Origin: Antedon mediterranea | Taxonomy: Eukaryota > Animalia > Echinodermata | Direction: 5' to 3' | Assembly: GCF_964355755.1 (NCBI RefSeq) | Contig: NC_092674.1 | Coordinates: 14,136,001-14,200,000, forward strand | DNA length: 64,000 nt | Shown here: positions 1 through 64,000 of the stretch, piece by piece | Layout: each line of letters starts with the position of its first letter | Position numbering within the stretch: position 1 is the stretch's first letter | Translations under genes and position numbers: made by a program | Notes under the pieces: generated by a model | What the model was told of the DNA's origin: nothing | Databases searched by the model: none | Seen by the model: only the letters and a program-made list of their open reading frames with translations

Positions 1-113
1 CATAAATTCTAGTAATTAAAGATTTATCTTGAGAATCACATTTAATTTGTCGATTGCAAATTTGGTTTTATTTAATATTATTTTGGCAATCGATTATAAA
101 TTATAATACTTAC

Positions 114-148
114 ATCTTTAGTTTCTGTTGATGTTCCACCTTTAGCAC
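114..148 (-). CDS. Short exon (35 bp, phase 1-0)
   Basis: T-tract + AAG acceptor, GTAAGT donor; encodes [12 protein letters not shown]. Confidence 0.55.
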
Positions 149-3100
149 CTTTTGAAAAAAAAAGCATGTTTATTTCAGTAAGGAAGTAATTAATTTGAAT
201 GCCCACATTTGCTTGGTATTTTTTCCTTTTCAGATATCTGTTTTGTTTTCGGAATTTTACATTAAGTGGGCCATATTGTAATTGCAATATGACACACTAT
301 ACAATATAAAACAACTTATGATTTTGACTAATTTCATATACAATTGTTATAATAAATATTGTAATAATAAGTAATAAGTAGTGTAATACGCTAAAAGCTA
401 GTAAAGCATACACAAGAGCACAAATAAAACGTAGCCTACATGATGTCTATTTTATTTAAACTGTCGTAAGAAGCATTTATTTCAATTCCTTTGTCTTACC
501 CTCTTAAAAAATAACATTGTTTTGACAGAAAACTACAAATAAACATGTCTATGATTACCTATATCCATTTATTATAACATTATAAATTATCAATATTTAG
601 GTCTTGTGTGCATGAAAACAATTATTCTTAAATCATAATAAAATCATTTTTCCGATTTACAGAGAGTGAAAGAAATACACTCGTATCCATGACTACTACC
701 CCTTCTCCCTCTATACTTCCTCTACACTATAAACATACGTTATGTTATGTGTCTAGCTAGACAGAGTAGCGTGCGAGAATCCGCTGAGAAATAACACTTT
801 GTTAGATAAAAATTAAAAATTTGTGACGTCACTTTGTCTCTTATCTTATTTTTTTTAAAGGAAAAAAAACAACAAAGACGATGGAAATCAGGCTTCTTAG
901 TTTGGGTGTATTAGCCCAACTAGATGAACATACAATGGTTAGCACAAAAAAAAACATCTTTTCTTCCGGCATCTCCATTTAAAATGTAAAACTTGACACG
1001 TAAACCTAAGCCTAAGCCTAAACAACGTTTAGGCTTACCATTGTTAAATAATTATTATTAATAAGAGTCCAAAGGAATTTATTCACTCACCTTTGATGAC
1101 CTAATATATCTATGTGATGAATTTAGAAATAAATAGTCTACTAGGTTATTAAGTAAAAGCAAAGATTAAACCTTGTGTACAAAATATAATAAAATAATTT
1201 ACCACTGTTGGAAGTCGTTGTTTTAGTAACGGTCTAAAAGAAATAAATTACAATTATTAATAAGCAGGTTAATGTGAATAGTATTATTATTTTACCTAAT
1301 TTATATATATTGTGCATTGTTTCTAAAATCATGTGACTACGTCATAAAACTAGATTACTTTAATCTTAAATAGAATCAGGTCTAACTTTATTATGTATGC
1401 GCATACAATATAACGTCGTTTTATATAATATGTAAAGAGTGTGTATTTAACTAAACATTGTACAATATTAATGTGATCATCTTCTTACACTGTTATGATT
1501 CAATAATCATTATACATTATTTTGTAAGGTTGTGAATATTATATAAATATAGAGCTAAAAAAGAGAAAACATATTCAGACAATGTTAAATTGAAGCAAAA
1601 CGGTTTAAAATATATTTACCTTTTGAGAGGAAACTTTTCGTATCATACCACGTACTTTTCTCGCGAACCAAAATGTTTCTTTAGACTTCGGATGCACCAC
1701 CTCCTCTTGATGTGGCTCGTTCATTGTTGTTTTGATCTATGTGGTGCAGTTGAAAAAGAATATTGTATTTTATTAAGTTTGTATTATTCTTTTATTACTA
1801 TGCGTAACTAATGAATTGAAAAATCAGTGGCTATCAAAGATGATCAATTTCATCCGGCCTCTAGTATGTTCCAGTTGATGCGGAGCGGTCGGCGATTTCG
1901 TTCTATTAAGGCCAATAAGGCACCATTTAAAAATAGTTCCTTTCCAGGAGCTATTAGAGCATTAAACATCATGTAGACACTTTTTGTAATGTTTTTGTTT
2001 TGAGTTCGTGTTGTGTCCGTTGGATATTGTGCTCCACCAAAAGAGCAAACAGATTCTCTATGTTTTTTTCTTAAAACAAATGACAATAAATGATACTTGA
2101 CTTGACTTAAACTTAATGCCATAACATAACCTATAGTCCAATGTATAACATGCTTAACACATGTACTAGTTTTATAATATTGTCTTTATCCGGTATGTGT
2201 TTGATATGATTGCATTACATTGCTCAGTGCTTCAATAGAAAGTAAATTCAATTTTTTAAGACCGTATTATCAATTTAAAGAAAGGGTCATGTGAGGTGGG
2301 TTTACAGTACATTGATGTAGGCCAAAGTATAATGTGATGCTTGTTTGATGGCTTGTAATTAATAAGTAAAAATATCATTATTTCTATTATTGTACGTACG
2401 TTTTCACACGAGGCGGGAGACGCCAGCTCTTCTACTTCAACATCTTCTTTACCTTCTATTCTTTTGTTGATATTTTCTTCAGCAAGTTTTCGATACAATG
2501 AGTTTGGGTTATCTATAAATCAGTAAATGTATTGTCTATAATAGAGTGAAGAAGCCTTCGGTTTCTGTATTAGGCCTGAGCTGAATTGAACGATTTTTTA
2601 GCATTAAGGGCCAATGTTATAGTATAGCCCAATATGCTCAGTTTACAAGCTAACTATAAAGGAAAATTATTTCAAGAAGAGCATAATTGATTTAATAAAT
2701 CTAAGCAGAACTTCGATGCACGTCAAAGTGGGCACCAGATTATTTACACATCAGAGCTATGTATTGAAATTATGGCTGTGCAACCCATGAATTGAGTAAT
2801 GTGATTGGTAACATAATTTTGTAAAATTATTATCTGATTATTATCTGATGATTATTCTGACGGTTTGTCAATAAGAAGAACGGATACAAACAGACACATT
2901 CTTAGAAGTGTGGTCGATAAATAGTATACAATTCCTGATTCAAAACGATATTGTTTTATCGACATATGATAAACACCATCGCAATTTCTGCGACAAGTAC
3001 GTGCATTTATTAACTTGGTTATTCGTATAAAAACGTGTTAAGGGGACTTATGGTAAACGAAATTGCTTTAATATAGGACAGAATGGTATTATTTATTCAA

Positions 3101-6100
3101 GTAAATTGAATACTGTGAACAGTAAATATATAATTCAGAAAAAATGAATTGATTTCCAATCCAATCTATTTCAATACAATACTTGTTCATTTTGTGATGA
3201 ATGGTCTATTATGATGAATGAAACGATGGTGAAAACGTTGTTATTTATTTTTACCACTTTCGTCATTCTCGTCCCATTTGTTTAATTCTGCGTTTGTTTC
3301 TATAGTTTTAATAACAGCCACTCCGTCTGTTATTTCATGATTGACGTTAAATCTGAAATTTAATAATTTAAAAAAACTATATATACACAAAAACAATATT
3401 GAACCAAAATAATATGAATTAAACGCACAGAATAAAAAAAAACACATGCTTTCTTTTAGAGCTATGTTTGTGTTCCCTAATGATATAAGAAACGAGAAAT
3501 TAATTTATTGATATCTTTAGATTCGTTTGTCTCTCCCAGTCTATAGTGAGACATCAACAACATATTATATAAGTGACATTGAACGCCAAGAATTACATTT
3601 ATATATATGCCTACATATACTCATATTATGAAGTTTATTGTGCACAGTAATTATTTGATTTTGTCACATATGAAAAAAACATAATATTAATTTAGTATAC
3701 ATTTTACTTTATGAATTGTTGACATACATTATATTCTGGAGTGCATGTTGTGTGCATTGATTTTGGTTTTAATTTAATGTAAATATACTTTTCTGAAATC
3801 GTCTACTTACTATACTTACTAGACGTAACAACAAAGCGGGCATACTATTTAGTATTGACAAGTACTCCAAATTAAAATATGGAAATTTATTATAAATACA
3901 ATAATACTAATTGTTGGTAAATATTATTGTATTTTTAAAATATAACATAAATAATAAACACTGTGCTTATAAACAGAATATTTATTTTTTTTATATTATA
4001 TGTAAGCTTATGAAAACTATTACTATTATGTTTGTGCTATTATGCTTAACTATCTACTTACTCCTTTCCAAGACAAGCATTTACTAAACAGGTTTTACCC
4101 ACACCTTCCTGTCCAATTACTTTAAGAATTCCAAGATTCACTTCAATTTTACCCTCTGTTAATGCTTCAATGTAAGTCTTCTCTACAAGCTTACCACGCG
4201 CAGTAATCACATATGGAATATCTAGATCAGTTAATTATTATGTAATTTAATACAATGAACAGTTAAAATGAGTATTAATGTTTTTGAGTAAATACATTAC
4301 ATTAAACTCATTCAAAGATGTCTCATTATTATAATGTATATTGATTCGGATTTATAAGAAGTAGCATAGATGATTTACACTCAAATCAATCGTCTTCGAA
4401 GTTGTAATGTGTTTGTAGCCTAATGATTGCATTACATGGTAAAACAATTAACGTAATAATGTGATTTGATGAAATACGATTAATCATTAGAATTTATAAA
4501 AGCAATACAGTAGTTTTTATTTAAAGACCAAATACATTATACGCATATAAGCGTATGAAATAGTGAAAAAAAGAAATGAAAAACACTAATTCAAATAACA
4601 ATATTCTTCCTTAAAATTCTATTGTATGGAACAATTATTCATACCTGGCGTTTCAATATCTATGTCGGGCAATGGTCCACCTAAAACAAAGTTAGAATAT
4701 ATGTGTAAATAAAAGTACATGAAGCAAAATGCGAAATTGTAAGAGATAGTGTAAAAACCTCAGACCTCACTCACAACATACTGGTGTAACATGGGCTTTA
4801 AGTGCAGCGTTGGAACCAGTTATTCCGTGTGACATCATAGAGGCATCGCCCATCTCCAACAAAATGTCCACTAAAAATGGTTTTGTTTAAAATGGCTGAT
4901 TTTTATATTTTTTTCATATTGATTTGTTTCCTGTAAAGCGGGCTATAAGCCTAAATGTGATAAAAAATATTATTTATAATTATTTTCTTAAACTCAAAGC
5001 CCACAGTATAAAATACACAGTAGGTAGTTAGATATAAGAAATACAAACATAGATTAAAGATCACGGTCCTGTTCATGGTTGAAAGGTGTTTTTATTGTTT
5101 GATTTTGATATTATATTTTTTCATATTGCACAGTTTTTTTGTTTTTTTTTATTACGGAATAAAAAAAATGTTTTTGTAGAATGTGCAAGTTATTTGTATT
5201 ATTGTCATAGTTTTGATTATCTATCTGTCATATTATATGTGTATAGGCCTGTTTTGTTATTGTTATTATTAAAACAATAATTAAAAATATCTCAAACTTT
5301 ATTGATTTAATTTGATTCTATTAATAATGTTAAAGAATATAATGTGAGTATCGAGTCAAGAAACTTGTATTAATAATAAGCATTGGTTGAGAATTTATTT
5401 ACATTGTTATTTTTTTTTTAAATATCTAAAACTTTATTTCTTAAATAATTCCAATTCTATTAATAAAATGTAAAAGAATATAATGTGATTTTAAAGAACA
5501 ACAATCATTGGCTGAGAATTTACTTATATTGTTATTTATTTTACTTAAAAAAATAAACAAGTAAAAACAAGACAATGTGAAACATTACAAACTAAACCTA
5601 TTTTAGATAATAAGTGGTTTTCCATTTAAGTTTGTGTTATATTTAAGCTGGACATACCTACATTGTTTCAAGATTAGTTGTCAGCTGATTTACACATGTT
5701 TACAGCCTACCTGTTAGCCTACTTTGTTATAAACTCACCTTTCAATATGTCAATTATCTCGGCTTTTTGACCTGTCCTTAATTCGTTGTCATATTTCTTA
5801 CACGCATTTTCATTGTACAAATCTATTACAGATTTGCCATACTGTGTAAAAATGAATATGTTATGTAAAAGAATTCATTTTATTTTTTTTAAACTATTTT
5901 TTTTACATTATTAATCAAAATAGGAATCGAGTCATACTGATACTGATTCTAATGTATTCTAAAAAACAGAAGATCACGTCCTGTAATAAATGTCGCCACG
6001 TTTTGTTACATCTTATATAAATATATGATACGGCTTTACCACGTTGAAACACCGGTTCTCGTCAGATCACCGAAGTTAAGCAACGTTGGGCCTGGTTAGA

Positions 6101-9100
6101 GCTTGGATGGGAGACCATCTGGGAATGTGCTTTAAAAAAAACAGTCCTGGCTTTGTTTGTATCAAAACTGTTAGTGGCGTAATTATCGCTGTTGGTTTCG
6201 ATTGAATAAAATAAAATAAATTGAAAAAAAAATTAAAAAATTAAAAAATAAAAAATAATTTTCAATCGATTATACAAATTATTATGACAATTTTTAATAT
6301 TGTAAATTAGGGCCTATTGTTATTATTTTTATATTCGTAATTTATTTGGATTAATTATTACATTAGGCCTCCATATAACAAAAACTGTATACACAATTTA
6401 ACAAAAACAAATTGTCATTTTACTATTACGTAACGTTATTTGATTTGACATTAAACCAACCTTATCTTCTTTTGAAACGTAAGATTTACCAGAACATTCC
6501 TTCATTAGATACACAATGATGGCTATGTGTTCGCTGTACGTGAGATCTTGTGTTACACATAAATGCAGAAGTGTGCGTTTGTTCTAGTAAATAATATATT
6601 ATATTTTGTATAAAATATAAGTTTGATCTATATTAATGATTAAAATAAGTAACTTGTATCTTTGTCACATTAATAACACACCATGACGTCAAATATGTGT
6701 TGTTGTCGATTTCCTCCTGCTGTGAACGCAGTACGTTTTTAGCAGGAATTATTAAAAAAGTGTAGATAGATCTTTCTTTAGATATTTATATTCATAATGT
6801 TTACATGATTAATGTGATAAACACCATTACCTGTCTACTCAATGTACCCCTTTCTGTTCATACAACTGTAGGCCTTCGGTTTTTTAAATTCACTATCAGA
6901 TTGCAATCAACACATGGCTCATTTGCCTGTTGTAGAGTACCTATTGAGAAGACGCGTGCTACTCTTGTACTAACATAGCGATTGGGGTGAACCACGTCTG
7001 GTTTATGTACCTTGTTATAAATTGTCACGCTGTTTTCTTATGTACCGGTATGGTAGGCGCTGTATCGCATACTATGTAAAGCCTGGTTTCCTGTCGACGT
7101 AAGAGCATCACTTTTGTTGCGACTACGTCGATTTGTCGTAAGAAATGCGGATTTTACAGGAAACCGATTACGATCGAAAATTTATAAAATCGACGCAACC
7201 TAAGAAAAATGGTAACGACAAACGATTTTACAGGAAACCGATGACCTAACAATTGTTGCGTTACAACGTTTACTTTCCGATTTTACAGGAAACCGGGATT
7301 TTTTATCTTAAGCCTGGTTTCCTGTCGACGTAAGAACATCACTTTTGTTGCGACTACGTCGATTTGTCGTAAGAAATGCGGATTTTACAGGAAACCTATT
7401 ACGATCGAAAATTTATAAAATCGATGCAACGTAAGAAAAATGGTAAGGACAAACGATTTTACAGGAAACCGATGACCTACAATTGTTGCGTTACGACGTT
7501 TTCTTCCGATTTTACAGGAAACCGGAATTTTTTATCTTACGCTTGAATGAACGCTCTTGCGTCACGTTTCTTACGTCTCTTACGAAAGTTGACTTGAAGT
7601 CAACTTTCGCAAGAGACGTAAGCGCAATCGTAACAATGTTTAACGCGAATTCAAATTGCTTTACCAACAGCAATACAACTTACTATTTATTTGATTTTAC
7701 AACGATTACAAACATAGTCCAACATCGTTACATGCGTTCTTACGGTAAAGGTTCCTTAGAAATAATATTGCATTATAATCGATGTCTTCAGCCGTTTTTC
7801 ATACAGTACGATGAAGTTTGCTGTTAAAAAAAGCGATACTGCATGCAGCTGTTCATGATATGATAGCGTAGGCCTACATGTATCGAGTGATACAGTATCA
7901 TTATTATTGCATTTGTTATGTTCTGAAACACGCAGAGATTAGGCTTGTATTTAGACACTGAGCTTTACAACTTATTTTTTGTCTTAAACTTAAAGAAACA
8001 TCTTTTCAAGCTTCTGTTGCATTCGTTACAATAAACCTCAGTAAGATGCATTCTCACTTCGTACATGCAATATTTAGATTTTATAGTTTATTAGATCGGC
8101 TTTAGCTAGGTGCCACCCGGAAAGAACACTAATGATACAATGTTTTCTTAGGTCCTTAAATGTGTATGAACAGAAAGGTTACAGGTAAACGCACATTTTG
8201 GGGTGGGTTGGGGTGATTATCCAAAATGAAGGGCAAAATAGTAAAAAAAAAATACATTGTTGTCAGTAAGTACTGCCTTGAAACAGAAATGAGACCATTA
8301 ATATGATCACATACCATATATGGACTACCATCCCGCACATTTGCATAACGATACCATGTTTAAATTTAGTATGTGACCACCATTGAAGCAAAATTAAACG
8401 AAGTGGTTTGTAAAACACATATGACACTAAATATTACCGTATTGTGTAAATGACTTACGTCGTTTAAATGATTTACGTCTGCTCCAACTTTGATGAGATA
8501 CGTACATGTACGCACGTGACCCATATCTGCAGCACACATAAGAGGTGTATTCCCGTCCTGAAAACAAGTTTATAATACTTCATACAAAATATTACAGGTT
8601 GCTGGTAGAAGATGCAATACTGCGATTTACACGCGATTCGCAGATAATTACCATAATAAGCACAGTTGTATTCTTATATGTTATATGCCTAATCTTGTCT
8701 AGCTTTGCTAACGATTACCGGGAATAGTGGAGATATACATAATTAAACTGAATATTTAAAATGTAAAAACATTGCTTAAGATACGTTAGCGCAAAGGCTG
8801 TTTATGTTATTTATATTTAGCTAGCTTATAATGATGCATAACTTTAGTTAGAAATATAAATACAATAAAAAACATGAAAGACATGAAGCACTCGGGAATT
8901 ACCAATCGTGATCTTAGAAATGATATGAATACTGTCTCTATGATGATATTTGAAGTAATCTTTTCTTTTCTTTAATTCTATGGATTTTAACACACGGAGT
9001 GACGTCTCTACAATCAAACACTTTACCTGATCAAACAAGTAAAATTATTTGCCAAAAAGACTACTAAGAAAATAGAAACTATTACTGATCAATGATCGGA

Positions 9101-12100
9101 GTAGGTTTGTTTATTTTGCAGAAACCAGATATCATTTAATTTGCATCAGCTTAAAATTATTGTTTACTTGACAAAAATTACCATATGAACAATATCATCT
9201 TGGAAGTAGCCGAATTAATTGTTTTATAATCAAATGCGCAATCGTTTTGTGTTCTGGCGGCTAAATTCCTGGAACATTAATTATAGGCGCTGTTTTTGTG
9301 ACGGATTGATATCAATTCTACTCCAGGCCACTGGATCACTTACTAATAATAATGTATTCCAATTAATCATGTGTTTGTCATAACTTTGAACTTTGATTGT
9401 ACTGGTTGGAATATTTGATCAGTATTAATTAGTCATTTCTAGCCTTCAATCCATTAGTTACACTGGAAACTCCTGATCCCAAGGATGCGATGTAATTCCA
9501 CTCAACAATGTTGAATAGCAAGAGAGGAGTCATTGGTCGTCTAATTCACTTGCTATTGTTGGTCTTTTTAACAACATTTTTGATTTTGACGAGGTAACAT
9601 TTACTGTATAGTCAGAGTGCCAATATAAGTATTATTGTTTCAGATTTTATTATTAAATTTTATATGGTTTCATCAAAACCAACAGCAACGAAAGTTTCCA
9701 CTTAAATGTATGAAACAGAAAACAGATACAATAATACTATATATGAAGCAAACAAATTAGTCTATTGAGCACGATTATTTAAAAAAAGAATACACTGAGT
9801 CTTGAATGAAGAATTTACATTTGACTCACTTAAATAGTTATACAAGGAAGGCAAGCGTGTCTGAAACCCCCTTTTCGAGACATTTAATCTATTAAAGGGA
9901 ACATAAAAAGTGGACTGGACTCTGGTTTTACGAGGAAGAGCATGTAAACTGAAAAGAGAGCAACAGTCGCAACAATTGACACTCTTATAAAGAAACATTA
10001 AATCACACTACTTCTTCCAAACTTAAGAGCTTAAAGACAATTAACAACATCAAAACGTTTACAAGGAAGCCTAACAAACTTATTTTGAACACGTTTGAGC
10101 CCTGTGGCATGAATATCAGAAATTGAATTAAAAATAACAAAGGATTATTCTAAATAAGGTTTAACAAGCGTTTTGAAGAAATTAACAAGGGGTTTGGGGT
10201 AGCTTCGTTTCGTTTATTTATTTTTTCCACTCACTTATATATATATATATATATCATTTACATTTACATAACATATATTAAATGTGGGTGGATGGAAGTC
10301 ACAGTAAGTTCACTGAACTTTAAGTCGTGACTCCCGTATGCCTAAGTATACTAACATTGCTACAGAGTAGACTAAAATATGAATATATAATAGTGAAAGT
10401 ACATAAAATAGAGAAATAAAAAAAATTTTAAATTATAGAAGTTAAGATAAACCAGGCAATTATATAATATATGATAAAAGGGATAATGATAACAATTAGA
10501 GTACAATATGAAATATAATTAAATATGGTATAATAACAAGTATAACGATACAATGTAGCGGAGATTATTGAATACCAGGGTGAAGGATTTAATGCCATGT
10601 ATCACCACCAAATAAATAAGGATAAAAGATCGGCGAAAAATTATGTAGCATATTCTGACACCATTTTGTGTTTGAAATTAGATTTAAAACTAGAAAAGGA
10701 AGATTTCTGTTTAAGTTCATTTGAGAGTGAAGTCCAAAGTTTGGGACCAAAATAATACATAGAAAATCGTCGAGCCTTAACATTTAAATTATCAAGGATA
10801 TAATTGTTAACAGAGGATCGGGTTTTATAGGAATGGCGTTCGTCAATTCTTGTAAATAAAGCATTAAAATGTGAAGGCAGTAAATTGTTAGATAAACGGT
10901 ACATAAATGAGGCAACTTGTAATTTATTTAAATCATAGATGTTTAAAACGTTAAATCTTTTAAAAAGTAATTTTGTATGGGCTCTAAATGATTCTCCCGC
11001 GCAAATCCGAAGTGCACGTTTTTGTAGTTTAAAAAGGCGGTCAATTTGAGTTTTCTCTAGACTTGTCCAGGGGCATAACGTACTAAATTTATCTAGAGTA
11101 ATTGCCCAACATAAATTGGCATAAGAAAGGTAAGGCAAAACTAAAGTATTATAAAGGGTTAATAAGGTTTTTTGAGGGAAGATATGTTTTAATTTGTTCA
11201 ATATTCTAACATTTCTAGAAACTAGATTACTGATTTTATTTATATGTAGTTTCCAAGTCAGAGAGGCATCTATGGTTACTCCTAAAAATTGTGTTTCATT
11301 AACTCGTTTGGTCATTTTATTATCAATGTATATTTGTTCATTTAAAGAATTTGAAATTTTACGTTTAGAAAATATTATATAGTTCGTTTTGAATGTATTA
11401 AGAGTTAATTTATTGTGTTTGAGCCAATTTGAAACTTTAAGTAACTCATCATTGACAATTTTAAACAAGGTATTTAATTTAGGATGAGAGAAAAAAATAT
11501 TTGTGTCGTCAGCAAATAAGATAACATTTAGTAATTTAGAGCTGTTTGGTATATCATTAACAAAAATCAGGAATAAGAGTGGTCCAAGAATCGATCCTTG
11601 GGGAACACCACAGGTTAAACGGGAATAGGAAGAGTTAAAATTATTTAAGGAAGTAAACTGAACCCGATTGGAAAGGTAGCTTTTAATTAGTTTTAAAGGA
11701 AGGCCTCTGATACCGTAATTTGAAAGTTTATGAATTAAAATATCGTGGTTAATAGTATCGAAGGCCTTAGATAAATCAAGGAAAATGCCAACAGAAAACT
11801 CATTTTTACTCAGGGCAATTGTAATTTTGTCAAAAATATCTAATAAAGCAAGATCTGTTGAATACTTTTTCCTGAAACCATATTGGCCTTTAAATAAAAT
11901 GTTATGTTTAGTTAAAAAGGAAGAAATTCGATTATGCATTATTTTTTCAATTAATTTTGAGAAACAAGGAAGTAGGGAGATTGGTCTGTAGTTATTGAAA
12001 TGATGAGGATCTTCTTTCTTGTAGATAGGGATGACTTTAGCTATTTTAAAAGAATCAGGAAAAATACCGGTTTGAAAAGAAGTATTAAAAATGTGAGTTA

Positions 12101-15100
12101 AGGGTTTACATATAAAATTAGAAACACGTTTAATAATTTTATTGGAAAACCCATCAAACCCAGGAGATTTATTATCTTTGAGGGAAAGTATTATACTGAC
12201 AACTTCATGTTCGGTTACAGGACTAAGAAAGAGAGAGTGCACACATGGACGAGGTAGGGTAGAAGTATAATTATCATTATCCGACACATGTATTTTGTTA
12301 ACTAAATTTGGCCCTATACTAGTAAAATAATTATTGAATTCAGTTGCAATTTGTTGAGGATTATTTAATTCAATGTCATTGTTAATAAAGTGAGAAGGAA
12401 ACGGTTTACGAGATTTCTTGCCAAGGACTCCATTTATTGTTTGCCAGGTTTTTTGGATGTTATTTTTATGGAATTCAAATTTGTCACTGAAGTAATTCTT
12501 TTGGGCAGTACGAAGGATTTTGGTAAGTACATTTCGATATTTAACATATTTATCTTTGTCCTTTTGCTTTTTAGATATAAGAAATGTTTTATATAATTTG
12601 TGTTTTTTGTCGATAGATTTAATTAAGCATTTAGTTATCCAAGGTTTTTTTTCTTTCCGAATATTTCGTCTGGAACGAGTGGTTTTAATGTTGTTATTAT
12701 ATAATGTACTAAATATGTCGTTGAATAAAGCGTATGCCTCATTGGGTTCATTGGAGTTATAAATACTAGTCCAGTCAACATTTGACAAATCATTACTTAA
12801 GGCAGAAATTGAAATATCATTGACTTTTTTTATGTATATATATTTTGATTTAGGTTTCAGGTGTTGGAGAGGTTCTGATTTATGTACTAACAAGAAAACA
12901 GGAAAGTGATCCGAGATGTCCGAATATAGAATTCCGGAAGAAATGTTATCGTATAGATTATTACAAAAAATATTGTCGATTAAAGTTGCAGAATTACGCG
13001 TAATTCTAGTTGGCCTAGTAATAAGAGGATAATAATTTGATTGAAATAAAGTATTAACAAAATCAGAAGTACCTTTATGTGTTTTGGAATTTAACAAGTT
13101 AATATTAAAGTCTCCTGAAATATATGCTGTTTTTTTCTCATTATTAATGGTGTCAATTAAATTAGAGATATCTTTATTAAATGTGTTAATGGATAATTCA
13201 GGCAAACGATATACTACTCCAAGGATTATGTTTTTGGGTTGTGCATCGATTTCAATGAAAAGAGATTCCGAACCATTAGTAATGATAAATGATAAATCAG
13301 GGCGAAGAATATATTTAAATCTCTGGTGTAGGTAAATGGCAACGCCTCCTCCTGGTCTATCAGCTCGTGAAACATGCAAGAGGTTATAATTGGGAATATT
13401 ATAAAAGGAAAAAGGCGTATTATGATTAAAAAAAGTTTCGGTGAAGCATAGTGCTGAGAATTCATGGTTAATAGCACCTACGCATACATTGATATCGTTA
13501 AAATGTTTAACAAGACTGCGTGCGTTTAAGTGAAAGATACTAAATGAATAATCTTGTGTTGAATATTTGTTGTTAAGACTATCGATATATTCATAGGCAC
13601 AAGATTCAATATTTTCGGAAAATAATTGGGCATCGTTGTCATTAATAACATCTTTAAAATTAATATCAAAAGGGTTAAAAATTAAAGAATTAAATCTATC
13701 AAAGTCAATTCTATCGTCACAAAAGTAATAGTGAATGACATGCAAGAATTCATCATTATCAATAATGTGATTAAATGGGAATGCATCTATATTGTCAAAA
13801 GGGTCCATGAGAATATCTAACGATACATAATGTGATCAGTTTATTCAATAGTATGTAATAAAAGATGCCTGGTAATGTTACGTAAAAACAGAAAAGTACA
13901 AGAACGTAAATATAAAGAAACAAGTTAAGAATTGGGGGGTAACAATAAAACAAAGGTGAATAAATGGTTTTAAGTGGTTTAAACATCTTATGACAATGCA
14001 ATTATGTGAGAACAGACTCCTGAAAACGCTATTGTAAAATTATTATGTAAAATCAATCAAGAGGCTTATACAAATTAAGCAAAGTATGCAGATGTAAGGA
14101 AAATAATGGATAAAAGATTCTTAGTCTGTTGTAAAATTTAATAATGGATTGAATTTGTAAAGAAGAAATGCTTCTTAGACAGTCCAAGTGTTTACAACAA
14201 CATTCCGATCACTAGTATGGCAATGGAATTTCGAAAAGTTTACCGGAACTATTTCAATGGAATTTCGAAAAGTTTACCGGAATGCCAGTTGAAGTAGCTA
14301 ATTCCCCTACAGTGAAAATAAAAGTTTGGAATCGAAGAATATTCTCAGATCCTTATGGTATTGGACTTTGTCCAATTTCTGATTATTAATTTGATAAATA
14401 AACGAAAAGGGTTTTGATTTAAGACTAATATTCATTGTGAAGTCATTGAGTTTCATACCCCAAGGATTAGACCACTGTATTAGACCATCCAAATTTAGGA
14501 ATTGTTGTAAAATCGTTGATAAAAATGTTAAATAATAAAGTACCCAACAGTGAGCCCTGCGGAACACCAGAAAGAATAGGTAACCAATGACAATTGACCC
14601 TCAACAATAATTCTCTGCTGCCTTTCACTCAAGTAAGATGATAGTAGTTGGTGTAGTTTGCCAATGATAACAAATCTGTTCAACTTGTAGGGAAGGAACT
14701 CAAGTGACACCCCGTCAAAAAGCACGAGAGAAATCTGTATAAACAAAATCACCTTGCTGTTTGTTGTCTATAGAAGAATACGCTGTGCTTAATAAAGTAG
14801 CCAGATTAGTTTGGCATGATCTCCCCGGAGTAAAGCCGTCTTGAAACTCACTCAAAAAGGGAAAAACATGCTGAGATATATGATTATACATCTCATTCTC
14901 TCAAATACTTTGGAAATAGTACAAAGGAGTCAAACTGGTCTGTAGTTCTTTACATTACTCTGAGCACCTCCTTTGAATATCTGCACGTTTAAAACCGCCC
15001 AATATATGACACCAACGCCAGCATACGGTACATACCTTTTACATTTAATAAGTAGGCCTATGTCAGAAATAGACATTGTAGTCGCTTAGTACGTAGATGG

Positions 15101-18100
15101 ACCAATTTCATCTTGTAGCTGCTGTTTTCAGTAGTATGCTGTTATTTACAATAAACAGCAACGCCTTCCTCGCGATTATGTTTACGATACATGTATAATT
15201 AATGTTTAGCTGTAAATTGCGTCATCAGTGTTGTTATTAGATACCCAGTGCTGACCACTACATCTGAACTATACTAATTTTAAATCAATTGGAACTCATC
15301 AGTCGTATACATTATAGTGATTGCGGATTTAAAAAAATAATCAAAACTGATTACATTCCAATTTTCAAGAAGCTTAAATGTTTCAATATTTACATCTCAT
15401 TGAGACTGTGCTTGTGATTTAAAAGATACAATATACAATAGTTCAGTTCAGTCAGCTCAGTACATAAACAATGGTACGAAGACGTAAACTTACTGTGTGA
15501 GTTTTCATTTAAATTATACTAGTAAGAGGCAAATTAGTCCTCTATCAGATAACATTCTGATTAGGCGGATTTCGTTTTGCAGGTTCGCCCTACAATCGCG
15601 AAGTGTTATTTTAACTGGGGTTAGATACTAAAACATGTTACTGAGAAAATGCCAATTTTCAAGTTAAAATTTAATTCAACAAATTGCACTATTTCTGTAT
15701 CCTTTCGTATATTTGTTGGGAATAAATAAATTCATATTCATATAAAATATTTTCAAAATAGTGGTACACAACAATGACACAAAAAAAAGATGTGAAAACA
15801 AACTCTATTTTACGGTCTTGTCACTATAAATAGGTGCAAAGCTAAATTAAAAAAAAAATTTCCAAACCAGTGTTACACTGTAAAAAGGACTTCGGAAAAT
15901 ACATAGATAAAGCATAAATCAGCAATTTTCACTGCCTTCTCAAAACATGAATCTGACGAGGGTTAGTTTCACAGGAACAATAGTACTTCCTACTACAAGT
16001 GTATTAGTAATTGTCGTGGATACGCTAAACTTCCAACATATACACATGCAATGATTAATAGCCTACACATTTGTATAAGTTTTCTTTGTTGTTTATGTCA
16101 GTTTCATGTTTTTTTGTCTTTTTTTGACAATTATTGCAATTAAAACGCAATTAATTCATCAATCGTCATACTCCATTCTGATTAGGCCTGTAGTTAATGA
16201 CTCTTGGTTTCGCGGCGCCTTTCCACATATCATTTCATCATATCCCATAATATTACTATTGAAACCGACTTTAAAGATTTTTAAAAAGCTTTTTTGTGAT
16301 AGTCTCAAAATGCCAAGATGCATTGTGGAACCATCATCGTCAGATCTATGCATTGTAATTGGAAATAATCAAACAATGATGCTGTTTTGATGTCAGTGGT
16401 GGGTGTTATGGGTGGCGGCGTTCATTAGAGGGAGGCGTTTGTTGGTAACATTTCATAATAAAATAAATTCCCTAGATATGAACCAATACAACACCGTTAT
16501 TTTTTTATTACGAACACCTTTTTGGTGAACGAGTTTTTTTCCGTTGCAAAAATAAAGATTTTATTATTATTTTAATATAATCAGAAGTGATAAATACAGT
16601 AAACAATTGAATGAATTCTTCTACAAACAAAATTATGTGTGTGTTATAATACAATATTGTGTGTAGAAATAAATGTGGCGGGCCGTTTATTTGAGGGTGG
16701 AGGTTGAATATTCCAAAGAGTTGTTATGGGCTGGAGTAACAATAAAATCTCTGTACAAAACGCGTGTTTCTCTCTTTAAACGACAACATGAACTAATTAT
16801 ATAAATTATAATGCAGAAGGTTATGGTTTGGCTATTTAGTTATTATTATAATTATTGTGAATCAGACTGTTTAAAACTTAGTGCGACAGACAATTTTCTC
16901 ACATATTTTACCTACAACTGATGTTAAGGCAACTGGCCTGAGATCATTCATATACTTTAATAACACGGCTTTTTGGAATAGGAACAATAGATGATTGTTT
17001 CCATGTTTCTGGAAGTGAACTAGTTGTGAAACACAAATTAAAAATAATTGAGAAAATATACGATAACTGCATTGCACATGATTTTAAAATATTTGGTTTA
17101 AGTTTATCGGGCCCGGGAGCTTTCTTAGCATTCAAATTTCTAAAATACTTATATACTTCACCCTCATTTGTATCAATTTTTATGTCATTTATATTTGATT
17201 CAAGCTGACACTTCCGTTCCTTAATTTCTTTTGAAAAATCATATTTGTTAAAACGATTGAAAAATATATTTAATTCATTTGCATATTCTTTGTCAATTTT
17301 TGGTAGCGATACAGATTTTTGTTTATTATGTATATGTCCACTCATTAACCTCATTCCTTGCCACACCTCTTTCATGTTATTTTCCGTGAACTTCTTTTCA
17401 ACTTTATTTTTAAACTTGTATTTTTCTTTACGTATTGCACATTTTAATTCTTTTTGGACCTCTTTTAATTTCGCTTTATTACCTTCAGCAAATGCTTTCT
17501 GTTTCCGGTTAATAATAATTTTCACATCTTTGGTTATCCACGGTTTATTATTCGCAAACACTTTAACCTTTTTAGTTGGGATAAGCATATCACTACAAAA
17601 GTTTATATATTCAGACACTGTGTCCGTAAGATCATTAGCGTTATTAATAAACATCTCCCAGTCCGTATCATCAAATGCATCTTGTAGGCGTTCCGTTGCT
17701 TCCGCTGTCCATTTCTTTACTTTAATAGTCCTTGGCTTCTCTCGTTTAACTAATGGAATGTATTTCGGGTTTAGTACGATTAAGAAATGATCTCCCAAGC
17801 ACGGCCACTGGGTTGAAACATATGCGTTTTTCAAGTTTGTGTAGCAAAGGTCTAATATACTTGTTTCGCGCGTAGGACATGTAACGTGTTGGTAGTAGTA
17901 CTCGTCTTCTTCAATGATCCGCGATTAAAATCTCCGTTTATGACAACGAATGCATCGGGCGAGGTAGCTTCTATGTTGATTTCATGATTAATAATATTGT
18001 TCTTGAAAAAGTTTCTGTTCATAAGGATTTAGGCGTTATGATTGATTCTTCTTTAAATTTTTGTAAACATGTTTAATATGTTGTAGCTAAGAGTAACAAA

Positions 18101-21100
18101 CTCCTGGGATTCATTTGGAGACATTGCAGACATATCAATGATAGTAAGGCATTGATTCTTATGTATAAATCTTTAATTCGGTCTAATCTTGAGTTTTGCT
18201 CTGTTATTTTTCTTTTTCTCAGTCTATTATGTTACAACGTGTTCAAAATAAGTTTTGTAGGTTTTATTTCCGTACATTTGGTCAAAATCCCAAGTTAGTT
18301 CTACTTAAAGATAGAAGGAATGTATTTTATTTAATTTTCTTGTATAAATGTATGAACTCTGTTGTTGATGGTAACTTTATTTCTTATTTTCACCTTTCCG
18401 TTCCTGTTTATAGATTAAGAAATCCGGGGTTATTTTTTGTTCCACCGGGAAGGGTTAAAGTAACTAGGGATGGTTGGATCTGTCGTCTTCCTAGATTATT
18501 TATTTCTATTGGCTATTGTAATCTGTTTTTTGATATTTTTTGTGATACTATTTATTGTTTTTGGTTGTAAGATTACTGTTGCTATTACTTCTATTTAATT
18601 ACTTTCTTTATGATAATTTGCTATGGTATTGATATACCTGTAATTTTAGCTAATTGTTTTGTTTAATTATCAATATAAATTACATTTATTGATTCAATCC
18701 TGTTATGGGCGACTTTGGTCGCTGTTGGATGAAGATGAAATAAAAAAAAATACAAAGTAGGTCTTTTTGATCTATAATATGACCCGCATTGTTAATTGGT
18801 TCATTTTGGTATGTTATTACCGGCACGCCATTTAAATTAAAAACTTTTTAAAAATCACACTGAATTATGTAGCACCCCTTATAATTAATGTTTGTAAAAC
18901 TTACATTGTTTGGAAGATCCAATTTAGCACCTGCCTTGACCAAAATAGTGCAAACATCTGTGTGGCCGCAATATGCAGCCAAAAGTAAAGGTGTCCATCC
19001 ATACTGAAAGATTACAAACATTATGGTATAGTATTTTTCACTCTACAACATATTTAATATCGTACTGAAATCAATTCGATGTGATCATTTAAAAATAACT
19101 TTATGTAAATAAATAATGCCAAATAAGATTTTTCGGATGATGTATTGTGGCGTATACATCTATTTTGCTTGTATAATATTCTTTTTTTATAGTACTGTAC
19201 AAAATAAATGTTTCTTAGCTTTTTCTGAAATGTAAACATTTCCAGTAGTGCTAATTTATCTGAATGTAAATTATGGTACAGAGTGGTGTTTGCGTCTAAA
19301 CAGGCAGTTACGACTGAAAACGTATCCAGGCTTCAAAATGTTCAGGTAACACATTTTGAATGCTAACTTCTTACTAGGCCCATTGGTTTCATTTTGCCGT
19401 CACGGGGAGGAGATATTAATGAATTACCAAATCAAATGGATATCTCGATTCATATCCTTTTTTTTTTGTATATTATATACAAAAAAAAAAATAATATATC
19501 ACTTGTACAAAATAATAACAAAAACATGACACACCTTACCATTCTGTGCTCTAAAGGCAGATGGTAAACACTATTACGGAATCTACAATGCTAAAAGTGA
19601 GAATACTTTCAATGACAGATTTATAAAACAAAAAAGACGTAGACAAAATACGTAAGTCTATGCAAAAAGTAAAAACGCTGAGCATGAGCCTTTTTGATAG
19701 TCATAGTAATAATACTTATTGTTGTGCCATTTAAAATCTCTAGTGATTTATTTACAATGTCAATTCCACAATGGGTATTTCATATAGTAGGTGATTTACA
19801 TTTTGTGTTATAATTATTTCGAGTGTTTCACCTGCTGTGATAGAAACTATACTGTAGTGAGTTAAAATATAAACATATTATTAGTGTATTGGTAAACACA
19901 TGATGTACTGCAAACCAAAATAGTGTATCTGTGCGCATAATAGTAGGTGACATTTGTAAATGAGACCGTTTTATTTGACACGAAAAAGCATGTAAACTCC
20001 TAAAAAACGTACTTAATCATATAATGTAGTACATTTTGAATGTTGACATGACATGATAAACAATAAACATGTTACTTCTAACAGAGTTCAACTTAGATTG
20101 TTCTCGGGTTACTTGGATTTCGTTCTTAAATACTGTGTATTGTCGTATTTATTGTCATGCCATGTGTTCTCTACATTTCGATATTAAATAAGTTAGGGTA
20201 CGGACATTTCTCGTAGTATTATAGGGTAACACCGTGGCTTAAAAATATATTGTTTATTATAAAACATAGACCTTTGCAAAAACACTACCTTAACCTTGCC
20301 ATATACAATGATTTAAAATTCTGAGTTTAATATTATAGTATTACTGTTGAACCTCCGTAAGAGGCCGCCTCTTGAGCGGCCGCGGCAAATTTGTTTACAA
20401 CACATTAGATTGTTTGTATGGTAAATTACCTCCCTGTAAGCAGTCACCCCCAAAAAAAATCGTATTGACTTTTGAAAACAAGACCATATACATGGCTGCA
20501 TGCGCCCGCACAAATTTTAGCTGACCGACCAACTGACCGACCGACATATTGAGCTGTAGAGTCGCGTTTTGCACGCGACTAAAAATACAATTTTGATACT
20601 AATATTGTGCTTTATATATTAGGTTTATTTCGAAGCGGTTTTAAAAATATTTCTGTGAAGAACATTCCTGTGTTTTTTATTAGATGAGATGAGAAAACTA
20701 CACAGATTTTTACCAACCGATTGTCTGAAAATCATAAATAATTCTAAACCATCTGATTATAAATTAAATGGAGAATATAGAGGCTGGTTGTGTTCAGAAA
20801 GCCGAAAAATATCGTGATTTTGGCCCTCTATCGGCAGAATCTCCCGTAATCGGCCACTTTTCAATTCCATAAAATAAGGCAATTAATAGTAGTTGATACC
20901 TTAGTGGTTATAACAGCCCATGGCTCAACTTGAACTCATCAAGCCCAAAGACGTTCATTTTTGTCGCAAATACTGTAATATGTAATATATAGAGTAAATG
21001 GAAGAGTAAGCAACTGAAGAAAATATATTTAGGGCTAGCCTAGATATCATAAGGAAGCGAATTAATTACAATTGTCACGGCTGCTCTCTTCAGAAAAAAG

Positions 21101-24100
21101 CGAACCTACGAACCCCACTTGCTATGGGCTTGTCCTTCACCTTAACGAGTTCGAGTTATCCACGTTAACGCACACCCTGTAACTAAAATGAAATACACAT
21201 ACTCTATGACCCGAAAAAAATGTTTATAGTGTGCTGAATTGTGTCTATTCTGTGTCATACAATATTAAGTGCGAATAACCAATAAGTGAAAGTTAATATT
21301 CTATTCTATTCCGTTTATTCAGTAAAAAGGCCTAAATTTCAATCAGATATGTTACTTTTCACTATGATGACAAGATTACGAAATCAGCAACAGTTGACCA
21401 CATACGAATGACAATCGGTTCTTTTTAGTGGACTGAATTATTATCATTAATTGACTTAAACAGCCACCAACTGTTAGTACTCAGTTTAATAAAACCAAGT
21501 CCTACTTGTACAGAGAACTCGACATGAACACTTTTACAGATACAATATCATTTCACTATAAAACTTTGATATCATGTGTATATAAACAACACTGGATGTG
21601 TTTACAATTGCCATGTCACGGGAATACGGTTGAGTTTCATAGAAAACAAAGTTGTAGAGATTATAAGTTTCTGAAATATACTGTAGTGCTGCTGTGTTAT
21701 CTGAGAAAGTTTATAATCTAATCACATTATTTGTTCAATTATCTCAACACAAATACCAATTGAAATGCCATGGTTTCTGTGATTAGTTCTTTAGTTCTTT
21801 TAAATATGTTTACTATAATTTTTCCCATCTCTTCTGAAAATTGTTTCAATTGCCTGACAAACAAGGAAAACGCTTATCGATCATACTAACAAGTAAGTTA
21901 TCAGGGATATAGTTATTTCTTCAGGTTAATGTACTTACATTTCCATCATCATCCATCATAACCATTATCTTCTATCACGTAAAGTATTAAGAGTACACGC
22001 CTGTTCATGGGCGCCATATTATTGCTCATATATTATTTTACCAAAAATATTTTGCAAACATGGTTAATGTATTGGTTAGATTCAACGTTACTTTGTTTAC
22101 CAATTGGGGTAGTATATTCATGTGAAGTAATAATATTAACAAGGTCGACACTTGGGAAACCAAATTTTCTGGAAAAAAGCAATGAATTTGATACTGCATG
22201 ATATTTTTTTTCTGTTATTAACCATGTTAAGAAGTAAAAATAAAATGTCAATTATTGCTTTATTTTGGGGTTAAAGGTCACCAAATACAGGCCAAAAATA
22301 CCAAAAAATCGTATTTTAAAAATAAAACCATTAAACTAGTTTAGATAAACGGCGATTCTAGAAAAAATAACAGCGAATTTATCAAAACTGTTGTTTTGCT
22401 CTTTTAAAGTGAAATGACATGGTTTCTCCAAATTCCATGGTTTCAAGACACTATTAAAATATACCAAATAAAACATTTTTAGTGGATTTATATAATTTAA
22501 GATGTCTTCTTCCTCAACAATATTAAAAAGTTTCGATTGTCACATTTACCATTTTTGGACTTTTGGCACACTTTGAATTGGTTCTGGTCAACTGTGCTAC
22601 GGACCAAGAGCTATTATTATAATCGGTAATAGTGACCCTTTATAACTTGGTGTTGTATATGTTGTGCCAGCGTGCGCGATATTGGTACATTACGTTACGT
22701 TCTAGGCGTTGTAGTAGTAAACAACCTAATGAAAGTGACATTGGGTAGACTTGTGAATGGTAGTTGCGAATGAATTGCCGTTTCTTACACAGGGAGCATA
22801 CCGCCTTTCGTAACTACATATTTTGGTCCCTGGATGTGTATCGCATGGCCCCCGGATGTCGACGCGTGAGCTGGGCGAACTTAACTTCTAAATAATATAG
22901 TTACTGTATAAATGTTTCTTACAAAGACAAGTGCGTCCTATCACTAGTAAAGTTAGTAACTTGATTCACATTTTGGATCCTGTCACTTTGATACAGCACA
23001 GATATCAACGCGTGAACAGCAATGAAAATGAGTTCCTGAATTAGTCCTATTACTGTGATATTATTTAAATATATTTTTTACTAGAAAATTAGTTTTATGA
23101 AATGTATTCTACAAAATTAGTAGGCCTAATAATTGTTTTCTCTCAGAAATGAAGTGGGGGGAGGGGGCACGTGTCTGTTTATGAGTGAGAATCAATAAGG
23201 CATTTAATTAAAATGCAGACCGTCTTAAAATTACTTGACATGTTTCAATAAATATATATTCTCATTATCAGAACTGTAATCAAAGCCTAGAGTACTTGTA
23301 TACGTACTACACAGTTGCATTTAAATGAGTCAATAATTAGCATGAAAATTTACGTAATTAATACACAGTGAAAGAGCTTATTTTAGTAAGATGGAAAAAT
23401 CAGTTACAAAAGCCGACGATAAGAGAGAATTACATGTTGCTACTCGGAGACTGCGGCAATTAACAAACTCATAGAATAATAAATAAAGACGCATGATGAC
23501 ATAAGCTCTGGCTTAAATAGTTTAATTAGTAAATGAACATTCACCCATGTAAAACTGCACATAAAAGTCATAAGCAAATATAAGTTATATAGCAATAATT
23601 TTCCAATTCTAAGTAAGCACAACAGGGATGCTCAGAGAAAAATAGCCCGCGGCAGGTGCCAATTAAGGCACCGCCTAGAGCAGCCCACCAAAGAGCAAGA
23701 AACAATGAAGAATGTTCACTTACTCACATGAAACTGAGATAAAAAAAATGGTTCAACCAGGACTCCTTGGAAGGGTCTCCAAAGAGACTGATAGGTACAA
23801 AAATCACCATTAATACAACGATGCTCCCCATGAAAGTATACGCAGATACTTCATGGCAATATGTTGAGCATCAGCACCGTCCACCCAAGGCTAATCCAAG
23901 GGCTCCACTACCGTACACTGCAATGGGAGCAAAGTTATACAAACACATCGCCAATAAAAAATACTGAGAGAAAACAAAAACGCATGGATGTAAGTGAGTT
24001 ATAATGTAAATGTAGATTTTTATTATGTTGTTGAAAATTCGCAGAAATTAAAATTATTCAATGAAATACAACAAGATTACTAACACCCTATCCAATTAGA

Positions 24101-27100
24101 TTGCCAAGGGCTGTAGGTTGTCAACAAAGCATGTCCCAGGTTTACACGATGTCTAGAACAGAATTGGTGAACTTTCAGAAATTGTCTTCGGTTTTTCTGT
24201 AGGTTGATCCAATATTTAAATCAAAGACACATATAATATGAAAAAATAATGTTTTAAGTACATATTGATAAAATATTAAAGTGATTGGTGGAGAATTGAT
24301 GAACGGGAACGGAAAAAGAAAAGAGTAGGCACATGTTTTTCGATTCTCAAGCCACGGTCCGTTAGTTCCATTGTCTCAGGCTGAGTGAGGCTAACCTGTG
24401 ACTGTCAGTAGAATTTTGGCTTAACGGAGGTTAAATCTTCTATATAATTGTATTTTAACCAACATTGATAATAATAATGATTAATATATTTGCTATTCCT
24501 AACGTTTCGAAGAGTTAATAATAGGTACTTTAATATTTTTAAGTGTTTTAAAACATATTAGTTTGAAATGCCCAACATTTAGCAGCTAAATTCATCATGG
24601 GGGATTTCAACTCATGTTCATTAAAAGAATACCTACCTACATACCAGCAATATGTTGATTGTCCAACTCGCAACAATACGTGTATCGACCTTTGCTATGG
24701 AAATATTGATGGTGCATACAAGTGTAAAGCTATGGCGGGTCTTGGCAAATCTGATCACAATATGATCAGCCTCATTCCAATATATAAAAACCGTCTTCGT
24801 GATAAACCCTCAAAGAAAATAAAGGTAAAACGTTGGACTGAGGAAGCCAGCGAGACCCTTAAAGGGTGTTTTGAATGCACAAACTGGGATGCATTAACGG
24901 AAAATGCAGAAAATTTGAGCGAAGCGACCCTCATTGTATCCGAATACGTAAGATTCTGTGAAGAAATGATTATACCTGTATCAAGAATTAAAGTTTTTTC
25001 TAATAATAAACCTTGGGTGTCCAAAGAACTCAAAGAACTCCTTAATAAGAAAAAGAAATGTTTTTATGACGGAGAGAAAGAGAAGCGATAAGATATACAG
25101 AAGCAAATCAAGCGGAAAATTATTGAATGCAAAAAGGAATATAAAAATAAAATTGAAAGGTCCTTCCGAAATCGTGACTCATCTAAGGTTTGGCAAGGTT
25201 TGCAGAATATTACTGGTTATAAACCGAAGGCAAAGGGTGTTGTTGTTGACAATGAAAAGAAATATGCAAATGATTTAAATGCCTTCTACAACAGATTTGA
25301 TAAAGTGGACGTTGACTTGAACATGAGGGAAACAACAAAACGCGTTGATGAACTGCCGGTACCCCCGGAACATTTTCAAATCACTGTGGACGAAGTGAAC
25401 TTATTATTTAAAAAACTTAACCCACGTAAGGCAAAAGGTCCCGATAATATTAGTTGTAAGACTCTTAAAATGTGTGCCGATCAGTTGGCCATTCCTTTTT
25501 GTAAACTTTTTCAATCCTCTGTAAATGACTCAATAGTTCCAATGTTGTGGAAAAAATCAACAATCATGCCCATTCCCAAAAAACCAAATCCCAAGGAAAT
25601 GAATGATCTTAGACCTGTGGCCCTTACATGTGTACCAATGAAGTGTTTAGAAAAAATTGTTAAAAGTAAGCTAGTTGCCTCAGTGGAGAATCTGCTAGAT
25701 ATAAATCAATTTGCATATCGTCCAAACAGGTGTGTTGATGATGCAGTGCTTCTGCTCCTTAATAATGTTTCTGAGCACCTAGAGAAAAAAAGTTGCTTTG
25801 CGAGAATTCTTTTTGTTGATTTCTCTAGTGCATTCAATAATATTCAACCATATGTTCTGGCTAATAAGCTTATCGATTTAGAAGTTAACCTACTGATTAT
25901 AAAACGGCTACTTAATTTTTTTAAATATAGAGAACAGCGTGTTAAGCTTAATCACACGTTGTCCTCGTTGTTGAAAGTTAACACGGGTGTTCCACAAGGT
26001 TGTGTGTTGTCACCTTTATTGTATACAATATACACAAATGATTGTAAGTCAAATAATACAAAAACTGAGATTATTAAATATGCAGACGACACTGCTCTGA
26101 TTGGTTATCTGGATTCAAAAGATGATTCAATGACAGGCTTCTTAGACAGTATTAATATTTTTCACAAATGGTGTAAAGATAATTTTTTAGATCTAAATAT
26201 AAATAAAACTAAAGAGATGGTTTTTGATTTTCGGAAGAAGATAAACTACCTTCCCAAGATCAAAATCAATGGTGAGACCATTCCGGAAGTTAAAACTTAC
26301 AAATATTTAGGGGTTGAAATTGATAATGAACTTAAATTTGATGCAAATAGTAGGTGCATATACAATAAATTACAAAAACGTCTCTTCTTTCTACGCAAAT
26401 TAAACTCTTTTAAGATTGACCGTACTATTTTACAACTTGTTTATACTTCTATCTTAAACAGTGTACTTAGTTTTTGCCTAATATGTTATTATGGTAATTC
26501 ACGTTTTAAGGATAGACTTTTACTTAATAAAATAGTTAAACAAGGCAGTAGAATAGTAGGCTCTGAACAAATTCAACCTGAAGTTTTATATAAGGAATTA
26601 GTAATTAAAAAATTGAAAATTATTTTAAAAGACCACGCTCATCCTCTGCACTATAAATTTAACAAAAGTCAACGTTGTGACAGACTCCTTCAAAGAAAAA
26701 TTAAAACAAATAGATATGGCAATTCATTCGTCCCTTCCGCTATACGATTATATAATGAATGATAATATCATTCATTATATAATCGTGTAATCGTATTTTA
26801 TGCGCTAGTTTTATTTTTTGTAGTTTTTTAATCGACTTTTTAGGATTTTATATGTATATTTTGCATGGCTTTTTTTTTATCGTATTTTATATTTTATGTA
26901 CTGTATCCATTTTATATTTGTATGTACTGTACTTTTGAAAAGGCCAACAGAGTTTCCCCATGGGGATAATAAAGTTTTAATTGAATTGAATTGAATTGAA
27001 TCCCTATTATAGTAAATGGAATCGTCCGTACCATGAAAGTTAAATACTTTATGAACAGGTCCACTTATTTTCAAGGGATATTCAATGATTATTATTAATT

Positions 27101-29514
27101 GAGGATTATTTTTTATATTTTTTGAAATAAAGTATGAAAGGAAACATATTCTGTAGGTTTTTGTTTTAAATAGACACGATGGTTTATGTAGTCAACTAAA
27201 ATTAGCATCCTGGGAATTAGACCTACTTCCGAATGAGAAACACATTTTTTTTTATTTGAACTCATTTAAACAAACCCAATATATGTGTTTTGTATATAAC
27301 ATTAGAGTTAAGGGATGGGAAACAGGATGGGAAGAACAATTTTTTTTAAGTGAATTTATTGTAATTAATTAAACTAGGTGGTACGCTCACGTACCACCTA
27401 GGTCGTGTCCACAGATGGTTCTCGAATACACAGTAATGTTATCGTAAAAAAAAAAAGAAGAAACTGGCGATTTCAAATGTACGTAGCGCAGGACTATAGT
27501 ACATTGTCGTTTACAGAAACGAATAAATAGACACGATGATTTATGTAGTCAACTAAAATTAGCACCCTGGGAATTAGACCTACTTCCGAAGGAGAAACTT
27601 GTCTTAAAAATGAGTCCAAATGTTTTTATTTGAACTCATTTGAACAAACCCAATTTGTGTTTTGTATATAACATTAGCGTTGAGGGATGGGGAATAGGAT
27701 GGGAAGAACAATTTTTAAACATATTATTTATCTCCTCAGTAACGAAATATTGTTTTAAATGTTTTATAGGCCTATCAATAATATATCACTAAATGCGGTA
27801 AAACATTTACGTTTTTTGTTTTGTTTTTTGATTTTTTGTTTTTTTACGATTCAAATGGCGACCAAAAATGGTTAATATGTATTTAGAATATTTTCAAAGT
27901 ATTGCAATATCTCAGTTTTAAGTTTCTTCTCCGGGGGCTCATAAATTTACCTACAAACTGGGAGTCTAAGAGATTGGATTGTTCCATTCATCGCAAATCA
28001 ATAAATTTGTACTTAAACGCATATTAACTCAAAATAGTATTTTTTTAAAGAAAAATTGGCCTGTCTTCAACATTATGATACTGTACTCGAGCTGTGTAAC
28101 CGATTTTCAGCTATTAAAAAAACAATTATCGTAGGAGGAGATATGAAAATGCGAAGAATCCTCGTATTATTGTGTGCAGTCTATTAGACAGTGTATACCA
28201 CGAATACACCCTATTTGGGGCAAATCGTTGAACCTAAATTCATTTTAATTAATTGTCAATAACTACTTATCTGAATAAATTTAATTAGTATCAGGTGGTT
28301 AAAATCAGTACCGAGATTCTAACCAACTTTATATACCTTCGAGTAAGCATTCTAGAAATAACGCGTGATTTACCGATTTTTTTCCCTTACGTAAATTTAT
28401 ATATACGGTAGATTATTATTTATCAACAGGTATTTAATCTCTACAGTAATGGAAAAAAATATGAAAGAAAATTATCAGAATCAGATTCTTCAATGAACAC
28501 ATGTATTTCCGACAGTTTGAAAAAGAAAATTGATCGTGCAAATAATGTTTACGATTCAACATATTTTTATTTATTACGTATTTCTATGGTAGCAAAACAT
28601 ATTTTTAATAAACATTTCATTTAAAATTGTGTATTTATATTATACAATTAACTGGTGAAAAAATGAGCATGATGTGATTTATAATTGAAGAGCTATGTCA
28701 GAGTTTGCGTATTTTTGCGATTAACCAACACATTTTTATTTTATTTTTCTTTTACACGTTTCCATGGTAACAAAACATATTTTTCATATTTTATTAAAAA
28801 TTGTGTAGTTATAGTATACAAAATAGTGAACAAATGGGCATAATGTGATTTATAATTGAAGAACTATCTTTGATTTATATGTATTTTTGCAATAAAACGA
28901 CATTACATTACACGTTGCCATGGTAACAAAAACATATTTTTGATAAAGTTTTGATGGAAAGTTATGTATTTATATTATACAATTAACTGGTGAAATGGGC
29001 ATAATGTGATTAATAATTAAAGATGTATTATGATAAAACAATATTTTATGATTTTTTTTGTAAATATTTTTATAGAACATTAAGGATTTACATATCAATA
29101 ACAGTTGGAAAAACTAGGTTGGTACAATTTATGGTTAAAAAGATATATCCAATTATGTAAAATTATCAATGACTGTTTTGGACCCCTTTTAGCTTTTAAT
29201 AAATAAAATAAAACATAGAAACCAATGTCTTACGTGCTGTCCGTTCGGCCATTATGAACCCCTAGCAGAAATCGATGTAAGAATACAATACAACAAAATG
29301 TTAATAATATCCCAAAACGTAGTGTGTATTGCCGTACGATATAATTATTATAGGTATTATACATTATGTACAATGGAGCTAGGCTGAATTCAAAACTTCA
29401 CTTGACCGAACATATGGAAAGGTACACGTTTGTTTGTTTGTGCAATTACTAGGCATAGTCGTTTGTAGACGTTAATATAGAAAGTTAGCTTTTATATTTT
29501 ACTAGGAAGTGGAA

Positions 29515-29559
<45 letters not shown>

Positions 29560-30854
29560 TTTAATATATAAAATATTATATATTATTAAAAATAGAATTT
29601 AACTCGTCACTTTGACCTAATATATATAAATGAATTAAATAAGCAACAGTGTCCCAGTAAATATATCACACAGTAATGAAAACTGGATACTCGATGTAAT
29701 ATCTGAATGTTAGTCTGTTATCGCTCGACATACCATACCAATGTGCAATGTGGTTTGCCGTTACTGTAGTGCCTGTCTGTTAAAGCACGCTAGATTTCAG
29801 TGTAAATCGTACTCTCGGGCCTGAACATCTAATACAGTACTGTTTTAAAAGAGCTTTTATAACAAAAATGTTTGTCGTTAATATCTTCCTACGAAAGGAA
29901 GGATTTATGTATGGGCCTTGTCTTCGACTAAGGCGAAATCAATGTGCGGGTCGTTATCGCACGACATATACAATGCATGTGCGTGTCGTTCATCGCACGA
30001 CATATAAGAGTATATGTGCGGGTAATGTTTGTGTCGTTAATATCTTCCTGCAAGAGGATTTATGTATGGGCCTTGTCTTCGACTAAGGCGAAAGTAAATG
30101 TGCGAGTCGTTATCGCACGACATATAAAATTCATGTGCGAGTCGTTCATCGCACGACATTATAAGAGTATATGTGCGGGTAATGTCTGTGTCGTTAATAT
30201 CTTCATACAAGAGGATTTATGTATGGGCCTTGTCTTCGACTAAGGCGAAAGTAAATGTGCGGGTCGTTATCGTACGACATATAAAAATGCATGTGCGAGT
30301 CGTTCATCGCACAACATAACAGTATAAATATCGTTAATATCTTCCTACAAGAGGATTTATGTATGGGCCTTGTCTTCGACTAAGGCGAAAGTAAATGTGC
30401 TAGTCGTTATCGCACGACATGTAAAATTCGTGTGCGAGTCGTTAATCGCACGACATGTAAAATCGTGTGCGAGTCGATAATCGCACGACAATAAAATTCG
30501 TGTGCGAGTCGCAAATCGCACGACATGTAAAATTCGTGTGCAATCGTTAATCGCACGACATGTAAAATTCCTGTGCGAGTCGTTAATCGCATGACATGTA
30601 AAATTCGTGTGCGAGTCGTTAATCGCACGACATGTAAAATTCGTGTGCGAGTCGTTAATCGCACGACATGTAAAATTCGTGTGCGAGTCGTTAATCACAC
30701 GTCATGTAAAATTCGTGTGCGAGTCGTTAATCGCACGACATGTAAAATTCGTGTGCGAGTCGTTAATCGCACGACATACAGTATAGTATAAGAGTATAAT
30801 AGGTAATGTTTGTGTCGTTACTATTTTCCTACGAGAGGACAACATAATTATACA

Positions 30855-30903
<49 letters not shown>

Positions 30904-33900
30904 GGTACGTATAAAGTCGAAAAAACTTGTGTTAAATCACAGTGGCGGCCGAACAGTTGGCCCTCATGTAAACTGGAATCACACCAGTAGCCTGGACACA
31001 CCCTAAAATACACTCACGTTACCACACATAGCCTACAGTACATAGGTAGACTTTCCATAACGGAAAGGGCTGTATTTGTAGTCGTGGTAGTTATGAGTAA
31101 CTGAGTTGCATCGCATAAGGTGCCGGATTGTTAGAAAACTTACTTGTAAAAACGTTGTCGTGTTAGAATGGAAATCGGTGATGGAAAATAAGAAAAATTG
31201 TCTTCAACTTAATGTGATCGTGTTAACAGAGAGGGTGCTTGATCAAAGAGGTCGAAAACCCACCCTCTCCGTTCTTAAAATAGAATTGTGTTCCCAGCCC
31301 AATTCTTGATTGTTTTAAAAAACACCCATTTTTTATTTAAAAATAAAACATTGCAAATCGGCGAGATTCGATGGCATGCGTGACTGGCGAAAACTTGCAT
31401 GTTTTGTCGTACTGTAGGCCTATCAGTAGGCATACAGTGACACGTGTATCTTACGTATCCCACGGTACAAAATGTCATACAAATCGTACATTTAATAATT
31501 CGAACAGTCTAGATCGTGAACATAATTCGTAGCGTACGTATACACAGTACACGACGTACGCTTCGCCTAACTATACGCATTTTGATCCCTGGATGGAACA
31601 TGATGTATATATTACGCGTAAATCGTGTGTTTCACGATGCCACTGGATCGGTCACTTAATAATAATAATTAATTTAATTTTCCAATTCATCATGTGTTTG
31701 TCATTACTATGAACTTTAATTGTACTGATTCGAATAATTAATCAGTATAATAATGCTTACCTTCTGATCAATGTTAGTTACATTGAAAACCTTATCCCAA
31801 AGATGCGATGTAAATCAACAGTTGAATAGCAAGAGGAGACATGGGTCGGCTAATTCACTTGCAATTGTTTGTCTTCAGTTTAACAATTATTTGATGACAA
31901 AGTAACAGTTACTGCATAGTCAGAGTGACAATAGTTATAAGAATTATTGTTTCAGATTTGTAGTAATTACGTCAAGTATAGCCTCTTATATATTCTCTGG
32001 TGGTAGCCATGTCAACCACTTGACAGTTATTGTGCATGGCAAAGTGCAAAGTGCCCTGATATTTGCACGGTAAAATCTATACAACAACACCTGCAGCCCC
32101 ATGATTATGTTTAACAATAATATGTAAAATTAATGTTAAACATCAGAGATGTTATCTATCGGGTTGCCAGTTATAATGTAATAAAAACAAATAATACTAG
32201 AATATAAAAACTACATAATGAAAAAAGAAAACCTGGATAACCCCATTTCGTTAACTATACTAACTTTAGCTAAATTGGAGCTCATCAGTCACACATTGTA
32301 GTACATTCCGACTATCAGGAATCTTAAATAAACAATGGTAGGAAAGCGTAAACTTACTGTGAGTTTTTTGTAATTTTGGCCTAAAACAGTTTGGGTGAAT
32401 TGTGTTACTCACGCTCACTCTGCAATCACGATCTCTTTTCGCGAATTCTAATCTCACATAAATGGGCAATAAAATCACTAATAATTAAATTCTACAATGT
32501 AAAGGAAGCCAATGAAGTTCGAAACCCTTTGACACATCAAATATAAGCCTATCGGCCCGTTGTGTAATAATTTCAGTTTTTTACCAACAAATAGCGTGTT
32601 ACATTAGTCCAGTCTATAAAAGGATCAGTGGCATCATCGCACTTCACATTACCTATAAACTGTCTAATTCTGCCTAAACCTCTCGCTCACCCTCTAGTAA
32701 GTGTGGACGATGAATCTCGGAATATAACAATTTAAAGTACCATGTTTATTATTTGGGGCGTGATGGGTGTTAGGGTGGCGACGTTCATTCGAGGGAGGCG
32801 TTTGTTGGTAACATTCCATAAATAATACATTCCTCTAGATATTGACAAACCTGCCTTTAAATATAATAAATATTAAGACTAAAAATAATTTTGGTAAAAA
32901 TATAGCAGAACTTGTATTATCAAGATACTGATTTATGGTGGCCCATCTTGGTTTTGTGTTGATTTGTTTATGTCCTTTATTACTGTATGTTAATTTTCAT
33001 TGATATGTATGCTTTTGCTATTTAGTGTTAGTCTTTGAAGTAAATGTATTTGTTAGTATGGGGCAAACCTTTTGCTATTCGTGACTAAAGAGTAACATTA
33101 CAACACCGTATTTAAACATTATCAAGAGGTGATAAATAAATACACAATTCTATCAAAATGCTTGGTAAATTGTAGATATAGGAGTCAATGAATTCTTCTA
33201 CAAATATAATTGTGTTTGTGTTAAAATACAATATTGCGTTGATAATATTATGTGGCGGGGCGTTTATTAGAGGGTGGAGGTTGAATATTCCAAAGATTGT
33301 TCATGTGGGAGAGGCGTTTATTCAAATAAATGCATTAGATCTAATTGGCATAATTAATACATTGTTTAGTTTCAATCAAACAACAAATAATGACAATCAT
33401 GAGTAGGCCATTTCGGCATACGCAAGACGTTTTCAAACGGCTTGCAACAACATAAGCCAAAGCATCCCGGGTCTCACGGCGATACACATGCAGGTATGCA
33501 GTATCTATATATAAATTATGGTTAATTCTGACATAGGCGAGCACAATGCAAAAACTTTGGTACAAATCTCCGCCTTGGATACATACCTTATCTATCCGAG
33601 ATGTACCGCGAAACGTAGATTTGATAACATTAGTGTGCACGCCGACGCTATTGTTCCATATTTATATCTTAGGAAGATATTACAAAGAGTTTTTTAACAA
33701 CATTTATGATTTCAACATTGGATTTTCCTCTCAATTTCAATTCTTCCCGGTCAAAGTAATTTCCGGGTTTAAGATAAGTTCACCTTAGTTTCAAATATTT
33801 TCTCTCTTTTATACACAAGGGAGCAGTTAAAATAATAGATTTGACCCTAAAGGTGACTGGAAACAGGCACTTTCCATCAATCAATACAGTGTCCCTTTGA

Positions 33901-36900
33901 AAGACGAAAACAAAATTGGCCATTAATCATAGCCATTTCAGTTTTTTGTTTATTTTAAAACATACCACACGTGTGTGAAGGTACAGTAGTTAAATAATAG
34001 GAATTATACTGCAAATTAATAAAGATCAAATTAAATATACGCCATAAAGAATCAGAATATATTGTGGGGAATAGTATTATAAAATTACATAGGGAGATTT
34101 GATAAGACATTTTTCGAGTGAAATCCCGATAGCTGAGTTTTATTGAGTAAGCTTGCAGGAATAACTGTAGGCTATCTTCCTGTGTCCCGTTAGGACCGAG
34201 ATGTCTGCCCATGTTGCAAGCCGTAATGTCTTCTTTCTTGGGCCCACTCTGTCACGGCAGTTAGTTTCAAAAAATGATTAAATTAAATAATGTATTAATA
34301 ATTATTAGGATGGTATTCATTTGAATAAACGCCTCTCCAATAAAACATCACTTTGAATAATAACCCCCCCCCCCCCGCCCCCACACAACCCAACTATCTA
34401 ATAAACGTCCATTCACATATTTAGCATTTGTTATTTTTTTTTACCACTTTTCATATCTATGAGAGGATTTCATTTGATTATAAATGTTACCATATTATTA
34501 GAACTAAAAAATTTAACATATATCCCTCGAATAAGCACCTCCCTCAAATGACCTCCGCCTCCCCAAAGGGCCCTACCAAACAATAAAAACTATACTTTAA
34601 AATGTTATTAATCATCTAAAACACTGTGAAACAAAGTAGTTCAGTTTTACGAATGTCAAGCATTTTCAATAATGGTAACCGACAGAAAATGTATAAGGAG
34701 AACATTATCATTCCGAGAACCATCGTCTACACTTCCTAGAGGGGGAGCGAGCGAAGCGAGCTCACCCTCTAGTATATTTAATTTTGCTTAAGTTCAGTCT
34801 ACACTATCAAACTTTATGTGAAAAAATTGATATGCCCATATTATAGGCCTATGGATATCACTACCATATTTGGGCACATAACATTTTTTTTATTCTACAT
34901 TTGTTTGTATGTGTATTATACAAACATGGTGATGTTATTGACACCGATATCAGACCTTCTGTTCTTTCAGACCATCAAGCTATTTCGTTGAAAATTATAA
35001 ATAGTCATAAGAAAAAAGGACCTGGAAATTGGAAATTCAATAATAGTTTTTTGGAGGATAAAGATTTTATACAAAGCATTTTAAATATTATTGAAAATAT
35101 TTAAAAAAATGAAAACAAGCTTAATCCAAGTCTCTTATGGGAATACCTAAAAATTAAAATAAAGGAATTCTTGTGTAAATACGGAATAAATAAGAAAATC
35201 CAAAAAAAATATAAGAAAGAATACATTAATTAAAGAAGTGTATACGTTAAACGATGAGCTTGATGGTGCTTATGATCAAAAGACAGAAAAGATATTAAAT
35301 AACAAATTAAAAGAGCTAAACCAAATGTATACATCTGAAGCAAAAGGAGCACAAATTAGGGCTCGAGTAGAATGAACTGAAAAAGGAGAAAGAAATACTA
35401 AGTTCTTTTTAGGTTTAGAAACCTAATGGGAAAATTACTACAAACACCCAGGAAATTCTTAACGAGCAAGTTAGGTTTTTCAAAGAATTGTATAAAGAAA
35501 CCCCTTCAAACCAGGAAAATATTAATAGTTATTTTGGTAGTACTAAAATCAATACACTGTCATTTGAAGAAGAGCAATAATGTGAATGTGTGTTAACAAA
35601 TTATGAATGCAAGATGGCTCTTTTAAACATGAAGTTAAATAAAAGTCCTGGTATAGATGGGCTAACAGTCGAATGTTATCGCACATTCTGGGATTCCTTA
35701 GGAAATTTATTGTGTGATTCTGTTAACTTCAGTTTCTTGAATAAAAAACTGACATCTTCGCAACGTAAAGGTATTATTTCATTACTGTATAAAAAAGGTG
35801 AAAGAGAGAAGCTTCATAATTGGAGACCTATTACTCTTTTGAATATTGATTATAATATTATTGCACAAGTGTTAGCCAATATGTTACATTCGGTCATTAG
35901 CTCCATATTTAATAATGATCAAAAGGGATATATCAAAGGCAGGTTCTCGGGTGAAAGCATAAGATTAATAGAAGATTTACTTGATTATAGTGACGCCTAT
36001 GACACCAACGCAAGTATAAAACAACTACCGTATATTTCGGTGTATAAGTCGCACTTTTGACACGCAAATTTGACCTCCAAATTAAGGGTGCGTCTTATAC
36101 ACCGAACATAAATGCCTCACCACACAGATTGTACATAGGCCTAGGCTATCGTCACCTCGTTTGCTAGGCCTGAGTAGGCTAGGCCTAGCTACAGTAACTA
36201 ACTAACGTAACGGCAACCTGCTTCTGCCTAGGCCTAGTTTTCAAGTCATTTTAGCATGATGTTATACTAAATATGATGAAAAGATTTGTTCATTATGGCG
36301 CTCCGATAAAATTTCATTTGTACGTAAACGTTTACGTCGTACGATTGGAATAGTATTTATTTATACAGTAGTTATACGCACGATCGCCGTACCCCAAGCG
36401 CAAGCCCTTCTTTTGGTGGCACATGGTGTGCGGTATTCGACTAGTATATTCTCCAGGTGATTATAGCATGGACCTAGCGTACACACTTCTCGGATACATA
36501 GATACTAATCGAATACGATTGTCTGTGAAAACGTGCGCCCTCTCGAAATGATCGAGCGAGGCTAGCCCACACACGTGCGTGTTACACACACGACGGTCAT
36601 GCACTCGATGTTGCGGCGAAACTCATGAATAACAAGTGAGAAAGAACTTGTTGAGGCTGGGCGCGGCCGAGCCTAGGTAAGAAAAAACCTAAATAAAGGA
36701 CGCCGTTGTAGATATAACAAAATATATTATCACAATAATATTGATTACAATTTAAAAAAACATTGTTTTGATGAAATATAAGGTGCGTCTTATACATCGA
36801 CGATATAAAAAATACCGATATTTTACTCTCAGTTGGGGGTGCGTCTTATACACAGGTGCGACTTATACACCGAAATATACGGTATATTCTACAAATAAAC

Positions 36901-39900
36901 AGGATCAGAAATAGACAATGTAGTCGCTTAGTATATATACCAATTTCATCATGTAACTTCTGTGTTCAGTGTTCTGTTATTTACGTACACTATACAACAA
37001 CACCTGCAGCCCCGTGATTATGTTTAACAATAATATGTAAAATTAATGTTAAACATCAGAGATGTTATCTATCGGGTTGCCAGTTATAATGTAGTAAAAA
37101 CAAATAATGCTAGAATATAAAAACTACATAATGAAAAAAGAAAACCTGGATAACCCCATTTCGTTAACTATACTAACTTTAGCTAAATTGGAGCTCATCA
37201 GTCACACATTGTAGTACATTCCGACTATCAGGAATCTTAAATAAACAATGGTAGGAAAGCGTAAACTTACTGTGAGTTTTTTGTAATTTAAATTATAATA
37301 GTATGACGTTAATTAGGCCTATTTCAGATAACAGGATAGCGGATTTTGTTTTATCAGGCTCACTCTGCAATCACGATCTCTTTTCTCGAATTCTAATCTC
37401 ACATAAACGGGCAATGAAATCATTATTAAAAACATGTAAGCTTATACAGTAGGCATATATTTATAGTATTTATTAATCTATTTTTTGTATTGTTTTACTT
37501 GGTTTCATCGTATTAATAGCCTATTCGTGGATACTATTTTAAAAAATACAAACAAAGGTTTGCATTTTTTGACGATGGTTTCGCTGTATAGCTTAATGTC
37601 TGTTTCTATAGAAACTCTCAGATCAACCGGCGGACGCTTTAAATAATGTTGCTGATGACTTTTATGATGATTTTGAAGAATAAACTGAATAATTAAAAAT
37701 GAGGCATATAAAAATCATTTTGCAGGATTGATTTCCGTAATATAAATTATGTAAAAGCGTTGTTTCCAGTTTTTATAGTTGAGGCCGACATATCGAGTAT
37801 GATGTTATACAAAATTATGATTGCTATAAAAACATGATAGGAAAATAACTATTGTTGTTACGTTGTACCATGTTGTGTTGAAGTTTAACAGAACAATATA
37901 AATAGTTCTAATGGTTCTGCTAATTTAGTATTATTTATATAATGTAGTGACAGTACTTTAGGTATGTTATTACCGGTTCGCCATTTAAATTTGAAAATGA
38001 AACCATTTATTTTAATAACACTGAACTATATAGCACCCTCATTAATAATGTTTGTAAAACTTACATTGATTGTAATATCCAACTTAGCACCTGCCTTGAG
38101 CAAAATACTGCAAACATCTGTGTGGCCCTTACTTGCAGCAGAATGCAAAGGTGTCCAACCGTTCTGAAATATTACAAACATTATGTCATAGTATTTTTCA
38201 CTTCACATCAAACTATCTAATATTGTACTAAAATAAATAAGGTGTGATCATGTGTAATACAAATTCAATTAAATAATTACATTTATATAATCATTTAAAG
38301 TATGTGTAATCAGTGCTACTAAGCGCCTTTGATGATTACATTGTTTACTTAATTATGGCAACACAAACACAATATAAGTATATTAAAGTTACTTTTTGAA
38401 ACTTAAAATTCAGCACCCGTCTATTTACAGGAACTAATTCAGAAGTATAACCCTGGTCGCCAGGGACTCAGATCTACATAAGATATTACTCGTCTTGTTG
38501 TTCCTAAAACTAATGGACTATTTAGTGATAAATCATTTTCTGTCATTGGACCTAAGTTATGGAACAATTTACCTATTAATGTTCGTATTGCTCCAAGTAT
38601 ACAATGTTTTAAAAAATTGTTAAATAGTTTTCTTAATTTAGATATGTACTCCTTTTTTATTTAGAGCGAACGCAAACAAGGATGAACTAACTCAGAACAT
38701 AATCACTAAGCGTTCAACCCCAGGCAGGCTGCCCACGGCAGACCGGAATACGTGAGGGTACGATCCTCCCTGCCTCTAAAAACTAAACACTTAACAAAAA
38801 CGAGATGCGAGAAAACAGAAATTACGATATGTACTGCTCTAATTAATGTACAGCGCTTTGGTCTTTGGGGAAAAGCGCTTTATATATACATATACATATA
38901 GTATAGTATAGTATACAATACATTGCCATAAATAGGTTGTTAAATGATACGGGTATGTACTTCTTGTATCTAATTTGTAAACAACAATATAATTTTAATT
39001 ATAAATTTGTAATATTAAACCATTGGACAGTGTGTGTGTGAAATATGTAATGTACTTCCTCTATCTAATTTATAAAAAAATATATTTTAATTAGACTTGT
39101 CTTTATTCATTAGGCATAATGTGTATGTACCAGTTCCAGAAACGAATGAAAAACGATTATTAATAAAAGTATGAAAGAACACTTAAAACGAACAATGCTT
39201 AATGGTTTTCCTAAAAATTTAACTCAATCATCACCGTGATGAATTCGGGATATTTGCGTCATAACATGAAATACACATAATACTCTATGATCTGCAAAAA
39301 AAAAATCTTTATAGTGTGCTGAGTGGTGTCTATCAATTTTGTACATATAGTAACAATGTGGTCCAAGCATGAGCTTTTTTCTTTTCCTTCTATTATTATC
39401 CTTAATAACATTGCTAATTAATTTCATTTCTTATAAGAAACTCCTTATATTCTTGTGATAATCCCGCGATAATAATAAGTAACATCAGCAACACTAAATA
39501 CGTACACTTTTCATAAAGGAGAAATTATATCCAGGTTATTAGTGTATGGGTAGTAGCACAACTATCATTTATTCTGGTGATTACCGTAACAGATCACAGT
39601 TTAACGTTGGGAAACATGTAGTGTTAATTTAATATAGGCATAATAAAATAAAAAATAAAAATTATTAATAAAGATTACGGTATAAGTTCACCTTATCAAT
39701 AAATGATTAGGAGAAAAAAAATAATAAACCGGACGTGTTGGTCAGCCGATTGCAAATTTGAACCAAATCAAATGAAAACGGAATAAAAACAATACCATAT
39801 ATTTATATTGTATGATCAATATTGCACTTGTTTAGTGAATTTTAGATGTTAAAACGGCAACAATACGAGCTAGGCCTACTTTGTAGTGGCATGAAAGTAG

Positions 39901-42900
39901 AGTATGGCTTACGTGGTTTAACGTCTGAACTGTACTAACTTTAAATCAACTGAAGCTCATCAGTCATACATTTTGGATTTGACAAAACATTTAAAATCAA
40001 AACTGATTACATTCCGATTTTCGGGATGTTTAAATATTGTCAAAAAGGTAGGAAGACCTAAACTTACTGTGATTTTTTTGTATTTAAATTATAATAGTAT
40101 GAGGTTAATTTGGCCTAAAACAGTTTAGTGAATTGTGTTACTCACGCTCACTTTGCAATCACGATCTCTTTTCGCGAATTCTAATCTCACATAAATAGGC
40201 AATTAAATCATTCATAAAAACATTCAAATGTCTTAAACTAAATTCTACAATGTAATGAATTAGTGACACCTCAAATATAAGCCTATCGGCCCGGGTGTGT
40301 ATATGTATGTTAAAAGTACAGCATTTATGCAGACAGCATACACTTGCTGATAGTTATACATATACATACCTATTGACAGTAGCAGAATCGGGTGCTTATT
40401 TGCAGTTTTTTTACCAACACATAGCGTGTTACATTAGTCCAGTCTATAAAGGGACTAGTGACATTATCGCACGTCGCATTACCTATAAACTGTCTAATTC
40501 TGCCTCTCGGTCATCCTCTAGTAAGTGTGAGCGATGGATCTCGGAATGTTAAATAATAACTCGGGTAAAACATTGGTTACCCTATTTATTGCAATGCTTG
40601 CTATTCGTTAAAATAAACATAATCTGTTTGTCAGTGTCTTTTTTAGACTAAATAAGATGAGGAATATAACAATTTAAAGTACCATGTTTATTATTCGGGG
40701 CGTGGTGGGTGTTAGGGTGGCGGCGTTCATTCGAGGGAGCCGTTTGTTGGTAACATTTCATAATTAATACATTCCTCTAGATATGGACAAACCTGCCTTT
40801 AGATATAAAGAATATTAAGACTAAAAATAATTTTGTTAAAAATATAGCAGAACTTGTATTATCAAGATACTGATTTATGGTGGCCCATCTTGGTTTTGTG
40901 TTGTTTTGTTTATGTCCTTTATTACTGTATGTTAATTTTCATTGATATGTATGCTTTTGCTATTTTAGTGTTAGTCTTTGAAGTAAATGTATTTGTTAGT
41001 ATGGGGCAAACCTTTTGCTATTCGTGACTAAAGAGTAACATTACAACACCGTATTTAAAAATTATCAAGAGGTGATAAATAAATAAACAATTCTATCAAA
41101 ATGCTTGGTAAATTGTAGATATAGCAGTCAATGAATTCTTCTACAAATATAATTGTGTTTGTGTTAAAATACAATATTGCGTTGATAGTATTATGTGGCG
41201 GGGCGTTTATTAGAGGGTGGAGGTTGAATATTCCAAAGATTTTTCACGTCGGAGTGACGTTTATTTAAATAAATGCATTAGACCTAATTGGTATAATCAA
41301 TGCATTATTTAATTTAAATGAAACACCAAATAATGACAATTATCAGTATTTCGGCATAAGCAAGACGTTTTCAAACGGCTTGCAACACCATGGGCCACAG
41401 CATCCCGGGTCTCAACGGCGATACACATGCAGATAACGCACAATTGATTTGATATTTTTATGGGGTTTTTTTTTGCAGTATATATTTTATTTTGCTTAAG
41501 TTCAGTCTACACTATCAAACTTTATGTGAAAAAAAAGTGATGTGCCCATATTTGGACATGATGATGTCATATCACTACCATTATTTGGACACATTACACT
41601 TTTTTTATATTTTATGTATCTTCATTTCTTATTCAACGTATAAAATGGAACTTCGTGTAATCGCTGACGGGATAGCGACATATTCTGACACTTTGCTTGA
41701 TTCAATAACAGTAGGTTGGCTGTAGACCACTTTGCAATATACTCTACTACGACGTCCTCTTGTAATGATAATATATCACAATCTGAGCGAATACATCTTG
41801 AAAAGAATGTGTCATCCGCGTATTGTCAGGGTTTATTTTGTAAATGTGGTTGCAAAACATAAACATTAAATATTAATGGTCCAAGACATGACCCTTGTGG
41901 TATAGCCTACCGGATATAACTGATGTCCATGACAAATACTTGCCCTGAAATACCGGGTGTCGCGATACCTAAGATCATGAAAGCTAAGACCCTCTAAGAC
42001 CTAAGAATACAAAACCTAAGACACAAGACCAACTAAATGTATCGTAAAAAGCATTAATAAATGAAACCTACTATGTTTAAAATTGTGTATAGATAAACAA
42101 TAGACACGTTTCGCGCTGGCGAGGTCACCGTCAGTTTGACCTTTTAGTGGGTATACAATGGTAAACAAACAAAGCGAGAGATATGTTAAAGCATGGGAGA
42201 ACCGAGAGATGATCATCTTAAAAAGCAATCGTCAAAACTAGCCTTTTGATGGAATGGCATGGTAAGGATGTTATTTATTTTCTAAACTTATGTTTTATAT
42301 ATTCACTGTAGAATTATTTGGGCATTTGGTTCGGAATCATCGACTTTATTTATGTATTGTCATTTTTGGTTTGACACATATATTACGGTGCATTTAATAC
42401 ATGTTAACTGTTGATTTTATTTACAAATGTTGCGTAAATATATTAATTATTATCTTTCATTCTTCTTCATGCTCCTATTGCATCTTCCATGTATTATGCG
42501 ATGTTCTTCGGCGCTTAAACAGACACCCAAGCCTCCTAAGCCTAGACGAAGTACCGCGCATTAGGCAAGGCCACCGGGCGGGCGGAGAGACACGAGCACA
42601 TCGTGGACGTACCTTTCCTTGAAAAATTTCCAAGATTTTGCGCCACTATCCTTCGGAGCCGACGCAAACCACTCAGCAAGTGTTTGAAAATTCAAAACAG
42701 GAATATTTTTCAGTGATTTTGTGTAGTTAAATTCACGATTTATCCAACATATACAACATTTATGATGCACCTTGCAACAAAAGCACTCGGCAGTGGCCAT
42801 TTCGCTATGCTTTAACACGCACTAGGCGAGAGGTGTTCGGTTTGTTTACAAATCTATACCCACTATTTCTGATTGGTCGCCAGCGCGAAACGTGTCTATT

Positions 42901-45900
42901 ATTGTTTTTAAGCTGTCGTATATTTTATAATGTGTAATCTTAGGCCTTGGATCTTAAGTTTCGTGATCTTAGGTCTTAAGGGATCTTAGGTTTCGTGACA
43001 CCCTGCAATACCACACGTTGATTTATACCGCTAAAAAAAGTTTAACCACTTTAAAATATTGCTACTAACACCATAATGTGCGCCCAAGGATTATGTGCCA
43101 GATGGAGTCAAACGCACGAGAATGATCAAATGATATAATATCTATACGAGATGCGAGATGCGTGTCGATCGAGGAGTCGTTGTTTCGGCGAGTAAGGTGG
43201 AACATGATTTTCCGGTATTATACCCATGCTGTCTTTTGTAGAGAAGATCAAATTCGTTAAGATGGGCGTTCAAATCCTCTGTTACTAGACTCTCGAGCCG
43301 CTTACATAAAATCGACGTCAGGGCCTCTGGTCTATAATTCTTAAAATCCGTTTTATGTATGGGAACGATGTTGGCCTGTTTCTAGGTGGATGAAGCTTCT
43401 CTTCTCTAGACAAACTAAAATTGTATAGATCAGACAAAATTGGTCACAGGCTGTAAGTATCATATCAATAACGCCATCAGGCCCAGAAGCTTTGTGTGTA
43501 GTCGTTTTAAATATTTTATTTAATATCCGATCAGGATGAATATACAGATCCGTAAGTTTAGGAACATCTAGACATGGCGACGTGATTTCGTTCGTACTAC
43601 CATTTTGATCAGTAAAGTACGATGCAAACAACGAGTTGAATCCCTAAGATTTTATTAGGGTCATTACAAACAGAATCATTTAAAAGACAAGTTGTCTACA
43701 CAGGTTCTCTTTGACTTAATAAAAGACCAAAACTGTTTTAAGTTATCAGATTTGTTCATTAGATTATACAACGATCGGCTATAAGAACATTCAATTGAAT
43801 ATTTTATTTTATTTCGTAGGCTATTCTCTTTATCCCAGTCATATCAGCCTTTCCAGTTTGCTTCTGGTCTTTAGTGATTAATGACCTCAATTGACGTTTC
43901 CCTCCTATATTATTATACGTTTCATGTAACACATTATCAATTCCTTTAACTTTTAAAATTATATTCCTATGATGGGTGTGGACAGTAGACATAATCAATG
44001 ATAAATGACATTTCGCGTATTATCATATTCATTCTCGGTAACAGTGGGTTCAGTTCTGTGGTGGGTCAAATCGCATACAATAAACATTTAATTGGTGGAT
44101 GGTCAAACATTGTAGTTTCATTTTTCCCTGTTCATACCTATATTTTTTTTATTTTTTTTTATTCAGTTGACAACCAACTACGATGAAACCGCCACTAACA
44201 GGTTGAATGTAAACATAATAAACTATAATAATACATTCAAATATGCAACAATAACATAAACAAAAATCGGAACACTATAGAGATTTAACAATTTTACCCT
44301 TAAATACATTTAAACTATCATAAAATAAATCAATATCCAAACAAGTAAAAAGCACACTATTAAATGTGTTAGGTAACCGCTGAAAATACCTGTTTTTTGC
44401 ATTCAACACGACCACAAGGAACGTGAAGCAAACACTTCCTGCGAGTACGAGTTGGTATATTCAACTTAAACAAAGCAACAAGAGGACAATAATAAACAGA
44501 ATTGAAAGAGTTGTACAAAAATACCATATCAAAAACAACTCGATTTTCGAGAGAAATAAGAGTAACATTATAATTAGGACAAGTGCGAGTAAGGAATGTA
44601 ATAAATTTGTTCTGAACATTAGAAATACGCCGAGTTTGTGTACAAGAAATTGAATTAAAAATGACTGAACAGTACAATGATGTTAATTCTCCATCGAAAA
44701 ACAACAATTTAACTTACTATCAATCAAAACTCCCAAATCCCTTTGAAAATTAACATAATCTAATTCCTGATCATTTAACTTATATTTGGTTAAAATAGGC
44801 TTTCGCTGATTATACTATGCCCAAGAAAAACCCGTCGTGTTATTTTAACATTCTTACTACATCAAGACGTAACTGAGATTTCACAACACAAGTCCTAAGT
44901 AGCATTTCTGTTACCAATCTCATCTTTGTTGCCTCCAAATAATAACACTAGGTATATTACCCGGGTCGTTATATGTTGGGTTTTGTACATAATGTAGGGG
45001 ACACCTCATGAAACGTCACCAAAAACATGCATAATGCAGTAGTCATATGCGTCTTGCCCGGGTCTCTGGTTTCCATGGGCGTGGTCATGTTATCGAGAAC
45101 CATTCATATACACTCACTGGAAGGTGAGAGAGCAAAGCAAACGAATCTAGTTATTATAAATACGCTAACATTTACCTCATGGAAAACATTTAGCTCGTAG
45201 TATCATGAACGTGCGCATATAGCGCATCGTGGTGTTAAGCCGAATCACAAAAATATTAGTGAAACGCGTAATAACATTGCAGTAATTATTATTAATTCAT
45301 AAATTTAATGAAAATATAATCAAACAAAACAATTGTTCTGGAAGTTGTTTAAGGGTTTATTTATTTATTGTTCTACGATTTATTTTTAAACAATGTTAAT
45401 ATATGTTTTGGTATTGGAATATGTCATATTTTCGATGAATTAAATACACTTATTTTAATAGCTACAAGATATATATTCAACTGTAACATTAAAGAAGACC
45501 CACTGTATTTTAATAAATGTAAAGTCAGTGTTAAAAGAAATATTGAAATAGAAACAAATGTTGATTTGAAAATGACAATATGCATACAACCTAAAATTAA
45601 AAAATTAGGAGTATAGTCTACCTTTTAACTACCATGATATGTATAAATGTTTGTTTGTTTGATTGTGTTTTGTTTTGTATCTTGTTGTTGAGAACCATTT
45701 TTTTTGTCTTGTTGCTACAGCTGGTGGCGCATTGTTGTTTTTTTTTTGTAATTGAAATAATTAAAAAAAATATTGCGACAGCAGTTATTACAAATTGCGA
45801 CAGCAGTTATTACAAAGTACGGCAGCAGTTATTACAAAGTGCGACAGCAGTTATTACAAAGTGCGACAGTAGTTATTACAAAGTACGAGAGCTCGATTAC

Positions 45901-47405
45901 TACAAAGTGCAAAGGTTATCACAAAGTGTGACAGTTTTGTCACCATGTGCGTACGACAGGTATTACAAAGTATTATGTGACGATCATTACAAAGTGTGAC
46001 AGTACAAAGGGGGTTTACAGATAGTTATTATATATGCGATATTTCAAGACAGTTTATCAGGAATCGACCCTATTTTTGTTATTTCTTGAGTTAAGTTTCG
46101 GGATCATTAATTTGAAAAATATAGGTCTTGGTGAGATCTTGCTTGGAGGTTTCTAGGTCCCGGTGGCGATTTTTTTTTCGTACATAAGTTGGGGACCCCC
46201 TCATGAAACGTCACAAAATAAACATGAATAATTCATCAGTTAAATTTTCTTGCTCAGTGTGCACCCACGCGTATAGCAACAAGAACAACTGCGATACGAT
46301 TCTAGGCCTAGGCGATTCTCCACTGTGTTTGCGGCGTGCGATTTCATAAAAGAATAGCGGCGTTTTGTGTGGATTGTCGAAATAATCTGTCTTTAGTTTT
46401 TGGTTTTTTTTTAATATAATTTATTACTAAAGAATTACGTGTTAAAATTATAGTTTCTATTAATACTATTAGGCCTAATTAGTAGTCTCTAAAGCTCGTA
46501 TCTATTCTAGTAGTCTGTGTGGGTGTGTGTGTTACTGTTAGGTACTCCGAGTAATAAATTAAACAATTACATTACACAAAATTTATTCTCGTGTTCATAT
46601 ACGCGCATTTTTAAAGTTACATTGAGTACATGCATATTGTTTGATAATAAAATAACAGAATTAAAAAATTACAGTACACAAAATTATACACATTCTTTAT
46701 TCTCGTGTGTCTAAACTTTCTTTGGGCTATGACCAATACTACTAATGTGTCTTGCTTAGCTGTCGATTAGTCTCGACACATTTTGCATAGTGGTAGTGTG
46801 TGTATGTGTGAAGACTGCTCAAGAGTGCGCCAAGGCAATCACGTGAATCCTAGGCCTAGGAAGAATCGTATCGCAGTTGTAATAATCACTTGTTGCTATA
46901 CACTTGGATGCACACGGAACAACAAATTTAACTGATGAATTATTCATGTGTATTTTGTGACGTTTCGTGAGGGGTCCCCAACTTATGTACGAAAAAAAAA
47001 ATCGCGTCCCGGGGTTTAAATGACCGCGACTTTTAAACTATCATTGGTTGATCTAACTGCCCAATGTCAAGATTAACCTTGACAAGGTAGCGGTGTTCCG
47101 AGACATGTGATGGTACAACCGTGCAGTTTTCGACAATACAGTAATCCTTGATACAAAGTATGAAATGATATATGACCCGCAATGTGATTTGGTTCATTTA
47201 GGTATGCTATGTACGCCGGTACGCTCTTTAAATTTAAAAATTAAATATTTATTTAATCACACTGAATTATATAGTAACACTTATTATTAATGTTTGTAAC
47301 ACTTACATTTCTTGGAAGATCCAATTTAGAACCAGCCTTGAGCAAAATAGTGCAAACATCTGTGTGGCCGTTTTGTGCAGCCACATATAAAGGTGACACT
47401 CCATC
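114..47405 (-). CDS. Partial multi-exon ankyrin-repeat + Roc GTPase (ROCO-family) gene; 12 predicted exons, 5' and 3' ends not found in window
   Basis: Twelve GT-AG-bounded exons join in one open frame with compatible phases: 47307-47405, 38065-38163, 18905-19003, 8459-8557, 6461-6583, 5739-5841, 4645-4680, 4062-4221, 3255-3352, 2400-2512, 1091-1100, 114-148. Translation gives ankyrin repeats followed by ...[33 protein letters not shown]..., typical of a Roc domain N-terminus. Confidence 0.85.
1091..1100 (-). CDS. Candidate 10-nt micro-exon (phase 0-1)
   Basis: TAG|GTCATCAAAG|GTGAGT; supplies the phase change needed between exon 2400-2512 and exon 114-148. Confidence 0.45.
1600..2122 (-). 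pseudogene. Possible decayed DNA-transposon coding relic
   Basis: 90-aa ORF (1850..2122) plus further frameshifted protein-like fragments inside an intron; family not recognised with certainty. Confidence 0.2.
2400..2512 (-). CDS. Roc insertion exon (113 bp, phase 1-0)
   Basis: TAG acceptor, GTACGT donor; encodes [38 protein letters not shown]. Confidence 0.75.
3255..3352 (-). CDS. Roc switch-I exon (98 bp, phase 2-1)
   Basis: CAG acceptor, GTAAAA donor; encodes [32 protein letters not shown] (xTxG motif); overlaps ORF 3241..3447. Confidence 0.85.
4062..4221 (-). CDS. Roc GTPase P-loop exon (160 bp, phase 1-2)
   Basis: TAG acceptor, GTAAGT donor; encodes [54 protein letters not shown], with the pre-Roc 'IP..I.ARG......Y.EAL.EG' helix and GxxxxGKT. 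Confidence 0.9.
4645..4680 (-). CDS. Linker exon (36 bp, phase 1-1)
   Basis: TAG acceptor, GTATGA donor; encodes [12 protein letters not shown] in frame with its neighbours. Confidence 0.7.
5284..5545 (+). repeat. Degenerate tandem duplication, about 135 bp x2
   Basis: aaatatct..aaactttatt...attctattaataa...aagaatataatgtga...cattggYtgagaattta occurs twice. Confidence 0.7.
5739..5841 (-). CDS. C-cap-like ankyrin exon (103 bp, phase 0-1)
   Basis: CAG acceptor, GTGAGT donor; encodes [34 protein letters not shown]. Confidence 0.8.
6029..6255 (+). mobile_element. 5S rRNA-derived SINE3-like retroelement (5S head + LINE-type 3' tail + A-rich tail)
   Basis: 6029-6130 follows the 5S rRNA consensus (accacgttgaaacaccggttctcgtcagatcaccgaagttaagcaacg...cttggatgggagacc..ctgggaat) with a decayed 3' end. 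6168-6206 resembles the 3' end of the LINE fragment at 44161-44201 (minus). (aaaat)n follows. Confidence 0.75.
6461..6583 (-). CDS. Degenerate ankyrin exon (123 bp, phase 0-0)
   Basis: TAG acceptor, GTTGGT donor; encodes [41 protein letters not shown] (TLLHL motif). Confidence 0.75.
7079..7540 (+). repeat. 231-bp tandem duplication, probably the end of a non-autonomous DNA transposon
   Basis: Units start at 7079 and 7310 (aagcctggtttcctgtcgacgtaag) and are nearly identical; each has three gattttacaggaaacc motifs. Confidence 0.8.
8459..8557 (-). CDS. Ankyrin-repeat exon (99 bp, divergent from the other three)
   Basis: CAG acceptor, GTAAGT donor; encodes [33 protein letters not shown]. Confidence 0.9.
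9650..10198 (-). mobile_element. Old CR1-like LINE, 3' part
   Basis: Decayed RT C-terminus ([20 protein letters not shown]...F) and ...gctgttgg...aataataaaa tail. Confidence 0.7.
10205..14293 (-). mobile_element. Young 5'-truncated CR1/L2-group (Crack/Daphne-like) LINE with intact ORF2
   Basis: Flanked by a 6-bp direct repeat gtagct (10199-10204, 14294-14299); 3' stem-loop, (TA)n and aataaa(cgaaa)n tail. Confidence 0.9.
10641..13808 (-). CDS. LINE ORF2: APE endonuclease + reverse transcriptase (1055 aa)
   Basis: HLNARSL, TET, GGGVAIY, GDFN, TLIDNIF, SDHFPV; [40 protein letters not shown]. Confidence 0.95.
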   Translation of the reverse strand: MDPFDNIDAFPFNHIIDNDEFLHVIHYYFCDDRIDFDRFNSLIFNPFDINFKDVINDNDAQLFSENIESCAYEYIDSLNNKYSTQDYSFSIFHLNARSLVKHFNDINVCVGAINHEFSALCFTETFFNHNTPFSFYNIPNYNLLHVSRADRPGGGVAIYLHQRFKYILRPDLSFIITNGSESLFIEIDAQPKNIILGVVYRLPELSINTFNKDISNLIDTINNEKKTAYISGDFNINLLNSKTHKGTSDFVNTLFQSNYYPLITRPTRITRNSATLIDNIFCNNLYDNISSGILYSDISDHFPVFLLVHKSEPLQHLKPKSKYIYIKKVNDISISALSNDLSNVDWTSIYNSNEPNEAYALFNDIFSTLYNNNIKTTRSRRNIRKEKKPWITKCLIKSIDKKHKLYKTFLISKKQKDKDKYVKYRNVLTKILRTAQKNYFSDKFEFHKNNIQKTWQTINGVLGKKSRKPFPSHFINNDIELNNPQQIATEFNNYFTSIGPNLVNKIHVSDNDNYTSTLPRPCVHSLFLSPVTEHEVVSIILSLKDNKSPGFDGFSNKIIKRVSNFICKPLTHIFNTSFQTGIFPDSFKIAKVIPIYKKEDPHHFNNYRPISLLPCFSKLIEKIMHNRISSFLTKHNILFKGQYGFRKKYSTDLALLDIFDKITIALSKNEFSVGIFLDLSKAFDTINHDILIHKLSNYGIRGLPLKLIKSYLSNRVQFTSLNNFNSSYSRLTCGVPQGSILGPLLFLIFVNDIPNSSKLLNVILFADDTNIFFSHPKLNTLFKIVNDELLKVSNWLKHNKLTLNTFKTNYIIFSKRKISNSLNEQIYIDNKMTKRVNETQFLGVTIDASLTWKLHINKISNLVSRNVRILNKLKHIFPQKTLLTLYNTLVLPYLSYANLCWAITLDKFSTLCPWTSLEKTQIDRLFKLQKRALRICAGESFRAHTKLLFKRFNVLNIYDLNKLQVASFMYRLSNNLLPSHFNALFTRIDERHSYKTRSSVNNYILDNLNVKARRFSMYYFGPKLWTSLSNELKQKSSFSSFKSNFKHKMVSEYAT
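14300..14980 (-). mobile_element. Old CR1-like LINE RT fragment (upstream part of the element at 9650-10198)
   Basis: Frameshifted RT motifs ([22 protein letters not shown], gttccgcagggctca = [18 protein letters not shown]). Confidence 0.75.
16871..17980 (-). mobile_element. Rex1/Babar-like LINE fragment (endonuclease C-terminus to RT start)
   Basis: [42 protein letters not shown]; frameshifted. Confidence 0.85.
18000..18752 (+). mobile_element. CR1-like LINE 3' fragment
   Basis: [34 protein letters not shown]; tail tgttatgggcg...cgctgttgg...aaataaaaaa. Confidence 0.8.
18750..20710. repeat. Ankyrin exon cassette A (exon plus flanking intron), homologous to 47150-49108 and 37960-38260
   Basis: Colinear similarity on both sides of the exon, e.g. 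tttatttgacacgaaaaagcatgt, gattgtttgtatggtaaattacctccc, agatgagatgagaaaactacacagatttt. Confidence 0.9.
18905..19003 (-). CDS. Ankyrin-repeat exon (99 bp, phase 0-0)
   Basis: CAG acceptor, GTAAGT donor; encodes [33 protein letters not shown]. Confidence 0.92.
22620..23200. repeat. Interspersed repeat, second copy at 51190-51730
   Basis: Shared ttctaggcgttg...ttgcgaatgaa...agggagcataccgcct..cgtaactac...tgagtgagaatcaataa. Confidence 0.75.
24587..27001 (+). mobile_element. Rex1/Babar-like LINE, 5'-truncated, one frameshift near 25090
   Basis: [53 protein letters not shown]; (ttgaa)n tail at about 26980-27001. Confidence 0.92.
27374..28412 (-). mobile_element. Non-autonomous Helitron, copy 1
   Basis: On the minus strand A|TC...hairpin-CTAG|T; body homologous to 52576-53891; a partial internal duplicate lies at about 27169-27345. 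Confidence 0.85.
28575..29045 (+). repeat. Degenerate tandem repeat, about 160-180 bp x3
   Basis: atggtaRcaaaacatatttt...tatacaa...gcatRatgtgatt.ataatt recurs three times. Confidence 0.7.
29866..30840 (+). repeat. Higher-order minisatellite: about 157-bp units with a 36-bp subunit expanded to about 11 copies (30395-30780)
   Basis: Units start near 29873, 30032, 30189 and 30330; subunit aaattcgtgtgcgagtcgttaatcgcacgacatgta. Confidence 0.92.
32077..33495. repeat. Duplicated intronic segment (left part matches 36990-37290, right part matches 40109-41432)
   Basis: Direct visual alignment; near-identical over hundreds of bp. Confidence 0.9.
34712..34772 (+). mobile_element. Helitron 3' terminus (related subfamily)
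   Basis: gagaaccat...ctagaggg ggagcgagcgaagcgagctc accctCTAG|T hairpin, same architecture as 53855-53891. Confidence 0.6.
34920..35995 (+). mobile_element. Decayed L1/Tx1-clade LINE ORF2 fragment
   Basis: [56 protein letters not shown]; several stops. Confidence 0.85.
36028..36882. mobile_element. Non-autonomous Tc1/mariner (Tc2-like) DNA transposon
   Basis: Perfect 27-bp TIR ccgtatatttcggtgtataagtcgcac, TA target duplication on both sides, internal ggtgcgtcttatac repeats. Confidence 0.92.
38065..38163 (-). CDS. Ankyrin-repeat exon (99 bp, phase 0-0)
   Basis: CAG acceptor, GTAAGT donor; encodes [33 protein letters not shown]. Confidence 0.92.
38300..38890 (+). mobile_element. L2-like LINE 3' fragment with unrelated sequence inserted at about 38660-38830
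   Basis: LRS....LVVPKT....[27 protein letters not shown]; tail tgtacagcgctttg...aaaagcgctttata. Confidence 0.75.
41955..43003. mobile_element. Non-autonomous Mutator/MULE-like element
   Basis: TIR gggtgtcRcgaWacctaagatc with ctaaga subterminal repeats; 9-bp TSD tgaaatacc / tgcaatacc. Confidence 0.8.
42099..42900. mobile_element. Nested TIR element, probable ISL2EU/PIF-Harbinger-group deletion derivative
   Basis: Perfect 24-bp TIR aatagacacgtttcgcgctggcga. Inward-pointing coding relic [13 protein letters not shown] ... [11 protein letters not shown] resembles the N-terminus of SWIM/YqaJ-type accessory proteins (recalled similarity, not searched). Confidence 0.65.
44142..44810 (-). mobile_element. 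CR1-like LINE 3' fragment
   Basis: [29 protein letters not shown]; poly-A tail at 44142-44161. Confidence 0.8.
45772..46003 (+). repeat. 22-bp minisatellite (ttattacaaagtgcgacagcag)n
   Basis: About 5 good and several degenerate copies. Confidence 0.85.
46159..47013. mobile_element. MITE-like element with long (about 160 bp) imperfect TIRs
   Basis: cgatttttttttcgtacataagttggggacccc.tcatgaaacgtcacaaaata...gcgatacgattct is mirrored at 46845-47013; a related single arm lies at about 44980-45035. Confidence 0.8.
47307..47405 (-). CDS. Ankyrin-repeat exon (99 bp, phase 0-0)
   Basis: CAG acceptor, GTAAGT donor; encodes [33 protein letters not shown]. Confidence 0.92.
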
Positions 47406-49119
47406 CTGAAACATTAAAAACATGATGTTATAGTAGTTTTCACTCTAAACAAAGTATTAATATTGTACTGAAATCAATACGATCAATTAAAAATAACGTT
47501 ATGGATTCAAATAATGCTACTTTGTTAAATTAAATAAAGATTATTAACCTCTGGTGTTTACTTTAAGATAATGTATTGTATACGTATACATTTGTCTTGC
47601 TTGTATAATATTATTCATATAAGTACTGTACAAATGTAAACCAAATAAGTGTTTCTTTGCCTTTATCAGGTAGTGCTAACGAGTGAAAATTATGATAAAG
47701 TGGCACTTGAACTGGCAGTTATGACAAAAAATATAATACTAGGATCCAAATTCTGTTCAACTAAATACTTACTATTGGTTTTGTTGTAGAGTTACTGGGC
47801 TGGAATAGTTTTTTTTTATATTTTTATTTTTTTTTAAAGATGTTTTACTAAATCAAATTGATATATCGATTCATATCCTTTTAATGTATCATTTGCATAA
47901 AATAAATAATGTAGCTCGTACAGAACAACACAATACAGAAACAGAAAAGTCACCATTAAAAAAACATCATTCTCTAACATTCAGTGTTCTAAAGGCAGAT
48001 GTTAAAACTATTACGAAACCTATTTGCACGAGGGGTGATGGACCGCTTCCTTGAACTTCAAAAATGGTGCATGCGATAGGTTGGGTCTTGTAAAATCGAA
48101 TGTGTTTTCTTAGTAAAGTATCTAATGATTCAAATTGAGATCTGCTTGAGATCTGCTCTGCTAGTTTGAGTTCAAACGTGTCCTTTTGTGCCATTTTGAT
48201 ACCCTTACCCTTAATTGGTCGTGCCATTTAATATCACTAGTGATTTATTTACAATCTCATCTTCAGAGTGGGTACCGTATTAATTTCATATTGTAGGTGA
48301 TTTTACGTTATAAAATGTCGTCATTGTTTTCAATTGTTTTCACCTGCTTTGATAGAGACAATACTGTTAATAATTGTTTATTAGTAAACACATAGTGTAC
48401 CCAAAACCAACCCAGTGTATTTGTGCACATACTAGTGTGTAACATTTGTATTTTAGAGCGTTTATTTGACACGAAAAAGCATGTGAACTTCTGAAAACGT
48501 ACATAATCATAATTATAATGTAGTACATATTGAATTTTGACGTAATGATTGTTGTTGTTTTTTTAGACCACAGTAAGTGGTTGGTGTAACTTCACATTAA
48601 TGATATATTGAAACATCATATGTTAATTAGTCACCTTAATATGGTCATTTGCCATATACGATGATTTAAAAATTCAGAGTTTTAATATTATAGTATTACA
48701 GTTGAACCTTCGTGAGTGGTCACCTCCCTTAACGGTCGTAGTTTCAAAAGCACGTTTGTTCTTCATCTAATTAGTGGACCTCCTGTAAAGCAGCCATCTA
48801 ATGTGAGCGGCCTAAGCAAATTTGTTTACAACACATCAGATTGTTTGTATGGTAAATTACCTCCCTTAAGCGGCCACACAAAAAATTGGCTGCAGTCGCG
48901 TGCGCAAATTTTAGCTTAGTATTTACCGACCGACCAACCGACCGACCAAAATAGTGAGCTGTAGAGTTTGCACGCGACTAAAAATACAATTTTGATACTT
49001 ATATTGTGCTTTATATATTAGCTTCATTTCGAAGCGGTTTTAAAGATATTTCTGTAAAGAACATTTCTGTGTGTTTTTAGATGAGATGAGAAAACTACAC
49101 AGATTTTGATTGACTGAAG

Positions 49120-49295
49120 AAATGATTTGCACATTTGTAGAATACATTTTGCACATTTAACGGCGTTTGCACAAATGTGGTTGTTTGCACATTTGAAGGT
49201 AAAATGTTTGCACAAATGTGGTTGTTTGTACATTTGAAGGTAAAATATTTCCACAAAAGTGGTTGTTTGCACAAATGTGACTTTTTGCATATTTA
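49120..49295 (+). repeat. Minisatellite built on tttgcaca(aatgt/tttg) units
   Basis: tttgcacaaatgtggttgtttg.acatttgaaggtaaaat repeated. Confidence 0.8.
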
Positions 49296-50761
49296 ACGGC
49301 TCCACACGGGCACTACACGAGCGAAGCCCTTGATCAATATTAGGACCAATCAAGGTACTTTAAACAGTCCTGGCTTAGTCATCACTCAGATAAATGTAAG
49401 AATAAAATGACACTGCTGTCAATACAGACGTCGTATGCATTGTCTATTAAGACTGATGCAGGCCAAAACAATAATAAAAAATGCTTTATAAATTTAGTTA
49501 CACAAATAAAAATATGAAATCATGAGAAGAAACACTCGGGAATTTACCCTGTGAGAATTATATTCATGGCTAATGCCTCTATGTTAATAATTTGAAGTAA
49601 TCATCGGCTATCGCAAGGCGTAAACACCTACATCGGATGTAGGCATAGGTGTTTACACATGTGTTGGAAAATCAGATATTCTTTAATAGACCGTATAGAT
49701 AGATAGATAGATCGTTGTTTTCTTTGTTTTACTAAATAATGGAAATAAGAATTTAGTCGAGTCGACTTTAGATTTGCAAGTAACAGAGAAGCATTTCTGT
49801 TGTCCGTTGTCAGATGGTTATTGGATCTGTGTTGTTGATTTCCCTAATACTTATGTAATTAACCGCTTTAAGTCACCCTGCATAGTGGGTATTAACAATG
49901 TATTAGAACTCTAGTAACTGCCGTTTTCTACTTTCGACTCAATGTATTTAATTTTTTTTATGAATATGAACAGTTTGTCTTAAATGAAAGTTAAATTGAA
50001 TTTGAATTGCGTGTTTATTGTATTAACAATTGTCTGTAATTTTAGTATTAATTTGTTTAATATTTTCTTATGATGGTTAATTTTACAGGAACAACTTGGT
50101 ACTTTTTTTTAAATTCTTTTTTGGAAATTAGTGCAATTAAAGCGTAATTTTAATTAATTAATTAATTAATTTTGAATTAAAATTCAGCAATCGTCATATT
50201 CCATTTGGAATACTACGTCCTGTAAAATGACTAGAATTTACTCATGGTTTCCACATATCATGTTATCGCACCCCATCCTATTACTATTGAAACCGAATTG
50301 AAACATTTTCAAAAAGCTTTTTATGGTGGTCACAAAATGCCAAGGTACATTAAAGAAACGCTCATCGTTAGATCTATGTGTAGTAATGAGAAATATACAA
50401 ACAATGATGTTGTTGTGATGTCGTGGGTGAGTGTCAGGTGAGGCGGCGTTCATTCGAGGGAGGCATTTGTTGGTAACATTTTATAAGAAAATAAATTCCC
50501 TTAGATATGAACAAGTACAATACCGTGTTTGATATTATCAAGAAGTGATAACAGTAAACAATTGTATGAAAATGCCTGGTAAATAAATAGATATAGCAGT
50601 AAATGAATTATTCAACAAGTATAAGTATGTTTGTTTTATAATACAATATTGTGTGTATAAATTTACGTGGCGGGGTGTTTATTAGAGGGTGGAGGTTGGA
50701 TATTCCAATGATGTTTTATTGGGGAGGAGGCGTTCATTCAAAATAAATGCGGTATTAGTTA

Positions 50762-51025
50762 TCAGCTATTAATAATATAACAATTATCGTAGAAGGAGAT
50801 AGGTGTATGCGAAGCATCCTCTTATTATTGTGTGCGGGTAATTCTCCAGATAGACATCCATTAGACAATGTAAACCACGATCGGAATTATCTAACTCAAT
50901 TTAATTAGTAAACAGGGTTACATCAGGTGTTTAAAATCAGTACCGAAAGTACGAACCAACTTTATATATCCTAGAAGTAACACGCGATTTACCGAATTTT
51001 GCCTTTACGTTAATTTATATATAGA
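50762..51025 (-). mobile_element. Non-autonomous Helitron, 5' fragment (copy 2)
   Basis: A|TCtatatataaattaacgtaaag start on the minus strand; homologous to 52576-52905. Confidence 0.75.
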
Positions 51026-52294
51026 TGAAGTGACCTTTAAAGTTCAGTATATACATATATTTATCGGCTAAATTTTAGCATAGAAAATATAAGAACCGCG
51101 AACGTAAGACGTAGGCCTACCCACGGGCCAAGAGGTATTCTTTTATTATTCAACTATTCTAATGTTTTAACATCGCTAATCGCGCGACCCTTTGAAACTT
51201 GTCGTTCTATATGATGTGCGAGCGTGCGCGATGCTATATTCTAGGCGTTGGAGTAAACAACCCAACGAAAGTGACAGTGGGGAGACGTGTTAATGATCGT
51301 TGCGAATGAACTGCCGTTGCTTACAAAGGGAGCATACCGCCTCTCGTAACTACGCATTTTGGTCCCCGGATGTGTAGCATGGTCCCGGGTGTCTTGAGGC
51401 CAAGTAATAAGATAATAGAGTTACTGTATATTATATGTTTCATACAAAGGGACACCACCAGACAAGTAAATCCTATCCCTAGCAAGTAACTTTGATTCAG
51501 ATGTTGGTCCTTGGAACTTTTATACAGCCCAGATATCCACACGTGAACCGCACTGAAAATGAGTTCGTGAATTAGACGTTTTACTGTAATATTAAATATG
51601 TTTGTTACTAAAACAAGTTTGATCAAATAAATTCTACAATATTAGGGCCTAATAAATCATATTTTTCCTCAGAAATAAGGGGAATGGCGCTTCTGCACAC
51701 GTGCCTGTTTGTGAGTGAGAATCAATAATGCACTATGATTAATTTTAAGAGGTTCAGGGAAGTTACCATTTACATACTAACAACTTGCGTACGATTAGTG
51801 AGATAAGATTGGAACCAATCTCAGTACAAATCCTTTTTTTGTAAAACAATTGCCTTTTTTAAACGTCTATAAGATTTATGGTTGAATGAGCTTATTGAAA
51901 ACCGGATTGGTAAGTACTGTATGAATAATTTTATTTTTGGAAAGATACATTTCAACATTTCCTCATTTATGATGATAATTAGTGAACAAGGTAAATAAGC
52001 CTATGCGTTTTTTTTTTAAATTATCTTGGCGAATGTTCGTAAGACACACATTAAAACGTGAGGCAACGTATTTTAGGACAGAATATTGTTTTGTTGATAA
52101 CTATTTTATTATTTGTTTTATAATTATTCTTGTGTCCGAGATGTTTTAGTGGATTTTCATAATTATTAGGTTTGTCTTAATTTCCATCAATCTTATAAAG
52201 AAAGTAATTATATTTAGCTATTTTGATCGGCCTAAACCAGGCAAACTAGGATTTGTATATCTTTCCTAAAATTGAAAATAAACTCTTTTTTTGT

Positions 52295-52462
52295 GAGTGA
52301 GTGAGTGGCCGAGCGGTTAAGACAGTGGAACCGTAATTACGTAGCCATAACATCGGCAGGGGTTCGAGGCTCACTCACTCCATGGTTCTGGTGGTAGAAC
52401 GAGTCTTCTCGGATAAGGACTATAAACCGTAGGTCCAGTGTACACATCCAGATCGTGTGCAC
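52295..52462 (+). mobile_element. tRNA-derived SINE, 5' half
   Basis: A box tggccgagcgg, B box ggttcgagg, acceptor-like stem gagtgagtgag/ctcactcactc, then core cggataaggactataaaccgtaggtcc...gtgcac. Confidence 0.85.
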
Positions 52463-52465
52463 TTT

Positions 52466-55400
52466 TTTTTTTTTTTTTTAAATTTATTCTGGTTTATTAA
52501 AAACAAAGACATGGCAGTACAAAACTGAATTGCGTCCAGTAACATAAACATTCAATATAAAAATATATATATATATCTATATATAAATTTACGTAAGGGC
52601 AAAATTCGGTAAATTGCGCCTTACTTCTAGAATTTGTACTCGATGGTATATAAAGTTGGTTCGTACTTTCGGTACTGATTTTAACCACCTGATGTAACCC
52701 TGTTTACTAATTAAATTAAGTTAGATAATTAGTTATTGACGATTAAAACGAATTTAGGTTCAACGATTTGCCCCAAATAGGGGTGTTTTCCGATCGTGGT
52801 ATACACTGTCTAATGGATGTCCATCTTGAAAAATACCCGCCACAAAAATGCGAGGAGGCTTCGCATTTTCCTATCTCCTCCTACGATAATTGTTTTTAAT
52901 AGCTGAAAACCGGTTGAACAGCTAGAATACAGCATCATAATGTTGAAGACAGGCCGATTTTCTTAAAAAAATACTATTTTGATAGATTTAATATACGTTT
53001 ATACAAATGTATTGATTTGCGATGAATGGAACATCCCAATCTCTCAGTCTGCCAGAGTTTGGTTTAACACAAGTAGGTAAATTTATGAGCCCCTGGTTTA
53101 ACACATACGGTAGGTAAATATATGGGCCCTTTGAGAATAAACTTGCAATACTTTGACAATACTGTAAATACCTCATTTGAATCGAAAATTTCTTACTGTG
53201 AATGTTCGTACTGTTAGATGTAATATAAAAATATATACAAATAAACTTTATTACTGAGATTGTGGATAGGCTGTACTGTTAGATATATAAACACATTATT
53301 ATATACAAATAAACTTTATACTGACAGTTCCTTCTCAACGTTTGTATTAATTAATAATTACCAAAAATATAAACGTCGTAGTGGTGTATCATGACATGTA
53401 CTTTAATATTTCAATCGATTATGACAGTGACAGTTTTAACAAAGTATTATTTATTAAATCTCAAATGTTTTACTGTATTTAGAGGTATAGTATTTATAGG
53501 CCTATAAAACAAGAACAAAATATTTCGTTACTGAGTTGATAAAGAATATATTTAAAAATTGTTCCTCTTTGTACCTATCCGCTTTCCCATCCCTCAACCC
53601 TAATGTTACATACAAAACACAAATTGGGTTTCTTTAAATGAGGCCAAATCAAAAATTTGGACTCATTTTGATAAGTTTCTCCTTCGGAAGTAATTCACAG
53701 GGTGCTAATTTTAGTTGACTACACAAATCATCGTGTCTATTTATTCGTTTCTGTAAACGACAATGTATTATAGTCCTGCGGTACGTACATTTGAAATCGC
53801 CAGTTTTGCTACGCTGAAATTACTGTGTATTCGAGAACCATCTGTGGGCACGACCTAGATGGTACGCGAGCGAAGCGAGCGTACCATCTAGTATACAAAA
53901 TGCATTAAAAAAAAAAAAGAATATACAATTACAAACTTACAAAGATATATATCAAAAACGAGCAAAATTACACAACCATCTAATATAAAAATATATATAT
54001 ACACATAAATTCATAAAAAAAAAAAAAAAAAAATAAAGAATATACAATTACAAATTTAAAAACTGCGAGTAAAATTATTAATTATCCGTAGGCCTATCAA
54101 AATTAAGAATTGCATATATATATATTATTGCACTATAAGGTCATTGTTAATCAGGAATGGGAGTGTGGATTTCTTAAATCTTTCTGTTCTACATTTAATT
54201 TGGGATATTTTGTTTGCGTTTCTGAGAGATCTACCTGTCGCTTCAGCACGGGTATTGGGGATAATATTACTAAATTTTTCATGGACACTCCTCCCAAACT
54301 TCAGAAAAAGCTGGAGACGACGGTCACAGAGCCTATCAAGAGAAAATTTCTTTAGGGCTGCAGTGTACGAATAGTACCTCCTCCCTAGTAAAATTCTTAA
54401 AAACCTCTTCTGGACCGATTCCAGGTCAAAGCTTAATTCGGAAGTCAGGGAGGAGTGCCAGGTTGGACAAGCATATTCAATTATGGGGCGTATGAAAGAT
54501 TTATAAATCTTAATTAACTGATCTTCTGGTGCACCAAATCTTTTAAGTACCTACACAATATGCATGGCTTTATTGGCCTTGCTAACGATCTCACCAATGT
54601 GTGTATCCCACTTAAGGTTATCTTGGATAGTTACACCTAAAAGCTTCAATTGCTTAACAGTCTCAACTTGGACTCCATTATTAGTCAGTAAATCATAGTA
54701 ACCAGGAGTTTTGCAAAAGTTAATCTCCACTGATTTACACTTATTAGGGTTAAGGGACATTTTATTTATTTTACACCATTCCTCTAAATTACTAAAGTAC
54801 GATTGAATAGAGTCCTGACAGTTATTTTTTGAGATATCAGCGAAGGTTAGATCGTCGACAAATTTCCACCTTGTAATGCAATCTGATGCCGAGTCATTGA
54901 CCATTACTTAAAAAAGGCTTGGGCCAGATTTCGTTCCTTGCGGAACACCGCAAAATATAGATGTCCAACTGGAAATAGCGCTACCATAGAGCACTCTTTG
55001 TTCTCTACACGTTAGGAAGCTACAGAACCACGGGATGATAGATTTCCTGACACCAATTGATATCATCTTACTGATTAGTACCTGGTGTCTAATACGGTCG
55101 AAAGCTTTGCTGAAATCTACAGCAAGAATTCGTGCTTTGTGACCAGGTTTTTCCAGTCCAGAAAGAAGGTAGTGTAAGAGTCCAATAAGGTAATGACTCG
55201 TGCTGATACCTTTGACATTACCAAACTGCTGTTTATCTATAATGGTAGATAGGTCTTCATTTAACCATTTAGTTAGAAAATGTTCAAAGATTCGGATAAA
55301 CAGTGGCGTAAGCGAGATCGGTCTAATCTGTTCTATACTGACTGTACCTTTTTTCTTTGGTATCGGTATAACGGTAGCTTGTTTCCAAGCTTTGGGTACA

Positions 55401-57467
55401 ATACCTTCTTTCAAAGAAGAATTAAATATATGCGTTAGGGGTTCTGCTATTTCGGGTGCAAATTCTTTGATGATAACTGGTGGAATTTCTCCAGGTGGAA
55501 CTGATTTATTAATCTGCACTTTTAATAATTGTTGTTTAACTTCAAAGCATAAAATTTGTGGCGGTGGACTCTCAGCTGGGAGGTATGTAGGTAATTCGTC
55601 AAGTTTGAGAGGATCCAGTTCACGACAAATTTTTGCGAGGTGTTCATTAATTTGTTTAGAGGCAACGGAATCTGGGATCGGTAAAGGATTATCAAATGTA
55701 ATTCTTGGTTTGTCTTTACGTTTACCACAAATCTGCTTCACTTTGTCGTACCATTTTCGGGGATTGCTCACCTCAAGCATTTTTACTTTATAACGATAGT
55801 ACTTCTCCTTAGCTTTCTTTATTTCCCATATTACCTTATTTCTAAGTGTTTTGTAACGTTCATGTTTTTTCTTCCTAAAAGCAGTTTGTCTATACCTGAT
55901 AAGTTTTTTAATGTATGGAGTGATCAAAGGTCTATCGGTAGAATACACTCGCAAATGTTTGGTAGGAAAACACTTGTTGTATGCGGAGGTGAGGGTATCG
56001 TTCATTATGTTCACTTTATCATCTACATCTTTTATATTATAGACCTGTGACCAGTCAAATTTGGTAATCCAGTTTTCGAAGCTTCTCATCGACGAATCAG
56101 TACAAGGCTTAAAAATCTTTGTAACCATTTTACCATTACACTTAATTGAGTTCAGCGGTTTCCAAATAATGACATTGTGATCACTTTTTCCAAGTGGGGC
56201 TTGAATTGTAGGAGTCATATAAAAATCTTTAAGGTCCGAAATTATGAGATCAAGAATTTTGTCTCCTCTGGTTTTATCCTTAACAACTTGGTGCAAATCA
56301 ACGACATGTTTAATTAGAGAGGAGATATCAACACTGTTGAAATCCCCAGCAATAATGACTTTCGCTAAATTTCTTCTTGAACGGATAGTGTCAATCGAAT
56401 TTCTAAGATGGTTTAAGAGGTCACGTTGATGGTCTTTGTTTTGGCTGGGGCTACAATAAATGGTACACACATATATTTCAGAAACTTCACGGGGAAGCTT
56501 ATAAGGCTGTAATTTGACCCAAACACATTCTAGTTCGTCTGGAACAGTAATAAAATCAACGTGATCAGAAGGAATGCTGTTGTGGACGTAGGTTGCTACA
56601 CCTCCTCCTCTGGTATTTGTGCGGCTCTTATAGAAAATGTTATAGTTACTGACCTTGCAAATATAGTCTCCATTAAACCATGTTTCCGCAAGTGTACAAA
56701 CTTGGATGTTATTATGTTCGAGTGTTACCTGAAGGTCTTCCATTTTATTACAAATAGAACATGGATTCGTAAATAGAAAAGTGGGAAACTGGTATTTCGT
56801 CACTTTATTATTATTAATCTTATTAATATTAGCTGAGGTAGATATTGGAATCAGGTTAGATTGATTGACGCTTCCTGATTTATTTAGTCTAACTGAACGG
56901 TGTGTGATCAAAGTATCAATTGTTTTCCTCATTTTACGGCCACCGCGACGTCCTCGGTGACGTCTACGGTTTTTTATGACACCTTTTCCTTGCCATATAA
57001 TAGGTTCGTTTCCGTTACGAAATATTCCATTTTCTATTAGGGTTTTACAGCAAAAATCGTTCAGTATTTTACTCTCGCATGTAGAAGAAAGAAGTAAAAT
57101 TTCATTTCGAGTATAGCAAATCATCGTTTAGGTTGAAATGACCGATTTATGTTAGGCCTACGCAAGGTCAAGTATGAGCTCCACTTAATTGACCGTAACG
57201 GACGCGACAAGCACACCACCTGCAGGCTCACTACGTACGTATTCCCAACACAACAGGGCTACCTATACATAGCCTATAGGCGCCTAGGTTCAAATTATCA
57301 TCCGGAGAGTAAACAAAACCTCGCACAAAATTAGGTTATCCACAAACAAAAAACATCAAAATATGATACAAATTAGCACAAACTATTGTACGACAACCAT
57401 AACAAAGTTAATCCAAACAAAAACGGAGAAGGCTGCTACCGACGTACTCACAGCGCCAAATTTACAT
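52466..57467 (-). mobile_element. Near full-length single-ORF L2/CR1-group LINE (APE + RT, FVDD type) inserted into the SINE
   Basis: ORF 54908..57124 (ETW, GGGVATY, GDFN, SDHN, IRPISLT, VDFSKAFD, GVPQGT) frameshifts into 54551..54904 (RWKFVDDLT); 3' tail gcaattcag...ctgc, aataaa and poly-A ending near 52466; cttt at both junctions. Confidence 0.9.
52576..53891 (+). mobile_element. Non-autonomous Helitron, complete copy 3, inside the LINE 3' UTR
   Basis: A|TC start at 52576, 13-bp-stem hairpin ctagatggtacgc...gcgtaccatctag (53855-53891), CTAG|T end, no TSD. Confidence 0.9.
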
Positions 57468-57623
57468 CTTTAAAGAACCTAGTACATCTTTCGAGACGAG
57501 TAGGGGGTTACCCCGGTGTATTAGTACATCACAGCCACTGATCACCAACTGGGCCCTCTGGGAGACCAGTCTTTGACTGAAGAGGTTACCCAGTATAAAT
57601 ATATATTTCAATTCAATTCAATT
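57468..57623 (+). mobile_element. tRNA-derived SINE, 3' half
   Basis: tttaaagaacc...gagtagggggttaccccgg continues the core broken at 52462; (ttcaa)n tail. Confidence 0.75.
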
Positions 57624-57629
57624 TATTGT

Positions 57630-57866
57630 CATCCCAATTCAGAGAAAAATTAACGTTATACGAGCACGTCAAAAGTGACAGGCTACGGACGTGTAAATTA
57701 AAAAATATAAATGTTTTTAAACATTTCAACATTTTTAAACATGTTTAGTAATTTTGGTCAGTATAGTTCACTATGTCGGTGGGTCTGTCGGTCTGTCTGT
57801 CGGTCTGTCTGTCGGTCGGTATCACTATGCATTGTAGCACGCGACTTAATGGCTGTTGGCCTTGTT
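57630..57866 (+). mobile_element. Helentron/DINE-1-like (HINE) fragment
   Basis: (gtct/gtcg)n microsatellite, gcacgcgact subterminal repeat, short 3' hairpin ending ttgtt; related ends at 20515-20585 and 48895-48985. Confidence 0.45.
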
Positions 57867-59549
57867 ATATATTTGTTGCTGTTAGGATAAAAAATATTTC
57901 ACTTCAAAGACTTTCCAAAATAGTGATACACAACAATGACAACAAAAAAGAGGTGAAAACAAATTCTATTTTACGTTCTTGTCACTATAAATATTTTGAA
58001 CAACTGAGTTGGACAAAAAGGTGCGTTATATTGGTTCAAATGTGCAAAGTTGAAATAAAAAAGATATTTCGAAACCAGTGTTACACTGTAAAAATAATTT
58101 TGGAAAAGACACAAATAAAGCATAAATCAGCAATTATCACTGCCTACAGTACTTATCAACAAAACCACATCACCAAACGCGTGGTCATAAAGCAAATATT
58201 CAATTCACAGTCATTCATTTTCTGATTTGTTAAAAAAATTAATTTGTGTATTGTTTTATATTATTGTAATTCGATGTTTTCTTTATTTTTAGTATTATAA
58301 TGACAATTATTATCGTATTGTCAATAAGGATTTAGTCGAGTCGACTTTAGATCTGCAAGTAAGTAACACAGAAGATGTTCTCTTGTGCGTTGTCGGGTGG
58401 TGATTGAATCTGAGTTGAACATTTTTAATAAGTAGGCTATTTATTAGATTTTCCTAATACTTAACGTCACCCTTAATATGTATTAACTGTCCTTTTTAAA
58501 TTTTCGACTTACAGTATATTCAATATATTTCATTCTTGTGTTGTGTTAAGTAGCTAACATTATGAATAGTTTGTCTTGAATGAAGTTTAATTTAATTTTA
58601 ATTGCATGTTTATTGTATTTTATTTGTCTGTAATTGCAGTATTAATTTGTTTAAAATGAATCTTATGAGTGTTTACAGAAACAATGGTACTTCCTATACA
58701 GAAGTATAGTAGTATTGTCGTGGATGCGCCAAACTTCCAATGACACAAACGCACGCACACAGTACAGGCCAATGATTAAAAACCTAAACATTTGTATAGG
58801 TTTTCTTTGTAGTTTAGGCCTATATAAGTTTCAGATTGTTATTTGTAAATTAAAGTGCAATTAACACTACAATCGTCATATTTCATTTAGAGTAGTACGT
58901 CCTGTACTTAAAATTTACTTTTACAATAATTGACTCACGGTTGTATTGCGTCGCCCTTCCACATAACCTTTTATCCCATCCCATCCTATTGAAATCGAAT
59001 TTAGACATTGTAGGCCTAAATAGATTTGTTATGAATGTGACAAAATGCTTTGATACATGCTTAAATGAACTCTCATAGAACTGTCTATTATAGTTACGAA
59101 AAATATTCCAACAAATAAAATTATATTGTTGTGACGTCACACCAAAAATCGTATTTGGTACGCTACCAATAATAGGCCTACTACTGTTTTAATAGTATAA
59201 AGATTTCTCGGCTATATAAATAAAAGAAGGGGTACTATACAGCTAGAGCTGTTCCGCTTTTTGATAATCTCAACCGGCTTTACAGATTGTTGTTATCAAT
59301 TCGGTTCGAACGTAAACGAGTTGGCAGTAAAATGAATAGAAGTTTTAAAAAGGAAGTAAAAGAGAGGCGTAGGTAATGAAGGTGGCCGAATAAGGCCTAT
59401 TTCACATCTTTTTGTTTGATGGATGCGTTTATACCTATTATAGATACTGTCAACATTTTGTAGAAGAATGGTGCTCAGTTTAATTGCTTAATTATTTAAA
59501 AAATCGAAAACAATTTTTTAATTTTAAAGGAAAAAAATATGACATTTTA

Positions 59550-60702
59550 AATGTCAACTATGGGGTACCATAAGGCTCAATTCTTGGGCCTTTGTTGTTT
59601 ATTTTATACATAAATGACTTACATGATAGTGTTGATGGGATTTGTAAAACAGTCCTCTATGCAGACGACACTGCGCTTTTTTATGCATTTAAATCAAATG
59701 AAGAGCTAACAGTTTTAACTGAACAGTTGGAAAATGTAAAACAATGGTTAGATAAACATAAATTAACTCTAAACATTGGATAAAACCAAATATATGCGTT
59801 TTGGTACTCATGCACGTGTTAATAAAACAACAGATGAAACAGTAATTTTTGATAACATTCCGATTGACAAAGTTGAAATGTTTAAATATTTGGGACTTAT
59901 ACATTTGATGAACAACTCTCATGGAAAGTACATATTGATTCTATATGTGCAAAACTATCAAAAATTCTACATCTATTTCATAGATTGAAAAGTTTTACAT
60001 CTCCTAAAATTATTAAAAGATTATACAATGCTCTATTTTTATCACATATTGACTATTGTTCAACAGTCTGGGGTACTGGTTCAAAGGCCCATATTTTAAA
60101 ATTGCAAAGGGTACAAAATAGAGCTGCACGATTAATACTAGGTGCTGATATTCGAACTCCTGTAAGACAAATGCATTGATTTAGGTTGGCTAACAATTAA
60201 GACGAGAATTGAATATCATACAATTTGTATAATATTTAGATGTTTAGAAGAATCTGTACCTTCATACTTATGTGATACTTTGCAATATATTAGTAGTGTA
60301 CACAATATTCCAACCAGAAACTATGAAAATAATATGTTGTATTTGCCCAGATGTAACCTCGAAATATACAAACGTAGTTTTGTTTATTATGGAAGTTCAC
60401 TCTGGAATGGCCTACCTTATGAATTAAGAAAACAAAACAATTATAACCGTTTTAAATCACTTGTTAAGATTCATTTATTGTTGCCGGTGGTCTAGAATGG
60501 TTGCAGTGAAATATATTTAAATATGGTATAAAAGTTATAATAATAATGAGAACATGCATTGAAGTTTAGTTTTAGTTTAAGTTTAGTTTAAGTTGTTTTA
60601 AAATTATGTTTAAATGTGCCGTAGGGCCCCTCGGAAGAGCAGTTTTATTTTATTACTGAGATGGCTACCCTACTGAAAGAAAACGAAATAAATAAATAAA
60701 TA
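59550..60702 (+). mobile_element. L2/Crack-like LINE 3' part, decayed
   Basis: [50 protein letters not shown]; stem-loop and (aaat)n tail. Confidence 0.88.
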
Positions 60703-60965
60703 TAGACATGGCGACGTGATTTCGTTCGTACTACCATTTTGATCAGTAAAGTACGATGCAAACAACGAGTTGAATCCCTAAGATTTTATTTGGTCATTAC
60801 AAACAGAATCATTTAAAAGAAAAGTTGTCTACACAGGTTCTCTTTGACTTAATAAAAGACCAAAACTGTTTTAAGTTATCAGATTTGTTCAAACGATCGG
60901 CTATAAGAACGTTCAATTGAATATTTTATTTTATTTCGTAGGCTATTCTCTTTATCTCAGTCATA
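60703..60965. repeat. Near-identical duplicate of 43569-43843
   Basis: Same decayed LINE sequence; differs by a small indel and a few substitutions. Confidence 0.9.
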
Positions 60966-62260
60966 CAGTGGGAAAGCCACTTCGCGTTTTGACCGTTAAA
61001 TCGTGTAAAATCGACTTACTTCCACATTGACGATTTTGAAGCGCCACCTATCGTTGAAAACTGAAACCACGATTTTTCGTCGCCTAGCAAATAAGTGCTG
61101 TTTTATTTTAAGCTCTCATGAATATTTAAGAACCGCCCAACATTACCTATTATGGTAAAAGCATTTCCTAATAAGTATAATTGAATAACCAATCGGTTTC
61201 CTTCAAAGAAACCGAAGCTAATACAATACATTCGGCGACTGAAGTCGGGACTCGTGAAATTTATAAATGTGGTACGATTTGACTACTGTTTAATTGTCCA
61301 TTTTCTGAATAGTCGGAGGTGCATCCCAACAAATTAAAAAAATTATAATCAATTGTTTTATCAAGAATAATATTAGTTTAATCGAGTATGATATATTTCT
61401 ATCCTGTTCAAAATGTGTTGGTGTATTCTCAGGCCTCGAAAGGTAGGTACATTTTCTAGCTGTGAGCGTGGACGATAGCGAGACGTGTGTTGTACTGTGT
61501 TGATGCTGATCCGATAGTCGTTAAGTTGTACTGATTACGAGTATCATTGGTCCTGGTCGGCCTAGCCTGGTGATCCCCCCCAAAAAATACTTTTTTTCAA
61601 TCAGTATTAATATTATTATTTAATTTTTCATTTAGTATTTGATTTATTAGGCTCAATAGATGCCTAGCTAGGCTACTACTACTAGTAGGCCTAGATTATA
61701 TAAATAATAATAGTAAATACTGTAATTTAATTAATAAAATACAGCTTCCATTTGCCTTACTTTCATGTCATCATATAATATTATAATTATATATACAACC
61801 AGACATTAACATTTTTTTTAAATAATATTTATTATTTTTTCTGACACTTTCAGGAATCGTTGATGATGCAGAGTTCTTTGAGTCTTTGTGACTTCAAACT
61901 GAGAGTGAAGTGGATAAAAAGATGACACCGGTACCTACAGACATTAGAGAGCTTTCGCTATCTCGATCGGGAACGAGAACCAGCATTAATTACCGGTTCT
62001 CGATCTCGTACTCGTTTTAAGAACAAATGTAGTTTCGTATCCTCGATCACCGATAATATGAAAACTATAGGTGGCAGCAGAGTTCTGGTACGCTTCAAAG
62101 CATACGATATAAACAAAAACAAACTACTGTAGGCCTACTGTATAGTAGTACAGTAGTAGTACTGTGTACACTCGATCGTAACTAATCGGCACCAGGTCCT
62201 TGGGTACTATTAAAGTAACGTGAAAATGGCCGAAAATTTGGTAGATTTTGCAACAATTAT

Positions 62261-62608
62261 TTGGAAGGTCATTACTGCTTGTATGGAGATCCAGCGTATC
62301 CTATACGCCCATGGCTGATTTCACCGTTCAGACAAGGAGCTGCTAACTTAGATCAGCGTCAGCAGGAGTTCAATGCTGCCATGTCTTCTGTACGTGTTTG
62401 TGTGGAGTGGGTATTTGGAAAGATGCTACAGAACTGGGCTTTTGTGGACTTCAAGAAAGACCTTAAGGTGTTTTTACAACCAGTGGCAAAATACTATATT
62501 GTGGCTGGTTTGCTAACCAATTGTCATACTTGTTTGTATGGGTCAGTAACTGGATCATTTTTTGAAGTCGAACCCCCAACACTCGAGGAGTATTTGGGCA
62601 ACGCTTAA
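62261..62608 (+). pseudogene. PIF/Harbinger (HARBI1-like) DDE transposase C-terminal fragment
   Basis: LYGDPAYP, FNAAMSSVRVCVEWVFG, GLLTNCHTCLYG, PPTLEEY; N-terminal part absent. Confidence 0.9.
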
Positions 62609-62776
62609 TTGAAAACTATAATAGATCCTCAACATAATTATCAATTGCAAATATATGTATTTATTGCACTACTACTACCATAGGTCAAAATTACTTTTCA
62701 ATTACTATATTTATAAACAGTCTACTATGCTAAATTTCATATTTAATTAGATTGTATATAACATTACTATCCACTT

Positions 62777-63512
62777 AGTAACGAAATATTGTTTTGATAT
62801 TAAATGTTTTATAGGCCTATCAATAATATACCACTAAACACAGTAAAGAAGTACGATTTACAATACTTTTTTAAAACTGTCCCTGTATTCACAGTAAGAC
62901 AATTTTGATTCAAATGCCAAACAAAATGATTAATATGTACAGTATTTTACAATATTGTCAAAGTATTGCAATATTATATGTAAGTTTTATTCTTCAGGGC
63001 CCATAAATTTACCTACTTGTGTTAAACCATGGGCTCATAAATTTATCTACAAACTGGGAGTCTGATAGATTGGAATGTTCCATTCATCGCAAATCAATAC
63101 ATTTGTATAAACGTATATTAAATCTATCAAAATAGTATTTTTTTAAAAGAAAATCGGCCTGTCTTCAACATTATGATACTGTACTCGAGCTGTTCAACCG
63201 GTTTTCAGCTATTAAAAACAATTATTGTAGGAGGAGATAGGAATTGTGTGCAGGTATTTTTTCATGAGAACATCCATTAGACAGTGTATACAAAGATCGG
63301 AAAACACCCTATTTGGGGCAAATCGTTGAACCTAAATTCGTTTTAATCATCAATAACTAATTATCTAACTAAATTTAATTAGTAAACAGGGTTACATCAG
63401 GTGGTTAAAATCACTACCGAGATTCTAACCAACTTTATATACCATCGAGTAAACATTCTAGAAATAACACGCGATTTACCGAGTTTTGCACTTACGTAAA
63501 TTTATATATAGA
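62777..63512 (-). mobile_element. Non-autonomous Helitron, 3'-truncated copy 4
   Basis: A|TCtatatataaatttacgtaag start on the minus strand; homologous to 27735-28412. Confidence 0.85.
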
Positions 63513-63529
63513 TAGTGAGAATAAATAAA

Positions 63530-63741
63530 TTATTTATTGGCAAATGCCTTCAAACACTCTATTAGAGCGTCCCTCTCTTCTTTTTCTCTCTCTCTTCTGA
63601 AAAACGCCTCCTCCCTCTGCAACTGCAGCTCTTGCCTTCTAACCTCCAACTCCCTTTCCTTAAGATCCAGTTCTCTATTCTTCATAGTTGTGTAATTATG
63701 AAGTGAATTTGTCTTCATCTTTTTTTTTTCACTGGTTTTAT
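63530..63741 (-). CDS. Terminal exon of a charged coiled-coil protein, likely the Harbinger second (Myb/SANT-like) ORF
   Basis: CAG acceptor at 63742-63744; RELDLKERELEVRRQELQLQREE...*; converges on the transposase fragment. Confidence 0.5.
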
Positions 63742-64000
63742 CTGCCATAAAATATAAAAACAAAGTACAGTATAACACCATTAAAAATGTTGAAAGTATT
63801 AACCCTTTCTGAAGATGTTTTGGAAAAAAGTCTGGGTTTTCAGTTTTATGACATAATTTGTCATGATATATTTTAGAATATAAAATATGGAACCAATCAA
63901 ATAGATTTTTTTTTTCACTGAATGAGATTTTACATAATGATTTTGGTAATCATTGCTGTGTCATCACCCAGGGTAAAATGTTCATGCTTGTTTTCAAAGA

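Follow-up and report, generated by a model that had tools for sequence, protein, structure and literature searches.

The window analysed here (64,000 nucleotides of the Antedon mediterranea contig NC_092674.1, positions 14,136,001 to 14,200,000) contains three duplicated ankyrin exons, in which change is concentrated at the predicted binding-face codons and exceeds the yardstick given by their introns; its cause may be selection or gene conversion. These exons head an ankyrin-Roc gene. We consider it rather probable that this crinoid gene encodes an intracellular ROCO sensor that renews its binding specificity through duplicated cassettes, through exchange between paralogues and through diversifying selection on the binding face. 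New here are the multi-copy cassette, a head-to-tail junction in probable RNA, the apparent crossing of Roc clades and a flanking 12-bp inverted repeat.

The three cassette exons are located as follows:

47307..47405, minus strand: cassette ankyrin exon 1, 99 bp, phase 0
38065..38163, minus strand: cassette ankyrin exon 2, 99 bp, phase 0
18905..19003, minus strand: cassette ankyrin exon 3, 99 bp, phase 0

All are bounded by AG and GTAAG and are stop-free, and each scores 28.5-40.4 bits with the Pfam Ank profile (cut-off 21.1). Splice flanks, frame and profile all agree with the first-pass annotation, made from the letters of the window, which had placed 99-bp phase-0 exons at 18905, 38065 and 47307. 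The translations, the shared framework and the variable codons are also as it described, and its codon counts were reproduced: 10 amino-acid-changing and 1 silent for 18905 vs 47307, 10 and 3 for 18905 vs 38065. The pair that it left out, 47307 vs 38065, gives 12 and 4. Amino-acid identity among the cassette repeats is 21-23/33 (64-70%). Protein and DNA profiles revealed no further, hidden, inverted or inactivated ankyrin exon copy in the window introns, and only four coding-strand exons.

The duplication extends into the surrounding introns:

18777..23211, no strand assigned: duplicated segment with exon 3, colinear with 47170-51742
47170..51742, no strand assigned: duplicated segment with exon 1, colinear with 18777-23211
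37934..38306, no strand assigned: cassette with exon 2

Intron homology around the exons amounts to 76-80% over 290-470 bp in all three pairs, which bears out the homologous intron cassettes first proposed. The segments of exons 1 and 3 are colinear for about 4.4 kb, and on the exon 2 side one extra small block (39262-39333) matches 21184-21248. The cassettes lie inside the extent originally given to the system, 18750..49108, but the exon 1 segment goes on past its end, to 51742. The introns between cassette exons are 9-19 kb long and rich in retroelements; around the cassettes, no convincing long terminal inverted repeats of the transposon type were found.

On the minus strand, the cassette exons are the first of 13 exons with AG/GT sites, continuous phase and no in-frame stop up to the left edge of the window. 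The ten others are:

8459..8557, minus strand: ankyrin exon 4, 99 bp, phase 0, divergent and outside the shared cassette
6461..6583, minus strand: ankyrin-like exon 5 of 123 bp (phase 0), which the protein model P0001 lacks and which matches residues 145-176 of the model P0002
5739..5841, minus strand: capping-repeat exon
4645..4680, minus strand: linker exon
4062..4221, minus strand: Roc exon with the G1 P-loop (GQEGVGKT)
3255..3352, minus strand: Roc exon with a G2-type threonine motif
2400..2512, minus strand: Roc insertion exon
1620..1736, minus strand: candidate in-phase exon of the Roc insertion, from splice sites and phase only
1203..1233, minus strand: candidate in-phase short exon, from splice sites and phase only
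114..148, minus strand: candidate in-phase short exon, from splice sites and phase only

The gene likely continues past the left edge. An in-phase path from ankyrin into Roc exons is in keeping with the ROCO gene of the first-pass annotation, but the Roc exons lie outside the extent that it gave, and the window holds only the N-terminal half of Roc and neither G3-G5 nor COR. Taken alone, the G1 exon (4221-4062) gives a weak Pfam Roc match (E 0.064); it is 77-78% identical to the Roc-COR proteins P0003 and P0004, and over the matched stretch it is identical to P0001 (XP_071950050.1), a RefSeq model of Antedon mediterranea in which ankyrin, cap, linker and Roc exons corresponding to those of the window gene are joined. 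P0001, P0002 and a further model, P0012, all stop before G3, which may reflect broken gene models or genuine truncation, and P0001 and P0012 begin in intron-like sequence. No start exon was identified in 47406-64000, and tblastn with the N-termini of 10 relatives gave no exon beyond 47405.

The cap-Roc stretch, used as a query, retrieved 118 relatives at E up to 0.001, and 23 of the 24 that were looked up are crinoid (Antedon or Anneissia). Among 30 scanned relatives the domain forms are Ank-Roc, Ank-Death-Roc, DED-Roc-COR, Roc-COR-HEPN and Ank(weak)-Roc-COR-Death. Relatives bear COR (P0003, P0004 and P0264), Death, DED, HEPN or kinase domains, and the relative P0247, with ankyrins, cap and linker, aligned to the Roc-COR protein P0004 over 730 columns. 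In RefSeq the members of this crinoid ROCO family (Antedon mediterranea, Anneissia japonica; e.g. XP_071950050.1, XP_033111650.1, XP_071945430.1) are annotated as uncharacterized and have the cap, the linker and the split Roc in common. The window gene is likely a ROCO gene.

Whole-exon dN/dS was rejected as proof of selection on the cassettes: the Nei-Gojobori omega of the three pairs is 0.72, 5.69 and 0.92, above 1 in only one of the three, and because of these values the codon counts of the first-pass annotation are not proof of selection on their own. Sites were therefore classed from outside data, the positions randomised in designed ankyrin libraries, and not from the cassette variation. 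The Binz DARPin set reportedly has codon 12 in place of codon 8 of the ANK-N5C library, and DARPin alignments from the PDB, which vary at codons 3, 11 and 12, are consistent with that set. ANK-N5C randomises positions 2, 3, 5, 10, 13 and 33, i.e. exon codons 33, 1, 3, 8, 11 and 31 (PMC4308713). Randomised positions are not listed in the available parts of PMC8229355 or PMC8683736.

The binding-face test against introns covers three DNA exon sequences. With either library set alone, 11/18 nucleotide columns are variable (P=0.0045 at a neutral divergence of 0.20, 0.09 at 0.30). For the union of the sets, formed after seeing the data, 14/21 columns are variable vs 50/177 in the flanking introns (p=0.0007), and framework columns are below the introns (13/78 variable; p=0.03). 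Of the six pairwise alignments of near intron flanks, four give a divergence of 0.14-0.17 and the remaining ones give 0.29 and 0.38; the distal duplicated intron blocks diverge by 0.08-0.19. At a neutral divergence of 0.30, the high-end flank estimate, two of the three pairs lose significance (p=0.09). The surface excess over introns supports the concentration of change at binding codons proposed at first sight, with selection or gene conversion as its possible source; whole-exon dN/dS is below 1 in two of three pairs.

The identification of the variable codons with the face randomised in DARPins also holds in part: codons 1, 3, 8, 11 and 31 fit the ANK-N5C set and codon 12 the Binz set, but codons 7, 30 and 32 belong to the ANK-N5C scaffold framework. 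Codons 7 (the His of TPLH) and 32, which the libraries keep constant, are variable in the cassettes, where codon 33 hardly varies. In the structure model of P0001 (pLDDT 86-95 over the repeats), helix 1 contains codons 5-12 and the loop contains codons 24-33 and 1-4, so that the variable codons map either to helix 1 or to the loop.

A similar contrast is visible between the window gene and the near-identical, colinear P0001, which is either its allele or a recent paralogue: differences affect 13/28 residues of the surface, 13/104 of the framework and 3/166 outside the ankyrin exons. In exon 4, which played no part in the choice of sites, 4/7 surface vs 1/26 framework residues differ (p=0.004), and two changes need at least 2 nucleotides. 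The chance of at least four changes there is P ~0.002 if neutral divergence is 3% and 0.08 if it is 10%.

The distribution of cassettes among paralogues was examined in the collected proteins. Only 2 of the 364 carry the cassette-type framework, both from Antedon: P0001 with three repeats and P0012 with two, vs none in P0002 and P0256. The window gene and P0001 both have three cassette exons and exon 4 (n=2). Between P0001 and P0012 one repeat pair is 30/33 identical while the Roc halves are 45% identical; the closest Roc relatives are P0002 for P0001 (81%) and P0256 for P0012 (99%), with a best repeat match of 18/33. Judging from these automated gene models, and provided that none of them is a chimera, cassettes or entire N-terminal halves appear to have moved between Roc clades. 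A search for proteins of 178-567 aa gave 3 Antedon proteins among the 120 matches listed. For longer proteins (568-2000 aa) the best 120 of 623 matches, a list crowded by long repeat proteins, contained no cassette-bearing protein but generic ankyrin proteins with identity of at most 49%.

To these proteins can be added the contigs of 4 sequencing runs from two organisms, aligned to 18650-19450 at 80% likeness. The runs yielded 164, 90, 126 and 147 contigs, some of them on a neighbouring repeat, and one common exon variant was shown by 23-31 contigs per run. In run X1, a 95-bp contig over the constant half of the exon and its donor flank has a depth of 835 vs 76 for the locus-like contig (11 times); the latter, 721 letters long and with 25 differences and 3 gaps relative to the window, departs from it at least at exon codons 1, 3, 12 and 22. 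The multi-copy core spans about 18785-19108, and depth tapers at the cassette edges without sharp ends. The cassette is multi-copy in two species (4/4 runs); summed depths give no copy number. In run X5 the exon is 19 and 36 times as deep as its flanks, vs 0.5-3.5 times in the other three runs; X5 is probably RNA, and none of the runs listed is recorded as such. One X5 contig (depth 15) passes from the last base of an exon through 36 new letters into the constant half, so that exons are joined head to tail precisely at their splice positions, and carries a new variable half. The simplest reading is that tandem cassettes were spliced linearly; a back-splice or a copy lacking introns could also produce it.

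The cassette splice sites are flanked by a short inverted repeat:

19012..19023, minus strand: acceptor-side arm of the 12-bp inverted repeat, exon 3; also at 38172-38183, degenerate before exon 1
18886..18897, minus strand: donor-side arm, exon 3; also at 38046-38057 and 47288-47299

The donor arm (12 bp) begins 8 bases into each cassette donor intron and complements a stretch that lies directly upstream of the exon 2 and exon 3 acceptors. Perfect complements of 12-13 nt occur in 6/9 cassette donor x acceptor pairs, with 0-1 of 1000 shuffles as long, and complements of at least 12 in 1/160 non-cassette pairs. In centroid or minimum-energy folds the arms are paired across the exon. Duplex energies of the arms are matched by 37, 0 and 76 of 1000 shuffles, and whole-region RNA folds are no better than shuffles (z only -1.25 and -0.39). 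No variant falls inside an arm among the 40 variant rows listed (63 further rows exist). The repeat, noticed post hoc and AT-rich, is one ancestral feature copied three times (n=1). It may bridge the 9-19 kb introns or favour exon skipping.

Other explanations of these data were considered. The absence of positive selection is the most serious of them, although we find it somewhat unlikely: gene conversion among the many cassette copies would homogenise the framework and the nearby intron, and surface codons, being tolerant, would either drift or be brought in patchwise from older copies. In its favour are the numerous copies that are almost identical in the constant half and flanks, the 30/33 repeat common to different Roc clades and the two omega values of 0.72 and 0.92. 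Surface positions are also naturally high-entropy and tolerant in ankyrins (PMC4308713). Conserved flanks may understate neutral divergence, and exon replacement would raise framework change above that of non-ankyrin exons, as seen between the window and P0001. Against this, the distal duplicated intron blocks give an equally low yardstick, and exon 4, outside the cassette, has the same surface-only pattern. We judge quite improbable another possibility, in which the cassettes stand outside a working ROCO, the gene being truncated or decaying, or the ankyrin exons of another transcript being chained to Roc by prediction. The retroelement-filled introns, the lack of a start exon in 47406-64000 and the irregular beginnings and ends of the models would suit it, and the ankyrin-Roc link rests on exon phase and a gene model rather than on reads. 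It accords poorly with 13 exons free of stops and phase breaks, with a framework more conserved than introns and only 3/166 differences in downstream exons, with the spliced cassette junction of X5, and with P0247, which combines ankyrins, cap and linker with a full Roc-COR region.

The remaining alternatives concern diversity within the animal and are of another kind. If the arms paired any cassette donor with any acceptor, or hid an exon, combinatorial skipping or back-splicing would follow; this is compatible with the ROCO sensor that we favour, and we regard it as distinctly unlikely. The perfect complements, the pairing across the exon and the arms free of variants in the rows listed point to it, and the repeat exons of Ectocarpus ROCOs are alternatively spliced (PMC11378527). 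It is weakened by the single ancestral origin and post hoc detection of the repeat, by energies and folds that are unremarkable relative to shuffles, and by the presence of only three cassettes in the window gene. An extended version, which is unlikely in our estimation, would have feather stars maintain, across the genome, a stock of ankyrin cassettes that can replace one another, in effect a DARPin library made by nature. Recombination would plug these cassettes into many Roc-COR-death signalling genes, and the arms would combine them per transcript into a variable intracellular receptor repertoire of novel architecture in an echinoderm.

Under the favoured reading of a ROCO sensor with a renewed binding face, the first three ankyrin repeats would be single-exon cassettes drawn from a multi-copy family, and one mRNA would run from them through Roc, COR and a death-fold domain. 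A ligand at the ankyrin concave face, perhaps a non-self protein of a pathogen or symbiont, would switch the Roc-COR dimer, and the signal would leave through Death/DED or HEPN effectors like those of the relatives. To our knowledge, no function has been assigned to most ROCO proteins of invertebrates. If this reading is true, it would make the crinoid ROCO family, a large one with Death, DED, HEPN and kinase variants, a candidate for an intracellular sensor system so far unrecognised beside the NLRs. Diversification of ROCO sensors with one exon per repeat is already described in brown algae with LRRs, and an ankyrin version in a deuterostome would be an independent animal solution. An immune function of the crinoid gene is proposed by analogy alone.

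Among known genes, DAPK1 has a similar domain order (kinase-ankyrin-Roc-COR-death) and is a single conserved gene. We found no description of crinoid ROCOs or of the ankyrin cassette in the literature covered, most subscription papers being outside its scope; the papers retrieved dealt with algae, fungi, LRRK, DAPK or immunomes in general, and by title or opening of the abstract none concerned the crinoid cassette.

The brown-algal LRR-ROCO genes (Ectocarpus, Saccharina) have type I LRR exons which are duplicated and shuffled, with an excess of change on the ligand face, and alternative splicing of repeat exons is described in Ectocarpus; an immune role is proposed but unproven (PMC3341825, PMC11378527). 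Like the crinoid gene, they combine a Roc GTPase with N-terminal repeats, each encoded by its own exon and all in a single phase, and show excess change on the ligand face; the likeness to Ectocarpus exon shuffling put forward by the first-pass annotation is supported by the one-repeat exons, uniform phase and cassette duplication seen here. As in Ectocarpus-type receptors, exon number and identity vary between paralogues and repeats appear to be exchanged between loci, judging from automated gene models. The crinoid gene, an animal one, differs in having ankyrin repeats (99 bp, phase 0, three cassettes) instead of LRRs (72 bp, phase 2, 13-17 per gene), in the lack of inverted or dead exon copies in the window introns, and in relatives that bear death-fold or HEPN domains.

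In fungi, the NLR Pa_3_8560 of Podospora anserina has ANK repeats with a constant framework and selected sites on the inner helix and hairpin loop; fungal NLR ANK repeats recombine within, perhaps between, loci and are polymorphic in repeat number (PMC4986451). The crinoid repeats likewise have a constant framework, a variable inner helix and hairpin loop and signs of exchange between loci; they are separate exons in kb-size introns and are 64-70% identical, vs a fungal criterion of at least 85% over 100 aa (PMC4986451). The NTPase is Roc in the crinoid gene and STAND (NACHT or NB-ARC) in the fungal HIC-ANK NLRs. Designed ankyrin libraries, an artificial system, randomise positions that cover crinoid codons 1, 3, 8, 11, 12 and 31. 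By analogy, the candidate immune receptors that evolve rapidly in brown algae and fungi probably have an animal counterpart in the crinoid gene, which would work like the Ectocarpus LRR-ROCOs and the Podospora ankyrin NLRs and is a member of neither.

The window also holds repeats and mobile element sequences, distributed as follows.

6026-6138, plus strand: 5S rRNA-like copy (Rfam RF00001, 58.9 bits)
7073-7545: two tandem copies of about 231 bp, 94% identical, from a recent duplication
10641-13835, minus strand: uninterrupted LINE ORF of 1064 aa, endonuclease and reverse transcriptase
16944-17924, minus strand: non-LTR retroelement ORF or fragment
24567-26762, plus strand: non-LTR retroelement ORF or fragment
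29867-30777: two adjoining tandem arrays, one with a 157-bp unit (3.9 copies), the other with a 36-bp unit (10.7 copies)
35581-36060, plus strand: non-LTR retroelement ORF or fragment
54125-57127, minus strand: non-LTR retroelement ORF or fragment
62219-62608, plus strand, and 63530-63949, minus strand: DDE_Tnp_4 transposase fragment (Pfam) and a facing ORF without Pfam match

The LINE ORF lies in the region separating ankyrin exons 3 and 4, and the DDE_Tnp_4 fragment with its facing ORF is presumably Harbinger-like. A high-copy repeat (18650-18757), present in all four sequencing runs, adjoins the cassette, i.e. the duplicated intron segment with one ankyrin exon, and is distinct from it. The 5S rRNA-like copy is located in an intron of the gene; its terminal stem is broken and it is likely a pseudogene. 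No other Rfam match was found in 6400-64000.

Among related protein models, Roc ends past its G1/G2 half, without G3, in numerous crinoid ankyrin-Roc models (P0001, P0002, P0012, P0246, P0248 and others). Either the annotation breaks off there, or these proteins belong to a truncated class. The isoforms among P0002, P0005 and P0006 are told apart by one-residue differences where exons join, including a site between ankyrin repeats, a pattern that tandem acceptors would give. P0012 and P0256, encoded on contigs that differ in length, have Roc halves 99% identical whereas their N-terminal halves are widely different, a contrast which amounts to domain-level mosaicism.
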